Positions 1 through 64,000 of a stretch of DNA of 64,000 nt are shown here, in pieces. The stretch is from positions 3,224 to 67,223 of the forward strand of contig JAUIHS010000023.1 in assembly GCA_030432255.1 (NCBI GenBank), written 5' to 3'. The notes beneath the pieces were generated by a model. That model ran no database searches. It was not told the DNA's origin and worked only from the letters and a program-made list of their open reading frames with translations. Positions within the stretch are counted from its first letter, which is position 1. The number at the start of each line of letters is the position of its first letter. This DNA comes from Phycisphaerae bacterium (GTDB taxonomy: Bacteria > Planctomycetota > Phycisphaerae > Phycisphaerales > UBA1924). Made by a program: the position numbers and the translations under genes.

Positions 1-484
1 CGAAGAAGGGCAGACCTCGCTCGGTGGTTCCGGCATCAAGGACCCTGGCGACGTTCGGGTGATCCATCAGGGCCAGCGCCTGACGCTCCGCTTCGAAGCG
101 GGAGATGACCGCCCGCGAGTCCATCCCCGGTTTGATGATCTTGAGCGCCACGCGTCGCCGAACGGGCTCCGTCTGCTCGGCGAGGAAGACCATGCCGAAG
201 CCACCCTCTCCCAGCATTCGCAGGATTCGGTATCTCCCGACCTGGGCGGGAATGACGCTTGGGTCCGGCGTCACAAGCGTCTCGGACTCACCGTCCTGTG
301 AGTCCAGTTTCTCAAACATGTCCCGAACTGCGTCGCGGACAAGGGCATCGTTGGTGAGTTCCCGGAGTCGCGGTTCGCGCTCGCCGTGAGGGATGTCCCT
401 GATCTCATCCGCAATCCGATGGACGGACGATCTCCTGTCCGCGTCCATCGACTCGCCGCGCACTTCGCCGGAATCCTCAGGCAT
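1..484 (-). CDS. Ser/Thr protein kinase, N-terminal part (gene runs off the window start)
   Basis: This ORF is absent from the ORF track because it is open at the window edge. The reverse complement of 1..320 reads [106 protein letters not shown]. That covers Hanks kinase subdomains I-IV (GxGxxG loop, VALK lysine, helix-C Glu). The frame stays open upstream, with candidate ATGs ending at 484 or 448, so the start is uncertain. Confidence 0.8.
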
Positions 485-614
485 GCGTCCCAGCATACTT
501 GAGCGATCCCTCCGTGACATGACCCGGGTTGGGGCTTCGGCGTCGCCAATGTCAGGAACGCTTCTATGGGTCTCGCAGTGCATAATGAGGAAAATGGACT
601 CCGGAGGTTTCCCT

Positions 615-3600
615 ATGCCACACTCAGGAATTGCCCGTCGCGTCCTTTGGCTGTCGGTTGGATTGTGGGTTGTGATCGCCGCGACCCCCGGGGCAGCCGG
701 ACCGCCGCCGGTCCTCTACGTTGACGCCGACCGGCCGGGCGGTGACGGCAGTTCGTGGAGCGAAGCCTTCACTCACCTGCAGGATGCGCTCTCCGTGGTG
801 GCCGGGCCGGCGGAGATCTGGATCGCCGAAGGGACGTACATGCCCAACGGGAGCCGCGTCAATGACGCCGGCTTTCAGGATGTCAGCGGCGGGGTCTATG
901 ACCGTACAGCGACCTTCCTGGTCGCACCCGGGACCACGATCCGCGGCGGTTTTGCTGGCACCGAGGCCGAGCCTGACGATCGCGCCGGCGACCACCTGAC
1001 GATTCTCTCCGGTGCGATGGACAACGCGAGCCTGTTCAGCCGCCGCTCCTACAACGTCGTGCGTGTGGAATCCGCGGCGATCGGGCCTGTCATCCTGGAA
1101 TCGCTGGTGATCGAAAAGGGCAACTCAGAGAGCCCGGCGAGCGAAGGAGACGGCGGCGGCATCAACGTGCGAACCAACGTGCTGCTTGATCTTCGCGACG
1201 TGATCGTGCAGCAATGCCAGGCGCAGATGCGGGGCGCGGGAGTCTGGTCAGCGGGGCGTGTGATCATCAAGCGAAGTCGGTTTGAGGAGAACGAGTCCGG
1301 GGCCGGTGGTGGCGCGATCAACGTGCGCCGTGACCTGTCGGAGGGGAGCCACCTGGTTGTTCAGTGCGAGTTCATCTCCAACGATGCGGGTCAGAATGGC
1401 GGCGCGATTCTCGTCTCCGGCATTCCCGAGGGCCCCGTGCTCATGCAGGTGCAGAACAGCCTGTTCCATGACTGTAGTGCCATCCAGTTCGGTGGTGCCG
1501 TGAGTGGCAACCCCGGCACGGAGGTTCGGCTGCACAACTGCCTGCTGCTCAATAACGAGGCCGGCGTGGGGGGTGCCGTGAGTGTGACCGGCCCGGACAC
1601 CCGAGGACGAGTGCACAACTGCACATTCTCGAGCAACAACGCCATCATGGGCGGGATGGGCGGCGACCTGCACATCGGGTCGGGCAACGAACTTCGGGTC
1701 TTCAACTCACTGTTTGCCTACGACAGTGCCGAGCCAACGACGCTCGCTGAGATCGGCGGCGGTGGTATTCTCGCATTTCGAGATTGCATGACCGACAATC
1801 CGGCGCCGTTTGCCGGGGGTGCCACTCTCGACGGGACGCCGGAGTACCAGTCCCAACTGAGCTTCATCGACGTCGATGGCGCCGACGATATCAGGGGAAC
1901 TCTGGACGACGACCTTCGCCTGTCTCCGGACTCACCGGCCATTGATCGGGGGCACAACTACTGGTATCTCGATGAGGCGTACAGTGACGAGACGCAGACG
2001 ACCGACAATGGACGCGACTTGCTCGATCTCAACGGGAACGGATCGACCGACCGTGAGTATCTGCCCATCGATCTGCAGCAGGGGCTGCGATTTCTTGATG
2101 TCGACACTGTCCCGGACGCCGTGGTGTGTACCGCCGTGGATGACACCGTACCCGTCGGGGATGGTGTTGACACCGAATTCGGAGGCATCCTGCCGTGTAT
2201 CGACCTGGGATGCTACGAGGTTCAATCGTGCATGGACTGCCCGGGATCTCGACGTTGGCTCAACGTGGCGGGTGGCAACTTCGAGGATGCCTTCAACTGG
2301 TTCCCGGCACTGCCCGGTGATCTGAACATCGCCGCTATCGGCCAGAGCGGCGCCGGTGCATACACGATCCAACTCAACTCGTCGCGGGAGAATCTCGCGC
2401 TGAGTGTTGAAGACAATGACGTCACAATCGACCTGGGCCAGAATATCTACCTGCTCAATGCTGTCGTTGAACCCTCCGTGAATGTCACTGGCACGAGTGT
2501 CCCGGGGCCGCACCTCTTTGTCACCAATGGCATGCTGGCCGGGGAGAGCCTGCTCATCGGGGAACTGCCCAAGTCCCGTGGGTCCGTCACCATCGACGGC
2601 GCTCAGACCCTGCTCGACTTCAATCGGAACCTCTCCGTTGGGGTATTCGGCGAGGCGAGCATGGAGATCTGCGACGGCGCTTCCGTCTTCGCGCTCACCG
2701 TCGGGGTCGGCGAGCAGGCCGGGTCCAGCGGTGATCTCGTTGTTTCCGACGGCTCGGAACTGCTCACAACTGACGTTCAGATCGCCGAGGGATCACTCGC
2801 TGTTCAAGGCACCGGCGTCGTGGATGCGACCGTTCTTCCGTCGGGAGACATCACCGTTCTCTCGGGTGGTGTCGTCCGCGGCGATGGCACACTGGTTGGA
2901 GATGTCATCAACTTCGGAAAGGTCGAAGCCGCACTGGGGGCGTCCGGTATCCGCGGCACAGGTGCGCTGACCGTTCTCGGAGACTACTACCAGCCCGGAG
3001 CAATCCCGCAGATTGATTCGATCGGCGGCATCCTGCAATCCGAGGTCTCCGGTGGCACATCGACCGAAGCAACCAGGCTGGCGGTTCAGGGCGATGCAAC
3101 GGTCGCAGGGGGACTGCTGGTGCGCTTCGCCGAGGGCTCGCCCGCCATCGACCCGGCAGAACTCGACGGACTCACGTTCCTGCAGGCAGACGCCGCGACG
3201 GGGCGGTTTGATGTCGCGCTCATGCCCGCCATCGCGCCGGATGCCGGTGGCAATGTCCGGTTCCTGCGCGTGGTTTATCCGAGTGATCCCGGTGCCGCCC
3301 GCGGCACGGGCGAGATCACGCTGACGGTGGAGACGCTTGGAGTTGGTGGCCCCAGTTTGGGCGTCGAGTCCACTGGTGCGCTGAGCCAGCAGCCGGTTGC
3401 CGCGGCGGTCGGCGATGTCGGCCGGTTCACCCCGGGCGGTCCGGACGGTGCGGAGGACCTGGTCGTGATCTACCCGGACGGCACCGGGATTGTGCTGTAC
3501 AACGTCGGCGGCGCCTTTGATGCTCCGGGGAGTGGAACATCCCAGTTCAGCGTGGGCGCCGGAACTGATCCGACGGATGTCGCCGTCGGAGACGTGAATG

Positions 3601-4667
3601 ACGACTCACTCGCGGATGTTGTGATCACGAATCGTGGGAGCGACAACGTCGCGATCCTTCTGAACGATGGAGACGGCCTCTTTCCATCGTTCTACGGTGT
3701 GGGTGTCGGCACGGCGCCGGTGGCGGTTGCGCTGGGAGACCTCGACGGTGATGGGCGCCCGGAGATCCTGACCGCGAATGAGGAGAGCGACGACCTCGCG
3801 GTGGTCTACAACGACGGTGGGGACGACAGCAGTGAATGGCGGGGCGCGACCTTCCACCCGGTCGGCCAGCGTCCCAGCGATGTCGCCCTGGCGGACTTCG
3901 ACACGGACAAGTTCGACGACCCGATTCTCAGCGTCAGAGGCGACGATCGGATCTCGATCTTTACCAATTCGGGGACCGGCACGCTCGGTGCCCGCGTTGA
4001 TCGCACCGTGGGCGATGGTCCATCGCGCCTGATCGTCGAGGATCTCGACGCGGACGGGCGGTCGGACGTGGTCACCATCAATGAAGGCGGTGATGCAGCG
4101 GGTATCCTGCGATCCAACGGTCCGGGCTTCGGCGACTTCGCTCCCGCGGTCGAACAGCCTTTGGCCGGCACACCGCTGTCGCTCGTTGCGGTGGATCTCG
4201 ACGAGGATGCGGATCGCGATCTTGCGATCGTGGTGGACTTCGAGGGCGTCCGTTCGATCGCCTACTACCGCAACGACTACTTCGGGCCCACGGATGACCT
4301 CATCCTGACTGACATCACCGGGGATCCCGGGCTGCCTGATGTCTCCGGTCCCCAGATCGTTCTGCGCTCCGATGTGGACCTGGATGCGCAGGAGGACCTC
4401 GTGGTGATCAACGACGGGAGCGGGGCACGAAGCGCGCACGCTGCGCGGGGCGCAACGCCGGAGCGGGTACGAGTCTTCCTGCCCCTGGGCTGTCCAGGCG
4501 ACGCCGATGGGAGTGGCAGCGTGGACTTCACCGACCTCAATCTTGTCCTCGCAGGCTGGGGAGGCCCCGGCGACGGGGATGTGTTCCCCGTCCCGGGTGG
4601 CGATGGAGTCATCAATTTCGATGATCTCAATGCGGTCCTCGCTCAGTGGGGAGCGTCCTGCAACTGA
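615..4667 (+). CDS. Giant secreted protein: right-handed beta-helix (PbH1/Pmp-like) repeats, FG-GAP/VCBS-like repeats and a C-terminal dockerin-like module
   Basis: Track ORF 393..4667. I moved the start to ATG 615, which has GGAGG 7 nt upstream and gives the signal peptide [29 protein letters not shown]. The N-terminal third has GGAI/GGAV-type beta-helix repeats. The region from about 3400 to 4300 has repeated D-x-D/N-x-D-G-x-x-D(L/V)V segments (for example [30 protein letters not shown] and [26 protein letters not shown]), which are FG-GAP/VCBS-like. The protein ends [24 protein letters not shown]...[22 protein letters not shown]. Confidence 0.8.
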
Positions 4668-4796
4668 GCAGAAAATGTCCAGATTCCGATCTCTCGCCGG
4701 GCGCGCGCCGCGCGGGCTGCCAGAGGGATGGTGAACAGCCTCCCGCGGCGGCCGGATGGACCGGCCTTCCCGAAGGAGGATCGGAAAGGACATGCC

Positions 4797-6430
4797 ATGC
4801 AGGTCAAGACATCTACTTCATCGTGTTCGACTTCCCGCTTTGACCGGCGCTCGCGTCTGGCGATCGCTTCCCTGCTTGTCATCGCCGGCGCTGCGACGTC
4901 GGCAGTGCAGGGGGCGAACATTTACGTCGACGCCAGCGCCTTCGGCCCGGAGGACGGTTCATTCTTTGACCCGTTCAACACGATTCAGGAGGGCATCGAC
5001 GCGGCTTCACCTGGTGACACGGTCGTCGTCCGAGATGGCGTCTATCAGGGCGCGGGCAACACCAGTCTCCTGCTCCCCTGCAACAATATCACCATTCGCT
5101 CCTCCAATGGATGGGGTTTCACGACCATCGACGGCAGTGCGGGAGGGTCCGGGTTCATCATCAACGGCCCCGGCGTTTCTGCTGGCACATCCCGGATCGA
5201 GGGCTTCCGCTTCGTCAACCTGTTCCATCCCATCGGGGGCGCCGCCATCGACTGTGAGGACTGCACTATCGAGGTGGTTGACTGCCAGTTCGAATCCAAT
5301 TCGGCCCGCTCGTATGGTGGCGCGGCATCGTTCGTGGACTCGGTCGTGGACATGGACGCCTGTGGATTCGAGTCGAATACGACGGATGATGGCGGCGCCG
5401 TCTACTTCAACCGAAGTGACGCGACCGTCGCGAATTGCAGTTTCACAGCAGGCCATGTGGCGGAGGAACTTGGCGGAGCCATGTTCATCACCGGTCAGAG
5501 CGATGTCACCATCACCGACTCCGCCTTTTCCGGAAGTCATGCGGAAGAGGACGGCGGCGAGATCGCTGTTCGAAGTGCCAGCCTGCTGTCCGTCAGCAAC
5601 TCGACCTTCTCTGACAGCAGTGCAACCTGGAACGGCGGGGCGATCCACGCCCGTGCCGCGAGCGTGACCCTGGACCAGGTGAGCTTCAATGCAACAGAAG
5701 CGGAGGATCGGCGCGGCGGTGCTCTGATGGCGGTCGAAGAGACCTGGGTCATCATCTCGAACTCGAACTTTCTCAACTGCTCCTCCTACCGGGGTGGTGG
5801 TGCCATCTTCGCCGACGACAGCACGATCGAAGTCAGTGCCTCGTCCTTTGGTGGCAATGACGCTGGCACTCAGGGCGGTGCGCTCCGTCTGCGCTCTGGG
5901 GCTGCCGGTACGGTCACAAACGTTGACTTTGACGGCAACTCTGCTCAGTGGGATGGCGGCGCCATCACGAGTTCCGATGGATCCACGCTCTCTGTCAGCG
6001 GCAACTCGACATTCACGAGCAATACCGCCGCGACCGATGGCGGGGCCATCTCCAGTACGGATGCGAGTGAACTCACGGTTGCGAACACAACTTTCGCAGA
6101 GAACGTCGCTGAACGGGGCGGTGCCGTGTTCACTGAGAATGCCGCGGCTACGACCCTGGTTGACGGGTCGGAGTTTTACGAGAACATCGCCATGTCCGAC
6201 AACGGGGGCGCGATCAGCAGCGTCTTCGGCCAGCTCGACGTCAGCAACAGTCACTTCAACGACAATGAGGCTCTGTCTGGCTATGGCGGCGGCGTTTCGA
6301 CCAGCAGTGAGACCAGTCTGACCGTGAATGGGTCGACGTTCACTCGCAACAGGGCCCTTTCGGGAGGCGGACTCAGTGCCGAGAACGTCGGAGCCACCAC
6401 ATGGCTCAACGACTGCATCTTCAAGGACGC
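4797..6430 (+). CDS. Secreted polymorphic-membrane-protein/PbH1-like beta-helix repeat protein, 3' end disrupted (nominal ORF runs to 6932)
   Basis: Track ORF 4728..6932. ATG 4797 has GGAAAGGA upstream and gives the signal peptide RLAIASLLVIAGAATSAVQG. More than 15 repeats follow of the form ...F.xN.A.xxGGA(I/L/V/M)..., for example NSARSYGGAASF, TTDDGGAVYF, SSATWNGGAIHA, AATDGGAISS and AERGGAVFT. The repeat rhythm and coding-like composition stop after ...TTWLNDCIFKD at about 6428. Downstream the frame is only the antisense of the neighbouring gene. Confidence 0.6.
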
Positions 6431-8228
6431 CGCCGCTCTGGACCGTCAGGCTGCCGCCGATCACGCCCGTGCCATCGAGCCTCACACCCTCGAACATGAC
6501 GGGCCCGGTGCCGGTGAGCGAGGCGAACTGCCGCGCGGCGTCCTTCAGGCGCAGGCTCCCGTCGGTCACCGTGAGACCGCCCGAGTAGTTCGCGTCGTGC
6601 GCCAGTTCAAGCATTCCGGTTCCGATTTTCTCGATGCTGCCGGGACCGCCGGCCGCGTCAATGATCTGGAAATCGATGGTCGAGGTTCCGGGATCGTCAG
6701 TCAGGACAAGTGCGCTGCCGTTCGCGGAATCGCTGATCTCCACGAGTGGATTGGCGTCGAGGTACACGGTGAGTCTCGGCGTGGTGAGGACGCCGCCGTT
6801 GACGGAGATCGAACTGGAGTCCATGAAGACGTCAATGCCGTCCGATGCGGACACCGACCCGCCATCGGTGATGGACAATCCACCAGTGCCGCCGTACTGC
6901 CCCGAGTGGTAGCCCCCGAGGAAGAGTCTTGATATCCCGAGCGTCGAGCCCGTGCCCTGCACAGTGATCGTCCCGAAGTTGTTCGCCGACAAGCCTGCGA
7001 CGATGGCGTCGGCTACGACGTCACCTCCACTCTCGATCAGGAGCGCGCCGTCAGCGCTGGCGGTCGTGTTGCCCCCGACGACGAGCCACGGCTCCGAGCC
7101 CAGGGTGACATCCAACAGACCTCCATTGGAGACCGTCAGGGTGCAAGGGGAACCGGACCCTCCCAGGTCGAGCCGGCTCGCCAGCGCGTGAGACCCGGAG
7201 CCGGTGATCAGCATCTCAGCGCCATTCACAATCCAGCAACTCCCTTCGTAGACGCCACCGGTGCCGGTGCTCGGCATCTGAACCGTGGCGCCGCCTCGGA
7301 CTTCCACAGCCGTACCCACCCCGGAGATCGTCATCTCCTGCAAGCCGTCGGCTGGCATCGTGAGTGTGGCACCGTCGAGTACGAATCTGCCGCCATATGA
7401 ATCGAACCCGCCGACCGTTGCGCTCCCGGTCAGGGTGTGTGATTGCGATCCCTGGATCTGAATCGTGGACGTCTCGTCCCCCGTGATCGTACCTCGGTAG
7501 GTTGCGTCGAAATCCGCGCCGGCCAGCGTGAGTCGGTTGCTCTCGAGTTCGACTGTCCCGGTGGCGTCGCCCCAGAGCGCACCGATCGTCTCATTGTTGA
7601 GCAGACGAAGCGTTCCGGCCAGTTCGACGCCGATGGCGTCGGTGTCCGAATACGCAGAGCCACCCCCGAGGACAACCTCGCCGTTCTGGACGGCCAGGTC
7701 ACCGCCGACGCTGTTGTTATTGCCCGCAATGATCAGCGTGCCGTCCCCCATCTTCTGCAGAGGGTCCACGTAGAAGTCGTCGCCGGAGGTGTCGAACTCG
7801 CCGATGACCTCGACGGTCATGCCCTCGGCGATGGTCCAGATCGAGTCAGGGCGAACTTCGACATTCGCCGCGATCAGGTGGGTGAGAAACGCGCCGTCCG
7901 AGGCGCACGTGAGGTCGCCGAACAACAGCGATCCGTTGGAGATGACGTACTGCGTGGAGCTCTCGAACTTCACGCTGTCGATGGTCGGTGGAAAGGTGTC
8001 CAGGTTGACCGAGAATCGCGAGGCCGCGCTGCTGAACACAGCCCGGTCGGCGGATCCGGGCATGGCGGACCAGTTCCCCGGGTTGGGCCAGAGGTTGTTG
8101 AACGTGCCGGTCCAGTAGCAGTCCGCCGCGTGGGTCGTGCCGCAGGAGGTGGCGAGCGCCATGGCCATGCAGCAGCGTGTCATCAGGGGTGTCAGTCGAT
8201 GGGCCTGAACTGTTGTCGTCGTCTTCAT
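6420..8228 (-). CDS. Secreted autotransporter-associated beta-strand-repeat-like protein, 3' end disrupted (nominal ORF runs to 5007)
   Basis: Track ORF 5007..8285. ATG 8228 gives MKTTTTVQAHRLTPLMTRCCMAMALATSCGTTHAADCYWTG (signal peptide). It then carries the motif typical of this family, FNNLWPNPGNWS, followed by repeats of the type K(M/I)GxGxLxLxGxNxYxGGLTVxxGxLxL (KMGDGTLIIAGNNNSVGGDLAVQNGEVVLGG; EKIGTGMLELAHDANYSGGLTVTDGSLRL). It is credible only down to ...GGSLTVQSGGVL at about 6423. Beyond that the frame is antisense of the Pmp-like gene. Confidence 0.6.
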
Positions 8229-8435
8229 GTCTGTACCTCGTCTTCCGGGTGGCTGGTGTGTTCTCGCGACAGTCGGATGTGGCATCGCTCCAATGGAGGA
8301 GCGTCACCTCTCCCCTGAAACGCAGGGCGTCGCCGGGCTCCCTGACGAAATGTCAATCCATCTCGAAAAAGTCGGCACAGACTCGTTGGTGTTCCGTTAG
8401 GGGCTGGTCGGCCTGACGTACAATGAGTCGAAAGA

Positions 8436-9026
8436 GTGATGCCCATGCCGCCGAATGACCATCACGATGCGACTGCGCTGCTGAACCGAATGAGCGACGG
8501 AGATTCCGCCGCAGCCAGCGACCTCCTGCCCTTGGTGTACGAGCACCTTCGCGCGGTGGCAGGCAGTTACTTCCGCGGCCAGCCCGCCAATCATTCACTC
8601 CAACCGACTGCGCTGGTGCACGAGGCCTATCTGAAACTGGTCAACTCGCCGAGCAGCGACTGGAACGGGCGGGTGCACTTCTGCGCCGTCGCGGCCACCG
8701 CGATGCGGCAGATCCTGCACGACCGCGCCCGTCGCCGGAAGGCCGCGAAGCGGGGCGGCGGAGACGCACGCCGGCTCCCGCTCGAGCACATCGAGACACC
8801 CACGGGTGGAACCAGAATCGACCTGCTCGCGCTCGACGAAGCGCTGGACAAGCTGACCGAACTGGCGCCGCGCCAGGCCCGCATCATCGAACTGCGCTTC
8901 TTCGGCGGACTGACCATCGAACAGACCACCGAGGTGCTCGGCGTGTCGCACGCAACAGTGGAGAATGACTGGCGCGTGGCGCGGGCGTGGCTCAGCCGGG
9001 AACTGCAGAGCGGAGAGGGCGAGTGA
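8436..9026 (+). CDS. ECF-type RNA polymerase sigma factor (kinase-associated ECF group)
   Basis: 196 aa. LLPLVYEHLRAVAGSYFRGQPANHSLQPTALVHEAYLKLV is a sigma-70 region 2. APRQARIIELRFFGGLTIEQTTEVLGVSHATVENDWRVARAWL is a region 4.2 HTH. The layout matches the ECF family that is typically encoded next to Ser/Thr kinases instead of anti-sigma factors. Confidence 0.9.
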   Translation: MMPMPPNDHHDATALLNRMSDGDSAAASDLLPLVYEHLRAVAGSYFRGQPANHSLQPTALVHEAYLKLVNSPSSDWNGRVHFCAVAATAMRQILHDRARRRKAAKRGGGDARRLPLEHIETPTGGTRIDLLALDEALDKLTELAPRQARIIELRFFGGLTIEQTTEVLGVSHATVENDWRVARAWLSRELQSGEGE

Positions 9027-11425
9027 ACGCCGCGGAGCGGTATCAGAAGGCCGTCGAACTCTTCCACGAGGCCGCCCAACTCCCGACTGAAGCGCGCAGC
9101 GAGTTCCTGCAGCAAAGTTGCGGTGACGATGCGGCACTGCGGGAAGAAGTCGAGTCGCTGCTGGAACATGACGACGCGGAGGGCGATCTCTTCGGTCCGG
9201 GCAAAGGCGTCGAGATGCTCGCCGAGGACCTGTTCGGAGATCAGGCGGACGACCTCACCGTGGCCGGTCCGCTTCCGGGCCGCATCGGACCGTATCGGAT
9301 TCTCCGGCTGATCGGCCGCGGCGGGATGGGGCTCATCTACGAGGCCGAGCAGGACTCCCCGCGCCGGCGAGTTGCGCTCAAGGTTCTCCAGGCCGGTGCG
9401 GTCAACGTATCGATGCTGCATCGTTTTCGGCAGGAGGCTCAGCTTCTCGGCCAACTACAGCATCCCGGCATCGCGCAGGTCTTCGAAGCGAGTGTTGCTG
9501 AGATCAATGGCGCTCGACAGCCATTCTTTGCCATGGAGTTCATCGACGGTCTGCCGCTAGACCAGCACGCCGAGTCTCACGGATTGAACCTCCGGCAGAA
9601 GCTCGAGTTGGTCGCTCGTGTCTGTGATGCGGTGCAGCACGCGCATCAAAAGGGTGTGATCCATCGCGATCTCAAGCCTGCCAACGTTCTCGTCGTGACA
9701 CAGTCGATCGGATCGCAGGCCACGACCGGGAGCGCCCTCACCGTTGATGAGATCGGGTTGCCCAAGGTGCTCGACTTCGGTGTCGCTCGTGTGACGGACG
9801 CAGATGTGCAAGGTGCGACACTGCACACCGAGGTCGGGCAACTCATCGGCACGATCGCATATATGAGCCCCGAGCAACTTCGCGGCGACTCGACCAGTCT
9901 CGACACCCGGTGCGACGTGCACGCGCTGGGTGTCATTGCGTACGAACTGCTCGCGGGCACGCTTCCGCACGATCCCTCAGGACTCTCCGCGGCGGAGGCC
10001 ATCCGTCGGGTGCAGGAGACGGAGCCAACCCGTCTCGGGATCCGCGTGCCAACCCTTCGCGGCGACGTCGAGACCATCGTCGCCAAGGCGCTCGAGAAGG
10101 ATCGCGAACGCCGTTACGGCTCAGCCGCTGAACTCGCCGCGGACATCCGGCGCTTTCTCCAAGACCAGCCCATCGAGGCCCGGCCCGCCAGCCGTCTCTA
10201 CCAACTTCGGAAGTTTTCCAAGCGAAACACCGGGCTGGTTGTCGGGATCGCCGCTGCGCTCCTGGCCTTGTCCATCGGCCTCGTGTTCACGACCATCAGC
10301 GCTCGGCGCGCCCATGAGGCCACGCTTCGCGCGGAGCTGGAGAGCCAGCGCGTGAAGGAGTCAAAGCAGGATCTGGCCTTGCTGTCGGGGTTCCAGGGCG
10401 CGATTCTCAGCCGTGCGGACATGCAGGAGATGGGCAGCCTGATTCTGGGCGAGCTTGACACACTGCTTGATGAGGACCACGACAACGAGTTGCTTCGCGA
10501 TGCGCTTCGTGACGTCAACCCGGCGTCACTTGCCCGGCGGGTCGTTGACGAGAGCATCCTGACGCCCGCATCCCGTGCCGCGATCGAGGAGTTCGCGGAT
10601 CGACCGACCATCGAGGCGGATGTTCGCATGGCATTGAGCGAGTCATACTTCGAGCTTGGCATGCTCGAGCAGAGTCTGCGCGAGGTGGAGGCCGCCCTTG
10701 CACTGCGACGCGAGCATCTGGGAAACGAGCACAGCGATACGATTCACGCGATCGGGATTATCGGCACAGTTCTCAGTGCCATGGAGCGGTATGCGGAAGC
10801 GGAGTTGTGCATCGCGGAGGAACTGCGGCTGCTGCGGGCGACGCTCCCGGAGGATGACGAGAGAGTGCTTCAGGGGCGCGATCGCATGGTGGTGGTCCTG
10901 ACCGGACTGGAGCGGCTGGACGAGGCGATTGAAGCCGCGGAGGCGGTCGTGGCCGACGCCACCCGCGTGTCTCCTCCCGACGATCCCCAACTGCTGCACT
11001 TTCGCCGACATCTCGCCCGACTCTACGGGCGCACCCAGCAATTTGAGAAGGCCCTCACCATGTTCCAGATCCTGCTGGCCGACCACGAGCGCGTGTTCGG
11101 CGAGGATCATGAGCGGACCTTGATCTGTCGCTCCCATGTGGCTGGAACGCTCGCCAGGCTCGGGCGCTTTGCCGAGGCCGAACCGTTGTACGCGACACTC
11201 CAGCGCCAGGCCGAGACACGCTACGGAGAATTCGATCCACGTGCCGTCGGCCTGCTCGGCAGTCTCGCCCGAGTGAGGACAGATGCGGGCTACCGGGAAG
11301 CGGCGCTGGCCACATTCAGGCGATTGCTGGAGAGACAGAGCCAGTTTCTTCCCGATGACCATCCGGCGATCCGTGAAACGGAAGACGCAATCGAGCGATT
11401 GGAATCGACGCTGGATGGCAGATGA
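9023..11425 (+). CDS. Ser/Thr protein kinase with one transmembrane helix and a C-terminal TPR-like domain
   Basis: Track ORF 8987..11425. The likely start is GTG 9023, which overlaps the sigma factor stop as GTGA. Kinase motifs: GRGGMGLIYEA, VALKVL, HRDLKPANVLV, DFGVAR, YMSPEQ. A TM helix follows (GLVVGIAAALLALSIGLVFTTI), then tetratricopeptide-like repeats. Confidence 0.9.
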   Translation: MNAAERYQKAVELFHEAAQLPTEARSEFLQQSCGDDAALREEVESLLEHDDAEGDLFGPGKGVEMLAEDLFGDQADDLTVAGPLPGRIGPYRILRLIGRGGMGLIYEAEQDSPRRRVALKVLQAGAVNVSMLHRFRQEAQLLGQLQHPGIAQVFEASVAEINGARQPFFAMEFIDGLPLDQHAESHGLNLRQKLELVARVCDAVQHAHQKGVIHRDLKPANVLVVTQSIGSQATTGSALTVDEIGLPKVLDFGVARVTDADVQGATLHTEVGQLIGTIAYMSPEQLRGDSTSLDTRCDVHALGVIAYELLAGTLPHDPSGLSAAEAIRRVQETEPTRLGIRVPTLRGDVETIVAKALEKDRERRYGSAAELAADIRRFLQDQPIEARPASRLYQLRKFSKRNTGLVVGIAAALLALSIGLVFTTISARRAHEATLRAELESQRVKESKQDLALLSGFQGAILSRADMQEMGSLILGELDTLLDEDHDNELLRDALRDVNPASLARRVVDESILTPASRAAIEEFADRPTIEADVRMALSESYFELGMLEQSLREVEAALALRREHLGNEHSDTIHAIGIIGTVLSAMERYAEAELCIAEELRLLRATLPEDDERVLQGRDRMVVVLTGLERLDEAIEAAEAVVADATRVSPPDDPQLLHFRRHLARLYGRTQQFEKALTMFQILLADHERVFGEDHERTLICRSHVAGTLARLGRFAEAEPLYATLQRQAETRYGEFDPRAVGLLGSLARVRTDAGYREAALATFRRLLERQSQFLPDDHPAIRETEDAIERLESTLDGR

Positions 11426-11647
11426 AACAGAAGCAAGGCGCGCGTCCGCTGTACGAGGGTCGCCTTGTGAACGAGGGGTGGGGTGAGGATGACTGGGAAG
11501 GGGGGTGGGACCCGGTGATGTCGCCTCAGTTCGTGGCTTCGAAGTCCCACTCACCCCTCCGTAGTATCCTGACTGGCTCATTGCTGGTCGAGATCAGGTG
11601 ATCTCCAGACTCGAGTTTCTCACCCGTCCCGGATCAGTCACACCGGA

Positions 11648-13360
11648 TCACCAGACCTGGCAGACGTCACCCCAATGTTCGAGGAACTCGGTCAGATCTG
11701 AGAAGTCGACGGCGCCGTCGGCATCGATGTCGCCGGGAATGGTGCCCGGCTCACCGAACGTGGCCCAGTTGTCGAGCAGGATATTGAGATCCATGAAGTC
11801 GACTTCGAAGTCGCCGTTCATGTCACCAATGCATCCCTGTGGCGTCGTGAATACGACCACCGCCTGGCTGCCGTCGTCGAATGTGAGCTTCGCCGCGAGT
11901 TCACCGGCATCATTCCATGGGGCGCGATGTCCATCTTCCGGTCCGGCGGTGAGGTAGCGTGTGGTGTAGCTGTCGACGGTGCGGAAGTCGCCGGGAGCGA
12001 CTTCGATGACACTGCCTTCGCGGATCAGCAGCACGGTTCCCTCGTAGGGCGTGGTCGCCCAGAGGCCGGTGTCGTTGTCGACCGTGACTCCGGGCCCGAT
12101 GATCCGCGATGTGAACGCCACCTGCCCGGCATTGTTCAACGCGTTCATCCATTCTGCGCTGCTCAGGTACTTCACACCTGCCCCGACGCCGGCGGGCTGG
12201 TCGCCCTCGCGAACAACGAGTTTGAGATCGCCACCTGCGTCCCGGCGCATCATGGCCGAGTTGTTCCCCGGATTGACTCCGAACCCATGCAGCCGCACGC
12301 TGAAGACGGAATCACTGGCGGTGTTGAGCGGGGCCGCGGCCCCCTCGAACTCGTAGATGTAGATCGACGGATCCCACGTCTGATCAGCATCGTAAAGCAC
12401 GCCATCGAGGTCACCCTGTCCCATGAACAGGCCATCACCCTGGCCGCCCAGCATGGTGACGCGCTGGAGCATGGAGACGTCACCGGCGTTGTTGATGCTG
12501 AGTTCCGGCATGACGGTGTCGACGGTATGGAACCAGTAGCCGGGCGTCGGTGTTGGTGCGCCGGCGATGGCGATGGTCTCTGATCCGCCGGCATCGATGC
12601 GCTGCACACTCCACGCGCTGTCACCGGGAACTGAGAGTCTGTTGGTGATCGCGATCTGGTCATCGCTCAATCGAATGGCATCCGAGATCTGGCCGAATGT
12701 GCTGAAGATCACGTCGGGCACCAGGTCGCCTTCACGAAGGACGCTCGAGAGCGGGCCGAAGTTGTCAGTCCACACACCGGTGTCATTCGCTGCACTGACG
12801 CCGGGTCCATCGACCCATGCGCTCATGGCAACGGAACCCGATTCGTTCAGGGCCATCGAAGGGAAGTCAGACCAGAAGACACCGGGCGCCTCGCCGGGTA
12901 CCTGCGTGCCAACTCGCGCGATGACCTCGTGACCGAAGCCGGAGTTCCTGAGCACGATGGCGCGGGGTGCCGCGACCCCGTCGATGCTGGTCCTGATGAG
13001 CAGGGTGCCTGCATCGTTCATGCGAAAGACGTGTTCCCAGCCGGAGACATCACCAAATGAGGAACCCGGCATGCCCGGTACCGGATCGCCCTCGCGGAGC
13101 ACCAGTGACATCGAGCCTGTACCGAGGAATCCCTCGGTCCAGATACCCGAGTCGTCGATCCCGCCCGTCAGGTGTGCTGAGAAGCTGACCTCACCGGCGC
13201 TGTTGATCGCCGGCGGGCCGAAGTACGTATAAGCCTGGCCCGTCCCGGGGGCGGGGTCACCAGTCATGGCAACCACCCGAACGCCGACGCCGGCACCGGA
13301 CACGGAAGAGACAATCCCCGCCACGCCGGCAAGACAGATCAAATCACGAATAGCAAGCAT
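11648..13360 (-). CDS. Secreted NxxGxxAF-type tandem-repeat protein with C-terminal dockerin-like module
   Basis: 570 aa with an N-terminal signal sequence (MLAIRDLICLAGVAGIVSSVSGAG). Recurrent motifs are INSAGEVSFSA, MNDAGTLLIRT, LNESGSVAMSA, INNAGDVSML and LNNAGQVAFTS, each followed by DxTG(I/L/V)W. The protein ends CIGDMNGDFEVDFMDLNILLDNW...GDIDADGAVDFSDLTEFLEHWGDVCQVW. Confidence 0.85.
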   Translation of the reverse strand: MLAIRDLICLAGVAGIVSSVSGAGVGVRVVAMTGDPAPGTGQAYTYFGPPAINSAGEVSFSAHLTGGIDDSGIWTEGFLGTGSMSLVLREGDPVPGMPGSSFGDVSGWEHVFRMNDAGTLLIRTSIDGVAAPRAIVLRNSGFGHEVIARVGTQVPGEAPGVFWSDFPSMALNESGSVAMSAWVDGPGVSAANDTGVWTDNFGPLSSVLREGDLVPDVIFSTFGQISDAIRLSDDQIAITNRLSVPGDSAWSVQRIDAGGSETIAIAGAPTPTPGYWFHTVDTVMPELSINNAGDVSMLQRVTMLGGQGDGLFMGQGDLDGVLYDADQTWDPSIYIYEFEGAAAPLNTASDSVFSVRLHGFGVNPGNNSAMMRRDAGGDLKLVVREGDQPAGVGAGVKYLSSAEWMNALNNAGQVAFTSRIIGPGVTVDNDTGLWATTPYEGTVLLIREGSVIEVAPGDFRTVDSYTTRYLTAGPEDGHRAPWNDAGELAAKLTFDDGSQAVVVFTTPQGCIGDMNGDFEVDFMDLNILLDNWATFGEPGTIPGDIDADGAVDFSDLTEFLEHWGDVCQVW

Positions 13361-13789
13361 TTCAACGCTCCAGAAGAAGATGAAGAGAAGTCAAAGAGGG
13401 CATCACTGTCGACGCCCGTACCGGCACTCTGCGCCAGCCGCCCGGATCTCTCACCAGTTCCTGAGAAAAAACCCCTGCGCGGGCTTGATGATGCTTCTGT
13501 TGCCGAGAGTCCCACTCGCCTTCGACCAACACGACGCTCGCATGTGGTGCGGAATCGGCTCCCAATCCATCCACGCGCGCCTTGATCTGCCGCGAGGTTG
13601 GATCAGCAGGGGCGGTTCAGCGGGGTCGAGCGGGAAGGGAATCACTGCGACTGCGGGGACGGGTGGATACCGCTGTGGTCTGGAAGGCAGTGCAGAGATC
13701 AGGTCCTCGCCGCGTGGGGCTCGATGTGTCCTTGAGACCGAAGATCCGAGAGTGCGTTTGAAACGGTTCGTCTCGGGGAGTTTTCAAGG

Positions 13790-13820
13790 CCCGCGTCCGT
13801 TGGACGTGGGTCTTTTTGTT
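13790..13820 (+). terminator. Orphan intrinsic-terminator-like hairpin plus T-tract with no upstream + strand gene
   Basis: cccgcgtcc (13790-13798) pairs with ggacgtggg (13802-13810), giving 9 bp including one G-T. The motif tctttttgtt follows directly. It lies inside a 500-bp gene-free gap. Confidence 0.4.
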
Positions 13821-13861
13821 GGCGCTGGGTGGGGGTGAGCGGGCTGTTGCGGAGATTCCGG

Positions 13862-14197
13862 TCACCGGACCGGCTCTTCCGCTTCCTTCCAGAACGCGGT
13901 GTAGACCACGCCGTCGGTGCCCACCTGATCTTCAGTGCGAATGCAGCCCGCCTCTGCCGCGAGCTGCCTGACGACTCGGTTCTTGCCTGCCTGGTCAAGT
14001 GCCTGGAAGCCCTGGACCTCCTCCCGGGTCCACTCTCGCCCCTTCGCGAGTTGGAAGAGCTCCGCAAAACTCATTGAGCAGTCCTGCGCGACTGTCCGAC
14101 TGCTCGTGCTTCGCGCGGCGTTGCCGTCATCGGCAGATGGAGCGACCGAGCAACCGGCCGCGGCGAGCATGCACAACAGAAGAAGTAACTTTCGCAT
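13862..14197 (-). CDS. Small lipoprotein, function unknown
   Basis: 111 aa. MRKLLLLLCMLAAAGCSVAP is a lipobox (LAAAGC). No recognisable domain. Confidence 0.6.
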   Translation of the reverse strand: MRKLLLLLCMLAAAGCSVAPSADDGNAARSTSSRTVAQDCSMSFAELFQLAKGREWTREEVQGFQALDQAGKNRVVRQLAAEAGCIRTEDQVGTDGVVYTAFWKEAEEPVR

Positions 14198-14276
14198 GGC
14201 AGGTCACTGTACCGCAGACGTGCCGGTCAGGGGCACGGCCCTCGTCAGTGGCACGCGGCCTGAAGCTGTCGATGCC

Positions 14277-14319
14277 CGAAAAAGAGACCGACCCCCGCAC
14301 ATGGAGGTGCGGGGGTCGG
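14277..14319 (-). terminator. Rho-independent terminator of the protease gene
   Basis: A 13-bp perfect stem, ccgacccccgcac (14288-14300) pairing with gtgcgggggtcgg (14307-14319), with a 6-nt loop. On the - strand it is followed by tctctttttc. It sits 31 nt downstream of the stop at 14350. Confidence 0.65.
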
Positions 14320-14349
14320 CTGTGGTGGTATCAGGATTCTGCAGTGGTG

Positions 14350-17300
14350 TTATTCGCCGCAGCTCTGGTTCCAGTGTGACAGGACCTCGTTGAGGTCGTT
14401 GAAGTCCACGGCACCGTCTCCACCGGGGTAGGGGAAGACGTCACCGTCGGGACCGGCGGTGCCCCAGTTGCTGAGGACCAGGTTGAGGTCATCGAAGTCG
14501 ACATCAAGGTCGCCATCGGCGTCACCCGGGCACAGCGGCGTCGGGGGCAGAACGGCATAGATGCGGACATCATCGATGTTCCAGCCGGGATACGTGACGG
14601 AGCCGTCCGTGGTGCCCATGCCCCAGCGGAGATACACGGTGGCTTCACCGTCGGCGTCCGCGGAGATGTCGTAGGTCTGGAGCGACCAGCCGTTCTCATT
14701 GATGGCGGAGGTCTGCGTGTGCTCCCAGACGGTCGACCAGTTCACGCCGTCGTTGGAAACCTCGATGTTGGCATGGTCGTAGGTCGCGGACTCGACGCCG
14801 AGCCAGCGCTGGAATTCCAGCGTGGTGTCCGTGAAGTCGGTGCAGTCGAGCACGGTGGTGGTGAGATAGCGGATGGGTGAGAGGTTGTTGGGGTAGTCGC
14901 CGTTGAGGTTGTAACCGTAGACGTTGTTACCGGTGAAGCCGGAAGACGGATCACCGTTGTGCGTGCCACCACCGGTGGGCTGGCCGAAGCCCCAGTCGGC
15001 ATCGGCGCTCCAGCCCGGATCGATGTCCATGGGGAAGTCATAAACGATCTGCGGCCCGCCGACCGCGATGTCGACGGTCGCGACATTCGAGTCCTGGCCG
15101 TCGTTGACCTTGTACTCGAAGCCGTCGTCGCCGACATAGCCGAAGTCCGGCTGGTAGTCGACCATGTCACCCATGCTCGCCAGCGTGTAGGGCACCGAGA
15201 GGATGTCAGTCATCGTGACCGGATCGGTCAACGTGCCGTCGGTCGGGAGCGAGGTGATGATGTAGTCGAGCGTGGGCTCGATGGTCATGCCGACAAGCTG
15301 GATCGAAGAGGTCACCGTGTCGGGGACCGTGACGACGACGTTCGTGGCTTCCGGCGGACATGTCGCGCCGGATGCCGCGATCTTCAGCGTCCAGTTGTTG
15401 AGGGACCCGGTGTCCTGGCCGGCGTTGTCGCTGATGGTCAGTGTCCAGTCGCCCGCCGAGAATTCACTGATGTAGTCCGCGAGCAGGCCGGGGCCGTCCG
15501 GCGGGTTGGTGCCGTCGTCGTAGGTGGTGACGATGTCGTCGGCACTGCCGCCGCTGCGATCGTGCAGCGTGACGCTGGTGCCTTCGGGCGACGTGAGGAT
15601 CACGCGCAGGTCACCGATGTACGTGTGCGTGACGTCCAGTTCCACATCGACGTCGCCGATGCAGTAGGTGTCGGGCACCGTGATGATGCTCGTGATCGTC
15701 GAGTTGTCGTTGATCGCCTGCGGCGTATCCACGGCTGCGTAGGTGTAGCGACCAACATCAAGCGTCACCGGGCGTGACGTGTTGCCGTCGCCGCTGGTCA
15801 GGTTGGTGATGGTCACGGTGCCGTTGACGATGCCGTTGGGAAGCAGGTTTGCGTCGCTTGAGAAGCCGACGGTGACATCGAGGAAGTCACCCGTACCCGT
15901 GAGTGTCGCCATGACCGGACCGGAGCCGCCGTTGAGCGAGATCCAGGAATGGCTCGCGCTGATCTGGACATCCACGGGAGTCGGGCGGTCACTGGTGATG
16001 GTGTAGACCTGCGTCGCCGTGAAGGGTCCACCGACGGGTCCGCCGGACACCAGCCCGTTGGCCGGGCTCGAGGAGACGATCGTCTGACCGATCTCAACCG
16101 TATGCATCAGCACACGCTGACGACCGTTGGTCGTGTCGTCGAAGATGAGCTCGCGAGAATAGACGCCAGCGGGAAGACCCGTCGCCGAGGGATCGACGGA
16201 AATCGTCAGCATCGCCGAACCGCCGGACGCGGCGAGCGTGCCGCCCGCCGAAGAGCCGCCGTTGATCAGGATCGGCCCGCTGCCGGCGCCGAGGCTGACC
16301 GTGTAGTTGATCGCCATGGGTGTGGCGTTGCCGAGCGTGTAGTTGTACGGGTCGTTGGTGAAGGGACCGCCCACCACGCCGATGTGATCGACGTTGCCGG
16401 CGGGAGAGATCTGCATGCCGACGCCGGGGATCGTGTCGAGCGTCATCTGGCCGGTGCCGAGCGGGTCGAGCCAGTCGCTCAACCGCGTGGAGCTGGATCC
16501 GCCGCCGGTCCATGAGAGTTGGAAGCGACCGTACCAATCGCCGCGAAGATCGGTGCAGGAGGCGTAGCCGCCGTGGAGTTGTCCGATGACCTTGTGGTCC
16601 CAGGAGAAGAGGGGCGAGCCGGAGGAGCCGGGTTCGGTGGTACCGTCGTCCCAACTGGAGACCCAGAGGTGGGTGCTGTTGCCGGGAGGCGCTTCGCCGA
16701 GGTAGGTGTCCGGAACGACGGGATCGCTCTCGAAGCTGATGCGCTTCTCGTCACCCTGCGGGTGGTGAATGGCGACGGCGCCGTCGTTGAAGCTCATGTC
16801 GCGGCGATCCCATCCGGCAAAGCCGACTTCCCAGTCGGGATCGGGATCGTCATCGAGTTCCACGAGCGTGAAGTCTGATGAGGAAAAAGAGGCGCGGTGA
16901 ACCGAGCCGGTCTGGAAGTCGGTGAGCACGCCGTCGGGCACGCCGCTGCAGGTTGAGGTTTCGAAGTTCCAGTAGACGACGAGTGAAGCCGCGTTACCGG
17001 TTCCGATGCCGCAGTGGTCGGCGGTCATGAAGTAGGGCGTGAGGTCGGCCGCGGTGTTGTTGACCATGAAGCCGGTGCAGAAGATGCTGCCGCCGGTGGA
17101 GATGGCACCGACCGTGGAGATCTCATCCTGCCAGTCGTCGCCTTCCGGGCAGACCACATCGTTGTTGCAGGATCCCGATCGCTCGACGAGTTCGCCGAAG
17201 CCGCGATAGCCGTAGTTGATCGACGTCAGTTCGAGCTTGAGATTGTCGAGTTGCTTTTCGTGAACGACGACTTCAACGGTGATGTCGTCGGAGAGCACGA

Positions 17301-17775
17301 CGGGTGTCCAGAGTTCGCCGTGCGCATCGTTGTCCATCGGGGTGAAGGGGCGGATGCTGTAGGTGCCGTCGGTGGCGTAGACGAACATCATGCCGCCTTC
17401 GGGCATGTGCCAGGTGGTGAAACCCAGGTTGATGGAGTCCGCTTCTTCAGCGCGGATGCGAAGGCGCCACATCCAGCGATCGGCATCGAGGCGTTCCCAG
17501 GTGCCGTCGTTTTCGGGAATGATGCGAACCTCGTGCGGGATCGCGAAGCGCGTCGGCTCGCCGGCGGCGTCGCGCTCGGCATCCTCACGCTCGATCGCAC
17601 CCATGTCCAGCGGGGCCAGGCGCACGGAGCTGACCTGGTCCAGGGGCAGCACGCCCTTGGTCGACAGGCCGTTGGGCTGAATCAGCCCCTGGCCCGAAGC
17701 AGCCGCTCCGGCCATGAGCACGACAAGCGACGCGGCGAGACCGCGCCGACAGTACGACGATACACCTCTGATCAT
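14350..17775 (-). CDS. Secreted multidomain S1 (lysyl-endopeptidase-like) serine protease with proprotein-convertase P-domain, jelly-roll domain and C-terminal dockerin-like module
   Basis: 1141 aa with a signal peptide. The S1 core shows FCTGFMVNN...YFMTADHCG (His) and TEPGSSGSPLF (Ser). A P-domain-like segment reads YCIGDVDVELDVTHTYIGDLRVILTSPEGTSVTLHDRSGGSADDI...GDWTLTISDNAGQDTGSLNNWTLKI. A MAM/choice-of-anchor-like jelly roll follows (ANIEVSNDGVNWSTVWEH...VYLRWGMG). The protein ends CPGDADGDLDVDFDDLNLVLSNWG...GDGAVDFNDLNEVLSHWNQSCGE. Confidence 0.85.
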   Translation of the reverse strand: MIRGVSSYCRRGLAASLVVLMAGAAASGQGLIQPNGLSTKGVLPLDQVSSVRLAPLDMGAIEREDAERDAAGEPTRFAIPHEVRIIPENDGTWERLDADRWMWRLRIRAEEADSINLGFTTWHMPEGGMMFVYATDGTYSIRPFTPMDNDAHGELWTPVVLSDDITVEVVVHEKQLDNLKLELTSINYGYRGFGELVERSGSCNNDVVCPEGDDWQDEISTVGAISTGGSIFCTGFMVNNTAADLTPYFMTADHCGIGTGNAASLVVYWNFETSTCSGVPDGVLTDFQTGSVHRASFSSSDFTLVELDDDPDPDWEVGFAGWDRRDMSFNDGAVAIHHPQGDEKRISFESDPVVPDTYLGEAPPGNSTHLWVSSWDDGTTEPGSSGSPLFSWDHKVIGQLHGGYASCTDLRGDWYGRFQLSWTGGGSSSTRLSDWLDPLGTGQMTLDTIPGVGMQISPAGNVDHIGVVGGPFTNDPYNYTLGNATPMAINYTVSLGAGSGPILINGGSSAGGTLAASGGSAMLTISVDPSATGLPAGVYSRELIFDDTTNGRQRVLMHTVEIGQTIVSSSPANGLVSGGPVGGPFTATQVYTITSDRPTPVDVQISASHSWISLNGGSGPVMATLTGTGDFLDVTVGFSSDANLLPNGIVNGTVTITNLTSGDGNTSRPVTLDVGRYTYAAVDTPQAINDNSTITSIITVPDTYCIGDVDVELDVTHTYIGDLRVILTSPEGTSVTLHDRSGGSADDIVTTYDDGTNPPDGPGLLADYISEFSAGDWTLTISDNAGQDTGSLNNWTLKIAASGATCPPEATNVVVTVPDTVTSSIQLVGMTIEPTLDYIITSLPTDGTLTDPVTMTDILSVPYTLASMGDMVDYQPDFGYVGDDGFEYKVNDGQDSNVATVDIAVGGPQIVYDFPMDIDPGWSADADWGFGQPTGGGTHNGDPSSGFTGNNVYGYNLNGDYPNNLSPIRYLTTTVLDCTDFTDTTLEFQRWLGVESATYDHANIEVSNDGVNWSTVWEHTQTSAINENGWSLQTYDISADADGEATVYLRWGMGTTDGSVTYPGWNIDDVRIYAVLPPTPLCPGDADGDLDVDFDDLNLVLSNWGTAGPDGDVFPYPGGDGAVDFNDLNEVLSHWNQSCGE

Positions 17776-18110
17776 CAGTGACTTTCCTTCGATTTATTCG
17801 GACCCCATTGCCTCGGGCGTTACTCGCAGGGCAGGCATGCCGGGTTCCGCGCTCTCTATCCACTCACTCGGGACGTGAAGTAAAAATCTACCACCAGCCC
17901 GGCTTCCCGGCAACGAAAAAGGGAGGCCCAGCGATGCTGGACGTGCGGCCTGGGAGGCCTGTGAGGAGGGGCTGGCCAGGTCAGGTATCGGCCGCGAGTG
18001 CCTTCCGACCTGCACCGGGGCTTTGGCGCTGGATCGGTGGGCCGACCTGATCTAGAGTGAAGCCTGTGCGTGGGGGAGGTTCGGTCCATCATCGCGAGAG
18101 GAGAGATTCC

Positions 18111-19490
18111 ATGCAGTTGTGTGTGATTGGTATGAGTCTGGTAACTGCGGGGACTTCCCTGGCAGGTCTGCCCACCTACGAGTTCGAGTTGCAGGCCCGG
18201 ACGAACTTCTCGGTGAACCCGGGCAGCTCATGGAACATCCCGGCGAACCACTTCTTCAGCGGTGAAGACATCCAGCTCAATGACAGCCGCCACATCTCCT
18301 TTCATGTCAGCGTGACGCCGAGCGATCAGCCCAAAGTGTGGTTCGGTGACGCCGCCACCGGCGGCATTGTCTACACGGCCGCCGTGGATGCCTTCCTCAG
18401 CGAGACCTCGCTGAACAACAATGATCGCGTGATCTGGGATGAGTCATTCGTCACGACTGAGGGCATCTACTACTACGACGACATGACGTCGGGGAGTGGA
18501 TTCCTGACCAACCGCCCCTTCGGCACGACGACGTGGACGGCTGCGGTCGTGAACGATGCGAACCAGGTCGGCTTCCGGGCTGGTTTCAGCTTCAATGGTG
18601 ACGCGTACATTTCATGGGATCCGACGGCGCCGACCAGTCATGCGGAGCATGTGGTCGAGACGGGCCTCGACCCGGGCAGCCCGTGGGCCTTCCTGTTCAC
18701 GCCCGACTTCAACAACAATCGGCAGATCGCCGGCAAGGGGCGCATCGGCAGCACTTCCGGCAGCGCCCCTGACGAGATCCGCATCTGGAACTCGGATGGC
18801 ACATCGATCCTCATCGCCGAGGATGACGACGGCAACCCCGCCTCGCAGTTCACCGGCTTCGACAACAGCGTCGCGCTGAACGACAACGGTTGGGTCGCCT
18901 TCGTCGCCAACCTCGCGGGGAATGTTCGCGGCGTCTTCGCGTCTGACGGCACGACGACGGTGACGATCGCAACCGAAGCGCATCCCGATGTCTCGGACAT
19001 CGAGTTCTTCGCCCCGGACATGAACAACGATGGCCTGGTGGTCTTCCGGGCCTTCAACGCATCCGGCCAGCGCGCCATCTGGGTCGGCGACGGCACGGAC
19101 CTCATGCCGCTCGTGACCGAGCACGACATCCTGCCCACCGACCTCGGTGACGGTCGCGTCGATCAGAACACCACGAGCAGTCCTGTCTTCGGGGGTGCGC
19201 CGTGTGTCAATAACAATGGTGACGTGGCGTTCTACTGCGGTCTGACACCGCCGGATGATGACCAGATCGAGTGGGGCTCCGGCGTGTATGTTGCGAAGGT
19301 GATTCCGGCTGTCTGTCCGGGTGACGCCACGGGCGACCTGATGGTGAACTTCGACGATCTCAACGAAGTGCTCACCAACTGGGGCACCGGCGGTCCCGAC
19401 GGCGACGTGTTCCCGGAAGGTGGCGACGGGATGGTGAACTTCGATGACCTCAACGAAGTGCTCACCAACTGGAACACCGACTGCAACTGA
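18111..19490 (+). CDS. Secreted NxxGxxAF-type tandem-repeat protein with C-terminal dockerin-like module (paralogue 1 of a tandem trio)
   Basis: Track ORF 18057..19490. ATG 18111 is preceded by GAGAGGAGAG and gives MQLCVIGMSLVTAGTSLAG. Repeats: VNDANQVGFRA, LNDNGWVAFVA, MNNDGLVVFRA, VNNNGDVAFYC. The protein ends CPGDATGDLMVNFDDLNEVLTNWG...GDGMVNFDDLNEVLTNWNTDCN. Confidence 0.85.
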   Translation: MQLCVIGMSLVTAGTSLAGLPTYEFELQARTNFSVNPGSSWNIPANHFFSGEDIQLNDSRHISFHVSVTPSDQPKVWFGDAATGGIVYTAAVDAFLSETSLNNNDRVIWDESFVTTEGIYYYDDMTSGSGFLTNRPFGTTTWTAAVVNDANQVGFRAGFSFNGDAYISWDPTAPTSHAEHVVETGLDPGSPWAFLFTPDFNNNRQIAGKGRIGSTSGSAPDEIRIWNSDGTSILIAEDDDGNPASQFTGFDNSVALNDNGWVAFVANLAGNVRGVFASDGTTTVTIATEAHPDVSDIEFFAPDMNNDGLVVFRAFNASGQRAIWVGDGTDLMPLVTEHDILPTDLGDGRVDQNTTSSPVFGGAPCVNNNGDVAFYCGLTPPDDDQIEWGSGVYVAKVIPAVCPGDATGDLMVNFDDLNEVLTNWGTGGPDGDVFPEGGDGMVNFDDLNEVLTNWNTDCN

Positions 19491-19656
19491 CCTTCGGTCG
19501 AACGTCCGATGATCTGATCGCGGCCGAGTACTGAGCGGTTACCGGGCCTCCGGCGGCCCGCTATCTGTCGCATTGCCGGCATGCTGCTTGGATCGGTCGG
19601 AACGCGGTTTAGAATGGGAAGCGTACAGGCTTCGTTCATTCACTCGGAGAAGAGTT

Positions 19657-21408
19657 GTGTCGGATATCACCAGGTTCAGCGTGGCAGTTGTGTGCATGGG
19701 TGCGGTCGGATCGGCATGGGCCGGGACGGCGCAGCCCGTCTTTGTTGCTGCCGGCGGCCAGCAGGCGCAAGGACTTCCGGCCGGTGTCACGTACACGAGC
19801 GCGAGCGGTTCCCAGGACCTCAGCGCGCCCCGCGTCAACAACCTGGGCCAACTCTCTTTCTTCTACAAGGTCGTCGGATCAGGCATCGGCAGTGCGAACG
19901 ATGGTGTCATCTTTCGCGGCGGACTCGGAGCCATCGCGCCGACATTCCGTGAGGGCGATGCAGCGCCCGGAAGCCTCGGTGCCATCACGAGCTTTCGTAA
20001 CCACACGCTCAATGATGGCGGTATGGTGGCGGTGACCATGAACTACTCCGGTGGGCAGTCGATCGCCATCGATGACGGATCTGTCAAGAAGGCGCTGCTC
20101 TGGACAGGACGCCCGCTCCCGGACACCGCCGGGGCCAGTTTCACCACCTCCGTCTGTGCGCCGCATCTCAACACGGCCGGGACCGCTGTCTTCAAGGGTG
20201 ATGTCACCGGAACCTGGGTGGGGGACGCGATGTTTGCCGCGAATGACATGACCAACGTCACGTCAACCGTCCTTCCGGGCGCGCAGGCGCCGGGTCTGGA
20301 TCCGGGTGTCGGCTTCAACGGTTTCGATGACTTTGCCAGCGGCGCTCCCGCGATCAATGACAGCGGCGTTGTTGCGTTTACCCGCAAGCTTCAGGGGACG
20401 GGTGTTTCGTCGGCGAATGACGAAACCGCCTGGGTCGGCCCGCCCGGTGCGCCCTCACTCCTGGCGCGCGAGGGTGATCCCGCGGCGGGCATTCCGGGTG
20501 TGAACTACACCGATCTGGCTTATCTGTACAACATCACGATTGATGCTTCAGGCACAGCCGTCTTCACGGCGGGCCTGACAGGGACCGGTGTCAACTTCTT
20601 CAATGACCGCGCGGTCTTCTACGGAACACCGGGCAATGTGCATCTCCTGCTGCGGGAAGGACAGGCGATGCCGGACGGATTCCCAGCGGGCGCAGCGATC
20701 ATCGGGTTCCAGGACGCGGTGCGGAACGGCAACGGCATCTTCGCTGTGCATGCCGTCGCTGCGATCAACGGCGCGCTGGGCATTCACACCGGTAACAATG
20801 ATGCGATCTATGTCGGGACCCCCGGCAATCTCAAGCTTGTCTTTCGGGAAGGTGTTCAGGCACCGGGAATGGACGCCGGTGTCATCGCGGGAGCACCGCA
20901 GAGTCTGTACCTGAACTCACGTGGCGAGGTCTTCACCTGGACACTGCTCTCAGGCCCCGGCATCACCACGGCGAACAGGCAGCTTGCCTACGTCGCGGGT
21001 CCGAACGGCAATGCGTTCCCCGTCTTCCAGTCGGGTGGCAATGTTGAAGTTGCCCCGGGTGACAATCGGATGATCCAGAGCGTCCGGTTCCTCGGTGACA
21101 ATGATGGCAGTCCGATATCCAATGGTGAGGATGGGCGTCCGACATGTTTCAATGACAGTGGTCGGCTGGCCTTCCAGGCCTTCTTCGTCGGCGGAGGTGC
21201 GGGTCAGGCGTACATCGATGTGGTGTACCCCGATGCCTGTGCTGCGGATATTGACGGCAGCAACCAGGTCGACTTTGCGGACCTGAACGTGGTGCTGGAG
21301 GAGTGGGGAACGGCGGGGCCGGCGGGTGACATTGATGGATCGGGCCTCGTGGACTTCGCGGATCTGAACACGCTTCTGAACGGCTGGGGCAGTTCCTGCA
21401 CGCCCTGA
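19657..21408 (+). CDS. Secreted NxxGxxAF-type tandem-repeat protein with C-terminal dockerin-like module (paralogue 2)
   Basis: Track ORF 19573..21408. The likely start is GTG 19657, which has GGAGA 8 nt upstream and gives SDITRFSVAVVCMGAVGSAWAG. Repeats: VNNLGQLSFFY, LNDGGMVAVT, LNTAGTAVFKG, INDSGVVAFTR, IDASGTAVFTA, FNDSGRLAFQA. The protein ends CAADIDGSNQVDFADLNVVLEEWG...GDIDGSGLVDFADLNTLLNGWGSSCTP. Confidence 0.85.
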   Translation: MSDITRFSVAVVCMGAVGSAWAGTAQPVFVAAGGQQAQGLPAGVTYTSASGSQDLSAPRVNNLGQLSFFYKVVGSGIGSANDGVIFRGGLGAIAPTFREGDAAPGSLGAITSFRNHTLNDGGMVAVTMNYSGGQSIAIDDGSVKKALLWTGRPLPDTAGASFTTSVCAPHLNTAGTAVFKGDVTGTWVGDAMFAANDMTNVTSTVLPGAQAPGLDPGVGFNGFDDFASGAPAINDSGVVAFTRKLQGTGVSSANDETAWVGPPGAPSLLAREGDPAAGIPGVNYTDLAYLYNITIDASGTAVFTAGLTGTGVNFFNDRAVFYGTPGNVHLLLREGQAMPDGFPAGAAIIGFQDAVRNGNGIFAVHAVAAINGALGIHTGNNDAIYVGTPGNLKLVFREGVQAPGMDAGVIAGAPQSLYLNSRGEVFTWTLLSGPGITTANRQLAYVAGPNGNAFPVFQSGGNVEVAPGDNRMIQSVRFLGDNDGSPISNGEDGRPTCFNDSGRLAFQAFFVGGGAGQAYIDVVYPDACAADIDGSNQVDFADLNVVLEEWGTAGPAGDIDGSGLVDFADLNTLLNGWGSSCTP

Positions 21409-21495
21409 TTCGCGATATTGGCCTTGGGATACTGTTGGGGGGGCGATTACACTCGTGGTTGCGGCGGGTGGACTGAAGGTGTGGACTTGAGGAGG

Positions 21496-23247
21496 ATGCA
21501 GATGCTGAGGCAGCAGTGTGCCGGTGGTGTGTTTTTCGGCCTGATCGCGGCTCTGCAAGCCGCGGCGGGTATGCCCGAACCCTTCGTAGTCATCGCGACC
21601 GGTGACCAGGCGCCCGGATTCAATCCGGGGGTGACCATGAGCGCGGCGATCAATCCACCTCTCATCGAGCCGCCGCGGATGAATGGTGCCGGGCAGGTCT
21701 CCTTCCTGATCCATGTGACAGGCCCTGGTATCGGCAGTTCGAATGACCTCGTGATCTACGCGGGACCGCCGGAGAGCCCGATGGTTGTGACACGGGAAGG
21801 GAGCGCGGCTCCGGGAATCGGGGCATCAATCACGTCACTTCGAGAGCACGTCTTCGGTGACAATGGTGCGGTCGGCGTGCCGGTGCTGACGGCCGCCGGA
21901 TTCGCGATCCTGGTCGGACCTCCGGGCGGGCTGGACGCGGTCACCTGGGCGGGGCAGCCTCTTCCGGGCCTGGTGGGTACCAACTGGCAGTCATTCACCG
22001 GCGGAGCGATGGTCCTGAACGGCCAGGGTATCGCAGCATTCAACGGAACATCCTCAGGTGGGATCGCTGAGCCGGGCGTCTTTGCCGGCGCCGTGGGTGC
22101 TGATCTCGCGACCATTCTGCTTCGCGGCTTCGACGCACCGGGGCTTCCCGGGGTTGAGTTCAAGGACTTCATCGGCAACAGCACGAATGCGCCGCTGGTG
22201 ATCAACGACTCCGGTACCGTGTTTTTTACGCGGGATCTGCAGGGTGCAGGCGTCAACTCCATCAATGACCAGAGTCTCTGGATCGGTCCCCCCGGCGGAC
22301 TGGAACTGCTCGCGCGTGAAGGCGATGCGATTGACGACATCCCGGGATACCAGTACATCGAACTTGAAGACACGCTGTTCAGTTCGATTGATGCCGATGG
22401 CAATGCGCTCTTCAATGCCAAGATGTGGGGTCCCGGCGTCAGCACCGCGAACGATGTCGCATACTTCCGCGGGACTCCGGGGAACATCAGCCTCGTGGTG
22501 CGCGAAGGTCAGGGCATGCCGGACGGCTTCCCGGGTGGTGCGGTCATTGGCGGCATCAACAGCGTGCAGGCCAATTCCTCAGGTGTGCATGCGATGCACC
22601 TGCTGGCTGCGACCAACGCCGGCCTCGGTATCAATATCGGAAACAACGATGCGCTCTTCGTGGGTACGCCGGGGGATTACCACATGGTGTTCCGCGAGGG
22701 ATTCCAGGCGCCCGGTATGGCAGCCGGCATCAACACGGGGCGTCCGGAGTCAGTCTTCATGAACTCCGACGGCCGCGTCTTCACGTGGGCATACATCGGT
22801 GGCCCGGGCGTAACCGCATCCAACAACCAGTTGTTCTATGTCATCGAGCCGGACGGGAGCGCCACGCCGGTCTTCCGGACCGGTGGGCAGGTCGAGGTGG
22901 CTCGAGGAGAGACGCGTACCATCAACATGGCGCGAATCCTCAGCAATGCGCTTCCACTGAGCAATGGCGAAGACGGACGGGCAACGTGCTTCAGCGACAC
23001 CGGGCGCATTGCTCTGCACGTTCTCTTTGCAGAAGGCGGAAGTGCCATCATCACGGTCGATGCGCCGCCGCCGCCCGGGCCCTGTGCGGACATCGACGGA
23101 GGCGGAACCGTGGACTTCCCCGACCTGAACGAACTGCTCGATCAGTGGGGCACCGCCGGTCCCGAAGGCGATGTCGACAACTCGGGCGCGGTCGACTTCG
23201 TCGACCTGAACATCCTGCTCGATCAGTGGGGAACGACCTGCCCGTAG
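21496..23247 (+). CDS. Secreted NxxGxxAF-type tandem-repeat protein with C-terminal dockerin-like module (paralogue 3)
   Basis: Track ORF 21418..23247. The start is ATG 21496 or 21502, just after GGAGG at 21491-21495, giving M(QM)LRQQCAGGVFFGLIAALQAAAG. It is colinear with paralogue 2 (LLAREGD..., FREGxQAPGM, SNGEDGRxTCF). The protein ends CADIDGGGTVDFPDLNELLDQWG...GDVDNSGAVDFVDLNILLDQWGTTCP. Confidence 0.85.
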   Translation: MQMLRQQCAGGVFFGLIAALQAAAGMPEPFVVIATGDQAPGFNPGVTMSAAINPPLIEPPRMNGAGQVSFLIHVTGPGIGSSNDLVIYAGPPESPMVVTREGSAAPGIGASITSLREHVFGDNGAVGVPVLTAAGFAILVGPPGGLDAVTWAGQPLPGLVGTNWQSFTGGAMVLNGQGIAAFNGTSSGGIAEPGVFAGAVGADLATILLRGFDAPGLPGVEFKDFIGNSTNAPLVINDSGTVFFTRDLQGAGVNSINDQSLWIGPPGGLELLAREGDAIDDIPGYQYIELEDTLFSSIDADGNALFNAKMWGPGVSTANDVAYFRGTPGNISLVVREGQGMPDGFPGGAVIGGINSVQANSSGVHAMHLLAATNAGLGINIGNNDALFVGTPGDYHMVFREGFQAPGMAAGINTGRPESVFMNSDGRVFTWAYIGGPGVTASNNQLFYVIEPDGSATPVFRTGGQVEVARGETRTINMARILSNALPLSNGEDGRATCFSDTGRIALHVLFAEGGSAIITVDAPPPPGPCADIDGGGTVDFPDLNELLDQWGTAGPEGDVDNSGAVDFVDLNILLDQWGTTCP

Positions 23248-23250
23248 GCG

Positions 23251-24609
23251 TCAGCCGACTGTCTTTCGCGACGCCTTCACCGGGGTCCGGCCCACGGAGT
23301 AGTACGTGAAGCCGAGGCGCTCCATCTGGTCACGCTTGTAGAGATTGCGGCCGTCGAAGATGACGGGTGAGGACAACAGGGCCTTGATCTTCTCGAAGTC
23401 GGGCGTCTTGAACTCGTCCCAGTCCGTCGAGATGACGAGGGCATCGCAGCCGCGAAGCGTCTCGTACATGCCGTCAGAGATCTCGAAGCGACCCGGGTTC
23501 TCCTTCTCGACATTGTCCGCAGCCACGGGGTCGAAGCCCCGGCAGCGTGCGCCCGCTTCCACCGACCAGTTCATGAGGCTGACGGCGGGAGCCTCGCGGA
23601 TGTCATCGGTGCGCGGCTTGAATGCCATGCCCCAGAAGGCGAGCGACTTGCCTGAGAGTCCACCTTCATCCTCGAAGTGATGCACGATCTTGGAGAAGAA
23701 GTTGCGGCGCTGCCGCTGGTTGACGTCATGCACGGCCTGCGACAGTTGTGTGTCGATCTCCGAGTGACGACCCATCATGATGCAGGCCAGCGTGTCCTTG
23801 GGGAAGCAGGAGCCGCCGTAACCGAGGCCGGGGTACAGAAACTGGTTGCCGATGCGCTTGTCGGCGCACATGCCCTCGCGGACCCGGTTGATGTTGGCGC
23901 CGTATGCCTCGCAGAGGGTTGCCATCTCATTGATGAAGGAGATCTTGGTGGCGAGGAAGTTGTTGGAGGCGTACTTCACCATCTCCGCGGAGAGGACGTC
24001 CATCAGGTAAATGGGGTGACCCTGACGCACGAAGGGTTCGTACAACTCGTGCATCAGCGCACCGGTGTGCTCATCCTCAACGCCGACGACCACGCGGTCG
24101 GGCTTGTTGAAGTCGCTGATGGCATCACCTTCCTTCAGGAACTCCGGATTGTCGGCCACCGAGAAGGGAAGATCTCCCACGATCTCGCGGATCCGGTCAC
24201 GCACCTTGAAGGTGGTGCCCACCGGAACGGTCGACTTCACGACGATGACCTTCGGCTCCTGGTTCGGGCCGAGAGACTTGATCATGTTGCCGATGTCTTC
24301 AGCGGCGGACATGACATAGGAGAGATCCGTCTCGCCCGCCTCGCCCGTCGGTGTGCCGACGCAGATGAAGATCATCTGGGCGTCCCGGTAGGACTCCTCG
24401 CGATCAGTCGAGAAGGCAAGGCGACCCGCCTTGACGTTGCGCTCCATGAGTTCGGTCAGGCCCGGCTCGTAGATGGGGCAACCACCATTGTTCAGCGTGT
24501 CAATCTTGCTCTGATCCACGTCAAAGCAGATGACGTCGTTGCCGGTGTTGCTCAGGCAGACGCCAGTGACCAGTCCAACATAGCCGGTACCCACCATAGT
24601 CAGTCGCAT
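23251..24609 (-). CDS. ugd: UDP-glucose 6-dehydrogenase
   Basis: 452 aa. MVGTGYVGLVTG is the NAD-binding fold and GYGGSCFPKD carries the catalytic Cys. Overall colinearity fits the UDP-glucose/GDP-mannose dehydrogenase family. Confidence 0.95.
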   Translation of the reverse strand: MRLTMVGTGYVGLVTGVCLSNTGNDVICFDVDQSKIDTLNNGGCPIYEPGLTELMERNVKAGRLAFSTDREESYRDAQMIFICVGTPTGEAGETDLSYVMSAAEDIGNMIKSLGPNQEPKVIVVKSTVPVGTTFKVRDRIREIVGDLPFSVADNPEFLKEGDAISDFNKPDRVVVGVEDEHTGALMHELYEPFVRQGHPIYLMDVLSAEMVKYASNNFLATKISFINEMATLCEAYGANINRVREGMCADKRIGNQFLYPGLGYGGSCFPKDTLACIMMGRHSEIDTQLSQAVHDVNQRQRRNFFSKIVHHFEDEGGLSGKSLAFWGMAFKPRTDDIREAPAVSLMNWSVEAGARCRGFDPVAADNVEKENPGRFEISDGMYETLRGCDALVISTDWDEFKTPDFEKIKALLSSPVIFDGRNLYKRDQMERLGFTYYSVGRTPVKASRKTVG

Positions 24610-24663
24610 CGTTCAAACTCTCCTGATGGCCGGCGGGCACGCCGCGGCCGTAGCTGTCGTCGT

Positions 24664-25641
24664 TCAATAGTTGGGCGTCGGTGCCCGGTAGTGGCTGAGG
24701 TCAATGGAACGGAACCATTCGATGGTCTTCGCGAGGCCGTCGCGGAGCGGCACCTTCGGTTCCCATCCGTTCAACTTGTCCTTCGCGACGCTGATATCCG
24801 GCTGGCGCTGCAGCGGGTCATCAGCCGGAAGCGGCAGCGTCACCATCTTCGACCTGGATCCGGTCAGTTCGATCACGATCTCGGCGAGTTCCTTGATGGT
24901 GAATTCACCGGGGTTGCCGATGTTCACGGGGCCGACGAAGTCGTCGGAGCCATCCATCATCCGGATGATGCCTTCCACGAGATCATCGCGGTAGCAGAAG
25001 GAGCGCGTCTGTGAGCCGTCACCGAAGATCGTGATGTCTTCGTTGTTCAGCGCCTGGCGGATGAAGTTGGAGACCACGCGCCCGTCGTACGGATGCATGC
25101 GGGGTCCGTAAGTGTTGAAGATGCGGACGATCCGGATGTTCAGCTTGTTCATCCGGTGGTAGTCCATGAAGAGGGTCTCAGCGCAACGCTTGCCCTCGTC
25201 GTAGCACGCCCTTGGCCCGATCGTGTTCACCGCGCCGCGGTAGCTCTCCGGCTGGGGATGAACCTCCGGGTCGCCGTACACCTCGCTGGTCGAAGCCTGC
25301 AGGATCTTCGCACCGCAGCGCTTGGCCATGCCGAGCATGTTGATGGAACCGATGACCGAAGTCTTGGTCGTCTTGATCGGGTTGTACTGGTAATGTCCGG
25401 GGGCCGCCGGGCATGCCATGTTGTAGATCTCGTCCACTTCCAGCCAGATCGGATGCACGATGTCATGGCGCAGGAGTTCGAAGTTCCGGCAGTCCAGCAG
25501 GTGCTCGACGTTGGACTTCTGGCTGGTGAAGAAGTTGTCCATGCAGATGACGTCGTGACCCGCCTCCACGAGACGCTCACACATGTGCGAGCCGAGGAAG
25601 CCGGCGCCCCCTGTGACGAGAATCCGCTTGATCTGTGACAT
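24664..25641 (-). CDS. UDP-glucuronate decarboxylase (UDP-xylose synthase), SDR family
   Basis: Track ORF 24664..25731, trimmed to ATG 25641 ([24 protein letters not shown]). Motifs: DNFFTS...NV, the YDEGKR catalytic Y-x-x-x-K, and [10 protein letters not shown]. These are typical of UXS. Confidence 0.9.
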
Positions 25642-25946
25642 GTGTCGTTCCGGGTTCGGGCCGAGCTGCGGGCCGACAACGGGGCCGTTTCGCCGTCGGC
25701 CCGCGGCGAAAGGGGAATCATGGTAGTACATGACATAACGCCATGCACTGAGCAGAAGTTCAAGAGAAGGTCACATTCGGAGCCACCTCCTGCCTGCCCC
25801 TGCCCTCGGTCTATCGGCCAATCAGGAGCCGGTCCGAAGTGCCGTCGGGCTGCTTCCTGCCCCTTCCGATCCCATTCCGTGAGACCCCCGGTGCCGATAC
25901 GCCCGATAGACTCTCCGGCGACCAACCCAGAACTCATGAACACAGA

Positions 25947-27005
25947 ATGAACACGGACCAAACAAAACAGCGAACGGCTTTGATCACCGGGATCACGGGG
26001 CAGGACGGCAGCTATCTCGCCGAGTTCCTGCTCGCAAAGGACTACCAGGTCCACGGCCTGATCCGTCGGTCATCCACCTTCAATACCCGGCGCATCGATC
26101 ACATCTACGAGGACATCCACGAGCGCGGCCGCCACCTCACGCTCCACTACGCCGACATCACCGATGCCAACTCCCTCGCGTGCCTCATCCGCGCCATCGA
26201 GCCGGATGAGGTCTACAACCTCGCTGCCCAGAGCCACGTCCGTGTCAGTTTCGACATGCCCATCTTCACTGCGGAAACGGCCGCCATGGGGGCGCTCAAG
26301 CTCCTGGAAGCCGTCCGTGAGTATGAGAAGAATCAGGGCAAGCGCGTTCGGTACTACCAGGCGTCAAGCTCCGAGATGTATGGCAAGGTGCGCGAGACGC
26401 CCCAGAGCGAGGAGACGCCCTTCCATCCGCGTTCGCCGTACGGCTGCGCGAAAGTCTTCGCGCATTGGGCCACGGTCAACTACCGTGAGTCGTACGACAT
26501 GCACTGCTCCTGCGGCATCCTCTTCAATCATGAGTCGCCGCGGCGGGGCGAGACGTTCGTAACGCGCAAGATCACGCGAGCCGCCTGTCGCATCAAGCTT
26601 GGTCTCCAGGACAAACTCTACCTCGGCAACCTCGACGCTCAGCGCGACTGGGGATTTGCCGGTGATTACGTCGAGGCCATGTGGCTGATGCTCCAGCAGG
26701 AGCAGCCGGACGACTACGTCATCGCAACCGGTCAGAGCACCAGCGTGCGCGACTTCCTGCAGCGCGTCTTCAGCAGTCTCGATCTCGACCCGGACCAGCA
26801 TGTCGTCATTGATCCGCGCTACTACCGCCCCGCCGAAGTCGATCTCCTCCTCGGAGATCCCTCCCGGGCGAAGGAGCACCTCGGCTGGACGCCGAAGGTC
26901 GACCTCGACGGCCTCGTCCGGATGATGGTGGACTCGGACATGGAACTCGCGCGACGCGAAGAGACACTCAGGAAGGCCGGACACGCCCTTCGCGGCGGCG
27001 CGTAA
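25947..27005 (+). CDS. gmd: GDP-mannose 4,6-dehydratase
   Basis: Track ORF 25839..27005, trimmed to ATG 25947. Motifs: [84 protein letters not shown]. Confidence 0.95.
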
Positions 27006-27008
27006 CCC

Positions 27009-30000
27009 TCAACTATCGCTGCAGATTGCTCCCCACGACTCCAGCAGCACCTCGAGGTCGGCAAAGTCCACAAAGCCGGAGAAATTGACGTCGCCCTCGC
27101 TCCCCGGCGCCACCGTCTGACCCCAGCCCTCAAGCAGGATCTCAAGGTCAGCGAAGTTGACGCTGCCGTCATCGTTCGCATCACCTTCACACAGGAAGCC
27201 CGCTCCGTTGAGAAGGACTGCAATCGTGTCATCGTCCGGTTCGCCGCCGCGATCCGCTCCGCTCGATGACCGGGCTCCATCTGAATCGTTGACCGTGATC
27301 AGGTCCGCCTGTCCATCGCCATCAACGTCTCCCGCATCAACAAACAGGTAGTTGGCACCGGATGCCACCGTGCCGATGTTCGTGAACGCTGCCACGGTGG
27401 CCGTTGAGTCGTTGCGCAGCACGGTGATGTAGCCGTCTCCAGCGCCATCCTCGAGAACGACCGCAAGATCAAGGTCACCGACGCCCCGGGCGCCATCCTG
27501 ATCGAGATCAACTGCAACGATGGAGCGCACCGGATCATCGAGAACGAACTCCGAAGCGCCCGTGGTATCCAGAGTGGTTCCGCTGGTGCGATTCAGAATG
27601 ACCGACACCGACTGCCCGTCACGATTGCCCGTCACGATGTCAGGCAGGTTGTCGCCATTGAGATCGTCCGACTGCAGTTGAGCCGGGAAGGAACCCACGT
27701 CGATCAGGCGCTGCTCGGAGAAGGAGGGGCTGCCCGTCAGTTCGTTCAGGAAGATCGCAACCTTTCGCGGCCCGCGTCCCGCAATCGCCAGATCCGGATC
27801 CTTGTCATTGTCGAAGTCACCCGGATCCAGATCGCCGGGGTCATCATTGGCCGCGAAGACCATCGGCGCACCGAACGCGACGGTCCGCGTGACGAGCGAT
27901 GTCTGGTTGATGAGCACCGTCAGCAGCCCGAGACCCGCGGGCGAACCCAGTCCGAGCGTGTTGTCGAACGTCAGTCCCGTCAATGCGACATCGTCGTCAC
28001 CATCCATGTCCGCATCGAAGACGATCAGTGATCTGCCGTCGTCAGCGACCCCGTTGATCACGGCTTCCTCGGTGAGCAGGCCGACACCGTTGTTCGTGAG
28101 GATGCTGACCGAGTCATCGCCACGATTGAGCACCGCAACATCGAGCCCGGGATTGTCATCAAGTTGCCCGATGTCGAGACTGATCGGGTCGACACCGACG
28201 GCGTACTGGGCCGCGGATCCCCACCCGTTCCACGCCCCGGCAGTCGTGCCGCCGTTGTACAGCACGAGCACTGAGCCCGGGGACCCCGGGGTATCGCCCG
28301 GGATCGTGACGGCGAGGTCCGTGTGACCGTCGCCGTTCAGGTCTCCCACCGCAGTATCCGTGGCGAGTCCGTCGATGGAATAGGTTCCTGCGCTGCTGAA
28401 GTCGATCCGGGCCCCGAGCGTATCAACGATCAGGAAGACGTTGTACTGCGTCGTGCCTCGAGTCGGCGGGTCATAGTCATACACCACGCGGAAGAACTTG
28501 CCACCCGGCAGGCCGGGGAGGAACGCCACATCGAAGGTGCCCGTCCGGTCGAATGCGACGCGAATGATCTCGTAGATCGTGCCCACCGACGGGTTCAGGC
28601 CCGGGGCTGCCCGAACGGTCAGGGAGCCCTCGTCCAGATCCGCTTCGGGTCCGAGGTTCAGAACATCATGACTGCCGGTGATCGATCCCGGTGGAGGCGG
28701 ACTGCTGCTGATGAGGTCGATCGTGATGTCACCGATGGTCTCGCGTCCGAAGGGGTCGATGAATCGACCGACGTAGTTGTGGTTGACGGTGAGCCAGCCA
28801 CCGGTGCCGATGCCGGCGGGGTTGATGCTGCCGCCATTCTCGATATCGATGTCGATGGTCCCGTTGCCACCGAGCGTACCCAGTTCACCGACCTGCAACG
28901 TCTGCCCCGGCGTCGAGTAGAGGTGGCTGAGATCAAACTGAAAGCGGGCCGGGGTCTGCGACCAGACGCCGATCTGCAGCGGTCCGCCATACACATCACC
29001 TGTCAGAGTCATCTCGTTGATCGCTCCAACGAAGTGGAGCGATCCGTTGTCAATCCGGAGGCCGGCGAACTCAACGTCATCGGGCGCATACACGCTGCCA
29101 TCAATACCGTCGACCACGGCATTCGAACCCGGCGGCGGCGGGCCGGGCGACCAGGCACCCGGCATGGACCATTCGGCCAGTTCGGTGGCGATCCACGTGC
29201 TGTGTGTCGGACCGCCGACCGCCTCGAACGCACCGGCGTCGATGCGCCCGTTGCGCAGGCGCTCATTGTCGGCCAGGTCGACGGGATGAAACTCAGCGAA
29301 ATCCCCATCCTGATCGAGATCGAAGTCATCCCGGCGGATGATCAACTTCTCCGCATCACCGATGTCGATGCAGGCACTGGCGCCCGTCAGGTTGAAGTCC
29401 TCGTCACCCGTCCCCGGCATGCCGTCCAGGCCCAGGGCATCGACAAACCCCGGGTCACTCGTGATGTTGCCCGCGCCATCCGGCCACGGCCAGCCATCCT
29501 GGATGCACGAGTTGTTCATGGTCACCGATCCGATCGAGGACGCGTAGATATTGACCTGGTCAGTACCCGGCGGCTCAGCGACACAGATGTCCGGCCGATT
29601 CTCACAGTCGCAGATGTCGAATTCCGGATCACAGCCACAGTCCCAGGGGAAGATCTGGCACTCCTCCGGCAGCACGAGGAAGTGATCCTCGTTGCCCCAG
29701 ACGATGCAGTTCTCGATGCGCGTGTTGGACTGGTGCTGATTGATGGACAGGCCGCCGCCCGCCGAACTCGCGACGTTGTCCACCACCGTGCAGTTGACGA
29801 TGTCAGCCTGGACGAACGTGCCGATGTGAATGCCGCTTCCGGCGTTGCGGGCCACAAGGCAGTTGTACGTCCGCAGGAACGCACCGTTGAAGGCGAACAG
29901 GCCCGGACCCGCGTTGTCCGTGATCCTGCAGTTGATGCACTCGATGTAGCCGTAGTCAAAGACGTACGCGGCACCCACCCCCGAATTCCCGACGAAGTCA

Positions 30001-33000
30001 CAGTCCACGAAGATCCCGCTTCCTGCCTGTGCCAGCACTGCGCCGCCGCCGCCCGCAGAGCAGTTGGTGAATGTGCAGCCGGTAAACGTCGCACGCTCAC
30101 CGCCGAACGACAGTCCGAGGTCGACGCCGCCACCCCAGGTGCCCGCCGTATTGCTGTCAAAGACACAAGAATCGACCTTGACGTCGCGGGCCGCATACAT
30201 GCCGCCGCCGAAATTCGGCGCCGAGTTGCCCTGAATCATGCAGTTGCGAATCGTCACATCGCCAACGGCATAGATCCCGCCGCCTTCATTCGAGACACCA
30301 CCTGTGATAGTGAATCCTTCGAAAACGACCGAGCCGTTGACAGGCTCAGGAATGTGCACAGCACGACCACCAAGCCCTGTTGCATCGATGACCACGGATC
30401 CGCGCCCGCCGGCACCCATCAGGCTGATGCCCTTGCCGCCCAGGTTGATCTGCTCGTTGTAGGTTCCGGCCGAAACGACGATCGACTGTCCGTCGCTCGC
30501 GTAGTCGATCGCCTCCTGGATCGTGGCGAAGTCGACAGGCACATGGTGCGCATTCGAACGGAACTCGATCGCACCCATGTCGATCTGCCCACCCGAGATA
30601 CGCGGGTTCTCGCGCAGGTCGAGGGACTCACCCGACGGCAACAGCAGATAGTCGCCGGCATCAATGGCTGGGGAACCGGCCGCGAGGGCCAGTTGCCCCG
30701 AACTGTCGAAGAGAGGGTCAGCATCAATGACGCCACTCCCCGGGCCCGTATACCCGCCCCGGACAAGACTCGCATCGACTGTGAGTACAGTGCCGCGGAT
30801 CTCGTCATCACTCGACGAGCCCGTGTTGTTCCAGACGATGGAGTTCGAGAGCGATGAACTCCCGGAGTCCATGCTGATACCGCCGCCGATCGCGGCCTCA
30901 TTCGTCGTGACAGTCAGGTTGGCCAGCGTCGCTGTCGTATCCGGGAAGAGGAAGACGCCTCCGCCGGAGGCCTGCGACTGGTTGCTCCGGACAATTGAAC
31001 TCACGACTATCGGGTCGCCACCCTTCAGTGCCACGCCACCGCCGATCGACGCGACGTTGGAACTGATCGTGCAGCCTCGAAGCAGGGGACTGGCGTCGTC
31101 ACCGGCGCACGCGCCGCCCCAGCCGACCGAGTTATTGCCGTCGATGGCCGTGAAGTTGATGATCGGTGAACTCCCCGTGCAGAAGATGCCGCCGCCTCGC
31201 CCGCCGGCGCTGTTCGCGCTCAGAATGGCATGGTTGAGGACCACGTCCGCCAGCGCTTCGCAGTACAGTGCGCCACCATCGCCGGCCGCAGTGTTGCCTG
31301 AAAAGTACGCATCGTTGAAGGCAGTCCGCACGTCGTCGAATGCAATGATCGCGCCGCCGACCGTGCCCGCCGTGTTGTTCATGAACGTGGTGCCGTTGAA
31401 GGAACCGTCACATCCAAACTGGATGAGCGCTGCGCCGCCTCCGGTGCTGGACTCGTTGTCGACGAACAGGCCGTCGTCAATGATCACGTCACAGTTGCCA
31501 TACGAGACCATCCCGCCTCCACTGAAGATGGAGACGTTGGAGTCGAAAGTGGGATTCTCGAAATAGGCGTGAGCATCGGTGAGGTTGAAGACGCCACCGC
31601 CAAACTCCGCGATGTTCGACCTGAACGTATTGGCCACCTCAAAGCGCGGGCTGCTGCCATTCCAGTTGATGACACCGCCGCCGTAGCCGCTCACCTCGTT
31701 ATTGATGAAGGTGCAGTTGCGAACGATCGGTGACGAGTTGAAATTGTTCAGCATCCCGCCGCCGTTGACCGCCGTATTCCCGTTGAAGGTGACGGATTCG
31801 ATCAGGGGATGACAGTCAGCCGTGTTGACGATTCCACCCCCGCCCGCATTGTCGCTGACGGAGTTCAGTTCGAAGAGCGAGTTCACGATGTGCGGATGCG
31901 ACTCAAGTTGGTTGAACATGCCGCCACCGCCACCACCCCCGTAGTTCGCCCGGAACACGCAGTCGTCGAGCGTCGGACTCGAATGATCGCAGAGCATGCC
32001 TCCGCCGAAAGAGGCCCGGTTGTCCTCGAAGAGGCAGGTCAGGAGTGACGGGTTCGACCCGCCCTCGCACCCCATGCCGCCACCGTCGTCTGAGAAGTTG
32101 TCGATGAAGTCGCACGACACGAGGATCGGTGAACTCCCCTGCCAGCACACGAGTCCGCCACCGAAATTGTCCGCGCTGTTCGTCTCGAAAGTGACGAACG
32201 TCAGTTCGGCGGTGGAACCGATCGTGACGAGCATTCCGCCACCGTCGCCAAGCGCCGAGTTCTGAGTCACCAGCGTCGATGTCAACGAGGCGGCACCCGC
32301 GACGCAGTAGATCCCGCCACCATCGAATGAACTGTTGCCGGTGATCGTGCAGCCCGTCAGGTCCGGAGATGAACCGTCACACAGAATCCCGCCGCCGCGA
32401 GTGGTGGCGCTGTTTGCCGAGAATGTGGTGTCGATCACATCAGTACTCGTGAAGGCACGGTCCGCCATCCCCGCGCCATGATCGGCCGTGTTCGCTGCGA
32501 TCATGCAGCGCTCGATGTCGATTGAGACATCCAGGTCGTTGAAGATGCCGCCGCCCGTCGGAGCCGCATTCAGGTCGATGGTGCAGTCATACACCCCTGG
32601 AAAGCCGAAGTCGCTGTAGATCCCACCACCGCTGATACCCGCTGAGTTGTCGCGAATCGTGCAGAAACTGAGAAAGGGACTGCCCCCGATGTTTGAGATC
32701 CCGCCGCCGTGCTCCTGGGCCGTATTCCCCTCGATCGTGCAGCCCACCATGTACGGCGCAGCAGCGGATTCATTGGCCATGCCTCCACCGGAAAGGGCGC
32801 TGTTCCCGACCAGCGTGACCGTGTCGAGGGCCGGAGATGCAGAGAGATTCATCATCCCGCCGCCAACGCTATTCGCGGCGTTCCCTTCGATCACCACGTT
32901 CGTCAACGTCGGTTCCGCGTGGGCGTCGTTGAACATGCCGCCACCGCTACCGTTCGCGAAATTGAACTCGATGCGGCAGTTCGTGAGGGTTGGCATCGCC

Positions 33001-33506
33001 TCGCCGCAATAGAACCCGGCCCCGTCGAGTCCCGTGTTGTTGGAGATGACACAGTCGCTGAACGCTGCGGTCCCGGAGTTGCAGAAGACGCCCCCGCCGA
33101 AGAACGCATCGTTTCCGGTGATCACGCAGTCTTCGAAGGCATGGCTTAGGTTCGCACAGTAGATGCCACCGCCACCGAACGATCCGAACCCGCCCGTGAT
33201 GGTGAACCCCTTGAGGTTCAGACTGCCGCCTCCGGTCCCGGCCGAGACGACCGGTGCAAACCCGTTCCCATCGATCACAGTCACCGCTGAGCCGTTGACC
33301 GACTCGATCGTGATGTCGTTGAATCCGGTGGCGATCGTCTCGAGGTAGACCCCGTCACTGACCAGCACGGTGTCACCAGGGCCAGCCGCATCGATCGCGC
33401 CCTGGATCGTTGCGTACTGCGAAGGCACCAGCAGCGTTCCGGCTGTTGAGGAGGTCACCAGCCACAGGGAAATGAGAAGGGCAACGGGAAACGTGAGTCT
33501 GCGCAT
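27009..33506 (-). CDS. Giant (about 2165 aa) secreted protein: two long beta-helix (PbH1/Pmp-like) repeat blocks, FG-GAP/VCBS-like repeats and a C-terminal dockerin-like module
   Basis: Track ORF 27009..33545. ATG 33506 has GAGGA 7 nt upstream and gives [23 protein letters not shown]. There are dozens of ...N.A..GGG(I/M/L/V)... repeats. A second [15 protein letters not shown]...-type beta-helix start occurs mid-protein. Late repeats read [37 protein letters not shown] and [13 protein letters not shown]. The protein ends [24 protein letters not shown]...[28 protein letters not shown]. Confidence 0.85.
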
Positions 33507-33592
33507 GGAATGTCCTCTGATCCCCCGAGATGAGTGGGAGAACATGCAAGTGTACGTTTCGTGTCTGTGAAACCCGAGAACAAACCCGCGCG

Positions 33593-33630
33593 GTTAAACG
33601 AAACAGCCCGTCGGATACACCGACGGGCTG
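33593..33630 (-). terminator. Rho-independent terminator after the RRM-protein gene
   Basis: An 11-bp stem, cagcccgtcgg (33604-33614) pairing with ccgacgggctg (33620-33630). On the - strand it is followed by tttcgtttaac. It sits about 30 nt downstream of the stop at 33662. Confidence 0.55.
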
Positions 33631-33661
33631 GGTTCATGTCTCATTCAATTTCAGACGCGGA

Positions 33662-33958
33662 TCAATAGCGACCGCGACCGCCACCGCCGCCGCCGCGGGG
33701 ACCGCGATCTTCGCGCGGCTTCGCGACGTTCACCGTCGCGGCACGACCGGCGATCTCGCGGCCGTTGAAGACATTGATCGCGTTCTGAGCTTCTTCGGAC
33801 GAGGAGAAGGTGACGAAGCCGAAGCCCTTGCTGCGACCGGTGTCACGATCCATGATGATCGTGGCATCATCCACCTTGCCGCATTCGCTGAAGATCTGTT
33901 CGAGTTCAGCAGCAGTGACGGAGTAGGGGAGATTGCCAACGTAAAGCTTGTTGCCCAT
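33662..33958 (-). CDS. RRM-type RNA-binding protein with Gly/Arg-rich tail
   Basis: 98 aa. RNP-2 is KLYVGNL and RNP-1 is KGFGFVTF. The C-terminal tail is RGPRGGGGGGRGRY. AGGAG lies 7 nt upstream of the ATG. Confidence 0.9.
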   Translation of the reverse strand: MGNKLYVGNLPYSVTAAELEQIFSECGKVDDATIIMDRDTGRSKGFGFVTFSSSEEAQNAINVFNGREIAGRAATVNVAKPREDRGPRGGGGGGRGRY

Positions 33959-34119
33959 GACGGGCTCCTATCGGCAGTCGGATCGAATCAGGAATTACGG
34001 GCCGAAAGGAGACTGCCATGCCTGCGGGCGCCGAAACGTGCGCAAGCGCACCGCGCTCGCACTGGAGCGACGAGTGTACAGCGTCCAAACGAGAATATCC
34101 ACCCAATTTCAGCAAAGGC

Positions 34120-35532
34120 TCAGATGGCCTTGCGGGCGCCTGGCGTGACCGCCCCGCGCACGCCGACCTTGGCCGTCGGGCCTGATCGCTGGGCCGCGAT
34201 GAAGTCGCGATACCAGTGGGCCGACGCCTTCGGAGTCCGAACCATCGTCTCGAAGTCGACGTGGACCAGCCCGAACCGCATCCGGAAACCCTCAGCCCAC
34301 TCGAAGTTGTCCAGAAGGGACCAGTGGAAGTAGCCGCGAACGTCCGCTCCGGCATCCATGGCACGCTGCAGACCCGCCAGGTAGCGGCTGGAGTAGTCGA
34401 TCCGCTGCGGGTCCGAGACCCGGCCCTGCTCATCGGGCCAGTCGAGGTTCGCCATGCCGTTCTCGGTGACGATCACGGGCAGGCCGTACCGTTCCCAGAG
34501 AAGTCGCACACCCCATTCCAGGGATTTGGGCGCAATCGGCCAGTCGAAGGCCGTGCGAGGCGCACCGGGCGGGAAGCTGACGACTTCCCAGCCATGCTCC
34601 TCCGATGCTCGCACCGGTTCACCGGCATAGATGTTGACACCGTAGAAGTCGAGAGGCTGGGAGATGATCTCCATGTCGCCCGACTCGACACGCGGGGCCG
34701 CATCGCCCCACAGCGCCAGGCCATCCTCCGGATAGTGACCGTGACACACCGGGTCGGAATACCAGGTGTTGTTCCAGTGGTCCTTGTTCCGCATCTCGAA
34801 GGTCGCGCGGCGGGCGGCCTCGATGTCAGCCGGGTCTTCTGTCGCCGGATAGGAAATGTGCCCGATCGGTGCCCACCCCACGACAGAGGGGACCTTTGCA
34901 TGCGCCCGGATGGTCTGCACGGCGCGGCCGTGGGCAAGCAGCGCGTGGTGCGCCGCGCGGAGGTGATCTTCGGGCGCGAGTTTCAGCCCAGGGGCATGCT
35001 TGCCTTCCTGATGGCCGAGGCCGATGAAACACTGCGGCTCGTTGATCGTGCTCCAGCGCGTGACACGGTCAGAAAGCCGGTCCACGATCACCCGCACGTA
35101 GTCGGCAAACCACTGGGCCGAGTCGCGATTGAGCCAGCCACCCCGGTGGTACAGGGACAGCGGGTAGTCCCAGTGGAAGAGCGTGACCATCGGGTCGATC
35201 CCGGCTTCGATGAGGCCATCGACAAGGCGATCGTAGAAATCCAGACCAGCCTCATTGATCGCGCCGGTGCCATCCGGGAGCACGCGGCTCCAGGAAATGC
35301 TGAAGCGGTACGCATTCACGCCGAGCCAGGAAAGGATACCGATGTCCTCGGACATCCGGCCGTAGTGATCACATGCTCGATCCCCGGTGTGGCCCTCGAA
35401 GACCGCGCCAGGTCGCCGACAGAAGGCATCCCAGACGGAGTCCTGGCGACCGTCCCGATCGTGAGCGCCCTCAATCTGGTAGGCGGACGTCGCCGTACCC
35501 CAGAGGAAGTCGTTGCCGAAAGTCCTTGTCAT
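34120..35532 (-). CDS. GH1 beta-glucosidase
   Basis: 470 aa. Motifs: FLWGTATSAYQIEGA, TINEP (acid/base Glu) and IVTENGMA (nucleophile Glu). Confidence 0.95.
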   Translation of the reverse strand: MTRTFGNDFLWGTATSAYQIEGAHDRDGRQDSVWDAFCRRPGAVFEGHTGDRACDHYGRMSEDIGILSWLGVNAYRFSISWSRVLPDGTGAINEAGLDFYDRLVDGLIEAGIDPMVTLFHWDYPLSLYHRGGWLNRDSAQWFADYVRVIVDRLSDRVTRWSTINEPQCFIGLGHQEGKHAPGLKLAPEDHLRAAHHALLAHGRAVQTIRAHAKVPSVVGWAPIGHISYPATEDPADIEAARRATFEMRNKDHWNNTWYSDPVCHGHYPEDGLALWGDAAPRVESGDMEIISQPLDFYGVNIYAGEPVRASEEHGWEVVSFPPGAPRTAFDWPIAPKSLEWGVRLLWERYGLPVIVTENGMANLDWPDEQGRVSDPQRIDYSSRYLAGLQRAMDAGADVRGYFHWSLLDNFEWAEGFRMRFGLVHVDFETMVRTPKASAHWYRDFIAAQRSGPTAKVGVRGAVTPGARKAI

Positions 35533-35593
35533 GCCATTTCCTTGCGTCGAGGCCGCAATCGTACATCAGTGACGATCACACGGGATGAGCCGG

Positions 35594-35638
35594 AGTGTAA
35601 AGAAGGTGTCGACGTCGCGTTTCCGCGGCGTCGACACC
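35594..35638 (-). terminator. Terminator-like hairpin between the CBM-repeat gene and the GH1 gene
   Basis: A 15-bp stem with one G-T, ggtgtcgacgtcgcg (35605-35619) pairing with cgcggcgtcgacacc (35624-35638), and a loop of tttc. On the - strand it is followed by ttctttaca. Confidence 0.5.
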
Positions 35639-35658
35639 GAACCAAGACTGTGAATCGA

Positions 35659-37500
35659 TCAGAGGCAACTCGTGTTCCAGTTGGCGAGCACCTCGTTGAG
35701 GTCGTCGAAGTTGACCATGCCGTCACCGGTGACATCACCGTTGGTACCGACAGGCTGAGTGGTGTTCCAGAAGGCGAGCACTTCGTTGAGGTCGTCGAAG
35801 TTGACCAACAGGTCACCGTTCGCATCACCGGGGCAGTCCGGAGCCGGGGTGACGACAGCCGTGACGTCATCCCAGATCGCGGCACCCGGGGCGTCGGCTT
35901 CCTGATGGAAGCCGATGAGGATCTGGGCATCGGTGGTGCCGGCGGGAGCCGAGCCGTTCACGGTCACCAGGATGTCGGTGTCCGTGGGGCTGGCGGCGTC
36001 AACACCGGCGGCCGTCTCGAAACCGAGCACGCCGCCACCGGAGTCCAGCCAGACGATGTTCAGGAAGCTGGTGTTGGCACCGGTCATGGGATCGACGCCG
36101 AGGTGACGCGAGTACGCGGTTGCTTCGACCAGATCACCCGGGTTGGCCGGGAGGTTCTGGAAGATGACGGTGTCATTCGGGATGCCGGCAAACTGGCCGA
36201 ACATGCGAGCGCCGTACTGGCCGGTGCGCGACTCGACGGCGTGCTGCAGGTTGGTGCCGGAGAAGCCGGCATTCGTCCAGCCCGGGAAGGGGCTGGCAGC
36301 GTCGGGCTGGAACTCGACGTTCGGGACAAAGGTCTCGAAGCCGGGGTTCACGAGGCCGGTGTTGGGGCCGTTGCTGACGAGATCGCTGTCATCGAAGAAG
36401 GCCGCACCCGCGGGCTCGGTACCGGCAGGGCCGGTGGGCTCGTCGGGCTGGAAGAGACCGAGAAGGATCCGCACCTTGGTGGCACCGGCGGGCGCCGTGG
36501 CGGTGGCGCTGCCCGGGGTCCAGACATCAGTGGGGGAAGCGCTGTCGAGCAGCGGCACAGAGGTGACAGTCAGGATGTCATCGCTGGCGTTCTGGAACTC
36601 AAGGTTCATGAACGCGATGTTGCTCGTACCCTCGGTGTTCATGCCGAGCGGGTCACCGGAGCCATGGAGGGCGGAGACGGATGAGGAGAACTGCTCGCCG
36701 GGCGCGGCCGGAAGTTCCTGCCAGACGACGGCGGAACTCGGAGCATCAGCGAAGAGGCCGAACATGAGGAGCGACTTGGCGCCATCGGTGGCCACATCGG
36801 CGTTGACCGTGGCGTTGAACTCGTTGATGCCGGGCTGAATGTCCCAGAAAGCGGGGCGATTGCCGGCCACGGCGTCAGCCTGCTCGAAGCTGGCGTTCCA
36901 GAGGCCAGCCGGGGCCGGACCGAGGTCCTCGATCACGAAGTCGTCCATGTAGATGGCGCCGGAGTTGAACTCGAACTGCACGAAGCCCGCAGTGAGGTTC
37001 GCGTTGGTGGCGCCCATCGGAACGATGCCCTCGACCACGAACTGAATCCACTGGTCAGTGGGATCGGACGCGTAAAGCGTGGCACCGCCGACGTTGTGGT
37101 CCACGCCGCCACCATTCAGGAACATCGTGAAGAAGCCGAGGTTGCTGATGCCGTTCTGGTCGCCGATCGGGTCGGCGCTGTTGTGACGGCACCAGACGGA
37201 AGCGCGCACGCGATGGCCGGCGACCAGCGCCAGCGAGGTGTCCTGGAAGATGCCCGTGTCGTTCTGGAAGAAGCCGTTGAACTGGCCGAAGATCTTGCAG
37301 GACGCGGCACCCGTCCGGAAGGTCGCCGTGTCACGCGAGATGTTGTCGATCAGGTTGAAGCCGAAGTTGTTCCAGCCGCTGAAGCCGGGCGGGAAGGCAA
37401 CCGACGTCTCAAAGCCACCATTCGTGACCTGACCCAGCGCCTGGGTGGGAAGGGCAGCGGCGGTGCCGCAAACGGCCATCCAAAGCAGAGCTCGTGACAT
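35659..37500 (-). CDS. Secreted protein with three CBM-like (N-G/A/P-x-FE) jelly-roll repeats and C-terminal dockerin-like module
   Basis: Track ORF 35659..37554. ATG 37500 has GGAGA 8 nt upstream and gives MSRALLWMAVCGTAAALPTQALG. Three repeats of about 170 aa start at VTNGGFETS, LWNASFEQA and LVNPGFETF. Each ends in a ...(Y/F/W)(M/F/W)DD... strand, as in CBM4/9/22-type modules. The protein ends CPGDANGDLLVNFDDLNEVLAFWN...GDGMVNFDDLNEVLANWNTSCL. Confidence 0.8.
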   Translation of the reverse strand: MSRALLWMAVCGTAAALPTQALGQVTNGGFETSVAFPPGFSGWNNFGFNLIDNISRDTATFRTGAASCKIFGQFNGFFQNDTGIFQDTSLALVAGHRVRASVWCRHNSADPIGDQNGISNLGFFTMFLNGGGVDHNVGGATLYASDPTDQWIQFVVEGIVPMGATNANLTAGFVQFEFNSGAIYMDDFVIEDLGPAPAGLWNASFEQADAVAGNRPAFWDIQPGINEFNATVNADVATDGAKSLLMFGLFADAPSSAVVWQELPAAPGEQFSSSVSALHGSGDPLGMNTEGTSNIAFMNLEFQNASDDILTVTSVPLLDSASPTDVWTPGSATATAPAGATKVRILLGLFQPDEPTGPAGTEPAGAAFFDDSDLVSNGPNTGLVNPGFETFVPNVEFQPDAASPFPGWTNAGFSGTNLQHAVESRTGQYGARMFGQFAGIPNDTVIFQNLPANPGDLVEATAYSRHLGVDPMTGANTSFLNIVWLDSGGGVLGFETAAGVDAASPTDTDILVTVNGSAPAGTTDAQILIGFHQEADAPGAAIWDDVTAVVTPAPDCPGDANGDLLVNFDDLNEVLAFWNTTQPVGTNGDVTGDGMVNFDDLNEVLANWNTSCL

Positions 37501-37603
37501 TGACTCATCTCCTCGATGGACGACACCTCCTTCCGGTGCCGTCATGGATCTCACTTATGATGTCGGCCTGCATCCGGCAGGACGCCACCCGCATGAAGCG
37601 TTC

Positions 37604-37616
37604 TGTAACAGTTACA
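37604..37616. promoter_or_regulatory. Candidate LacI-family operator, perfect 6-1-6 palindrome TGTAAC-A-GTTACA
   Basis: tgtaacagttaca lies 104-116 nt upstream of the CBM-repeat gene ATG (37500, - strand). Related copies occur at 38830 and 39008. Confidence 0.5.
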
Positions 37617-37789
37617 GACTAGCCCATCGAAGGGGGTGTCGTCAACGAAAATCCCGCCACGGACGACATCTCGCCGGAAGAAGCCTGATTTGGCCGGTCT
37701 GGCGGGGCTTATGGGCGGTTTGTCGCGGGTGTGCCGGGGGTTTCCAACCCCGAAGAACCGGAGCAGCGAACGCGAGTGCAGCGTTACAA

Positions 37790-38830
37790 TCAGCCGCGAT
37801 TCCTGGAATCGTCCAGACTCGGCGCCTTGTTCGGCGGTGCCGCCGTGGTCTGGTTGATCTCGAATCGCGTCGGCACCAGCCGACGGAGCGAACCGGAGGT
37901 CTGGCCGGACAGCAGGCGGGTCAGCCATCGCGCCGATTCAAACCCCAGTTGAACCGCGTCCTGGCACACCGCCGTGAAGGGCGGAAAGGCATGCTGACGC
38001 ACATCACTGTCATCGAAACCGACGAGGGAGAGATCCCGCGGCAGTTGCAGGCCCAGCGCCCTGCAGCGATGCAGCGCGCCGAGGGTGGCCAACGGGTCCG
38101 TGAAGTAGAAAGCCGTCGGGGGATCCGGCAGGCTCAGGAAGTACGTCACGGCATTCGCGCCGCCATCCATGTCCGCGACGATGTCTGCGATCAGCGCCGG
38201 GTCCAGTTCCATGCCGGCCGCCTTGATCGCATCGATGTACCCCGCGCGCCGGTCTTCGTGGTCTGTATCACGCACCTGGTGGACACCGATACCGATCCGA
38301 CGGTGGCCGAGGTGGATCAGGTGCTCGACAGCCTTGCGGCTCTCAACCCGTGACTCACTGCCAATGAAGTTCACCTCGGGCTCATCAAACCGATCCGCAA
38401 TCACGATGGATGGGAAACCCTCCGCCGCAATGTCGTGGCACACCTCGCGGGTGTCGCTGGAGGTTCGAAGGATGGCACCGCTCACGCCCTTCCGACGGAA
38501 GAAACTCGTGTAGCTCTCGTCCGGGGACTTGTCCCGGAAGATATTGAGGATGTTGACGTCGAAACGATGCTCGTTGATGCCTTGAAGGATGCCGCGCATC
38601 AGGGCGGCGTCGAAGCCGCCGTAATCGACCCGGCCCGGTTCCCATGTATAGGCCAGCGCCAGGACGCGCGACTGCGAGTCGTTACGTCGGAGGGTATACC
38701 CGACGCGCTCCGCCTCGGCGAGAACGGCCTGCCTCGTCGTCTCATTGACGTTCGGCTTGCCGTTCAGTGCACGCGATACGGTGGCGACTGAGACGCCGAT
38801 GTTCTTCGCGATCGTTCGTACAGATGACAT
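37790..38830 (-). CDS. LacI-family transcriptional regulator
   Basis: 346 aa. IAKNIGVSVATVSRALNGKPNVNETTRQAVLAEAERVGY is the LacI HTH. A periplasmic-binding-fold sugar-binding core follows. Confidence 0.9.
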   Translation of the reverse strand: MSSVRTIAKNIGVSVATVSRALNGKPNVNETTRQAVLAEAERVGYTLRRNDSQSRVLALAYTWEPGRVDYGGFDAALMRGILQGINEHRFDVNILNIFRDKSPDESYTSFFRRKGVSGAILRTSSDTREVCHDIAAEGFPSIVIADRFDEPEVNFIGSESRVESRKAVEHLIHLGHRRIGIGVHQVRDTDHEDRRAGYIDAIKAAGMELDPALIADIVADMDGGANAVTYFLSLPDPPTAFYFTDPLATLGALHRCRALGLQLPRDLSLVGFDDSDVRQHAFPPFTAVCQDAVQLGFESARWLTRLLSGQTSGSLRRLVPTRFEINQTTAAPPNKAPSLDDSRNRG

Positions 38831-38842
38831 GTAACAGTTCCA
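38830..38842. promoter_or_regulatory. Candidate LacI operator copy (TGTAAC-A-GTTCCA) abutting the lacI-family start codon
   Basis: tgtaacagttcca has one mismatch to the 37604 palindrome. It overlaps the first base of the regulator ATG (38828-38830 on the - strand). Confidence 0.35.
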
Positions 38843-39007
38843 AGCTTACCCACGATTGGGACGGAAGCAAGCGGGAGTGCCGATGGCGTGGAAGACTCGT
38901 TTCAGACGAGGGACGCGTCGGTGACATTCTCGGGCCTGATTCAGTCGGGAGTGGCACCCAATGATCGGAATTCTGTTGCCGCGTCCGGCCCGCCCGTCTA
39001 CTCTTGG

Positions 39008-39020
39008 TGTAACTGTTTCG
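39008..39020. promoter_or_regulatory. Candidate LacI operator half-conserved copy (TGTAAC-T-GTTTCG) upstream of the GH16 gene
   Basis: tgtaactgtttcg lies 37-49 nt upstream of GTG 39057. The left half-site is perfect and the right half is degenerate. Confidence 0.3.
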
Positions 39021-39056
39021 GTAGCGGTACGCGCCCACCCTGCGAGGAGATCACCT

Positions 39057-40496
39057 GTGCGCCAGATTCTGCCCACCCTGTTGCTGGTCGTCGCCGCGAG
39101 TTCGCTGCACGCGGACGAGTTGCTGTGGTCTGACGAGTTCGACGGTACCAGCCTGGATACTTCCAAGTGGGAAGCGATGCTGGGAGACGGGAGCTTCTAC
39201 GGGATTCCCGGCTGGGGCAACAATGAGTTGCAGTACTACCAGTCGGATTCGGACAACCTCTTTGTCTCCGGTGGGTTGTTGCACATTGTGGCCCGCCAGC
39301 AGTCGGCAGGTGGCTACAACTACACCTCCGCCCGCATCCGGACGCGGAACAAGGCCGACTTCCTTTACGGTCGGCTCGAAGCACGGATCCAGATCCCGTC
39401 CGGGCAGGGTCTGTGGCCAGCCTTCTGGATGCTCCCGACCAACAGCCCCTACGGTGGCTGGGCCGCCGGCGGTGAGATCGACATCATGGAGTCGGTGAAC
39501 ACCGCGACCAGCGCCCATGGCACCATTCACTTCGGTGACAACTGGCCGGGCAACGTCAGCAACGGGGGCAGCCTGTATCCCGGCGGCGTGATCACCGGCT
39601 TCCATGTCTATGCGATCGAGTGGGATCCGCTCCAGATCCGCTGGTACTTCGATGGCCAGCTTTTTCACACGGTCAACGCGAACCAGTGGTTCAGCACCGG
39701 TGCCTCCGGTGATACCGAAGCGCCCTTTGATGTGCCCTTCCATTTCCTCCTGAACGTCGCGGTCGGCGGCAACTGGCCGGGACCGCCCAATGGATCCACC
39801 CCCTTCCCCGCCGAGATGCTCGTTGACTGGGTGCGGGTCTATGTCGATGAACTGCAGGCGCCTTACGGCGGGTCGGCAACCATCCTGCCGGGGACAGTGG
39901 AGGCCGAGGACTTCGATCTCGGAGGTGCCGGTCAGGCCTTCTGGGATGCGGATGCCAGCAACAACGGCAACCAGTACCGGACGGACCAGGGTGTCGACAT
40001 CGAGGCGTGCTCCGAGGGCGGCTTCAATGTCGGTTGGATCCGGGAAGGCGAATGGCTCGAGTACACAGTGACCGGTCAGGTGGGTGAGTACAACGTGGTC
40101 GCGCGGGTGGCCTCCGAGTCCGCCGGCGGAACGTTCCGGATCGAAGTCGATGGCGTCGATGCCACCGGCCCGATCACGGTTCCCGTGACCGGGGGCTGGC
40201 AGACCTGGACCGATGTCAGCGCGACGCTCGAACTGCCCTCCGCCGGAACCCATGTCCTCCGCTTCGTGAACACCACGCCGCTCGGTGAGTACAACTTCAA
40301 CAGGCTCGATTTCACCTTTGTCCCGCCGTTCATGGGCGATGCCAACGGTGATGGTCAGGTCGACTTCCTCGACCTCAACCTGGTCCTGACCTTCTGGGGG
40401 ACAAACGACCCCCGCGCCGACCTCAACGGGAACGGCCTGGTCGAGTTCGATGACCTGAACATCGTTCTCGGAAACTGGGGCGCGGTCGACAACTGA
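39057..40496 (+). CDS. Secreted GH16 beta-1,3(-1,4)-glucanase (laminarinase-type) with CBM6-like module and C-terminal dockerin-like module
   Basis: Track ORF 38961..40496. GTG 39057 has GAGGAGA upstream and gives VRQILPTLLLVVAASSLHA. Motifs: LLWSDEFDG, GWGNNELQYY, LWPAFWMLP, and the GEIDIMES catalytic E-x-D-x-x-E. A CBM6-like segment follows (VEAEDFDLGG...QYRTDQGVDIE...GWIREGEWLEYTV...GTFRIEVDG). The protein ends GDANGDGQVDFLDLNLVLTFWG...LNGNGLVEFDDLNIVLGNWGAVDN, which lacks the bracketing Cys residues. Confidence 0.9.
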   Translation: MRQILPTLLLVVAASSLHADELLWSDEFDGTSLDTSKWEAMLGDGSFYGIPGWGNNELQYYQSDSDNLFVSGGLLHIVARQQSAGGYNYTSARIRTRNKADFLYGRLEARIQIPSGQGLWPAFWMLPTNSPYGGWAAGGEIDIMESVNTATSAHGTIHFGDNWPGNVSNGGSLYPGGVITGFHVYAIEWDPLQIRWYFDGQLFHTVNANQWFSTGASGDTEAPFDVPFHFLLNVAVGGNWPGPPNGSTPFPAEMLVDWVRVYVDELQAPYGGSATILPGTVEAEDFDLGGAGQAFWDADASNNGNQYRTDQGVDIEACSEGGFNVGWIREGEWLEYTVTGQVGEYNVVARVASESAGGTFRIEVDGVDATGPITVPVTGGWQTWTDVSATLELPSAGTHVLRFVNTTPLGEYNFNRLDFTFVPPFMGDANGDGQVDFLDLNLVLTFWGTNDPRADLNGNGLVEFDDLNIVLGNWGAVDN

Positions 40497-40647
40497 GCAA
40501 CCGGCACCGATCCAGCCTTCTTCGGCAAAAGCCTCGCATTGCGCGCTTCCCGCTGCCAGAATGGGTCCGGAGGCTCGCGGTCCGGACGTCCGCTGTGGGT
40601 GGCCTCCCATTCTCTGACTGGTCGGGGGTCGGAAGCGAAGGGAGCTC

Positions 40648-41460
40648 ATGATGATGCATCGCGCAATCAGTGCGGCGGCGAGCGTGTTGATCTGTGCCGC
40701 GGCACAGGGACAGTCATTCAACCTGGACCTCGGCCTGGACAGCGGTGTCCCCTCGAACGCATATGGGGCGGTCGGATTTCCCGGCTTCTGGAACAGCTTT
40801 GGCCCGGAAGTCGCTCCCCCCGGTGGTGTCTTCAACGGCCCGCTCATGGACATTGCAGGCGCACCGACCAGCGCCACGGTGCGGCAGATCGGCGCGAACT
40901 CGGTGCAGGCCGCTGACGACGCGGCGACCACCGGCGACGCGGAAGCCCTGATGGACGACTACGCGCAGGCGACCAACAGTCCGCTGGACCAGTGCTATTT
41001 CTTCTCGGGAATTCAGAACGGGACCTACGAGGTTCTGACCTACGGCTGGACGCCCAATCATCCGGAGCGTTTGTCGCGCCTTCGGGTGGACCCGCCGGCG
41101 ATCGGTGGTCCGCTGGATGTCGGTGGCGCGTGGACCGGGCAGCATGTCGAGGGCGTGACGTACGCCAGGCATCGCATCACGGTGAGCAACGGTCAGATCA
41201 ACCTGCATTCGGGCCTGTTCGGCGGCAATGTGCTCTCTTCCATGAACGGGATCCAGATCGTCCGTCTCCCTGATCCAGCGTGTGCGGGCGACATCAATGG
41301 CGATGGCGCCGTCAACTTCGACGATCTCAACATATTGCTGGTTCACTGGGACAAGCCGGATGGTGCGACGTTCAGCCAGGGTGACATCGATGGCAGCAAT
41401 ACCGTCGACTTCGATGACCTCAACACATTGCTGACGACCTGGGCGGCGACCTGCTCCTGA
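40648..41460 (+). CDS. Secreted protein of unknown function with C-terminal dockerin-like module
   Basis: 270 aa. Signal peptide MMMHRAISAAASVLICAAAQGQS. The core is unrecognised. The protein ends CAGDINGDGAVNFDDLNILLVHW...GDIDGSNTVDFDDLNTLLTTWAATCS. Confidence 0.7.
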   Translation: MMMHRAISAAASVLICAAAQGQSFNLDLGLDSGVPSNAYGAVGFPGFWNSFGPEVAPPGGVFNGPLMDIAGAPTSATVRQIGANSVQAADDAATTGDAEALMDDYAQATNSPLDQCYFFSGIQNGTYEVLTYGWTPNHPERLSRLRVDPPAIGGPLDVGGAWTGQHVEGVTYARHRITVSNGQINLHSGLFGGNVLSSMNGIQIVRLPDPACAGDINGDGAVNFDDLNILLVHWDKPDGATFSQGDIDGSNTVDFDDLNTLLTTWAATCS

Positions 41461-41502
41461 GAGACCCCGACGCGTCACCCGCTTCACGCGTACAATCCCG
41501 AC

Positions 41503-42222
41503 ATGAACATTCAATCCAACACCGTGCTGGCATTGCTCGCCGCGGCGGGCATGTGTCTGGGTCTCGCCGGTTGCTCTGATGACGGGTTCGACGACGGCAA
41601 TCGTCCCACCGGGAGTGATTCGGCAGATGCCGGGACCGAGACCGGTTCCGACGCCGGCGATCATTCCCATGACGATCACGATCACGCTGATCACGATCAC
41701 GACCATGATCATGCTGAGGAGGAGGAGCCAGCGGCGAAGGAACCGCAGGGCCTTCCGGTCAATATCGGCAACGCGGTCTACTCCGTGGGCGGAGTGATGA
41801 TGACGCTGCCGCCGGCGTGGGAGAGTGTTCCGGTCACATCCACTCTGAAGCAGGCTCGCCGTCAGTACGTGATCCCGGGTGATGGCGGTCAGGGTGCGGC
41901 GACGGTGTACGTCGGCTCGATGGGGCCGAAGGAAATGAACATCGAGCGTTGGGTCAAGCAGATCGTGACGCCGGATGGAGAGGTTGAACGGCGCGAGCAC
42001 CATGGTCCCATGTGTTCAGTCGTCGAGGTGGTTGGTCACGGGGAGGTGATGGCGACCATGGGAGCGGCGCCCGAGGCGGACTACACGCTGATGGCACTGC
42101 TCATCGAGGGAGGCCATGAAGGGGACATGTACATCAAGGCCGTCGGGCCCACCGAGACCATGAAGCAGTATGAGGACAACTGGCAGCAGTTGGTCGACTC
42201 CATTGTGAGATCGAAGCTCTGA
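41503..42222 (+). CDS. Lipoprotein with His/Asp-rich low-complexity tract, function unknown
   Basis: 239 aa. The lipobox is LGLAGCSDD. The tract reads GDHSHDDHDHADHDHDHDHAEEEE, and the remainder looks globular. Confidence 0.7.
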   Translation: MNIQSNTVLALLAAAGMCLGLAGCSDDGFDDGNRPTGSDSADAGTETGSDAGDHSHDDHDHADHDHDHDHAEEEEPAAKEPQGLPVNIGNAVYSVGGVMMTLPPAWESVPVTSTLKQARRQYVIPGDGGQGAATVYVGSMGPKEMNIERWVKQIVTPDGEVERREHHGPMCSVVEVVGHGEVMATMGAAPEADYTLMALLIEGGHEGDMYIKAVGPTETMKQYEDNWQQLVDSIVRSKL

Positions 42223-42244
42223 TGGTTGTCGAAAGCGCCCGCCC

Positions 42245-43051
42245 GTGAACCGGTTTGATCTTTATGAGATGGCGGTGCAGTCGCCGCGTCTGGAGGCGAT
42301 GTTCCTTCACGCGGTGCACGGTGGTTCTCCGCTCGTGCTCGGCGAGGACTTCTGCGGCGGCGCCGGCCTGGCTCGCGCGTGGGTGCGTTACCTGGAAGGC
42401 GGGCGTGCGGTCTGCGTTGATGCAGATCCGGAACCGCTCGCGCACGCACAACTGCGAGCGCGTGAGGAAGTCGGTGACGACGTGGATCTCTCATTCTCAT
42501 GGGAGACGATCGATGTGCGCGCATGCACCACGCCGGTCGATGTGATCGCCGCCTTCAACTTCGCTGCGTGCGAACTCCATGAGCGCGAGGATCTCCTGGC
42601 ATGGATCCGTGCAGCGCATGCGCGGCTGCAACCGTCACAGGGCATCCTCGCGTTGGACGTCTATGGCGGGCCGGGTTCGCTGGTCACGGGTGAGGGGCGG
42701 ATGGAGATCGAGGATCCGGAGGATCCCGCAGCGGGCGTCTTCACGTACTGCTGGGTGCAGCAGTCGATCAACCCGCTGACCGCGCGAGTGCGGAACCGCA
42801 TCGACTTCATCCTCCCTGACGGATCGCACCTTGAAGGCGCGTTCGCCTACAACTGGCGGCTCTGGACGGTCGCGGAACTTCGCGACGCCATGATGGAAGC
42901 GGGGTTCACCTCCACCGAGGTGTACACGAACTACGGTGATGCGATGGACGGCGATGGCAACCTGCTGGTCCGTGAAGCGGATCCCGAGGAACTGGCTGAC
43001 GAGGAAGACTGGGTTGCCTACGTTGTCGGGCGCACCGCTCCGACAGGTTGA
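42245..43051 (+). CDS. Probable class I SAM-dependent methyltransferase
   Basis: 268 aa. VLGEDFCGGAGLARAW resembles methyltransferase motif I, followed by an acidic residue (VCVDAD) and motif-II-like DVIAAFNF. The assignment rests on motifs only. Confidence 0.55.
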   Translation: MNRFDLYEMAVQSPRLEAMFLHAVHGGSPLVLGEDFCGGAGLARAWVRYLEGGRAVCVDADPEPLAHAQLRAREEVGDDVDLSFSWETIDVRACTTPVDVIAAFNFAACELHEREDLLAWIRAAHARLQPSQGILALDVYGGPGSLVTGEGRMEIEDPEDPAAGVFTYCWVQQSINPLTARVRNRIDFILPDGSHLEGAFAYNWRLWTVAELRDAMMEAGFTSTEVYTNYGDAMDGDGNLLVREADPEELADEEDWVAYVVGRTAPTG

Positions 43052-43137
43052 TTTTCATTGACCCGCGCGGCCACCGACCTTTAGCATGGAAACGTTCAGA
43101 TCGTCCATGGTCAGGGTGGGTGGAGAAGTGGGTGCCG

Positions 43138-43974
43138 ATGAAGATCGTGCTGTCACCACGGGAGTTGTCCGAGGCGCTGGGGGTCAGTGAATCGTCAGTC
43201 AAGCGATGGGTGGACCGGGGAGTCATCGCGGCGTCGCGCACCGCGGGAGGGCATCGCCGCATCACGATCGAGGAAGCGATTCGTTTCGTCAGGGAGACGG
43301 ATCGGGAAGTTGCCATTCCGGAAGCGCTCGGCCTGGAGGCGGGAGCGGATTCGTGGGATGCGGCATTTCAAGAGGCGCTGGATCGGGGTGATGCACACGA
43401 AGCGCGCGGGCTGATCTGGTCCATGCATGTGCAGGGGATGTCGGTCGCGGAGATCTGCGATGGACCAGTCCGAACGGCGATGGAGGCGATCGCGGAGGGT
43501 TGGCGCCGCCGAAGTGACGCTGTCTTCCGGGAGCATCTTGCAACGGACATTTGCGTGCAGGCGATCAGCCAGTTGCGAACACTGTCATCCCGCGGCGGTC
43601 GTGGCCCGGTCGCGGTGGGGGGCGCCCCGGCGGGTGATCCGTACATCCTGCCTTCGATGATGGTCGCGGCGGTGCTGGACTCGGTGGGTTTCTCGGCATG
43701 GAACCTCGGGCCGGACACTCCTGAACGGACGTTGGAGAACTCGGTCGATGTGATCGGCCGCGAGCCCGCGCTGGTCTGGCTCAGTGTGTCTGCGACTGAT
43801 CTCTCGCGTGCGGAGGTGGAAGGCGCGCGCCGACTTGCGGCGTCCCTGGCGGACACCGAGACCACGATGGTGGTGGGTGGACGAGCACGTCAACTGCTCG
43901 ATCCACTTCCGGAGAGCGTGATGCAGGTCGATTCGATGGAAGCACTGGTCGCGGAATTGGGTGCTCTGGAGTGA
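43138..43974 (+). CDS. HTH (excisionase/MerR-like) regulator fused to a B12-binding-type sensor domain (CarH/LitR-like)
   Basis: Track ORF 43048..43974, trimmed to ATG 43138. The HTH reads LSPRELSEALGVSESSVKRWVDRGVIAASRTAGGHRRITIEEAIRFV. A four-helix-bundle segment reads PVRTAMEAIAEGWRRRSDAVFREHLATD (W-x9-E-H). A Rossmann-like segment reads VAVGGAPAGDPYILPSMMVAAVLDSVGFSAWNLGPDTP...ALVWLSVSAT. Confidence 0.7.
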   Translation: MKIVLSPRELSEALGVSESSVKRWVDRGVIAASRTAGGHRRITIEEAIRFVRETDREVAIPEALGLEAGADSWDAAFQEALDRGDAHEARGLIWSMHVQGMSVAEICDGPVRTAMEAIAEGWRRRSDAVFREHLATDICVQAISQLRTLSSRGGRGPVAVGGAPAGDPYILPSMMVAAVLDSVGFSAWNLGPDTPERTLENSVDVIGREPALVWLSVSATDLSRAEVEGARRLAASLADTETTMVVGGRARQLLDPLPESVMQVDSMEALVAELGALE

Positions 43975-43983
43975 CAGGTGCTT

Positions 43984-44053
43984 GGGGCGGGGAGCGAGGA
44001 GCGAGGAGCGAGGAGCGAGGAGCGGGGGGCGGGGAGCGGGGAGCGGGGCAAGG
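43984..44053 (+). repeat. Tandem heptamer repeat (GGRGCGR)x10, G-rich
   Basis: The sequence reads ggggcgg, then ggagcga four times, ggagcgg, ggggcgg, ggagcgg twice, then ggcaagg. It fills most of the 95-bp gap between convergent genes ending at 43974 and 44070. Confidence 0.9.
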
Positions 44054-44069
44054 GCTTGAAGCGTTCCAG

Positions 44070-44984
44070 TCAGAACCTGATGACTCCGCCGATACCGATG
44101 AATGGTGCTGCGTCGTAGTCTTCGTCGAAGACCTCGCGTCCATGCTCGTTGTCGATCTCGAGTGAGCCACCGAACGCGGCGCCGCCGAAGAGGAAGACGG
44201 ATGAGCGGCGGCCGAAGGTGTAGGAGAGGCGAGCATAGAGCGGTACGGCCTGTTCCTCTCCGACGCCGTCCGGTGCGATGTCCTCATCATCGAGGCGAAA
44301 GCGGATACTGCGCCAGCGCACTCCGGCACCCAGTTGCCATGACTCGTTCAGGCGCCAGCCAAGGTCGACGCCCGGCCCCAGCGCGGCCGCGATGTCGACC
44401 TGTCCGGCCCGGAGCATGAGGTCTTCATCGATCTGCCAGTACAACTGGACGAGCGGCAGGATCCGGGGGTCGTCTTCCAGCCGGGTGCGGACCATGGCTC
44501 CGACGCCGAGTGTGAGGGATGAGTTGAATCGGTAGCTCAGGCCGAGTCCGCCGCCGCCGGTGAAGGCATCTCCCTCATCAGCCCCTTGTTCAGCGGCGAT
44601 GCTGATGTTCCCCAGCGCGATCAGCCCCCAGTGCTCATCGAGTTGCTGGTTGAGGAGGAGTGAGGCGCTGAATTCGTTGACGCCGTCCCACGGGTCACCG
44701 CCGAACCGGCCGGTGTCGGAGAACTCGAAGCTGTACCGATCGTAGTTGAGCGACGCCGTGAGGACGGTCTTCGCGCTGGCCTGGATCCGCGAGCTCACGC
44801 CTCCCTTGTAGTGAGAGAGGGAGAAGGCCCCGCCGTCATCGATATCCGACTCGAACTGATGCAGCGCGCCGGCACGGACGGTCCACGTGATGTCCGGGCC
44901 GGAGGGCTGGTCATCCGTTTCAGCGGGCTGGGCCGAGACAAAGGTGACGGGGGCAAACATGAGCAGCGGTAGGAATCGGAACAT
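44070..44984 (-). CDS. Outer-membrane beta-barrel protein (family not assigned)
   Basis: Track ORF 44070..45119. ATG 44984 has GGAGA upstream and gives MFRFLPLLMFAPVTFVSAQP. The sequence has alternating amphipathic strands and a C-terminal ...IGIGGVIRF ending in Phe, as in OM barrels. Confidence 0.7.
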   Translation of the reverse strand: MFRFLPLLMFAPVTFVSAQPAETDDQPSGPDITWTVRAGALHQFESDIDDGGAFSLSHYKGGVSSRIQASAKTVLTASLNYDRYSFEFSDTGRFGGDPWDGVNEFSASLLLNQQLDEHWGLIALGNISIAAEQGADEGDAFTGGGGLGLSYRFNSSLTLGVGAMVRTRLEDDPRILPLVQLYWQIDEDLMLRAGQVDIAAALGPGVDLGWRLNESWQLGAGVRWRSIRFRLDDEDIAPDGVGEEQAVPLYARLSYTFGRRSSVFLFGGAAFGGSLEIDNEHGREVFDEDYDAAPFIGIGGVIRF

Positions 44985-45036
44985 GGGGGTCTCCTTGTGC
45001 GGACAGCATAGGACCAAGCGGCGGGTCGGGGGGGAC

Positions 45037-45390
45037 CTACCCCGTGAGCATGTCGAGCGGGAACGGGGGGTGGACGAGCGGTCGCAATGCGAGTTGGAGG
45101 AGCGCGAGCTCGCTGTCATCGCCGGCGATGCGGTTGGTTCTCAGGGTGCCGCATCCGTTGCAGCGATGGATGATCGCCCACTCTCCGTCACGACGGACCT
45201 CGATCCCGACCGGGGTCATGGGAGATCGACAGGGGCACCGGCGGTCGCCCGGTTCGTCGTCAACATGGCGGGACCAGAGGCAGGCAGGGCAGTGGTTGCG
45301 GTGGCGGGTGCCCCATGACTCGCCGCCGATGGAACGGCGGCACTGGATGCACGTGAAGCCGCGTGTGTCGCGGCGGGACTTTCTGGACAT
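45037..45390 (-). CDS. RNHCP-domain zinc-ribbon protein
   Basis: 117 aa. The FTCIQCRRSI...RHRNHCPACLWSRHVDD...CPC...IHRCNGCG pattern matches the RNHCP family signature. Confidence 0.8.
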   Translation of the reverse strand: MSRKSRRDTRGFTCIQCRRSIGGESWGTRHRNHCPACLWSRHVDDEPGDRRCPCRSPMTPVGIEVRRDGEWAIIHRCNGCGTLRTNRIAGDDSELALLQLALRPLVHPPFPLDMLTG

Positions 45391-45719
45391 GTGTGATGAA
45401 TCCGAATGGCAAGGCTGGCCGCGGGTTGGCGGCGATCTGTCATCCGATGATCGAGTGACAGCGAACCGGCGCGGCGTCTCGGACAGGACACGAAGCGCAC
45501 GGCGAGCGCGGGAGCCGGATCCGGCTGAGCGCTGCTGTCGTGATCAGGAAACAGAGGGTGCCATCAGGCCGCAGGATACCAGAGTCGCGCGCGAGTGCAA
45601 TGCTGAAACTGCTGCGAAAATCCTTCACTGAGTCTTCACCAAGAGCGAGCGCAAAGGTGACCCGGTGGGGAATGCAGAGGGCTAGATTTCGCACCTTCCT
45701 CACGGCTACGGAGACACCC

Positions 45720-46016
45720 ATGCCCAGGACACCGCGGAACGGGTTCACGCTCGTGGAACTGCTCATGGTCATTGCGATCATCGGTGTGCTCATCGGCCTG
45801 CTCCTGCCGGCACTCGGCAAGTCGCGAGAGACCGCCCAGGACATCCGGTGCAAGAGCAATCTCCGACAGATCGGGATCGCAGCGACCACGCATTCGGCGG
45901 ACAGCGAAGGCCTGTACTGCACGGGTCCCTTTGACAACCGCTCGGACAAGAACTGGGGCGCGATCGACAAGAAGGGCTGGGTGGCCGACACGTGCTGGGC
46001 GAATACTGCGAAATGA
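45720..46016 (+). CDS. Short type II/IV pseudopilin-like protein (prepilin N-terminal methylation motif, DUF1559-like N-terminus)
   Basis: Track ORF 45540..46016. ATG 45720 has GGAGA 5 nt upstream. [32 protein letters not shown] is a prepilin cleavage/methylation site plus hydrophobic helix. The protein is only 98 aa. Confidence 0.7.
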
Positions 46017-46050
46017 GGGCAGTGCCCGACCGTCTGCTATGCTCAGAGGC

Positions 46051-47991
46051 ATGGCTGAGCTTGTTCCAATGCCCATCAGCGGGCTGATCGACCGCGTTTC
46101 ACGGGAACTCAGAGACAAGGATGCGGTCTTTGACCTGCCTGTCGACAAGGGGTTCCTCGGTTCTCCCGCCCATGACTTCAGTGTCTCCTTCCATGGCAGA
46201 AGGGCGTCGTCACCCCTCGGCCCTGCCGCGGGTCCGCACTCGCAGATGGCCCAGAACATCGCCCTGGCCTGGCTGGGTGGCTGCCGGATCATCGAACTCA
46301 AGACCGTTCAGATCATGGACGAACTGGAGATCCCGCGGCCCTGCATCGACATGCGCACCGTGGGATACAACGTCGAGTGGTCGCAGGAACTGAAACTGGA
46401 GCAGTCCGCCGAGGAGTACGTCAAGGGCGTGATGCTCGTTGAGGTGCTCAAGTCGCGGCTGCACGATCGGCTGGCGCCGGGCTTCACCGACACCATTTTC
46501 GATATGAGCGTGGGCTATGACCTCGAAGGGATCCGAAGCGCGCCGGTTCGTCGCTTCATTGACACGATGCTGGATTGCCGCTCGCTTGCCGCACGACTGC
46601 GAGACGAGATACCGCGCGAGTTCGGCGAGGTGCGTGACCTGCCAATCCCGGAGCAGATCTCATCGACCCTGACGCTCAGCACGTTCCATGGCTGTCCACC
46701 GGATGAGATCGAGCGGATCCTTGAGTTCCTGATGCGTGAGTACGGGCTTGATGTCATCGTGAAACTCAATCCGACACTGCTCGGGCCTGATGGTGTGGAT
46801 CACCTTCTGCACGATGTCATGGGGTACCGGAACGTGAGCGTGCCGCGGGACGCTTTCGAGAAGGACACCACATGGGACCAGGCGTGCGCCTTCACCGAGC
46901 GCTTGCGCGCACTGGCCGAGGAACTGGATGTCGGGTTCGGTGCGAAGTTCACCAACACATTGATCGTGACGCACGATGGCGACTATCTCCCGGGGAGCGA
47001 GGCGCAGAAGTACCTCTCCGGTGCGCCGCTGCACGTGCTGGCGATGAATCTGGTGGCACGTTTTCGAGATCGCTTCGGCCCCGACCTGCCGATTTCATTC
47101 TCGGCCGGGATCGATCGCCATAACTTCGCAGACGCCGTGGCGATGGGACTCTGTCCGGTCACGGTGTGCAGCGACCTGCTGCAGACCGGTGGATACGCTC
47201 GCCTGTCGACGTACTATCGCAATCTCATGCAGCAGATGGACGACGCCGGCGTCTCGTCTCTCGACGACTGGGTCTGTGCCCGGGCGGGAACGACCGAGAT
47301 GGCGGAAGCACGGATCATCAACACGCGGCGGCACGTCGCAGAGATCACCGAGGACCCGCGCTACCGGTACGACCAGAATCACACGCCGCCGAAGAAGGTC
47401 GGGACAACGCTCGAACTCTTCAACTGCCTGACCTGCGACAAGTGCATCCCTGTCTGTCCCAACAACGCGAACTTCGCGCTGCCCATCGACAAGGGATCCG
47501 AACCGACAGCGCGCTTCAATCGCGAGGGTGGACGCTGGGTCCTCGTTGCGGAGGAAACCATCGAACTGACGAAGAAGCACCAGATTGCGAACCTCGCCGA
47601 CTTCTGCAATGAGTGCGGCAACTGCGATGTCTTCTGTCCCGAGGATGGTGGACCGTACATCGAGAAACCCCGCTTCTTCGGGACGCTTTCCGAGTACGAA
47701 GCGTGGACCTCTCACGACGGGTTCTTCGTCGAGGAAGTTGAAGGCGCGGTGCACGTGTGTGCACGGATTGAGGGTGCTGCATTCACCGCGCACATCGACG
47801 GGCGCCAGGTTCGCTATGCGGGCGATGGCTTTGACGTGTCCTTCTCGCTGGATGATCCGGCAGCAACCATCACGGGCGACGCCCCGGAGGGTACCGAGGT
47901 GAACCTGGAACCCGCGGTCATCATGGACCTCATGCAGCGGGCCATCCGGGATGACTCCCGTATCAATCCCGTCAACGTCGCTCGTTCATGA
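46051..47991 (+). CDS. YgfK-like DHOD/DPD-fold plus 2x[4Fe-4S] protein lacking the flavin/NADPH reductase module
   Basis: Track ORF 45772..47991, which has a TTG start inside the pseudopilin gene. I trimmed it to ATG 46051 (46039 is also possible). Motifs: LGPAAGPHSQMAQNIALAWLGGCRIIELKTVQ, PCIDM...YNVEWSQEL, FDMSVGYDLEGI, LSTFHGCPPDEIE, VKLNPTLLG. Cys clusters are CLTCDKCIPVCPNNAN and FCNECGNCDVFCPEDGGPY. From memory, these are colinear with the N- and C-terminal parts of E. coli YgfK. Confidence 0.8.
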   Translation: MAELVPMPISGLIDRVSRELRDKDAVFDLPVDKGFLGSPAHDFSVSFHGRRASSPLGPAAGPHSQMAQNIALAWLGGCRIIELKTVQIMDELEIPRPCIDMRTVGYNVEWSQELKLEQSAEEYVKGVMLVEVLKSRLHDRLAPGFTDTIFDMSVGYDLEGIRSAPVRRFIDTMLDCRSLAARLRDEIPREFGEVRDLPIPEQISSTLTLSTFHGCPPDEIERILEFLMREYGLDVIVKLNPTLLGPDGVDHLLHDVMGYRNVSVPRDAFEKDTTWDQACAFTERLRALAEELDVGFGAKFTNTLIVTHDGDYLPGSEAQKYLSGAPLHVLAMNLVARFRDRFGPDLPISFSAGIDRHNFADAVAMGLCPVTVCSDLLQTGGYARLSTYYRNLMQQMDDAGVSSLDDWVCARAGTTEMAEARIINTRRHVAEITEDPRYRYDQNHTPPKKVGTTLELFNCLTCDKCIPVCPNNANFALPIDKGSEPTARFNREGGRWVLVAEETIELTKKHQIANLADFCNECGNCDVFCPEDGGPYIEKPRFFGTLSEYEAWTSHDGFFVEEVEGAVHVCARIEGAAFTAHIDGRQVRYAGDGFDVSFSLDDPAATITGDAPEGTEVNLEPAVIMDLMQRAIRDDSRINPVNVARS

Positions 47992-47999
47992 CTTCGCTG

Positions 48000-48671
48000 C
48001 TACAGCGCACGAACCGCGGCCAGCACCTCGTCGATGTCGGCACGCTTCGTGTAATCCCATTCAGCGAACGCCCAGCGGACGACGCCCTGTCGATCGATCA
48101 GGAACGTGGCGGGAGCGGGCAATTCCCAGCGACCTGAGGCGTTGAACAGGTCGACGTGGATGTCGTAACTGTTCTCGTACTTGGTCCGTGTCTCGTCATC
48201 CACCTTGAAGTGCACGCGAAACTTCCGCGATGCTTCGTGTGCCGTGTCGGAGTAGATGGAGTAAGAGGCATTTGCCTTAGCTGAAGTCGCCGCGACCTTC
48301 TCCGGGCTCTCCGGCGAGATGGCGATGAATCGGGCGCCTTCGGCGCGAACCTCGTCCATCCGGGTTTCCCACCCGGCGAGCGCCCTGTTGCAGTAGGGGC
48401 ACCAGCCGCCGCGATAGAAGGTCACAATGATCGGACCTTGGCGGTACAGCGAGGCGAGGCTGACGGTCGTGCCGTCGGCCGTGGTGATCGTGGCGTCAGG
48501 GGCGCGTTCCCCGATCTGCAGGCCGGGCGCAGTTGCTGCCTGCGCCTCCGGCACGCCGGTTGATGACGCACAGCCCGCGACGAGTGCGAGTGAACTTCCC
48601 GTCAGGAGGGCCGCAAGAGTCCAATTGAGGGTCCGGCCCGGGAGGCCACGATCGGTGCTTCGCTGCTTCAT
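48000..48671 (-). CDS. Lipoprotein peroxiredoxin / thiol-disulfide oxidoreductase (AhpC-TSA/redoxin fold)
   Basis: Track ORF 48000..49670, trimmed to ATG 48671 (MKQRSTDRG...). The lipobox is SLALVAGC. The redoxin signature is IVTFYRGGWCPYCNRAL. Confidence 0.85.
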   Translation of the reverse strand: MKQRSTDRGLPGRTLNWTLAALLTGSSLALVAGCASSTGVPEAQAATAPGLQIGERAPDATITTADGTTVSLASLYRQGPIIVTFYRGGWCPYCNRALAGWETRMDEVRAEGARFIAISPESPEKVAATSAKANASYSIYSDTAHEASRKFRVHFKVDDETRTKYENSYDIHVDLFNASGRWELPAPATFLIDRQGVVRWAFAEWDYTKRADIDEVLAAVRAL

Positions 48672-48845
48672 GCTCTCGTCAACATCCTCGGTTGGTGTCC
48701 TATTCCACGGGGAACCAAAAGAAGGTCGCGCTTCGGTCTGCCGGCATTCGCCCGTATAGTAGGGGCCTTGTGTGTCCATCGCGCGGCGGCCCTTCGGAGG
48801 GAGACCGAGACGTCCGCCCCGAACAGTTGATAGAGGAGTTACTCC

Positions 48846-50531
48846 ATGCGTCAGTCCATCGTGATGCTCAGTCTGTCCCTCGCAGGTGCCGTTTCGACCG
48901 CCAGCGGCCAGGGGTTGTCGTACAACTATTTCGGTGAGCAGATCCCCCTCGGGGTCGATGCCACCCGGATCGCCATCTTCGCACCCGACGGTGTTGATGC
49001 TGCGGAACGGGCGCTGAGCCGCCGCGGCGTGGACGTGAGCACTCGCGTTGCCAGTGCCATCGAGGGCTGGAGCACGTACGAGGTGCCGGCTGAGCGGCGC
49101 ACGGTTGAGGGAGCGACGTTTTTCGCCATGGATCTCGCGGCTGACGTCTCGTTCGTGTCGCCGGTCTTCATCGACCAGCGCACCATGCCGTTGATCATGA
49201 CGCCCGATCTGATCATCGGGTTTGATGAGACGCTTCCGGACGAGAAGGCGGAGGCGATCATTGAAGCGATGGCTCCGGGTCAGATTCTGGATGTCGACTT
49301 CGGTGGCCTCGACAACGTGTATCGCGTGCGCACGTCGCTGACACATGGGCTCGATGTGCTCGAGGTGACCCATGCGCTGGCGTCGAGGCCGGGCGTGAAG
49401 TTCGCCGAGTCCGACTTCATCGTGAAGGGCGAGAGTTTCTTCGTGCCGAACGACCCGCTGTTCATGGATCTCTGGGGCCTGGATCAGGCGAACGATCAGG
49501 ACATGGATGCGCCGGAGGCGTGGGACCTGGAGATGGGTGACAGTTCGGTGCAGGTGGTGATCCTGGACGTCGGCATGCAGCAGGGCCATCCCGATCTCAA
49601 TGACATCCCGGGCATGGACTTCAGCGGCAGCGTTGCTGGTGGCGGTCCCGCGAATGAGTGCGACAACCACGGTACGGCGGTGGCGGGCTGCGTTGCGGGT
49701 GTCATCAACAATGGCATCGGCATCAGCGGCATTGCGCCGGGGTGCATCGTGAAGTCGGGCAAGATCGGCACTTCGACGAGCTTCTTCGGCGCCTGCCTCG
49801 GCACCTTCGACTCCCAGCCTTCCATGCTCGTGAGTGCGCTGAACTGGTCCGTCTCAAGCGGCGCACGGGTGACCAACTCCAGCTTCGGCTATACCAACTC
49901 CGCATCGGTAACCAGCGCCTACGCCAACGCCCGCAACAACGGTGTGATCCACTTTGTTGCAACGGGCAACGGCGGCACGTCGAGCATCTCCTATCCGGCC
50001 AGCCTTCCGACAGTCGTCGCCGTCGGCGCCATGGCGGCAAGCGGCAACCGGGCAACATTCAGCCAGTACGGCGTGGGCCTCGATATCTCTGCCCCCGGCC
50101 AGCTCATCACCAGTACGGATCGCACGGGTTCCAATGGCTACCAGGCGGGTGACTATGTCGACGGCCTCGACGGCACTTCCTTTGCTTCGCCCTACGCCGC
50201 TGGTGTCGCGGCACTCGTCATCTCCGCCGATCCGTCACTCACCGTCGACGAAGTGGAGCAGATCCTCTACAGCACGGCGGTCGATCGAGGCGTCTCCGGC
50301 TATGACACGACCTTCGGCTGGGGCTTCATCAACGCGTACAACGCCCTGCTCGCGGTTGCTCCAGCGTGTCCCGGTGATGCCACGGGCGACGGCATGGTGA
50401 ACTTCGACGACCTGAACGTCGTGCTCACCAACTGGGGCACGGCCGGGCCGGATGGTGATCTTGATGACAGCGGGACGGTCGACTTCGACGACCTCAACGC
50501 CGTGCTGACCGCGTGGGATTCGGCCTGCTGA
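48846..50531 (+). CDS. Secreted subtilisin-like S8 serine protease with C-terminal dockerin-like module
   Basis: 561 aa with a signal peptide and a propeptide. Catalytic motifs: VVILDVG (Asp), DNHGTAVAGCVAG (His), GTSFASPYAAGVAALV (Ser). The protein ends CPGDATGDGMVNFDDLNVVLTNWG...[25 protein letters not shown]. Confidence 0.9.
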   Translation: MRQSIVMLSLSLAGAVSTASGQGLSYNYFGEQIPLGVDATRIAIFAPDGVDAAERALSRRGVDVSTRVASAIEGWSTYEVPAERRTVEGATFFAMDLAADVSFVSPVFIDQRTMPLIMTPDLIIGFDETLPDEKAEAIIEAMAPGQILDVDFGGLDNVYRVRTSLTHGLDVLEVTHALASRPGVKFAESDFIVKGESFFVPNDPLFMDLWGLDQANDQDMDAPEAWDLEMGDSSVQVVILDVGMQQGHPDLNDIPGMDFSGSVAGGGPANECDNHGTAVAGCVAGVINNGIGISGIAPGCIVKSGKIGTSTSFFGACLGTFDSQPSMLVSALNWSVSSGARVTNSSFGYTNSASVTSAYANARNNGVIHFVATGNGGTSSISYPASLPTVVAVGAMAASGNRATFSQYGVGLDISAPGQLITSTDRTGSNGYQAGDYVDGLDGTSFASPYAAGVAALVISADPSLTVDEVEQILYSTAVDRGVSGYDTTFGWGFINAYNALLAVAPACPGDATGDGMVNFDDLNVVLTNWGTAGPDGDLDDSGTVDFDDLNAVLTAWDSAC

Positions 50532-50560
50532 CGCGTTCCTTCAGATTCCCCGAATGACGC

Positions 50561-51220
50561 TCATCGGGTCACGGAATGCCAGACGTCGGCGATTCCGATG
50601 CCGCGGGTGTCAGCCTCAATCTGCCGCTCCATCTCCCCGAAGTCGTGGAGCGGTGGTGTGTGGACGAGGTTTGTCTCGGCATCCGTCGCGGCGACCAGTC
50701 CCAGGGACCCGTTGCCACTCACCGAGATCACCCAGCGTCCGGGCTCAAGTGCCCGGTAGACCGCCTTGCCGTGTGACGCGTTGGGCTGAGTCCAGTCGAT
50801 GCAGGCAATCTCAGGGTCGATGATGAGGCCCTGAGATGGGGGGGTGTCGGCGTCGAAAACGCGTCGGATCCACAGGCGACCCTCGAGGATCACGTAGTCG
50901 ACGTAGATCTCGCCGGAGGGGTCGAATGGTGTCTCCAGCCGCTGGATTTCGCCGGCGGCGTCCCGGATCCGCACATCGAGGCGGTCGTGCTCCACGATCA
51001 GTTCAGTGACGGCGGTGCGCCGAACGACATCGTTGTAGGTGTGTTGGAGGGCCGCGTAGTCGCTGGCGAGTGTTTCCAGTCGGTCCCGGTAGACCTCCGA
51101 GACCACCTCAGCCCGCAGGAGGCGATAGCCGAAGGTTGCGGCGAGTCCGGCGCACGTGAGCAGCCCGATCGAGGTCATGATTTGAAGAGGCCTGAACTGC
51201 ATCGGCACGTTCCCCACCAT
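50561..51220 (-). CDS. Membrane-anchored hypothetical protein
   Basis: 219 aa with one N-terminal TM helix (IMTSIGLLTCAGLAATFGY). The composition is coding-like. No recognised domain. Confidence 0.55.
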   Translation of the reverse strand: MVGNVPMQFRPLQIMTSIGLLTCAGLAATFGYRLLRAEVVSEVYRDRLETLASDYAALQHTYNDVVRRTAVTELIVEHDRLDVRIRDAAGEIQRLETPFDPSGEIYVDYVILEGRLWIRRVFDADTPPSQGLIIDPEIACIDWTQPNASHGKAVYRALEPGRWVISVSGNGSLGLVAATDAETNLVHTPPLHDFGEMERQIEADTRGIGIADVWHSVTR

Positions 51221-51401
51221 TCACCCTGCGGCTCCAGGTTGACACGTGACAACTCCGGGCCGTTCTTTATGGTTCGTCGGTTCTTTGGCGTCGATAGGTT
51301 GAAACCGGAGACCGTTCCGGAATGGGGCTGCACCCTTTCCGCATCGGTGACGTAGAATCATCTGGATTGTCCATGCACTTCCCGAACATCGGAGACCTGC
51401 G

Positions 51402-52964
51402 ATGATCGCCGACCGCCTGCCTGTTCCGTGTCTGATGGCCGCTGCCCTGCTCGCCCTGAGCGCGGGGACAGCACACGCCCAGTATGCGCTCGGTGACGGG
51501 ACGGCCCTCGACAACAACCTGCGCCAGGGCTCAGACGGTGTGAACCGGGCGGGAAGGAGTTTCAGCGAGAGCCTTCGCCTGCGGAATGCACTGGTCACCG
51601 GCAATGTCCCCGCAGGACTTTCGTTCCGGGGCGACGTCGGCTACCAGGCCTCCAACGACTTCCGGCGGATCACCAGCGAACTCGGCAGCGAGGATCTCGG
51701 CAGCGAGGACCTCTACATCAACCTCCGGGACTCCTACTCGTCGTTCCTCGCCGCGCGGGACGTTCGCGGCATCTACGGGCTTCAGCAGCAGTTCCGCTAT
51801 TCGGTTGGCGGACAGAGCGACGACCTGAGCGGATCGCTCATCGTCGACCGTCCCGGTGCTTCGCAGTCGTCGAACCAGTTGAACCCGGCGCTCGCACCCC
51901 AGTCGTATGACGTCTTCGGCAATCTCCGTGGCGCGCTTCGGTCGACCTCGGAATGGCAGATCCAGCACGCGGCCCGCCCGGAGGTGGTCCAGCACGTGCT
52001 GCGCGGTGGTGAGGAACTTGTCATCGCCGCCTCTCCATTGCAGGGCATCGCGACCCTGCCGACGGACAATCCGGCGTTTCGCCGGGGCATTGAGCGTGAT
52101 GTGACCGAGCGACGGCCGGGACAGGTCGATTCGGACCCCGTCGGCCAGGCGGTGGCGAATGAAGTGGTGTCGACGCATGTCGCTGTGCTCGAGTCCATTC
52201 GTCTTCGAGTCGAGTCGGACGCCGACCTGCGCGCACGCCTGATCGAGGCGCGGCAGCCCGCTGAAGGGGATGAGGATTCCACGGCAGAGCCGGAGACGGA
52301 CCCCGGCGCGAACTCGATCGATCAACTGCTTCAGGACCGCATGGTGGATGAACTCGAAGTCATCCGACGCCGTCTTATCGGGCAGGACATCGAGGGAGAC
52401 GAATCGAATACGGATGAGATCATGCGTCGGGCGGCGGAGTTGCTCGGCGGAGATCGCGAGACGATCGAGGAACTGCGACCGGACCTGACCGGAAGCGGCG
52501 TGTATGTGCATCACATGGAGGAGGGCTCAAAGGCGCTCCTGGCGGGGCGCTGGTTTGATGCCGAGGAGCGGTACACCGCCGCGCTTTCCGTCAAGCCGGG
52601 CGACGCCACGGCAGCCGTGGGGCGCGTGCACGCTCAGATTGGCGCCGGGATGTTCCTCTCCGCGTCGATCAACCTGCGTCATCTGTTCAAGGCGTATCCG
52701 GAGATGATCGGCGTGCGGTTCGATGCATCGTTGCTTCCTGCTGGTCAGCGACTGGAGCGTGTTCAGAGTCTGCTTCGCACTGCGGTGGTCAAGGATACGT
52801 CCGCGGGGCGCGATGCTGCATTGCTGCTTGCTTATCTCGGTCGCCAGTATCGCAATGCCGAGGATATGAACCTCGGGCTCAACCGTCTGCGTGAGATTCG
52901 CACCACGCTTGAGCTGGACCCAGACGCGCTCGAGACGCTGCTGCGCGAGACATGGACAGAGTGA
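51402..52964 (+). CDS. Secreted hypothetical protein with TPR-like C-terminal region
   Basis: 520 aa. Signal peptide LMAAALLALSAGTAHAQ. It contains the internal micro-duplication ELGSEDLGSEDL. A TPR-like segment reads WFDAEERYTAALSVKPGDATAAVGRVHAQIGAG. Confidence 0.6.
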   Translation: MIADRLPVPCLMAAALLALSAGTAHAQYALGDGTALDNNLRQGSDGVNRAGRSFSESLRLRNALVTGNVPAGLSFRGDVGYQASNDFRRITSELGSEDLGSEDLYINLRDSYSSFLAARDVRGIYGLQQQFRYSVGGQSDDLSGSLIVDRPGASQSSNQLNPALAPQSYDVFGNLRGALRSTSEWQIQHAARPEVVQHVLRGGEELVIAASPLQGIATLPTDNPAFRRGIERDVTERRPGQVDSDPVGQAVANEVVSTHVAVLESIRLRVESDADLRARLIEARQPAEGDEDSTAEPETDPGANSIDQLLQDRMVDELEVIRRRLIGQDIEGDESNTDEIMRRAAELLGGDRETIEELRPDLTGSGVYVHHMEEGSKALLAGRWFDAEERYTAALSVKPGDATAAVGRVHAQIGAGMFLSASINLRHLFKAYPEMIGVRFDASLLPAGQRLERVQSLLRTAVVKDTSAGRDAALLLAYLGRQYRNAEDMNLGLNRLREIRTTLELDPDALETLLRETWTE

Positions 52965-52977
52965 GTCACCCACACGC

Positions 52978-54663
52978 ATGGACGAGCGTCGCCTGACCAT
53001 CTCCGACTTCCTGACGGACGGTATCCTCGCGCGTCTATGCGATGCGGCATCCCACTTGTCCGGTGCGCGGATCACGCTGCATGACATCGATGGTCGCCGC
53101 ATCGTTCATACCGAAGATGAGCGTCGCTGGATGATCTGCGACCCGGCTCCGGCCGACGATGCGATACGCGATGCCATCGAGACTGCCGGTGAGTCGTCTC
53201 ACGTCCCGGGGACCAGCGGTTCGACACTGTTCATCCTTCGAGTGTACGACCTGCCCTCCGGCGCGATCCGGATCGAAGGCGATCCCGACGACGGTCGCTC
53301 GCTCGCGGAGGAGTTCGCCGCACTCCTGGCCGAGAAGGTCAGCCAGTTCTGCGATCGTGATGCGCGCCTTCAGGAGCGGCACGGTGAACTGGCGGTGCTC
53401 TTTCGATTGTCGTCTCTGCTGGTCGGGGCCCGGGGGATGGAGTCCATCCTGGGTACCGCACTGACGTCAGTCATCGATGTCCTGGGTATGGATGCGGGGG
53501 TGGTGCACCTGCTCGATGTGCGCACAGCAGAGTACGAGATTCCCGCCGTCTCCGGGTTCGGTGAGGACTTCATGGAGCGGGTCAAGGCGACGCCCGGGCT
53601 CCAGAAGTGGCTGCAGCGCGATATCAACGGCGGGGTCGAGACCGTGCGCCTGGGCGATGCGGGAACGGACGTGCTGGTCGCCGAAGGCATGATCACAGCC
53701 GTCTCAACGCTCCTGCGCTTCAAGGGACGGCAACTCGGAACGCTGCACCTCTTCACGCACCACGCGCGCGAGTTTGAACCCAACGAACTTGCCATGCTCC
53801 GGATCATCGGGGAGCAGGTCGCACTCGCCGTCAGCGGCGCCGAGATGGCGCGCGTCGAGCAGCAGCACCGGCAGGTGCAGCGACAGGTGCAACTCGCGGC
53901 CGCCGTGCAGCGGCGCATGCTGCCCAAGCGCATGCCGGAGGTGGAAGGCCTCGAGATGGCCGCACGCTACGAGAGTTGCTTCGACCTCGGCGGTGACCTG
54001 TACGACTTCCTGGAATTGGGTGACAGCCTCGGCTTCGTCGTGGGAGACGTCGTCGGCAAGGGGGTCCCCGCGGCTCTCCTGATGGCTTCCGTCAGGGCAA
54101 CGCTCAGGGCCCATGCCACTGACAGGTATCACCTCGACGACATCATGATGCTGGTCAACAGCGCACTGACCCGGGACACGCGCGACAACGAGTTTGCGAC
54201 GGTCTTCTACGGCGTCCTCGATCCCGGATCGCTCGTGCTGACCTACTGCAACGCAGGTCATGATCCGCCCATGATTCTTCGCCGTCCGCAGGAGGGTGGA
54301 AAGTGGCGCATCGAATCATTGCTGGTCAGCGGCCTGCCACTCGGGATCATCGGTGATGCAGAGTACGAGCGCATGCTGTGCCAGTTGCGCCCCGGTGACG
54401 TTGTGGTTGCGATGACCGATGGAGTCATGGATGCCATGAACTTCGATGATGAACGCTTCGGACGCCAGCGCATGCAGGATGCCCTGCTGGAGTATGTGAG
54501 TGCTTCGCCGAATGCCAGTGCACGAGCCATCGTCGATCATCTCATCTGGGAGATGCGCCGCTTCCGAGGTCTGCGTACCGAGTCGGACGATGCAACCGTC
54601 GTCGCGATCAGGGTGCTGAACTCCGGCCGCGCCCCACGAAACGTGACACGCGGAGCGTCATGA
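52978..54663 (+). CDS. Sensor PP2C (SpoIIE/RsbU-type) protein phosphatase with N-terminal sensor and GAF domains
   Basis: Track ORF 52891..54663, trimmed to ATG 52978. A GAF-like segment reads LTSVIDVLGMDAGVVHLLD...LGTLHLF. PP2C motifs: CFDLGGDLYDF, GDVVGKGVPAALLMA, FATVFYGVLD, YCNAGHDPP, AMTDGVMDA, DDATVVAIRV. Confidence 0.85.
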   Translation: MDERRLTISDFLTDGILARLCDAASHLSGARITLHDIDGRRIVHTEDERRWMICDPAPADDAIRDAIETAGESSHVPGTSGSTLFILRVYDLPSGAIRIEGDPDDGRSLAEEFAALLAEKVSQFCDRDARLQERHGELAVLFRLSSLLVGARGMESILGTALTSVIDVLGMDAGVVHLLDVRTAEYEIPAVSGFGEDFMERVKATPGLQKWLQRDINGGVETVRLGDAGTDVLVAEGMITAVSTLLRFKGRQLGTLHLFTHHAREFEPNELAMLRIIGEQVALAVSGAEMARVEQQHRQVQRQVQLAAAVQRRMLPKRMPEVEGLEMAARYESCFDLGGDLYDFLELGDSLGFVVGDVVGKGVPAALLMASVRATLRAHATDRYHLDDIMMLVNSALTRDTRDNEFATVFYGVLDPGSLVLTYCNAGHDPPMILRRPQEGGKWRIESLLVSGLPLGIIGDAEYERMLCQLRPGDVVVAMTDGVMDAMNFDDERFGRQRMQDALLEYVSASPNASARAIVDHLIWEMRRFRGLRTESDDATVVAIRVLNSGRAPRNVTRGAS

Positions 54664-54678
54664 GCAGCGGTCCGTCCG

Positions 54679-56076
54679 TCAGGCGAGTGCTTCATAGGTC
54701 GTCAGGCGAGCATCGGTGCGCTTGATGATGTCGCTGACACCCTGCTGGTTGAATCCCTTGTAGCCGTCGTTCCGCTCCAGGTTCTCAAGGTGAGAGCCGA
54801 CGGCGCCCGCCTTCCGGAACTTCTCGGCTTCCTTCTCCGTGATGCGACCGTGCCGGAGCAGGCGGGTGATGCGCTTCTCGGCAACCGCCCACACCTCACC
54901 CTTCGTGAAGGACTGGCGCAGGAAATCGAAGTCGGTGAATGGGTCCATCACGCTGTGTCCGGCCAACTCGAGCGCTTCGGTCAGACGCGCATGGTCGAAC
55001 TGACACTCAAGGTGATGCATGCCCGCCTGGAGCATGCTCTCGCCGTGAAGCCCCGTCCACAGACCCACGGTGCCCAACTCGTCGCGCTCCGGAAGCGGGT
55101 TGTGCGCGAAATCGCCCCCCACCTCGTCCGGCGAGAGATCAACATCGGCGAAGACCACCAGCCCCGTGATCGGCTGCTCCAGGACCTGGGCACCCCAGCC
55201 CGCTTCCTCGCCGGCGTAGAAGCGCTCGCGGCACTTGAACCCGAGTTTCTCCAACAGACTGACCAGGCTTCCGAAGTACTGCCGCGAACAACGGAACGTG
55301 TGGTGGTCGTGGTTCGCCCAGCCAAGGCCGAGTCGATCCTGACGCGCCTTCTGCCAGCGGGCGGACGCATTGCGGCGCTCCCAGAAGTCACGCTCTGCGC
55401 GGAAGAAGAGGTCACAGACCAGGTGCACGCCGGAACGCTCGCCAGTGGCCAACTCATCCAGCGCCGCATCCACCAGCGAGTGCACATGCTCGAATCCCTG
55501 GTCATCCGTCGGCCAGTCGCGCCGGCGACGCCGGAATGACTCGAGGTGCCGGATCGCCGCGATCTCGCGACGCGGATCCGCCTGCATCTCAGCAAAGCCG
55601 AGGTATCCGTGGCGCTCAACGGCAATGAGTTCGGTGTTGTCTCCACGAAATGCCGTCGCGCGGCGCAGTGCAGTCATCGGCTCACCGGAGATGGGCTGAT
55701 CGTTCGGGACGGCCCATGTCGCCAGGAAGTCCGCGACCCAGTCCACCTTGATGCCCACGCGCCGCAGCGGGCCGTCACCGAGTACCACCTGGGGGAGGAT
55801 GGCGCCGAGATGGACATACCGCTGTGATGCACCGGGAACCGGGCGATGGCTGAAGCCGGTATCGATCAACCGCTCGATGGTCTCCTCGGTCTCGGGGACG
55901 CGGATGTAGTCCAGCCAGTCCAGGAACCGGGTGGACGTCTCATCGAGCATCCGCCGGGCCAGGTTCTCCGAGTGCGGGCAACGACGCAGGTACTCATCGA
56001 TGAATTCGTTGATGAGCGTCTGGGCCCGGGGTTGGGGTTCCCAGTGATACTCGGTCGCGGGTGCGCCCGTTGACAT
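54679..56076 (-). CDS. Conserved-looking hypothetical protein (465 aa), possible metal-dependent enzyme
   Basis: The composition is clean and coding-like over the full length. His-rich motifs are WANHDHHTFRC and AGMHHLECQFDH. I can't place it in a family with confidence. Confidence 0.6.
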   Translation of the reverse strand: MSTGAPATEYHWEPQPRAQTLINEFIDEYLRRCPHSENLARRMLDETSTRFLDWLDYIRVPETEETIERLIDTGFSHRPVPGASQRYVHLGAILPQVVLGDGPLRRVGIKVDWVADFLATWAVPNDQPISGEPMTALRRATAFRGDNTELIAVERHGYLGFAEMQADPRREIAAIRHLESFRRRRRDWPTDDQGFEHVHSLVDAALDELATGERSGVHLVCDLFFRAERDFWERRNASARWQKARQDRLGLGWANHDHHTFRCSRQYFGSLVSLLEKLGFKCRERFYAGEEAGWGAQVLEQPITGLVVFADVDLSPDEVGGDFAHNPLPERDELGTVGLWTGLHGESMLQAGMHHLECQFDHARLTEALELAGHSVMDPFTDFDFLRQSFTKGEVWAVAEKRITRLLRHGRITEKEAEKFRKAGAVGSHLENLERNDGYKGFNQQGVSDIIKRTDARLTTYEALA

Positions 56077-56170
56077 GACAGCATTCTCCAGTCAGGGAAT
56101 GGGGTGATCGCTCGAACCACTTGCAGCGGTTCTGAAATCATACGTTCGTCCGGCAGAGTCCGAGAGTTCG

Positions 56171-57538
56171 TCAATGACGGGGTGAACCCTGCGAAACCGG
56201 CTCATCGTCATCCCCGGCACGGAGGGTGTGCCGCGTCGACAGGTGCAGGCGCAGGAACATCAGGGCCCCAAGCGTTGAGAGGCCTGACAGCCAGATGAAG
56301 GTCCAGCCACCCAGTCCGGGCCAGTCGATGACCAGGCCCGTCATCTCCAGTTTCCAGGTCGAGTAGAGCAGGGTGCCGAGGAACGGCGCAAAGAGGCCTC
56401 GGATGCCGGTCAGCGTGACATGCACCCCCATGTACACCGTCGCGAGACCGCCCTTGACGAAGTCGTGATGACCGAGGTTCCACGCGAGAATGCCGCCGGC
56501 AAAGGCCGCCCCGAGAATCACGCGCGAGACGTAGAGGAGCGGAAGACTGTTGGTCAGGAACGCCACGCCGCACAGGGCGTTCGCGATCACGAAGACCCAC
56601 GAGTGCCAGGCACGGAACTCGATGACGTGACGCCGATCAAGGAGTCGTGCCCACAACGGCATCAGCAGGATCGGGATCAACACCGGAATGATCTGAGCCA
56701 GCAGAATCGACTGCTTGTACTTCAATGCGAAGATGTCATCCATCGCCGCGATGAAGGGCGCCCACAGCGCAATGTTCGGCATGCCGAGGATGAACTGGGC
56801 CGTCATGTAGCGGCGGAAGTCGCGATCATCACGCAGCACACGGACCATCGCCAGTGGACCCGCCGAATGGGGCTGACCGATCCCGGCCGCGGCTCGCTCA
56901 CGCCGTACGATCGCGCGGCCGCGCCGCCACCGGACGCCTGAATAGCTGCGCACCCCGACAAGCGCCACGAGGATCGCGACGCCGTACACCAACCGGTAGC
57001 CATGTCCTCCCAGCCAGCCGGCATCCATGATCGCGCCCACCAGCAGCGAGACAAGGCTGACGGTGATCGTCGTCATGGTCGAGAGCCGGCCGGTGACGTG
57101 AGCCCGGACTGACCGGGGGTAGTTGGTCATCCAGACGTCCGCCCGCGCGGTGATGATCCCGGAGAGGCATGATCTCGCCGCGAAGACCCCGAAGACGAGG
57201 ATCGCGATGCCGAGAGCGTTGTAGGGTGCGACAGCAAGGATCGCCACGCTGAGGAGCGTGAGCAGTTGCAGCACGAGGACGAACTTCACCCGGTCGCGGC
57301 CGTACATCAGGCGCGTCCAGAGGACGCTGGAGACGTTGGCCAGGGCCGGGGCCGCGACCAGCGCCGCGATGACCAGATCGGGTGCGTCGAAGCCCAGCCG
57401 TGCAATGACGCCGATCACTCCGCCTTCGACGCACGCGATGGCGGCGGGCATGAGTGCGGCGGCCTTGAGTTCGTGTGCGAAGCTCCGGCGTCCCATCCGC
57501 GTGAGGCGGTCGAAGCCGGCGATTCGTGAGAGGTTCAT
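56171..57538 (-). CDS. MFS-type transporter
   Basis: 455 aa with about 12 hydrophobic helices. Basic loops (RSYSGVRWRRGRAIVRRER) separate two six-helix halves. Confidence 0.75.
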   Translation of the reverse strand: MNLSRIAGFDRLTRMGRRSFAHELKAAALMPAAIACVEGGVIGVIARLGFDAPDLVIAALVAAPALANVSSVLWTRLMYGRDRVKFVLVLQLLTLLSVAILAVAPYNALGIAILVFGVFAARSCLSGIITARADVWMTNYPRSVRAHVTGRLSTMTTITVSLVSLLVGAIMDAGWLGGHGYRLVYGVAILVALVGVRSYSGVRWRRGRAIVRRERAAAGIGQPHSAGPLAMVRVLRDDRDFRRYMTAQFILGMPNIALWAPFIAAMDDIFALKYKQSILLAQIIPVLIPILLMPLWARLLDRRHVIEFRAWHSWVFVIANALCGVAFLTNSLPLLYVSRVILGAAFAGGILAWNLGHHDFVKGGLATVYMGVHVTLTGIRGLFAPFLGTLLYSTWKLEMTGLVIDWPGLGGWTFIWLSGLSTLGALMFLRLHLSTRHTLRAGDDDEPVSQGSPRH

Positions 57539-57580
57539 GGCGTGGCTCGGGCGTGAGTTGGCGGGCGTGACAACGCGGTC

Positions 57581-57612
57581 GAAAAAGAAAAAGCCCCGAC
57601 AAAGGCCGGGGC
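57581..57612 (-). terminator. Rho-independent terminator after the small lipoprotein gene
   Basis: On the - strand the sequence is gccccggcctttgtcggggc, a GCCCCG/CGGGGC stem, followed by tttttctttttc. It sits 54 nt downstream of the stop at 57666. Confidence 0.6.
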
Positions 57613-57665
57613 GAGCGTGCTTGGGGGTTGGCCAGGCCCACTGGCCCGACCGCTGTGCATACCGA

Positions 57666-57926
57666 TCAATAGGGGATCGGCTTGGGGCTCAGGCGGGACG
57701 GGCGATCCGTCATCCAGATGCGACCGAGGTCTTCCCAGAGCATCCGGAAGTTGGTGTCGCGTTGGAGGACGAGAGCGTTGTTGATCTCGAAATCCGTCTG
57801 GCTGAGCGTATCCAGCGCCGGGCTGGGGTCACTGTTGACCGAAGAACTGCAGCCACCAAGGGCAAGCAGGCCGATCAGGCCGGCGGCAGGGAGCATGAAT
57901 CGAGTCGTGGTACGCATGTTTCGCAT
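57666..57926 (-). CDS. Small lipoprotein, function unknown
   Basis: 86 aa. MRNMRTTTRFMLPAAGLIGLLALGGCSSS contains a lipobox. Confidence 0.6.
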   Translation of the reverse strand: MRNMRTTTRFMLPAAGLIGLLALGGCSSSVNSDPSPALDTLSQTDFEINNALVLQRDTNFRMLWEDLGRIWMTDRPSRLSPKPIPY

Positions 57927-58149
57927 GGCAAAAATCCTCTGTTGAGCGAACGGTTGTACCGGCCATCGCCCGCGGCGTCAATCCGGAATCCGGACCATCA
58001 CACCAGACCGAAAATAGCACGAACGACCCGATATGCAGTGGGGTCGCGGCGGGTCAGACGCACAGGTTCGGATCAGGTTCCTTTCATCTTTCGTGATGTC
58101 GCCCAAGCTGCTCGCATCGCGCGGATCCCGCGGGTATGGTGAAGTTGAA

Positions 58150-58348
58150 CAACGGTCGTCTGCTGGTGACTGAGCCACACAAATGTCTCGACCTTTAAGA
58201 CCCTTCGGGAGCCACACCGATATTTTCGGCGATGATCAAGCCTCCACGAGTGGACGATCGGGACCGAAACGGCGGCGCCCACCTAGCTTGATAAGGGTTC
58301 GAGCCATTCGTGATTCGGTCACCAGCAGGCGACCGTCGTTCGCTTTTG
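58150..58348 (+). ncRNA. ssrS: Highly structured ~190-nt RNA, 6S RNA-like (alternatively a cis-acting leader of cysE)
   Basis: A 19-bp closing helix forms between 58152-58170 (acggtcgtctgctggtgac) and 58318-58336 (gtcaccagcaggcgaccgt), with one G-U. It is extended by cacaaatg/cattcgtg and ctcgacc/ggttcgag pairings. Internal hairpins are ccc-ttcg-ggg, ccga-tattt-tcgg and atcaagc...gcttgat. Local GC is lower than in the flanks and there is no credible ORF. Motifs ctgagcc, gatatttt and cacct..aagggttcgag resemble E. coli 6S RNA segments as I recall them. Strand and ends are approximate. Confidence 0.5.
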
Positions 58349-58375
58349 ACCCAGCAACGCCGAGGACAACGCTGA

Positions 58376-59359
58376 ATGACCTGCCCGAGCGATGACACGT
58401 CTGATCATGCTTCCATTGATGCGGAACTCGTCTCCGAGCTCACCGAGTCCATCCTTGCCGAGACGCGAACCCGGCACCTCGGGTGCGAGCACATTCCGAA
58501 TCGCGAAGCCGTCGGTCGACTCATCGATCTGCTTCGCCAGATGGCCTTTCCGGGCTTCTTCGACAGCCGCACGCTGACCCCCCGGAACCTGCCGCTCCAC
58601 GTCCAGGAACTCCTCGCACGCATCTCGATCGCCTCGCAGGAGCAGATCCGCTCCGTGATCCGCTACCTCGCGCACTCCAACGCCCAGACGCCCTGCGACC
58701 TCGTCTCCGGTGAACCGGATGCGGTCGCCGCCCGGATCACCCGCCAGTTCATGGCCCGGCTGCCCGAGATCCGACGCCTCATCGCACTGGATGTCCAGGC
58801 GGCCTTCGACGGGGACCCCGCGGCCATCCATACCGATGAAGTCGTCTTCTGCTACCCCGGTCTCGATGCCATCTTCGCGCATCGCATCGCCCATGAACTC
58901 ACGCGCCTGCACGTGCCGCTGCTCCCTCGACTCATCCAGGAACTCGCCCACAACGCCACGGGTATCGATATCCACCCGGGCGCCACCATCGGCGAATCTT
59001 TCTTCATCGATCACGGCACCGGCGTCGTGATCGGGGAGACGACCGAGATCGGTGACCATTGCCGCATCTACCAGGGCGTGACGCTCGGTGCCAAGTCCTT
59101 CCAGCGCGATGAGACGGGACGGCTGGTTCGCGGCGTGAAGCGACATCCCACGATCGGCGACCGGGTGACGATCTACGCTGGCGCGGTCATTCTCGGGGGT
59201 GACACCATCATCGGCGATGACTGCGTCATCAACGGTTCCGTCTTCCTGACGCGATCAGTACCACCGGGGCACATCGTTCGCCAGAAGAGCCCGGAACTCG
59301 TCATGCGCAGCAACCCGATGAACCGGGAGCGCAACAGCGTGGTCGACGCCGGGGGGTAG
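58376..59359 (+). CDS. cysE: Serine O-acetyltransferase (long form)
   Basis: 327 aa. Motifs: DVQAAFDGDPAA, VVFCYPGLDAIFAHRIAHEL, and the hexapeptide-repeat core GIDIHPGATIGESFFIDHGTGVVIGETTEIGDHCRIYQGVTLG. Confidence 0.9.
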   Translation: MTCPSDDTSDHASIDAELVSELTESILAETRTRHLGCEHIPNREAVGRLIDLLRQMAFPGFFDSRTLTPRNLPLHVQELLARISIASQEQIRSVIRYLAHSNAQTPCDLVSGEPDAVAARITRQFMARLPEIRRLIALDVQAAFDGDPAAIHTDEVVFCYPGLDAIFAHRIAHELTRLHVPLLPRLIQELAHNATGIDIHPGATIGESFFIDHGTGVVIGETTEIGDHCRIYQGVTLGAKSFQRDETGRLVRGVKRHPTIGDRVTIYAGAVILGGDTIIGDDCVINGSVFLTRSVPPGHIVRQKSPELVMRSNPMNRERNSVVDAGG

Positions 59360-59364
59360 AAGTG

Positions 59365-59406
59365 GGGACGAGGGAGCAGGGAAGAGGGAACAGGGAACAG
59401 GGAAGG
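59365..59406 (+). repeat. Tandem heptamer repeat (GGGANNA)x6
   Basis: The sequence reads gggacga gggagca gggaaga gggaaca gggaaca gggaagg. It begins 6 nt after the cysE stop. Confidence 0.85.
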
Positions 59407-59513
59407 TTGGCCTGCGGCAGAGACTCCGGTGGAGCTTCCGCTCCGATGTTGCGCGCGATGGTCGTCAGGAGTGGAGCGGTAGCTCCTCAGGTTCTCCGCC
59501 GAAGGCGATCCAA

Positions 59514-59548
59514 CCCTCATCCCTCATCACTGCTCCCTCATCCCTCAT
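59514..59548 (+). repeat. Tandem heptamer repeat (CCCTCAT)x4 with one divergent unit; G-rich on the - strand
   Basis: The sequence reads ccctcat ccctcat cactgct ccctcat ccctcat. It ends 10 nt before the pepA stop at 59558. ctgctccctc is the exact complement of gagggagcag in the 59365 block. Confidence 0.85.
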
Positions 59549-59557
59549 TCAAATCAA

Positions 59558-61051
59558 CTACGCTCGCAGCAGATCCGCCAGCAGACGTGTGCCGAAGCCG
59601 GTCGCGGTGTTTCGGACGCACATGCTCTCATCGTTCTCCGCGCTGTGCATGCCGGCGATGTCCAGGTGACACCACGGCACACCATCCTCAACGAAGTAGG
59701 AGAGGAATGCAGCGCCCTGGATCGGGTGCGCCTTGCGGTTGGCGTTGGAGTTCACGATGTCGGCGATGTCCGACTTCATCATGTCCCGGTACTCACGATG
59801 CAGCGGCAGACGCCACACGGGCTCACCCGAACGCGCAGAGGCCGCTTCCACCTTGGCGCGGAAATCGTCGTCATCGCACCACATGCCCGCATAGGTCGAG
59901 CCCAGCGCGGTGATCACGCCGCCGGTCAGCGTTGCCACATCCACGATGAAACGCGGCTTCTCCTTCTTGCACGCCCAGCACAGCGCATCGGCCATGACCA
60001 GTCGGCCCTCCGCATCCGTGTTCGTCACCTCCACGGTCACGCCATTGGCGTACTCGATGATGTCGTCCGGACGATAGGCGTTTGACGAGACACTGTTCTC
60101 CGCCGAGGCGAGAAGGGCCACCACCGGGAACTTCGGCTTGATGACGGCCGCAACCGCCTGCATCGCGCCGAGCACCGCCGCACCACCGTCCATGTCGTAC
60201 TTCATGCCGCGCATGCCCGTCGGCGGCTTCAGCGAAAGCCCGCCGGTGTCGTACGTGATCGTCTTGCCCACGAAGACCGCTGGCTTGCCGGTGCTCTTGC
60301 CCGACGGCTTGTACTCGATGCGGATCAGGCACGGCGGAGTTGCCGACGCCTTGCCCACATTGATCAGGCCGTTCAGTTTGTTCTGCTTGAGGGCCTCACC
60401 CTTGATGATGCGCACAGACAGGGAGGGGAACTTCCGACCCAGCGCGCGAGCCTGCGACGCCATCCACGCCGGGTTGCAGATGTTCGGCGGTGTCTCACTG
60501 CAGCGACGCGACAGGTTCGCGGCATCCGCGAGACCAAGGCCTTCTTTCATGCCCGCCTGGAACGCCTTGTCAGGTGCGCCGATGGTCAACTTCTCGCGCT
60601 TCGTTGCAGAGGTCGCTGAGCCCTTGAAACCCGTGTTATCCATGGACAGCAGGCCGATGGCTTCGCCAAGGTTGCGCCCTGCGAAGGACGGGTCGAGGCC
60701 GGCGGCCTTGAGCCCGCCGGACAGTTCCAGTGCGACCTTGGAGGCCTTCATCTCAGCAAGGCGACGTCCAAGTCGGGACCCCGCGGCACGCATGGCGTCA
60801 GCGGCGATGGATGTCGGATCCCCCAGACCGACCACGACGATGCGAGCCCCCTTGTCAGGTGTCACTGCAATCAACTGGCCGAGGTCGCCAGTGACTTCCG
60901 GGTGCGCCAGCGCCCGCTTTACCGCATTCCCGACATCATGGCCGGCGTCCGCCTTGGTCAACTGAACCGGCTTCCCCTTACCGGGCTTGATCACGCCAAG
61001 GACGAGAACATCCGGACTGGACACGCGTGCAACTCGCACAGATTCGAACAT
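59558..61051 (-). CDS. pepA: Leucyl aminopeptidase (M17)
   Basis: 497 aa. Motifs: VGKTITYDTGGLSLKP, MKYDMDGGAAVLG, NTDAEGRLVMADAL, ATLTGG. Confidence 0.95.
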   Translation of the reverse strand: MFESVRVARVSSPDVLVLGVIKPGKGKPVQLTKADAGHDVGNAVKRALAHPEVTGDLGQLIAVTPDKGARIVVVGLGDPTSIAADAMRAAGSRLGRRLAEMKASKVALELSGGLKAAGLDPSFAGRNLGEAIGLLSMDNTGFKGSATSATKREKLTIGAPDKAFQAGMKEGLGLADAANLSRRCSETPPNICNPAWMASQARALGRKFPSLSVRIIKGEALKQNKLNGLINVGKASATPPCLIRIEYKPSGKSTGKPAVFVGKTITYDTGGLSLKPPTGMRGMKYDMDGGAAVLGAMQAVAAVIKPKFPVVALLASAENSVSSNAYRPDDIIEYANGVTVEVTNTDAEGRLVMADALCWACKKEKPRFIVDVATLTGGVITALGSTYAGMWCDDDDFRAKVEAASARSGEPVWRLPLHREYRDMMKSDIADIVNSNANRKAHPIQGAAFLSYFVEDGVPWCHLDIAGMHSAENDESMCVRNTATGFGTRLLADLLRA

Positions 61052-61132
61052 CGCTTCCTCCTTGCGATCGTGTGGGTCTTCGGTGGGAGTGTAACGACGA
61101 CACGTCCCCGCCGCGAACCGCTGCCAAGCGTG

Positions 61133-62230
61133 TCAGGAACCGACGTAGCGCGCGTACAGCGAGCGTGCCCGGACGGCATCGGTCGTGCCGCGCAGGATGG
61201 CCCGGCCGTCCGGAAAGAGCGTGAGTTCGATCGGTTCGCCACCCTCTCCCATTTCGTCCGTGAACGTGCCCCGCAGCGTGAATCGCGTCGCCTCGAACGT
61301 GCCGTGAGAGGACAGGACCTCGAGCACCCGATCCAGCAGCAGCAGTCCCCGGTCCGCGGGGGTGATCTGCACCGCGTCCCGCCCGCACAGCGTTACGGCG
61401 TCGGCGGCGCCTTCGCCCTTCAGGTACTCGAAGTCGCGCTTCCCGCAGCAGGGGCACGCATCGTTGAGCGCACCCGTGATGTCGAGTTGCGTGATGTCCA
61501 TGCACCACAGGTCGACCGAGAGCAGGCGCCGGTTGATGGCGTCGAACTTCCCGAGCAGCACCTTGATCGCCTCCGCCGCCTGGATGCTGGCGATCGTCGA
61601 TACCACCGGGCCGAGCACACCGACCGTGTCGCAGGTCATCCGTGCACCGGTGGGAGGAGCCTGCTCAAAGACGCAGCGCAGGCACGGCGTCCGGTGCCCG
61701 GACCACGGGCGCGAATCCCCCCGCGGCAGGAACGTCATCGTCATGCCCGAAGTCGCAACGGCACCACCGTAAACCCAGGGGATGCCCCGGCTCACGGCCA
61801 CGTCATTGATCAGGAAACGCGTCTCGAAGTTGTCCGTCGCGTCGACGATCACATCAACACCGTCGCACAGACGCTCTGCCGTTCGATGACTGAAGTCCTC
61901 CACGTGCGCGTCGACGCGCACCGACGAGTTGATCGCCCCAAGCTTGAGGCGTGCCGCTTCCGCCTTGGGCATTGCGTTGCGGACATCCTCCTCGTCAAAG
62001 AGCACCTGCCTTTGAAGATTCGTCAGTTCCACGATGTCGCGATCGACAATGCGTGCGCTCCCGACGCCGGCGCGCACCAGCATCTCGGCAGAGACCGTGC
62101 CGAGTGCGCCACAGCCCACGATGAGCACGGAGGCGCCCAGCAGGCGCTGCTGTCCATCGGTGCCGATCTGTTCCAGCAGCGTCTGGCGCTGATAGCGGGC
62201 GAGGTGTTCCGGGACCGACGAGTCGTTCAT
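61133..62230 (-). CDS. ThiF/MoeB-family E1-like adenylyltransferase with C-terminal extension
   Basis: Track ORF 61133..62311, trimmed to ATG 62230 (MNDSSVPEHLARYQRQ). Motifs: VLIVGCGALGTVSAEMLVRAGVG, DRDIVELTNLQRQ, and the Cys pairs CLRC / CPCCG. The C-terminal tail of about 100 aa (LCGRDAVQI...DGRAILRGTTD) resembles that seen in Firmicutes-type ThiF. Confidence 0.85.
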   Translation of the reverse strand: MNDSSVPEHLARYQRQTLLEQIGTDGQQRLLGASVLIVGCGALGTVSAEMLVRAGVGSARIVDRDIVELTNLQRQVLFDEEDVRNAMPKAEAARLKLGAINSSVRVDAHVEDFSHRTAERLCDGVDVIVDATDNFETRFLINDVAVSRGIPWVYGGAVATSGMTMTFLPRGDSRPWSGHRTPCLRCVFEQAPPTGARMTCDTVGVLGPVVSTIASIQAAEAIKVLLGKFDAINRRLLSVDLWCMDITQLDITGALNDACPCCGKRDFEYLKGEGAADAVTLCGRDAVQITPADRGLLLLDRVLEVLSSHGTFEATRFTLRGTFTDEMGEGGEPIELTLFPDGRAILRGTTDAVRARSLYARYVGS

Positions 62231-62238
62231 CTTGGTGC

Positions 62239-64000
62239 CTACATTCGTTCCAGCGGCTCGATACCCAGGACGCTCAGGCCATCCCGAAGCACCCGGCCGG
62301 TCAATCGGCACAGTCGCAGCCTCGCATCACGCGCAGCTTCCGATGAGGCGCGCAGCACTGGGCACGCATCGAAGAACGAAGAGAACGCGCTGGCCAGTTC
62401 GTAGAGGTATCCGCACAGGCGATGCGGCTCGTATGCCGCCGCCGCTGATCCAACCACGCCCGGATACTTCAGCAACTGCAGCGCCATCGCCTTCTCCTCC
62501 GGCGCCTCGATATTGAAGGCGCCGCGATCGGCAATGCTCTCCATCGTGATGCCGAACTCATCCTCCGCCTTGCGGAAGATCGACAGCACACGCACCAGCG
62601 CGTACTGAAGGTATGGACCGGTGTTGCCCTCGAAGGCGATCACGCGGTCGTAGTCAAAGACATAATCCTTGATTCGGTCGCTCGACAGGTCGGCGTACTT
62701 GATCGCTCCGATGCCCACTGCCTCCGCGACACGCTGACGCTCATCCGGCGCCAGCGACGGATTCTTCTCGCCAACCGCCAACTCAGCACGCCGGATCGCT
62801 TCGTCCAGCAGGTCGCTCAGCTTGACGTTGTCGCCGCTTCGTGTCTTGAAGGGCTTGTTGTCGCTCCCGAGAATCGTCCCGAAGTGCGCATGGAAGAGTT
62901 CCGCTTCCGAACCATCCTGATGCTTCGTGTAGCCCGCCTTGCGGCTCGCCGCAAAGACCTGTGAGAAGTGAAGGCTCTGCCGGGCGTCCACCGCATACAC
63001 CAGGCGATCGCCTCCCATGTCCTGCACCCGGCGGCGCACCGCGGCGACATCCGTCGTTGCATACAGAAAGCCACCATCACTCTTGCGCAGGAGCAGCGGT
63101 TCCTTGATGCCGTACGCATCGAGGCGCACGATCAGGGCGCCGTCCGACTCCTCGGCAATGCCGCGGCCTTCCAGATCGCGCACGACCTCGGCGAGTTCCT
63201 CCCGATACGTCGATTCGCCGGCCGTGTGCTCTTCCGTCACGGTGACCTGGAGCCGCCGGCAGTTCTCGAAGCAGGCCGCGAGCGTGATGTCGGCAATCTG
63301 TCGCCAGACGGAGACGAAACCTTCATCACCCGACTGCAGCGCAACGAGCGCCGACTTCGCTTCGGCCAGTGCCGCGGAGGCGCCCTCGACCTGTTCCTCG
63401 AGTTCCGCTTCCGCCTTCGGACCGAGGCCGAAGCGCCGGACGGCGGCGAGTCCCTTGTGGTCCGCCGCACATGTCAGTTGCGCATCCCTGTAGATCGCCT
63501 CAAGGTCGGCGAGGCTGAGAGATGGAATGTCGACCTGGCCCGCTTCGGAGAGTCGCCGAACCGCATGTGTCACCATCCCGATGGGCAGGCCCCAGTCTCC
63601 GAAGTGATTCTGACGCTTCACCTCATGGCCAAGCCGCTCATACAGGCGCGCCAGCGCATCGCCGATGACGGAAGCCCGGATGTGACCGACGTGCATCTGC
63701 TTTGCGAGGTTGACGCCGCAGAGATCCACGACCACCGTCTCACGCCGCTCCGGCGCCTCGATACCCAGTGCGTCGCCGTCCAGCGAATCCAGCGAAGCGT
63801 GCAGCGCAGCGGACTTGAGACGCAGGTTGATGAAGCCCGGGCCGGCGATCTCGGGCGGATCGACGATGTCATCCACTTCGAGGGCGTCGACGATCGCGGT
63901 TGCCACATCCCGCGGCGGCTTGCCGAGTCGCTTCCCCAGCGCCATCGCCGCATTCGCCTGGAAGTCGCCGAACTTCGGATTGCGGGAAGGGGCGATTGCA
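62239..64000 (-). CDS. argS: Arginine--tRNA ligase (N-terminus lies beyond the window end)
   Basis: The track ORF starts at an internal Met (63945). The frame stays open to 64000, reading ...NPKFGDFQANAAMALGKRLGKPPRDVA. The HIGH motif is MHVGHIRASVIGDAL. The C-terminal anticodon-binding DALR domain ends ...GIEPLERM. Confidence 0.95.
   Translation of the reverse strand, partial: AIAPSRNPKFGDFQANAAMALGKRLGKPPRDVATAIVDALEVDDIVDPPEIAGPGFINLRLKSAALHASLDSLDGDALGIEAPERRETVVVDLCGVNLAKQMHVGHIRASVIGDALARLYERLGHEVKRQNHFGDWGLPIGMVTHAVRRLSEAGQVDIPSLSLADLEAIYRDAQLTCAADHKGLAAVRRFGLGPKAEAELEEQVEGASAALAEAKSALVALQSGDEGFVSVWRQIADITLAACFENCRRLQVTVTEEHTAGESTYREELAEVVRDLEGRGIAEESDGALIVRLDAYGIKEPLLLRKSDGGFLYATTDVAAVRRRVQDMGGDRLVYAVDARQSLHFSQVFAASRKAGYTKHQDGSEAELFHAHFGTILGSDNKPFKTRSGDNVKLSDLLDEAIRRAELAVGEKNPSLAPDERQRVAEAVGIGAIKYADLSSDRIKDYVFDYDRVIAFEGNTGPYLQYALVRVLSIFRKAEDEFGITMESIADRGAFNIEAPEEKAMALQLLKYPGVVGSAAAAYEPHRLCGYLYELASAFSSFFDACPVLRASSEAARDARLRLCRLTGRVLRDGLSVLGIEPLERM

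Follow-up and report, generated by a model that had tools for sequence, protein, structure and literature searches.

Eleven genes in a 64,000-nucleotide stretch of DNA from a Phycisphaerae bacterium (the whole of which is called the window here) encode proteins that end with the same short module, which is found on at least seven unrelated passenger types. The locus raises the question of what this module is and what it does for the proteins that carry it.

A C-terminal module shared by eleven predicted secreted proteins

Eleven C-terminal modules had been located by the first-pass annotation. Translation of these intervals delivered eleven modules of 54–61 aa, with the stop codon following after 0–3 more residues. 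A Cys is present at both ends in 10 of them, as first residue and 0–3 residues before the C-terminus; the GH16 copy (40332–40493) lacks both, as had been noticed, and displays F-M-G-D at its start and WGAVDN at its end. The alignment of the 11 modules has a mean column identity of 56% and 13 invariant columns (D4, V11, F13, D15, L16, L20, W23, D30, F43, D45, L46, L50 and W53). An HMM trained on these 11 sequences was applied to every stop-to-stop piece in the six reading frames of the window. Exactly the same copies were recovered with 77–91 bits and no further ones, while the next-best piece reached 6 bits. This places the modules far beyond chance and indicates that no copy of the window was missed.

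The carriers and their modules are listed below, with scores for the window HMM and for the NCBIfam model NF041540. Modules have Cys at both ends unless stated otherwise.

393..4667, + strand: FG-GAP and T5SS/PEP-CTERM-associated-repeat giant (longest ORF 1424 aa); module 4491..4664, 58 aa, HMM 77.2 bits, NF041540 match
11648..13360, - strand: NxxGxxAF 'choice-of-anchor' repeat protein, DUF7453 (2.5e-75), TIGR05002 172 bits; module 11651..11833, 61 aa, HMM 84.1 bits, NF041540 18.5 bits (1–67/67)
14350..17775, - strand: trypsin-like protease with proprotein-convertase P-domain and MAM-like domain; module 14353..14532, 60 aa, HMM 87.9 bits, NF041540 20.7 bits
18057..19490, + strand: NxxGxxAF protein (probable start 18111); module 19314..19487, 58 aa, HMM 87.6 bits, NF041540 23.9 bits
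19573..21408, + strand: NxxGxxAF protein; module 21238..21405, 56 aa, HMM 90.8 bits, NF041540 26.1 bits
21418..23247, + strand: NxxGxxAF protein; module 23083..23244, 54 aa, HMM 84.8 bits, NF041540 20.3 bits
27009..33545, - strand: 2178-aa beta-helix/FG-GAP protein, choice-of-anchor Q domain 43.6 bits (cut-off 25); module 27012..27191, 60 aa, HMM 80.3 bits, NF041540 match
35659..37554, - strand: 631-aa protein, no family above threshold; module 35662..35835, 58 aa, HMM 85.6 bits, NF041540 22.5 bits
38961..40496, + strand: GH16 beta-glucanase with CBM6; module 40332..40493, without Cys, HMM 78.5 bits, NF041540 26.6 bits
40648..41460, + strand: 270-aa secreted protein, no family matched; module 41281..41457, 59 aa, longest linker, HMM 83.0 bits, NF041540 18.6 bits
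48846..50531, + strand: S8 subtilase; module 50367..50528, 54 aa, Cys as last residue, HMM 89.4 bits

A signal-peptide-like N-terminus (basic, then hydrophobic) was found in all 11 carriers, and each of them would be exported by a Sec-type signal peptide. The true start of the 393–4667 carrier is probably located downstream, because its hydrophobic signal region starts at residue 84. Most of the earlier carrier labels held, namely two beta-helix proteins, four NxxGxxAF proteins (assigned here to DUF7453), trypsin-like and S8 proteases and GH16; for the 'CBM-repeat' label of 35659–37554, a weak CBM_4_9 match below the cut-off (E=0.045) was obtained. A metagenome contig of 28.5 kb (Logan ERR3428548) encodes a protein identical to the S8 subtilase.

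The repeated peptides reported before were also recognized. MVNFDDLNEVLTNW is present in two copies in the 18057/18111 gene, where the two segments of the module are identical at 40/42 nt over this peptide. The 35659 gene likewise contains two copies of VNFDDLNEVLA(F/N)WN, with 39/42 nt identity between segments over the repeat.

Predicted fold and calcium loops

The copy at 50367–50528 was modelled with AF2, giving two helices at a pLDDT of 96.9. The best PDB matches to the model were all dockerins: 2Y3N_B (TM 0.86, rmsd 1.3 Å), 4U3S_B, 2B59_B and 2OZN_B, the first of which is a solved dockerin of Bacteroides cellulosolvens. The model did not superpose on calmodulin (TM ~0.3). By its predicted fold the module is a dockerin, which agrees with its initial description as dockerin-like. 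Asp is invariant at loop positions 1 and 12 of both segments, and positions 3, 5 and 9 are mostly occupied by D or N. The module would comprise two calcium-binding loop-helix ('F-hand') segments separated by a linker of 6–12 residues.

Family and distribution of the module

A GC-type dockerin label had been mentioned in the first-pass annotation, and it does exist: all 11 modules are matched by NCBIfam NF041540 ('GC-type dockerin domain-anchored protein'), with at least nine of the matches spanning the model completely (1–67/67), and with scores of 18.5–26.6 bits that all lie under the curated cut-off of 29. Scores against Pfam Dockerin_1 are likewise all under the gathering threshold. The Cys-less GH16 copy is the top scorer of the window against both models (18.9 bits for Dockerin_1). 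P0034, a relative that carries the name 'GC-type dockerin domain-anchored protein [Phycisphaerales]', is recognized by the window profile at 3e-13 and exceeds the NF041540 cut-off with 34 bits. The module is already known to databases under an NCBI label, and the term 'GC-type dockerin' was absent from searchable papers.

Including the window, 157 unique carriers were collected in 30 genomes, and nearly all of the others come from records labelled Phycisphaerales or Phycisphaeraceae. Both Cys are present in 132 of 134 full modules. The passengers in other genomes include M10, S8, PAD, FG-GAP and beta-helix types. Judged from its sequence, the window module belongs to a Phycisphaerales-wide GC-type dockerin family (NF041540), at a sub-threshold score.

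The cysteine pair

The first Cys is located two residues ahead of the conserved Gly preceding calcium loop 1 (C-P-G0-D1), and the second lies 0–3 residues from the C-terminus. According to Slutzki et al. (2013), the C-terminus of dockerins, 2Y3N among them, is generally clasped by the residues at -1 to -3 relative to G0. The AF2 model displays a beta-bridge between residue 10 and residue 53, the latter adjoining the last Cys, and the GH16 copy has an aromatic residue (F) at position -2. Across the wider dockerin-like matches both Cys co-occur strongly (odds ratio 25, p=1e-41). Since the pair sits at the site of the known N-to-C 'intramolecular clasp' of dockerins, it most likely forms a disulfide clasp that would close the module from N- to C-terminus. 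The initial proposal that the Cys bracket points to a different receptor was not sustained, as no sign of a new receptor is given by this position.

Interchange with other C-terminal anchors

Of 119 homologues of the NxxGxxAF passenger body, 62 end in a PEP-CTERM-like tail instead of the module, which supports an interchangeable anchor. The carrier bodies also match 'choice-of-anchor' families, namely TIGR05002, choice_anch_Q and MXAN_5453, the latter a family of MXYO-CTERM-anchored proteins that is matched by the 18057–19490 body at 1.2e-102, under the model cut-off. Together with the diversity of passengers here and in other genomes, this exchange bears out the earlier view of the module as a portable C-terminal anchor tag.

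The same data could be read as a C-terminal sorting signal, following the logic of the T9SS C-terminal domain or of PEP-CTERM/exosortase, in which a specialised export or processing apparatus would recognise the module and then cleave it or attach the protein covalently; the module would then not persist on the mature protein as a docking domain. Such a signal would account for the strictly terminal position (the module ends 0–4 residues ahead of the stop in 145/157 carriers), for its replacement by PEP-CTERM tails or an MXYO-CTERM-type family in passengers that NCBI groups as 'choice-of-anchor', and for its marking of a large and diverse secretome. However, some proteins contain Cys-bracketed copies in tandem (three in P0144, two each in P0150 and P0151), and now and then a copy lies close to the N-terminus (L003, residues 122–175 of 855; L073, residues 49–105 of 901), which would not be tolerated by a signal requiring a free C-terminus. 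Unbracketed dockerin-like modules were moreover found ahead of a true PEP-CTERM tail (P0283, P0287, P0305, P0355), showing that the two elements are not equivalent there. No conserved processing gene recurs beside the carriers in the neighbourhoods sampled, and the fold corresponds to that of a known protein-binding module. A sorting signal is considered unlikely for these reasons.

A genome-specific signature in both segments

Segment positions 10, 13, 14, 20 and 21 are associated with the genome (z=10–16), identically in both segments. Each genome has its own uniform set of residues at these positions, irrespective of the carrier, and the signature tracks the genome and not the passenger family. 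At the signature positions, modules on different passengers have an identity of 0.88 when they come from one genome, versus 0.62–0.66 between genomes, a contrast that is partly circular since the positions were picked by genome association; at the other 43 positions it is 0.54 versus 0.49–0.51. In the module at 27012–27191, position 14 is E and not N in both segments. Cohesin-binding (cellulosomal) dockerins show genome-specific, segment-symmetric helix residues. By analogy, the helix signature suggests one shared receptor per genome. Positions 13 and 20 probably belong to the core, so that part of the signature could stem from the way the core is packed in each lineage, as passed on by a founder module, and not from a binding code.

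Alternatively, the module could be a calcium-dependent stabiliser or solubiliser without any targeting role, its uniformity within a genome resulting from recent duplication of one founder module or from gene conversion. The identity of whole modules (0.62 within versus 0.52 between genomes), the near-identical segment pairs of the 18057–19490 and 35659–37554 carriers and the hydrophobic nature of several signature positions, which could be core, are in favour of it. At the DNA level, however, the window modules share 61% nt identity on average and 77% at maximum, with identical tracts of at most 25 nt, and the same codon is used for identical residues at a frequency of 0.52 versus 0.47 expected. 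Recent gene conversion was ruled out on these values. The 'concerted evolution' put forward initially is retained as a pattern, seen in the identity at the signature positions, but recent gene conversion is not its cause. Homogeneity is also concentrated at ~12 positions and nearly absent elsewhere, and alternation with membrane-anchor signals on homologous passengers is not expected of a stabiliser. Such a role appears very improbable.

Search for a receptor and proposed role

No match to Pfam Cohesin was obtained in the 11 carriers or in the 20 other window genes scanned with Pfam, in agreement with the reported lack of a cohesin-like partner in the window; of three housekeeping-looking ORFs at 59558–63945 outside this set, 61133–62311 was scanned against NCBIfam. 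In the neighbourhoods sampled from other genomes (~1.2 Mb from ~30 genomes), no recurrent non-carrier gene family adjoining carriers was found, and cohesin was not among the families matched by at least two of 138 exported neighbours.

These negative results would fit a dockerin fold with a non-cohesin target, such as a surface glycan, peptidoglycan, an outer-membrane protein of another fold or the module itself by self-association. If true, the Phycisphaerales would display proteins on their surface through a receptor of a new type. The invariant aromatic residues of both segments (F at position 10, W/F/Y at position 20), the predominance of proteases and adhesin-like proteins over cellulases among the carriers and a sequence too distant from Dockerin_1 to reach its threshold would also point to such a target. 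On the other hand, the genome-specific helix residues are, by analogy, a trait of cohesin-binding dockerins, and the sampled ~1.2 Mb do not establish the absence of cohesin. Cohesin and dockerin modules were reported together in another Phycisphaerae family under the 'planctosome' hypothesis (PMC6461901). A non-cohesin target is regarded as rather unlikely.

The favoured reading, held with moderate confidence, is that of an exported, disulfide-clasped dockerin-fold module by which diverse secreted proteins would be docked on one genome-specific surface receptor encoded outside the window. It is based on the presence and position of the module, its predicted fold and family, the calcium-ligand positions, Cys co-occurrence, anchor interchange and signature residues. 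Docking of the enzymes and adhesin-like proteins would be non-covalent and calcium-dependent, and would retain the carriers at the cell surface.

Compared with known systems, ordinary dockerins are stabilised by an N-to-C intramolecular clasp, of which a covalent version is proposed here. The genome-specific, segment-symmetric helix residues resemble those of species-specific cellulosomal dockerins. Cellulosomal dockerins display two binding orientations, and the two near-identical helix faces of the window module may likewise allow binding in either of two orientations.

Eleven copies of a C-terminal module

Translation of the eleven module intervals gave eleven modules of 54-61 residues, each followed by a stop codon after 0-3 residues. 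In their alignment, 13 columns are invariant and an internal duplication is evident, with the pattern G-D-x-(D/N/T)-G-x-x-x-V-(D/N)-F-x-D-L-N-x-(V/L)-L-x-x-W. A cysteine is the first residue and a second one lies 0-3 residues from the C-terminus in ten modules, while the copy of the GH16 protein (40332-40493) has neither, as had been described in the first-pass annotation. A profile HMM built from the eleven copies was run against all stop-to-stop pieces in the six frames of the window. It recovered exactly the same eleven at 77-91 bits and no further copy, whereas the best non-module piece reached 6 bits. This gap indicates that no copy was missed and that eleven are far more than chance would give, and it rules out a chance or low-complexity repeat. 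With eleven carriers (secreted proteins ending in the module), the 64 kb harbour an unusually dense cluster:

393-4667, + strand, carrier
11648-13360, - strand, carrier, NxxGxxAF (DUF7453) protein
14350-17775, - strand, carrier
18057-19490, + strand, carrier, NxxGxxAF (DUF7453) protein
19573-21408, + strand, carrier, NxxGxxAF (DUF7453) protein
21418-23247, + strand, carrier, NxxGxxAF (DUF7453) protein
27009-33545, - strand, carrier
35659-37554, - strand, carrier
38961-40496, + strand, carrier, GH16+CBM6 glucanase
40648-41460, + strand, carrier
48846-50531, + strand, carrier

All carriers start with a basic-then-hydrophobic stretch typical of Sec signal peptides. Their bodies are mutually unrelated and comprise two beta-helix/FG-GAP giants, four NxxGxxAF proteins, a trypsin-like protease with a P-domain, an S8 subtilase, the glucanase (the single glycoside hydrolase among the eleven) and two proteins without family. 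Most of the carrier types first assigned were borne out by family matches, but the label 'CBM-repeat' of 35659-37554 is not secure because the underlying CBM_4_9 match is weak. Four carriers match the 'choice-of-anchor' family TIGR05002, the 2178-aa carrier passes the choice_anch_Q model (43.6 bits, cut-off 25), and the body of 18057-19490 matches the MXAN_5453 family of MXYO-CTERM-anchored proteins at 1e-102. The four NxxGxxAF paralogues are located at 11648-13360 (-) and 18057-23247 (+), three of them head-to-tail in a row. In a collection of 5.8 billion proteins the nearest homologue of the 11648-13360 body is only 34% identical, which indicates that the window genome is distant from sequenced relatives.

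Predicted fold and family of the module

The Pfam Dockerin_1 and EF-hand models match most copies, every time under threshold. For Dockerin_1 (PF00404) the best window copy scores 18.9 bits (gathering score 22.9), and matches at E<1 were obtained in eight of the eleven. A profile search of PDB sequences placed calmodulin (E=3.6e-05) just ahead of dockerins (~1e-04). The S8 copy was modelled with AlphaFold2 from a 76-sequence alignment (pLDDT 96.9), giving two helices with a loop before each. The top Foldseek match of this model in the PDB was 2Y3N_B of Bacteroides cellulosolvens (TM 0.86, rmsd 1.3 Å, 52 columns), followed in order by 4U3S_B, 3KCP_A, 2B59_B and 2OZN_B. Dockerins make up all of the top 17 PDB matches, whereas calmodulin chains reach a TM of ~0.3. 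The predicted fold thus settles what the sequence scores had left split: the module, already called dockerin-like in the first-pass annotation, is predicted to have the dockerin fold. A calmodulin-type pair of EF-hands is ruled out by the model, which has only two helices, each after a loop, and no calmodulin-lobe fold; the calmodulin sequence matches reflect the loops only. In each of the two halves of the module (hereafter segments, numbered from the first calcium ligand), the putative ligands D1 and D12 are invariant and D, N, S or T occupy positions 3, 5 and 9.

A GC-type dockerin label, mentioned earlier as part of public annotation, does exist as NCBIfam NF041540, 'GC-type dockerin domain-anchored protein'. 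This model matches all eleven copies (E from 1.1e-07 to below 1), in every case below its curated cut-off of 29 bits. Ten carriers scanned as whole proteins score 18.5-26.6 bits, and the eleventh falls short of E<=0.01. The alignment spans positions 1-67 or 3-67 of 67 in nine of these ten and positions 11-64 in the GH16 copy. Since the scores lie below the cut-off, the NCBI pipeline would probably not name the window copies GC-type dockerins. Of ten relatives sampled in other genomes, two pass (P0034 with 34.0 bits and an FLNFN-type module with 33.5 bits) and eight score 16-28 bits; sub-threshold scores are normal for this family. P0034 bears the name 'GC-type dockerin domain-anchored protein' and matches the window profile at 3e-13, the named relatives from this protein search being fragments of at most 107 aa whose names come without domain architecture. 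Judged from these results, the window copies are homologous members of the catalogued family that are under-called by its model. No paper using the name 'GC-type dockerin' was found in the literature searched.

The cysteine bracket as a putative clasp

In dockerins generally, a residue between -1 and -3, counted from the conserved Gly that lies ahead of the first calcium loop, contacts a C-terminal residue (Slutzki et al., 2013, PMC3821032). This 'intramolecular clasp' stabilises the calcium-bound fold: when it was mutated in the ScaA dockerin, the melting temperature fell from 61 to 41 °C and cohesin was bound about 10-fold more weakly (PMC3821032). The clasps published there, including that of 2Y3N, are non-covalent (Trp-Pro, Trp-Tyr, Met-Pro, Lys-Tyr and charge pairs), and a disulfide is not mentioned. 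The best structural match of the window module, 2Y3N, is thus itself clasp-bearing. In the window modules, the N-terminal cysteine is located at -2 (C-P-G0-D1) and its partner at the C-terminus. Across a wider set of dockerin-like domains, 149 have both cysteines, 21 and 51 have a single one and 181 have neither (odds ratio 25, p=1e-41, phylogeny being ignored). The Cys-less copy at 40332-40493 has an aromatic Phe at -2, and in the modelled S8 copy residue 53 is beta-bridged to residue 10 of the first loop. From the clasp position of the cysteines, their co-occurrence, the Phe at -2 and the fit of the beta-bridge, we infer that the bracket is a disulfide form of the known clasp, made after export. 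It had been taken to point to a different kind of receptor; cysteines placed at a known clasp position speak against this, and the bracket is uninformative on the nature of the receptor.

Distribution

At E<=1e-3 the module profile matched 45,950 representative proteins, a number that drops to 2,222 at E<=1e-10; generic dockerin-like repeats and proteins built of tandem modules only are part of the wider set. A locus scan, with the four closest window modules as query, covered one genome per GTDB species. It gave 192 confirmed sites, from which 79 loci were kept, almost all from Phycisphaerales or Phycisphaeraceae genomes, one of which is the complete genome of an isolate. The best identity to the window modules was 68%, the window's own genome being outside the scanned set. 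The Cys-bracketed VDF-x-DLN type is concentrated in one order. Together, the 79 loci and the window contain 157 unique carriers in 30 genomes, at densities of up to seven per 20 kb. In 145 of the 157, the module is separated from the stop by 0-4 residues, and both cysteines are kept in 132 of 134 full-length modules. Passengers elsewhere include M10 and S8 proteases, peptidyl-arginine deiminase, FG-GAP and beta-helix/PMP proteins.

Several variants were observed. Rarely, a Cys-bracketed module lies close to the N-terminus of a long ORF, as in L003:10469-13033 (+; residues 122-175 of 855) and L073:4286-6988 (-; residues 49-105 of 901), two loci from other genomes. In proteins of ~370-390 aa (P0120, P0121, P0122, P0131, P0137 and P0138), the signal peptide is accompanied by nothing but six tandem dockerin-like modules, most of which lack the Cys bracket; such 'poly-dockerin' proteins might act as cross-linkers or adaptors. 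A four-Cys subtype, distinct from the two-Cys type of the window, was seen in P0046, P0047, P0063, P0077, P0093, P0094 and others. Its segments end in W-G-(P/E/D)-C and its second loop starts with C-P-(E/A)-D, and it may carry two disulfides.

Interchange with surface anchors

Homologues of the 11648-13360 body were inspected for their C-termini. With a relaxed pattern, 62 of 119 carry a PEP-CTERM-like tail; under a stricter classification, 12 end in a dockerin-like module, and in four such a module is placed before a PEP-CTERM tail. The combination of PEP motif, transmembrane helix and Arg/Lys-rich tail is absent from all eleven carrier C-termini. The C-terminal slot is interchangeable between known surface-anchoring devices and the module. 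This interchange, together with the unrelated bodies, supports the earlier proposal of a portable anchoring tag. Cys-less dockerin-like modules directly before a PEP-CTERM tail were observed in P0283, P0287, P0305, P0355, P0090, P0099 and L017:2-1384. As the tail follows it, the dockerin-like part of these proteins cannot be the membrane anchor itself.

The main alternative is that the module is a sorting signal which is cleaved off, a reading that fits its terminal position and the interchange with PEP-CTERM. It sits poorly with Cys-bracketed copies in tandem (P0144, P0150, P0151), with the occasional copies near the N-terminus in L003 and L073, and with a neighbourhood in which no recurrent processing gene is found near carriers. 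If the module were purely a stabiliser of secreted proteins, its swap with membrane anchors would be left unexplained.

A genome-specific signature in both segments

Modules are more similar within a genome than between genomes (identity 0.62 vs 0.52), a difference reached in none of 1000 label permutations. Segment positions 10, 13, 14, 20 and 21 have the strongest association with the genome (z=10-16), and the same five stand out independently in each segment. In the window, F10 and W20 are present in 22 of 22 segments and N14 in 19; other genomes have L10/A14/W20, F10/S14/F20, F10/T14/W20 or F10/N14/F20/N21, in both segments and in nearly all paralogues. The signature tracks the genome and not the passenger family. 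At 12 signature positions, modules of the same genome on different passengers share an identity of 0.88, against 0.62-0.66 for different genomes even within one passenger family, a contrast that is partly circular since these positions were picked by genome association. At the other 43 positions the values are 0.54 and 0.49-0.51, respectively.

On a helical wheel, positions 10, 14, 17 and 21 presumably lie on the side that meets the cohesin in clostridial dockerins, and 13, 16 and 20 form the core stripe. At 13 and 20, the association with the genome may stem from core packing passed on by a founder module. Cellulosomal dockerins are uniform within a species, differ between species and are two-fold symmetric. 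As the same uniformity, between-genome difference and symmetry are seen here, co-evolution with one shared receptor per genome, combined with a dual binding mode, would be the simplest reading of the signature. The module would then bind its receptor in either of two orientations, and each genome is predicted to encode one receptor that co-varies with the signature residues. In L014/L022 and L036 (CAYPGJ, JBFXJP), loci of two genomes that are otherwise FLNFG, a minority MLSFG/FLMFG subtype occurs on one beta-helix passenger. It could represent a second specificity class within a genome.

Near-identical peptides had suggested concerted evolution of the module. The within-genome uniformity stands, but recent gene conversion among the eleven copies is ruled out as its cause: DNA identity is 61% on average and 77% at most, the longest exact shared runs are 21-25 nt, and identical residues use the same codon in 52% of cases (47% expected from codon usage). 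The two segments within a module are near-identical in DNA only in 18057-19490 (40/42 nt) and 35659-37554 (39/42 nt), a hint of intragenic duplication or exchange.

Search for a receptor

No Pfam Cohesin match was obtained in the eleven carriers and 20 other window genes scanned, no cohesin-like NCBIfam match in the window proteins without family, and no scaffoldin was found in the window. The first-pass remark that the window holds no cohesin-like partner is thus sustained. The 834 called genes of the 79 loci and the window were clustered all-against-all. No receptor gene adjoining the carriers emerged from these loci: the recurrent non-carrier families are all housekeeping or regulatory and include amidohydrolase, radical SAM, ECF sigma factor, Ser/Thr kinase, ABC ATPase and pilin-like N_methyl proteins. 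Cohesin is also absent from the Pfam families matched by at least two of 138 exported non-carrier neighbours, among the best 25 of 137 families. The sample amounts to about 1.15-1.2 Mb of loci from ~30 genomes.

Three exported window proteins were considered as receptor and rejected, with no family and no cohesin-like signal: the lipoprotein 41503-42222, 51402-52964 (520 aa) and 50561-51220. A receptor other than a cohesin is a less likely alternative; it would be a glycan, an outer-membrane protein or the module itself through self-association. In a combined reading, which we consider rather unlikely as a whole, much of the Phycisphaerales secretome (proteases, glycanases and adhesin-like giants) would be displayed on the surface via disulfide-clasped dockerins held by a non-cohesin receptor, for example an outer-membrane or surface-layer protein or a glycan, and a genome-specific code at helix positions 10, 14 and 21 of both segments would keep the enzymes of each species on its own cells. 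If true, this would amount to surface display of a new, non-cellulosomal kind in an envelope of Gram-negative type.

Other genes around the carriers

The following features were recorded between and beside the carriers:

5007-8285, - strand, 1092-aa protein with signal peptide and autotransporter-type repeats (PATR, TIGR02601)
8436-11425, + strand, ECF sigma factor (PF07638, 9e-55) whose gene runs ~40 nt into the beginning of that for an 812-aa Ser/Thr kinase with TPR repeats
23251-27005, between carriers, UDP-glucose/GDP-mannose dehydrogenase, NAD-dependent epimerase/dehydratase and GDP-mannose 4,6-dehydratase
33662-33958, - strand, 98-aa RRM-type RNA-binding protein (NCBIfam 'Rbp_regulator' 95.9 bits, cut-off 100)
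34120-35532, - strand, GH1 beta-glucosidase
37790-38830, - strand, LacI-family regulator
41503-42222, + strand, lipoprotein-like gene with a signal ending in LAGC, 43 nt downstream of carrier 40648-41460

The 5007-8285 protein lacks a dockerin module, and neither a beta-barrel nor a PEP-CTERM tail can be recognised at its end; the final ~130 residues look different from the remainder, and the ORF may be mis-framed or fused. Homologues of the 812-aa kinase recur near carriers (seven members in five genomes including that of the window), as does the ECF-type sigma family. The nucleotide-sugar block at 23251-27005 could supply a surface glycan. The beta-glucosidase and the regulator lie with the carriers 35659-37554 and 38961-40496 in a stretch (34120-40496) that is possibly a beta-glucan (laminarin) utilisation cluster, whose GH16 carrier bears the only module copy devoid of the Cys pair. 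The 41503-42222 product contains an acidic His/Asp tract, DHSHDDHDHADHDHDHDH; its sole hit is a weak ZrgA zinc-uptake match (E=0.12), and it is probably metal-binding. The pilin/pseudopilin N-terminal methylation motif PF07963 was detected in 10 of the 138 exported non-carrier neighbours, and a gene of this type also lies at ~45.7-46.0 kb of the window region (gene calls on L001, one of the loci); this frequency may reflect a high planctomycete background.

Comparison with known systems

Modules of this type already have an entry in NCBIfam (NF041540), and dockerins outside cellulosomes were known before; the eleven copies add new members, all sub-threshold, to a known kind. They share with NF041540 the match of all eleven, in at least nine over all 67 positions, the C-terminal location, a cysteine near each end and, probably, the Phycisphaerales host. 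They differ in being a Trp subtype: W20 is found in 22 of 22 segments, but Phe takes this position in 67-69% of family members. The model misses most copies because its cut-off is conservative. The practical gain would be a better annotation of secreted proteins in Phycisphaerales genomes. New in the present analysis are the proposed explanation of the Cys pair as a clasp, the evidence for anchor interchange and the genome-specific, segment-symmetric signature. The clasp of Slutzki et al. (2013) is resembled in the cysteine at -2 with its C-terminal partner and in the Phe at -2 of the Cys-less copy; the published ones are non-covalent, whereas a covalent one is proposed here.

Cellulosomal dockerins of Clostridia and relatives (PF00404; 2Y3N_B, 2B59_B, 4FL4) share the duplicated ~22-residue F-hand with D/N at positions 1, 3, 5, 9 and 12, the predicted fold (TM 0.86), the C-terminal location on diverse secreted proteins, the internal two-fold symmetry and key helix residues that are uniform in any one genome and vary from genome to genome. 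In contrast, the window modules are sub-threshold in Pfam, have only two predicted helices and a short linker, and carry a Cys pair in place of an aromatic or charged clasp. The host belongs to an aerobic-type planctomycete lineage and not to the anaerobic cellulolytic Firmicutes. A cellulosome has a scaffoldin with cohesin repeats, and its dockerins are carried chiefly by plant-cell-wall-degrading enzymes; with one glycoside hydrolase among eleven carriers and neither cohesin nor scaffoldin found in the window, the modules do not fit such a system.

PEP-CTERM/exosortase and MXYO-CTERM tails occupy the same C-terminal slot on homologous NxxGxxAF, beta-helix and 'choice-of-anchor' passengers. 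These tails are a short motif, a transmembrane helix and a basic tail processed by a dedicated enzyme, whereas the module is predicted to be a folded, soluble, calcium-binding domain.

Pfam cohesin and dockerin modules have been reported in Nemodlikiaceae, another family of Phycisphaerae, where a peptide-degrading, non-cellulosomal cohesin-dockerin assembly including peptidases and proprotein-convertase P-domain proteins was proposed as the 'planctosome' (Andrei et al., 2019, PMC6461901). The trypsin-like P-domain carrier and the S8 carrier of the window fit this loosely. The proposal rests, however, on Pfam cohesin and dockerin matches in few proteins of another family and describes neither a Cys-bracketed module nor a secretome-wide tag, and no cohesin is seen in the window. 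The tag treated here is used across a whole order and may bear on the surface retention of secreted hydrolases and adhesin-like proteins in Phycisphaerae. A cultured relative with a complete genome, Phycisphaerales bacterium ac7 (CP159477), makes the receptor prediction testable. Should the receptor be a cohesin, the planctosome idea would extend to a secretome-wide system; otherwise a new display mechanism would be at hand.

Follow-up and report, generated by a model that had tools for sequence, protein, structure and literature searches.

Two convergent planctomycete surface-protein genes, both lacking their 3′ portions, are joined at a single base and read on in codon-aligned antisense frames

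Closest described systems

Shadow ORFs in the codon-aligned antisense of GC3-rich genes are a known annotation artefact, and Merino et al. 1994 and Mir et al. 2012 are reportedly among the papers that give examples of them. Microhomology-associated deletions create pseudogenes in bacterial genomes. Among surface proteins, the closest described families are the Chlamydia-type Pmp proteins (PF02415, TIGR01376, PF13229) and the autotransporter-associated beta-strand repeat (PATR) proteins (PF12951, TIGR02601; with LVIVD, PF08309). A cohesin–dockerin “planctosome” has been proposed for freshwater Phycisphaerae (PMC6461901).

The locus described here lies in the window, the whole 64-kb stretch of one contig that was analysed. 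A Pmp-repeat gene on the + strand and a PATR gene on the − strand converge, both lack their 3′ portions, and they are fused at one base. The initial annotation had described two surface-protein genes meeting tail to tail with neither a stop codon nor a spacer between them; this is indeed the arrangement, with the join at 6428|6429, and the + ORF (4728..6932) and the − ORF (8285..5007) share 1,926 nt of overlap. No terminator-like site is found within 4500–8600, and no Rfam family reaches its threshold, or comes near it, over 4400–8700. Neither colliding ORF carries a C-terminal dockerin-like module, and the 11 other proteins of the window that had been credited with such an end could all be located (near 4652, 11666, 14381, 19472, 21393, 23232, 27030, 35677, 40481, 41442 and 50516). 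The join probably arose through a genuine chromosomal deletion in the population sampled, that of an uncultured Phycisphaerales-like planctomycete.

The Pmp-repeat gene

The + strand partner (4797..6428, 544 codons) is the 5′ remnant of a Pmp-repeat parallel-beta-helix surface-protein gene with a signal peptide, identified by Pfam and TIGR models and by homology to an intact protein of 1,034 aa (P0007). Its true start is the ATG at 4797; P0007 opens with the same MQVKTSTS. The ORF scores well above the curated Pmp-repeat thresholds, with 56.8 bits for Chlam_PMP (PF02415; cut-off 20.6) and 57.4 for TIGR01376 (cut-off 15), all matches lying before the junction. The intact allele comes from a 96%-identical relative (Logan SRR24874942, contig L001), and the remnant is 96% identical to its residues 1–544. 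Protein identity stops at ...CIFKD. P0007 extends 490 residues further, the intact allele containing ...TTCAAGGACAACGCTGCAATCGG..., and closes in a dockerin-like module. Its stop codon is followed by a terminator (L001 3919–3943) and then by another + strand gene, which is not a PATR gene.

Pmp homologues of 900–1,200 aa number more than 1,000 and carry the annotation “predicted outer membrane repeat protein” or beta-helix repeat protein; 64 homologues run on past the breakpoint by a median of 381 residues. The C-terminus of P0007 aligns to Dockerin_1 (PF00404) profile positions 1–52 of 57 at 19.6 bits, below the threshold of 22.9, and EF-hand models score similarly. An NCBIfam “GC-type dockerin” model gave no match at E ≤ 0.01. 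Pfam scans of the window ORFs, P0007 and the PATR homologue P0002 found no autotransporter beta-domain.

At the DNA level the Pmp region is 95.9% identical to the contig of the relative over 2,424 nt. The remnant has a dN/dS of 0.16 in the + frame (neighbouring gene, 0.08), and neither remnant contains a frameshift or a stop. Intact frames together with a dN/dS that is still 0.16 point to little time under relaxed selection. The intergenic region upstream of the gene (4668..4796, +) shows no substitution and one single-base indel against L001 over 129 nt; the genes that flank it have a dS of 0.10–0.13.

The PATR gene

The − strand partner (6429..8228, 600 codons) is the 5′ remnant of a PATR surface-protein gene, also with a signal peptide. 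The true start is the ATG at 8228, as P0002 and the Logan gene call open with MKTTTT/MKATTA. The ORF passes the curated PATR thresholds upstream of the junction, with 29.9 bits for PF12951 (threshold 27) and 24.6 for TIGR02601 (threshold 19.85). Between this gene and an ECF sigma factor gene (8445–9026) lies a divergent upstream region (8229..8444), defined by the ORF map and the Logan gene calls. Positions 270–400 of the contig of a 54% relative (L002) align with 8354–8228 of the window, so part of this region is kept there.

Five homologues are collinear with the remnant (P0002, 55% identity; P0194, 50%; P0195, 48%; P0196, 45%; P0197, 37%), and the collinearity of all of them stops at ...GGVL(E). 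All five extend past the equivalent residue: P0196 by 75 residues, though it may be a fragment, P0002 by 421 up to the end of its contig, and the remaining three by 720–850. A conserved ...PS.E.G.GIG... continuation is common to them and missing from the window copy, and the two read to their C-terminus (P0194, P0197) finish in dockerin-like modules. Alignment of both proteins to homologues, a check that the initial annotation had proposed, thus leaves the Pmp protein without 490 residues including its dockerin-like end. By the same comparison the PATR gene would have lost at least 421 codons, and 720–850 if the three longest homologues are the guide. No intact close PATR allele or ancestral locus was found in genome contigs by protein and alignment searches, nor in metagenome contigs by a protein search and a 26-nt pattern taken from the left of the junction.

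The junction

The breakpoint lies at 6428|6429 within a junction zone at 6420..6436. DNA identity to L001 ends at 6428/6429. On the + strand TTC AAG GAC encodes F K D in the Pmp protein, as it does in L001; the complement GTC CTT GAA encodes V L E in the PATR protein, matching VLE in P0194, and P0002 and P0196 show (A/V)L at this place. The last credible codons of both genes had been put at the same six bases (AAGGAC, 6423–6428), a placement that the homology limits on either side sustain. Readable in both genes, TTCAAGGAC (6420–6428) is a possible microhomology of 6–9 nt that may have been used in the break.

The coding signal changes strand over the same interval. Between segments 6303–6452 and 6453–6602 the GC-rich codon position shifts from the third to the first of the + frame, the latter being the third of the − frame, and the codon log-odds flip in segment 6357–6476. 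Among inverted repeats that touch the junction, the best measures 23 nt, with 74% complementarity, and consists of GGC/GCC runs; such repeats were considered as recombination sites and rejected as chance matches. The neighbouring genes that were examined include no recombinase or IS gene. Invertible or shufflon-like variation, which is marked by inverted-repeat sites and a nearby recombinase, thus finds neither mark here.

Read-through tails

Past the junction both frames stay open, for 0.5 kb and 1.4 kb as had been reported. The + tail (6429..6932) runs for 167 codons plus a stop at 6930–6932 and is the codon-aligned antisense of the PATR gene; the − tail (5007..6428) runs for 473 codons plus a stop at 5009–5007 and is the codon-aligned antisense of the Pmp remnant. 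Neither is coding. Neither GC3 phase nor codon log-odds fits the frame of the + tail. Over 5007..6428 the log-odds are about 0 in the − frame versus 0.3–0.6 in the + frame, and dN/dS against L001 in the − frame is 2.2. Homologues account for just 56% of the − ORF, none covers either tail, and none aligns past the junction on the + tail beyond alignment noise. Homologues that continue beyond the break, and a sequence after it without coding signature or conservation, are the marks of truncation pseudogenes, and both are seen here.

The open frames are explained by register. The join lies in codon-aligned register, so that stops arise only at TTA, CTA and TCA sense codons of the opposite gene, and this accounts for the long read-throughs. 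These codons are rare, at 3/544 in the Pmp remnant and 3/600 in the PATR remnant; the first stop of the + tail falls on a TCA sense codon of the PATR gene. Stops specific to this register occur about once per 100–190 codons, versus once per 20–60 in other registers, and in the other two registers read-through would end after 22–52 codons (+) or 1–48 (−). The other long shadow ORFs tested in the window all lie in the codon-aligned register (6/6). Both the exact codon register of the two frames and the proposal that the register of GC3-rich genes explains the missing stops therefore hold, the latter through the rare-codon counts and the comparison with other registers.

A functional role for the arrangement was weighed against these data. 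The overlapping ORFs might be translated with antisense-born tails, might form a mutual antisense or interference switch, or might belong to a system of programmed surface variation. The two remnants retain their frames, signal peptides and upstream regions, that of the Pmp gene being preserved without substitution and with a single-base indel relative to the relative's contig, and no terminator separates the genes. Against this, the tails carry no coding signature, the − tail shows the elevated dN/dS given above and no homologue spans either tail; open antisense frames in codon-aligned register are the rule here; every relative keeps a long, conserved 3′ portion of the kind absent here; and there is no invertase or repeat machinery. 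Such a role is very unlikely. It is just as improbable that a real lesion left fused frames that are expressed, through mutual antisense silencing or through translation of the 167- or 473-codon tail. If this were true, the lesion would be a heritable off state of two surface proteins, or a first step toward an antisense-derived C-terminal domain.

Public gene calls

That gene callers would mis-annotate the region proves correct. Both public calls are the chimeric − ORF, taken whole by NCBI (P0001, 1,053 aa) and in the Logan calls (P0127, 1,073 aa), and 44% of this “protein” is antisense junk. The Logan gene lists contain no other gene in the P0127 interval. A search with the + ORF gave no 100% self match, which implies that the Pmp remnant is absent from the gene calls of both assemblies. 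The practical use of the case is a warning for annotation: the chimeric ORF already stands in public protein collections. It shows how codon-aligned antisense frames in GC3-rich genomes mask truncations from gene callers; a check of GC3 phase or of homologue coverage exposes them immediately.

Origin of the join

The initial annotation had seen in the join what a deletion of both 3′ ends and the spacer would leave, with a chimeric assembly as its alternative. The deletion is supported, since the homologues show the missing parts. The alternative holds that an assembly or library chimera (e.g. from amplification) produced the join and that both genes are intact in the genome. The NCBI source contig (77,919 nt) derives from a metagenome, the join has been seen in one population only, and a sudden switch between sequences that share no more than 9 nt has the look of a chimera. 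The join recurs, however, in a second assembly: Logan contig ERR3428548_689 (13,955 nt) equals window 1–13732 at 100.000% with 0 mismatches and 0 gaps, junction included, and is recorded in 2 samples. Base identity with the window would also fit an origin from the same reads; both assemblies may share sequencing data, and related runs could account for the “2 samples”. When the ECF sigma factor and an FG-GAP protein were looked up by exact match, nothing but this Logan contig came back. Even so, two different assemblers agree on the path, and neither breaks it at the junction. A shared sequence of at most 9 nt is too short for a mis-join in a de Bruijn graph, which means that several reads must carry the join. 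Composition is likewise continuous, the block 1–6428 being indistinguishable from other 6.4-kb blocks (tetranucleotide r 0.975, GC 0.633). A chimera would be expected neither to recur nor to leave composition undisturbed, and it is an unlikely source of the join.

The fate of the missing halves bears on this question and on a further reading. The 64-kb window contains neither the Pmp 3′ half, nor the PATR 3′ half, nor the gene that lies downstream of Pmp in L001. In a collection of 5.8 billion proteins that includes the ERR3428548 Logan calls, P0007 alone exceeds 45% identity to the Pmp 3′ half, where absence from a protein collection does not equal absence from the genome. No competing intact Pmp 3′ end of the same population appears in that collection, which also speaks against a chimera. 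A concatenated query of the Pmp 3′ half, the PATR 3′ half and the downstream gene of L001 recovered its control P0007; its other control, P0002, was not returned despite 419 of its residues being included, so the query is uninformative for the PATR 3′ half and the downstream gene.

Alternatively, the junction could be real but one of two created by an inversion or translocation, with the 3′ halves persisting elsewhere in head-to-head orientation. In the 96% relative, Pmp is followed by a + strand gene and not by a convergent PATR gene, so Pmp and PATR need not have been neighbours, and the window is 64 kb of one contig. In GCA_020427755.1, a relative at 48–54% identity, the gene after the Pmp homologue encodes a Ser/Thr kinase; this kinase is only 33% identical to that of the window, so gene order is not conserved at this distance and synteny is uninformative. 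Such a rearrangement is improbable, to about the same degree as a chimera: the window holds no reciprocal junction or orphan 3′ halves, the protein collection holds no fragment of the Pmp 3′ half from the sample at 50% identity or more, the 90% cluster of P0007 has one member, and the junction is free of inverted repeats, with no recombinase or IS gene among the neighbours examined.

The second assembly with the same join, the even composition and the lack of any Pmp 3′ copy in the searches make a real deletion likelier than a chimera. Taken together, we infer a deletion rather than another rearrangement, possibly microhomology-assisted, recent and with loss of function. It would have joined the 5′ 1,632 nt of the Pmp gene to the 5′ 1,800 nt of a convergent PATR gene, possibly through the 6–9 nt of TTCAAGGAC. 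Lost with it would be 490 Pmp codons, at least 421 PATR codons (720–850 if the three longest homologues are the measure), both stop codons, the Pmp terminator and everything between the two genes. The join presumably landed by chance in the codon-aligned antisense register, leaving the truncated frames open for 167 and 473 codons. Any protein still made from them would be a secreted beta-helix stump that carries a junk tail and lacks the dockerin-like C-terminal module. From their sequences, both remnants are best read as recent pseudogenes.

Comparison with known systems

The + gene resembles Chlamydia-type Pmp proteins in its GGA(I/L/V)-FxxN repeats, which score above the family thresholds. 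It differs in that its intact counterpart P0007 has a dockerin-like double EF-hand module at the C-terminus rather than an autotransporter beta-barrel, and in that the window copy comprises only the first 544 of 1,034 residues. The − gene resembles PATR proteins in repeats above threshold and is collinear with P0002, P0194, P0195 and P0197 over 600 residues. P0002 carries LVIVD repeats in its continuation, with no beta-barrel translocator seen, whereas the window copy stops at the junction.

Unlike ordinary shadow ORFs, those found here are fused in phase to real 5′ remnants with real starts and signal peptides, which is why gene callers accept one of them as a protein of 1,053 or 1,073 aa. 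The locus is like microhomology-associated deletions in that one coding sequence passes abruptly into another, up to 9 nt can be read in both parental genes, and the 3′ ends and the DNA between them are gone; the microhomology and the deleted interval are putative here. With regard to the planctosome, the Dockerin_1 match is sub-threshold (19.6 versus 22.9 bits) and both genes here lack the module, but a dockerin-like pair of Ca-binding loops closes many secreted proteins of the window as well as both genes' intact orthologues. Biologically, the lesion is an ordinary one and the genes an ordinary pseudogene pair. Not long ago, one population appears to have lost two of the many surface proteins with dockerin tails that it encodes, in line with the turnover expected of such genes.

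Two convergent surface-protein genes

Two convergent open reading frames (ORFs) overlap by 1.9 kb: one on the + strand (4728..6932, start ATG 4797) and one on the - strand (8285..5007, start ATG 8228). Each start is backed by the closest homologue, P0007 (MQVKTSTS...) for the former and P0002 (MKATTA...) for the latter, which has the same start residue and signal peptide; the Logan call also begins at 8228. The + strand gene carries Chlamydia-type Pmp repeats (PF02415, 56.8 bits vs a 20.6 cut-off; TIGR01376, 57.4 vs 15), and the - strand gene carries PATR / autotransporter-associated beta-strand repeats (PF12951, 29.9 vs 27; TIGR02601, 24.6 vs 19.85). These four matches all lie upstream of the junction, and the named relatives of both genes are MAGs of Phycisphaerales and other Planctomycetes.

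The coding signal changes strand at the junction. The high-GC codon position moves from + position 3 to + position 1 at about 6400-6450; as the frames are in exact codon alignment, the latter corresponds to - position 3. Codon-usage log-odds, trained on six confident window genes, place the flip of the coding strand within 6357-6476. There is no stop codon or spacer between the two remnants, and no terminator-like site in 4500-8600. The initial annotation had described such a tail-to-tail collision, and every element of its description is right.

Truncation of both genes at one point

On the Pmp side, the Logan contig L001 (4,611 nt; run SRR24874942) is 95.9% identical to window 4014-6436, where all similarity ends; in a base-by-base alignment the final matching run ends at 6428 (...CATCTTCAAGGAC). 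Its intact Pmp protein, P0007 (1,034 aa), shares 96% identity with the remnant over residues 1-544 and continues for 490 more residues, with further Pmp repeats, to the C-terminus ...GDVDGDGDVDFADLNDLL...GDLNGDGLVNFEDLNILLGTWGEGI. The stop of this intact gene is followed by a terminator (10-bp stem) and another + strand gene (L001 4076-4609), which encodes a signal-peptide protein that matches nothing in Pfam or NCBIfam and lacks a counterpart in the window. For the 64 Pmp homologues that align as far as the remnant's end, a median of 381 residues lies beyond that point.

On the PATR side, HMMER run exhaustively against 1.84 billion representatives yielded five collinear homologues: P0002 (55% identical), P0194 (50%), P0195 (48%), P0196 (45%) and P0197 (37%). 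In all five the alignment extends to the last residues of the remnant (query residue 597-600) and the protein then continues, by 75 residues in P0196, which may be a fragment, by 421 in P0002, a minimum as this protein is cut by its contig end, and by 720-850 in P0194, P0195 and P0197. A conserved segment, (E/A/S/K)PS.E.G.GIG.I.CG..., follows the remnant end in the homologues and is missing from the window; in P0002, LVIVD repeats come after it. The C-termini of P0194 and P0197 are dockerin-like modules, and the P0002 contig (L002, from the 54% relative) ends inside GDMDSDGVTD (3400-3446), which resembles the opening loop of such a module. At the other end of that contig (1-150), the dockerin-like tail of another gene precedes the PATR homologue on the same strand.

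Because the L001 match and the collinearity of the PATR homologues end at the same place, sequence comparison locates the truncation of both genes at one point, 6428|6429, in support of the initial interpretation. Nine bases at the break, 6420-6428, read as credible codons of both parents (TTC AAG GAC, F K D, as in L001; on the complement GTC CTT GAA, V L E, as in P0194), making a microhomology of 6-9 nt plausible.

Shadow frames and the absence of stops

A stop in the codon-aligned antisense register requires a sense TTA, CTA or TCA codon, and these number just 3 among the 544 Pmp codons and 3 among the 600 PATR codons. Under either alternative register, read-through would end after 22 or 52 codons in the + frame and after 1 or 48 in the - frame. 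The missing stops are thus explained by the register, as had been proposed; that the join fell into this register is a one-in-three accident. Five control genes likewise have 2-6 times fewer antisense stops in the codon-aligned register than in the others, and all six other long shadow ORFs checked in the window, each inside a real gene, occupy it (- strand, 3606-4793 and 10643-11581; + strand, 7443-8318, 14959-15777, 17014-17781 and 28323-30857). They span 255-844 aa, and any ORF list for this genome is therefore heavily contaminated.

The read-through tails themselves are noncoding. Their phase and codon usage are wrong for their frames, and against L001 the frame of the - tail has a dN/dS of 2.2, vs 0.16 when these bases are read in the + frame. 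Homologue coverage reaches 56% of the - ORF and about 77% of the + ORF, and neither tail is covered by any homologue.

Lesion or assembly artefact

P0001, which NCBI calls from the - ORF on a 77,919-nt contig, clusters with a second protein, P0127, from Logan. The contig of the latter, ERR3428548_689 (13,955 nt, recorded in 2 samples), equals window 1-13732 with no mismatch or gap and passes straight through the junction. A real lesion is very probable. An artefactual join, which we consider improbable, gains some weight from the identity of the two sequences, since this suggests that the assemblies share data; however, a second assembler, working run by run, gives the same unbranched path. 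In de Bruijn assembly, a join sharing at most 9 nt cannot be a k-mer mis-join, so the join must occur in several reads. An intact allele of similar depth should make the path fork at the junction and should leave the Pmp 3' half among the assembled and called sequences; yet the 90% cluster of P0007 has a single member, and the next-best match to that half among 5.8 billion proteins is 45% identical. The sequence left of the join also has a GC and tetranucleotide composition indistinguishable from that of the rest of the window.

Within the reading as a real lesion, a plain deletion is the probable form. Had the genes been convergent in the ancestor, a single deletion would give exactly the observed structure. 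As L001 has at least one further gene beyond Pmp, the deletion would be longer than about 3.4 kb, possibly far longer; if gene order is shared, the L001 4076-4609 gene would lie within the deleted interval. The junction could instead be one of the junctions of an inversion or translocation, to which we assign a low probability. The missing Pmp and PATR 3' halves and the L001 downstream gene are nowhere in the 64-kb window. For the ancestral map, scans of genome and metagenome contig collections found no relatives, and gene order in the 48-54% relative is not conserved.

Age and consequences

The remnants contain no frameshifts or internal stops. As the dN/dS of the Pmp remnant against L001 is still 0.16 (0.08 for the adjacent FG-GAP gene) and the frames are intact, only a small part of the divergence would have been unconstrained, and the truncation appears to be recent. 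Neither product would carry the dockerin-like module found at the C-terminus of the intact orthologues and of 11 neighbouring proteins. With no terminator between the remnants, transcription from either promoter would run head-on through the opposing gene. We infer that both remnants are pseudogenes.

Genomic surroundings

The junction lies in ordinary chromosome: surrounding genes encode an FG-GAP protein, an ECF sigma factor with a Ser/Thr kinase-TPR protein, four DUF7453 paralogues, proteases, sugar-nucleotide enzymes and glycoside hydrolases, and no mobile-element genes were seen among the window ORFs scanned. A dockerin-like pair of Ca-binding loops forms the C-terminus of 11 window proteins; it aligns with almost all of Pfam Dockerin_1 but scores below threshold (19.6 bits vs 22.9). 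It ends very different families (FG-GAP, trypsin/P-domain protease, subtilase, GH16-CBM6, a 2,178-aa giant and others), including the DUF7453 paralogues at 11648-13360 (- strand), 18057-19490, 19573-21408 and 21418-23247, three of the four in tandem. The ECF sigma factor (8445-9026) and kinase-TPR (9023-11425) genes share 4 nt (GTGA) and are probably translationally coupled on account of this overlap. In the 48% relative (L005), a kinase-TPR gene lies directly 3' of the Pmp homologue; at 33% identity to the window kinase, it is likely a paralogue.

Upstream of the Pmp gene, 129 nt (4668-4796) show zero substitutions and one 1-nt indel against L001, and the flanking genes have a dS of 0.10-0.13. 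This suggests that the segment is a promoter or leader under strong constraint; it has no Rfam match.

Annotation

That gene callers would mis-annotate the region was correctly anticipated: both public calls take the whole - ORF as a protein, of 1,053 aa at NCBI and of 1,073 aa in Logan. The NCBI start, 8168, is 20 codons downstream of the homologue and Logan start at 8228, which clips the signal peptide. The Logan gene lists hold no other gene in this interval, and searching the + ORF gave no 100% self match, which implies that the Pmp remnant is absent from the gene calls of both assemblies. The main value of the finding is as an annotation warning; the event itself is of an ordinary kind, a structural lesion truncating two surface-protein genes and masked by shadow ORFs.

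Follow-up and report, generated by a model that had tools for sequence, protein, structure and literature searches.

The lower-GC spacer in front of the cysE-like gene of this Phycisphaerales bacterium raises the question of whether it encodes an RNA of its own and, if so, whether that RNA is a free regulator or a leader that controls the gene behind it. An earlier note on this DNA had read the spacer as a 6S-like RNA, with a cis-regulatory cysE leader as its fallback. 6S RNA is widespread; by mimicking an open promoter this small RNA restrains RNA polymerase. It is a stable RNA that builds up to high levels in stationary phase, and it usually comes from a single-copy, independent gene that has its own promoter and is conserved across a lineage. 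Our analysis indicates that positions 58147..58347, on the forward strand of the window (the whole 64-kb stretch of DNA that was analysed), are almost certainly the single 6S RNA (ssrS) gene of this bacterium, in a slightly divergent form. The 6S-like reading is supported by an end-to-end match of the forward strand to the Rfam family RF00013 (6S/SsrS) and by covariation among orthologues that follows the 6S architecture, and the leader fallback is not.

The comparison with Rfam, which the earlier note had proposed as a check, returned RF00013 as the sole significant family (E 8e-8). In a cmscan of 57900-58500 under an E-value threshold, the match spans 58152-58337 of the forward strand at 44.9 bits (E 8.1e-8) and covers model positions 1-187, that is, its full length; the next matches have E-values of 2.6 and 9.2, and no riboswitch family matches anywhere in 57900-58500. 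The RF00013 gathering score is 46.4 bits, so the window copy falls 1.5 bits short of it, and for this reason a default Rfam scan of the whole 64-kb window at gathering thresholds reports zero families.

A plain DNA search of 60 relatives found only core fragments, in a few genomes, so that a covariance model was needed. Three of these loci are full-length RF00013 matches (58.8, 45.0 and 34.5 bits), and they were combined with the window sequence into a four-sequence clade covariance model, R1, which scores the window at 141 bits on the forward strand versus 21.8 bits on the reverse strand and yields a single match in each of 35 genomes out of 61 relatives from the same order. When 20 R1 loci were rescanned with Rfam, 11 matched RF00013, five of these above the cut-off. 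Seven of the 14 Rfam-matched copies in relatives exceed the gathering score (46.6-58.8 bits), which places the homologous group inside the 6S family; the Phycisphaerales 6S group straddles the RF00013 threshold. A second R1 match in the window's own genome (21 bits, on another contig) was rejected, as it lies inside ORFs and has no 6S match; this leaves one 6S copy in the assembled genome (about 6% of the genome is unassembled). The window RNA thus has the usual character of a 6S gene, being single-copy, conserved across its lineage and preceded by a candidate promoter of its own (below). One relative, G005, has two clade-model matches, of which C75:13625-13833 is full-length and C30:30206-30306 is core-only; the pair may reflect either a second 6S gene or redundancy in the assembly (contamination 1%).

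The RNA folds as expected for a 6S RNA. The minimum-free-energy structure of a 211-nt stretch is a rod at -99.4 kcal/mol (z = -7.2; none of 200 dinucleotide shuffles folds as well), and the reverse strand folds nearly equally (z -6.8), so folding alone has no power to assign the strand. Within about 180-200 nt the rod has a closing stem, a large central bubble and an apical stem with a terminal loop; in order, these are a 19-bp closing stem, a small internal loop, a 7-bp helix, the central bubble (13 versus 15 nt) and the apical stem. The closing stem, in which ACGGTCGTCTGCTGGTGAC (58152..58170) pairs with GTCACCAGCAGGCGACCGT (58318..58336) through 19 bp with a single G-U (U58159-G58329), is present exactly as the earlier note described it, and in the window fold it is extended by G58147-C58341, A58148-U58340, A58149-U58339 and C58150-G58338. 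On the closing-stem side of the bubble, CUCGACC (58187..58193) pairs with GGUUCGAG (58296..58303, U58298 bulged); the register of this helix in the window was set by eye, since the MAFFT alignment is off by one base at this point, and the Rfam alignment likewise has UCGA-CC/GGUUCGAG as the helix on this side of the bubble. The 5' strand of the bubble, UUUAAGACCCUUC (58194..58206), is unpaired in both the Rfam consensus alignment and the alifold consensus, and the 3' strand, ACCUAGCUUGAUAAG (58281..58295), starts within a near-invariant CCCACCU motif (C138-C142 are invariant or nearly so). The apical stem, internal and terminal parts together, occupies 58207..58280; it starts with GGGAGCC/GGCGCCC in the Rfam alignment and continues through UUUCGGC/G..CCGAAA and GAUC/GAUC to a terminal CCUC/GAG.G. 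Among orthologues the terminal stem (window 58241-58252, alignment columns 137-150) alternates between CCUCC...GAGUGG and CCGCC...GAGCGG, so that its middle bases form a U-U mismatch in some sequences and a G-C pair in others; only 29 of 45 sequences fit the register (U-A) that alifold assigns to this stem. The spacer contains no credible ORF, as had been claimed: the 60-80-aa frames there overlap the RNA, and we judge them non-coding because orthologues carry 1-2-nt indels inside them, which a coding region would not tolerate.

Covariation among orthologues, the other comparison proposed at the outset, is strong in the helices around the bubble and in the apical stem. We aligned 45 distinct orthologues (the core plus 46 nt on each side) with MAFFT, which is blind to structure, and counted pairs on the RNAalifold consensus. 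Standard pairs fill 90.7% of cells, versus 26-49% when the 3' partners are slid by 1-3 columns; 18 of 32 pairs have changed on both sides (8-16 in the slid controls), compensatory cells number 170 (24-66 in the controls), and the covariation score of 0.351 was reached by none of 500 column shuffles. Compensatory changes in the orthologue group thus back these helices, as is expected of a 6S RNA. In helix 1 (58187-58193/58296-58303), 93.6% of cells pair and six of the nine pairs show compensatory changes; swaps in this bubble-flanking helix include CTCGGGCC/GGTCCGAG and CCGAGACC/GGTCCTCGG. Helices 2-5, which make up the apical stem (58207..58280), contribute 12 pairs with compensatory changes. 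The helices also fix the strand, because they contain many G-U and U-G pairs, which on the complementary strand would read as A-C mismatches. In the distal closing stem column-wise covariation could not be counted in the MAFFT or Infernal alignments, as both are out of register there, and this stem was assessed instead by folding each sequence against shuffled and non-cognate flanks. A 5' flank folds more stably with its cognate 3' flank than with shuffled versions of it (median z -4.5; z < -2 for 37 of the 47 orthologues), and when all 47 3' flanks are compared as partners, the cognate one comes out best for 22 of the 5' flanks; the long closing stem is retained despite its unalignable sequence.

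Some details of the original reading fared less well against these alignments. Of the three 6S motifs named in the earlier note, caccu..ggguucgag was in the correct register of the Rfam alignment, and the other two were not: cugagcc (58170-58176) aligns with the loop after the closing stem and not with the consensus CuGAgCC, whose counterpart in the window is UCGA-CC at about 58187-58193, and gauauuuu sits in an apical-stem insertion and not in the 5' bubble. The CCC-UUCG-GGG hairpin at 58201-58209 does exist and is possible in 96% of orthologues, but it has no covariation support because its bases are nearly invariant; its UUCG loop occurs only in the window genome, and most relatives have CCCCAAGGG. 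The 7-bp complement atcaagc/gcttgat (58235-58241/58286-58292) is likewise present as described, but it is not conserved as a helix; 48.9% of cells pair in orthologues, no better than in shuffles, and we reject it as a part of the RNA.

Both ends of the RNA were placed by comparison among orthologues, because consensus scans of the window found no full -35/-10 promoter and no terminator at the 6S locus. A -10-like hexamer, TATGGT (58135..58140, forward strand), with a weak -35 region, predicts a start at about 58146-58149. Defined as TAnnnT with at least four of six matches to TATAAT, 42-85 nt upstream of the core, such a box is present in 41 of 47 orthologues, versus 1-3 of 47 in control windows further upstream and 8 on the opposite strand. 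Directly after the extended closing stem lies a U-tract, UUUU (58344..58347), which is probably a weak intrinsic termination point; a T-tract of at least 4, 25-110 nt past the core, occurs in 30 of 47 orthologues (1 and 7 of 47 in controls). In about 20 relatives a separate GC hairpin with a T-tract stands between the RNA and the next gene, and the window lacks one. These candidate promoter and terminator signals are specific to the forward strand, and together they would delimit a transcript of about 190-200 nt between the TATGGT box and the U-tract; we infer the 5' end from the former and the 3' end from the latter.

The gene downstream (58376..59359, forward strand), a neighbour and not part of the RNA, encodes a hexapeptide-repeat acyltransferase with a Pfam Hexapep match (1.5e-10), which agrees with the name cysE. 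Its orthologues are 48-65% identical across Phycisphaerae, and the nearest cysE loci are in Phycisphaerales, Phycisphaeraceae and Phycisphaerae MAGs (Planctomycetota). A 6S RNA lies directly upstream of cysE on the same strand at 11 of 25 cysE loci of relatives and at 18 of 80 cysE loci in the genome collection, all 18 from Phycisphaerae or unclassified Planctomycetota; conversely, cysE is downstream at 13 of 30 6S loci of the same order. The order 6S then cysE is a recurrent Phycisphaerae arrangement, and the earlier comparison with ssrS-ygfA (an RNA directly 5' of a same-strand gene) is apt as a description of the locus.

It is this recurrent adjacency, together with the direct 5' position on the same strand and the 29 nt without a separate promoter box that run from the U-tract to the ATG, that speaks for a cis-acting leader or riboswitch-like element controlling the cysE-like gene. 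We nevertheless consider a leader very unlikely. Many relatives have the RNA away from cysE, and in G044 the two are on different contigs; the 14 remaining cysE loci have no 6S copy nearby even with filters off, and in other Planctomycetota 30 6S loci were examined, none of which lies within 1.5 kb of cysE. An RNA that is often but not always beside cysE rules out an obligate cis-leader. Moreover, in about 20 orthologues a full hairpin-plus-T terminator precedes cysE and is followed by a fresh -10-like box, so that linkage is neither constant nor free of terminator-bounded RNA, and the spacer matches the 6S model end to end and no riboswitch family. In many relatives (L083, L060, L062, L063, L069, L038, L061, L093 and others) a -10-like TAnnnT box (TACGAT, TAGGAT, TATGAT and so on) stands beyond the terminator, 6-9 nt ahead of the cysE start codon (ATG) and roughly 100-130 nt downstream of the 6S core, which suggests separate, possibly leaderless cysE mRNAs in Phycisphaerales.

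Given a free 6S RNA, the adjacency may still matter for the expression of its neighbour. The window has neither a -10-like box before 58376 nor a terminator hairpin between the 6S RNA and the cysE-like gene, so that co-transcription of the two is possible in this genome, and the gene is probably expressed, at least in part, by read-through from the 6S promoter. A fuller model, which we regard as possible but doubtful, is that part of the Phycisphaerales has a conserved 6S-cysE pair from which the hairpin and the cysE box have been lost here, with cysE transcribed mainly by read-through from a strong, growth-phase-regulated 6S promoter and with the closing stem and U4 acting as an attenuating terminator. 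If true, cysteine synthesis would be tied to the 6S expression programme, and an operon like ssrS-ygfA would have arisen independently with a different partner gene.

A different possibility is that the locus encodes a conserved rod-shaped small RNA, derived from or resembling 6S, that has lost its action on RNA polymerase and serves a different function. The sub-threshold RF00013 score could be taken in this sense, as could patchy detection within the family: a better model, R2, matched 16 of 41 genomes of the same family and did not raise the hit rate, but absence in the R2 search is unreliable because only 59 of about 2000-4000 initial candidates per genome were scored. Absences in whole-genome RF00013 searches are also unreliable, since such a search of the window's own assembly missed the site (E 8e-8 by cmscan), which the initial filter had dropped. 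Published work might seem to point the same way; Thermogutta, a planctomycete, yielded no 6S homologue according to PMC5673643, which also cites the screen of Wehner et al. 2014 as having found no 6S in two Planctomycetia genomes, and we found no paper linking 6S RNA to Phycisphaerae beyond PMC5673643. RF00013 matches are nonetheless common across the phylum (present in 90 of the 201 genomes sampled, and above the cut-off in 57), and the best-conserved parts of the RNA are the bubble-flanking helices, the size of the bubble and the CCCACCU motif, all key to the 6S mechanism. An RNA that has left RNA polymerase behind thus has very little probability. Least credible of all is a chance inverted repeat or mobile-element remnant in the lower-GC spacer, which the near-equal folding of both strands might suggest, and which can safely be set aside given an element that is present once in the genome (the one further match, a weak one, lies inside ORFs), conserved across the order with compensatory changes and flanked by strand-specific promoter and terminator signals.

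As a 6S RNA the window transcript would be expected to work as its relatives do. In E. coli and B. subtilis, 6S RNA uses its bubble to bind the housekeeping holoenzyme and is freed on synthesis of a short product RNA (pRNA). By analogy, the bubble would imitate the melted region of an open promoter, so the RNA should, as judged from its family, occupy the active site of housekeeping-sigma RNA polymerase, and the bound RNA would lower transcription when growth stops. When growth resumes, the polymerase would transcribe pRNA from the 5' bubble strand; this synthesis would disrupt the flanking helix, make the RNA refold and thereby set the enzyme free. From the E. coli and B. subtilis RNAs, 58194-58206 is presumed to be the pRNA start and template region, and a template strand running from there into 58187-58193 is plausible. 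Once the flanking helix is open, GCUUGA (58286-58291) could pair with UCGAGC (58299-58304), and the near-invariant GGG at 58207-58209 can have alternative partners, CCC at 58201-58203 upstream or CCC at 58278-58280 downstream. As far as base complementarity can tell, the GCUUGA/UCGAGC pairing and the alternative GGG pairing both fit the predicted refolding step.

The identification fills an annotation gap, placing a global regulator of RNA polymerase in a 64-kb window that has no RNA gene at the Rfam gathering threshold. Many Planctomycetota genomes have RF00013 matches, and the Phycisphaerales copies hover around the cut-off; adjacency to cysE could act as a synteny anchor by which sub-threshold copies in the order might be recovered. 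In other respects it is an ordinary housekeeping RNA, a further member of a well-known family, in which only the lineage-specific pairing with cysE, and the operon that the two genes may form here, is mildly new. Two nearby reverse-strand genes may be mentioned: upstream of the RNA, 57666-57926 is an 86-aa ORF with a lipoprotein-type signal (…LIGLLALGGCSS…) and no Pfam match, and 54679-56076 encodes a 465-aa protein with no Pfam family at E <= 0.001.

The closest parallel among characterised systems is the E. coli-type 6S RNA of RF00013. The window RNA shares its size (about 190 nt), its closing stem, large bubble and apical stem, the conserved G-C-rich helices that flank the bubble and the full-length covariance-model match; it also lies directly 5' of a same-strand protein gene, just as E. 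coli ssrS lies directly before ygfA. It differs in an extra 4-nt insertion in the apical stem, in one base fewer in the bubble-flanking helix, in a downstream gene for a cysE-like acetyltransferase instead of 5-formyl-THF cyclo-ligase, and in a 3' end that is apparently defined by the closing stem and U-tract and not by processing. With the 6S RNAs of its Phycisphaerales relatives (for example those of G044, 58.8 bits, and L041, 57.3 bits) it shares the helices, the position of the -10 box and a common core, GCTCGAACC ... GGGAGC ... CAAGCCTCC ... GAGTGGAAG ... CCCACCT ... GGGGTTCGAGC, as well as the cysE neighbour found upstream-paired with 6S at between about a quarter and a half of the cysE loci surveyed; it is without the separate terminator hairpin that about 20 relatives have and the -10-like box that many of them carry before cysE, and its 5' bubble has CCCUUCGGG in place of CCCCAAGGG. 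The 6S RNAs of lactic acid bacteria described in PMC8414754 have a closing stem, a 5' central bulge in which pRNA starts, a hairpin opposite the bulge and an apical stem, and their family-level synteny allowed neighbouring genes to be used to recover sub-threshold 6S copies; they belong to another phylum, and their neighbours are rarA and uspA, whereas here the neighbour is cysE.
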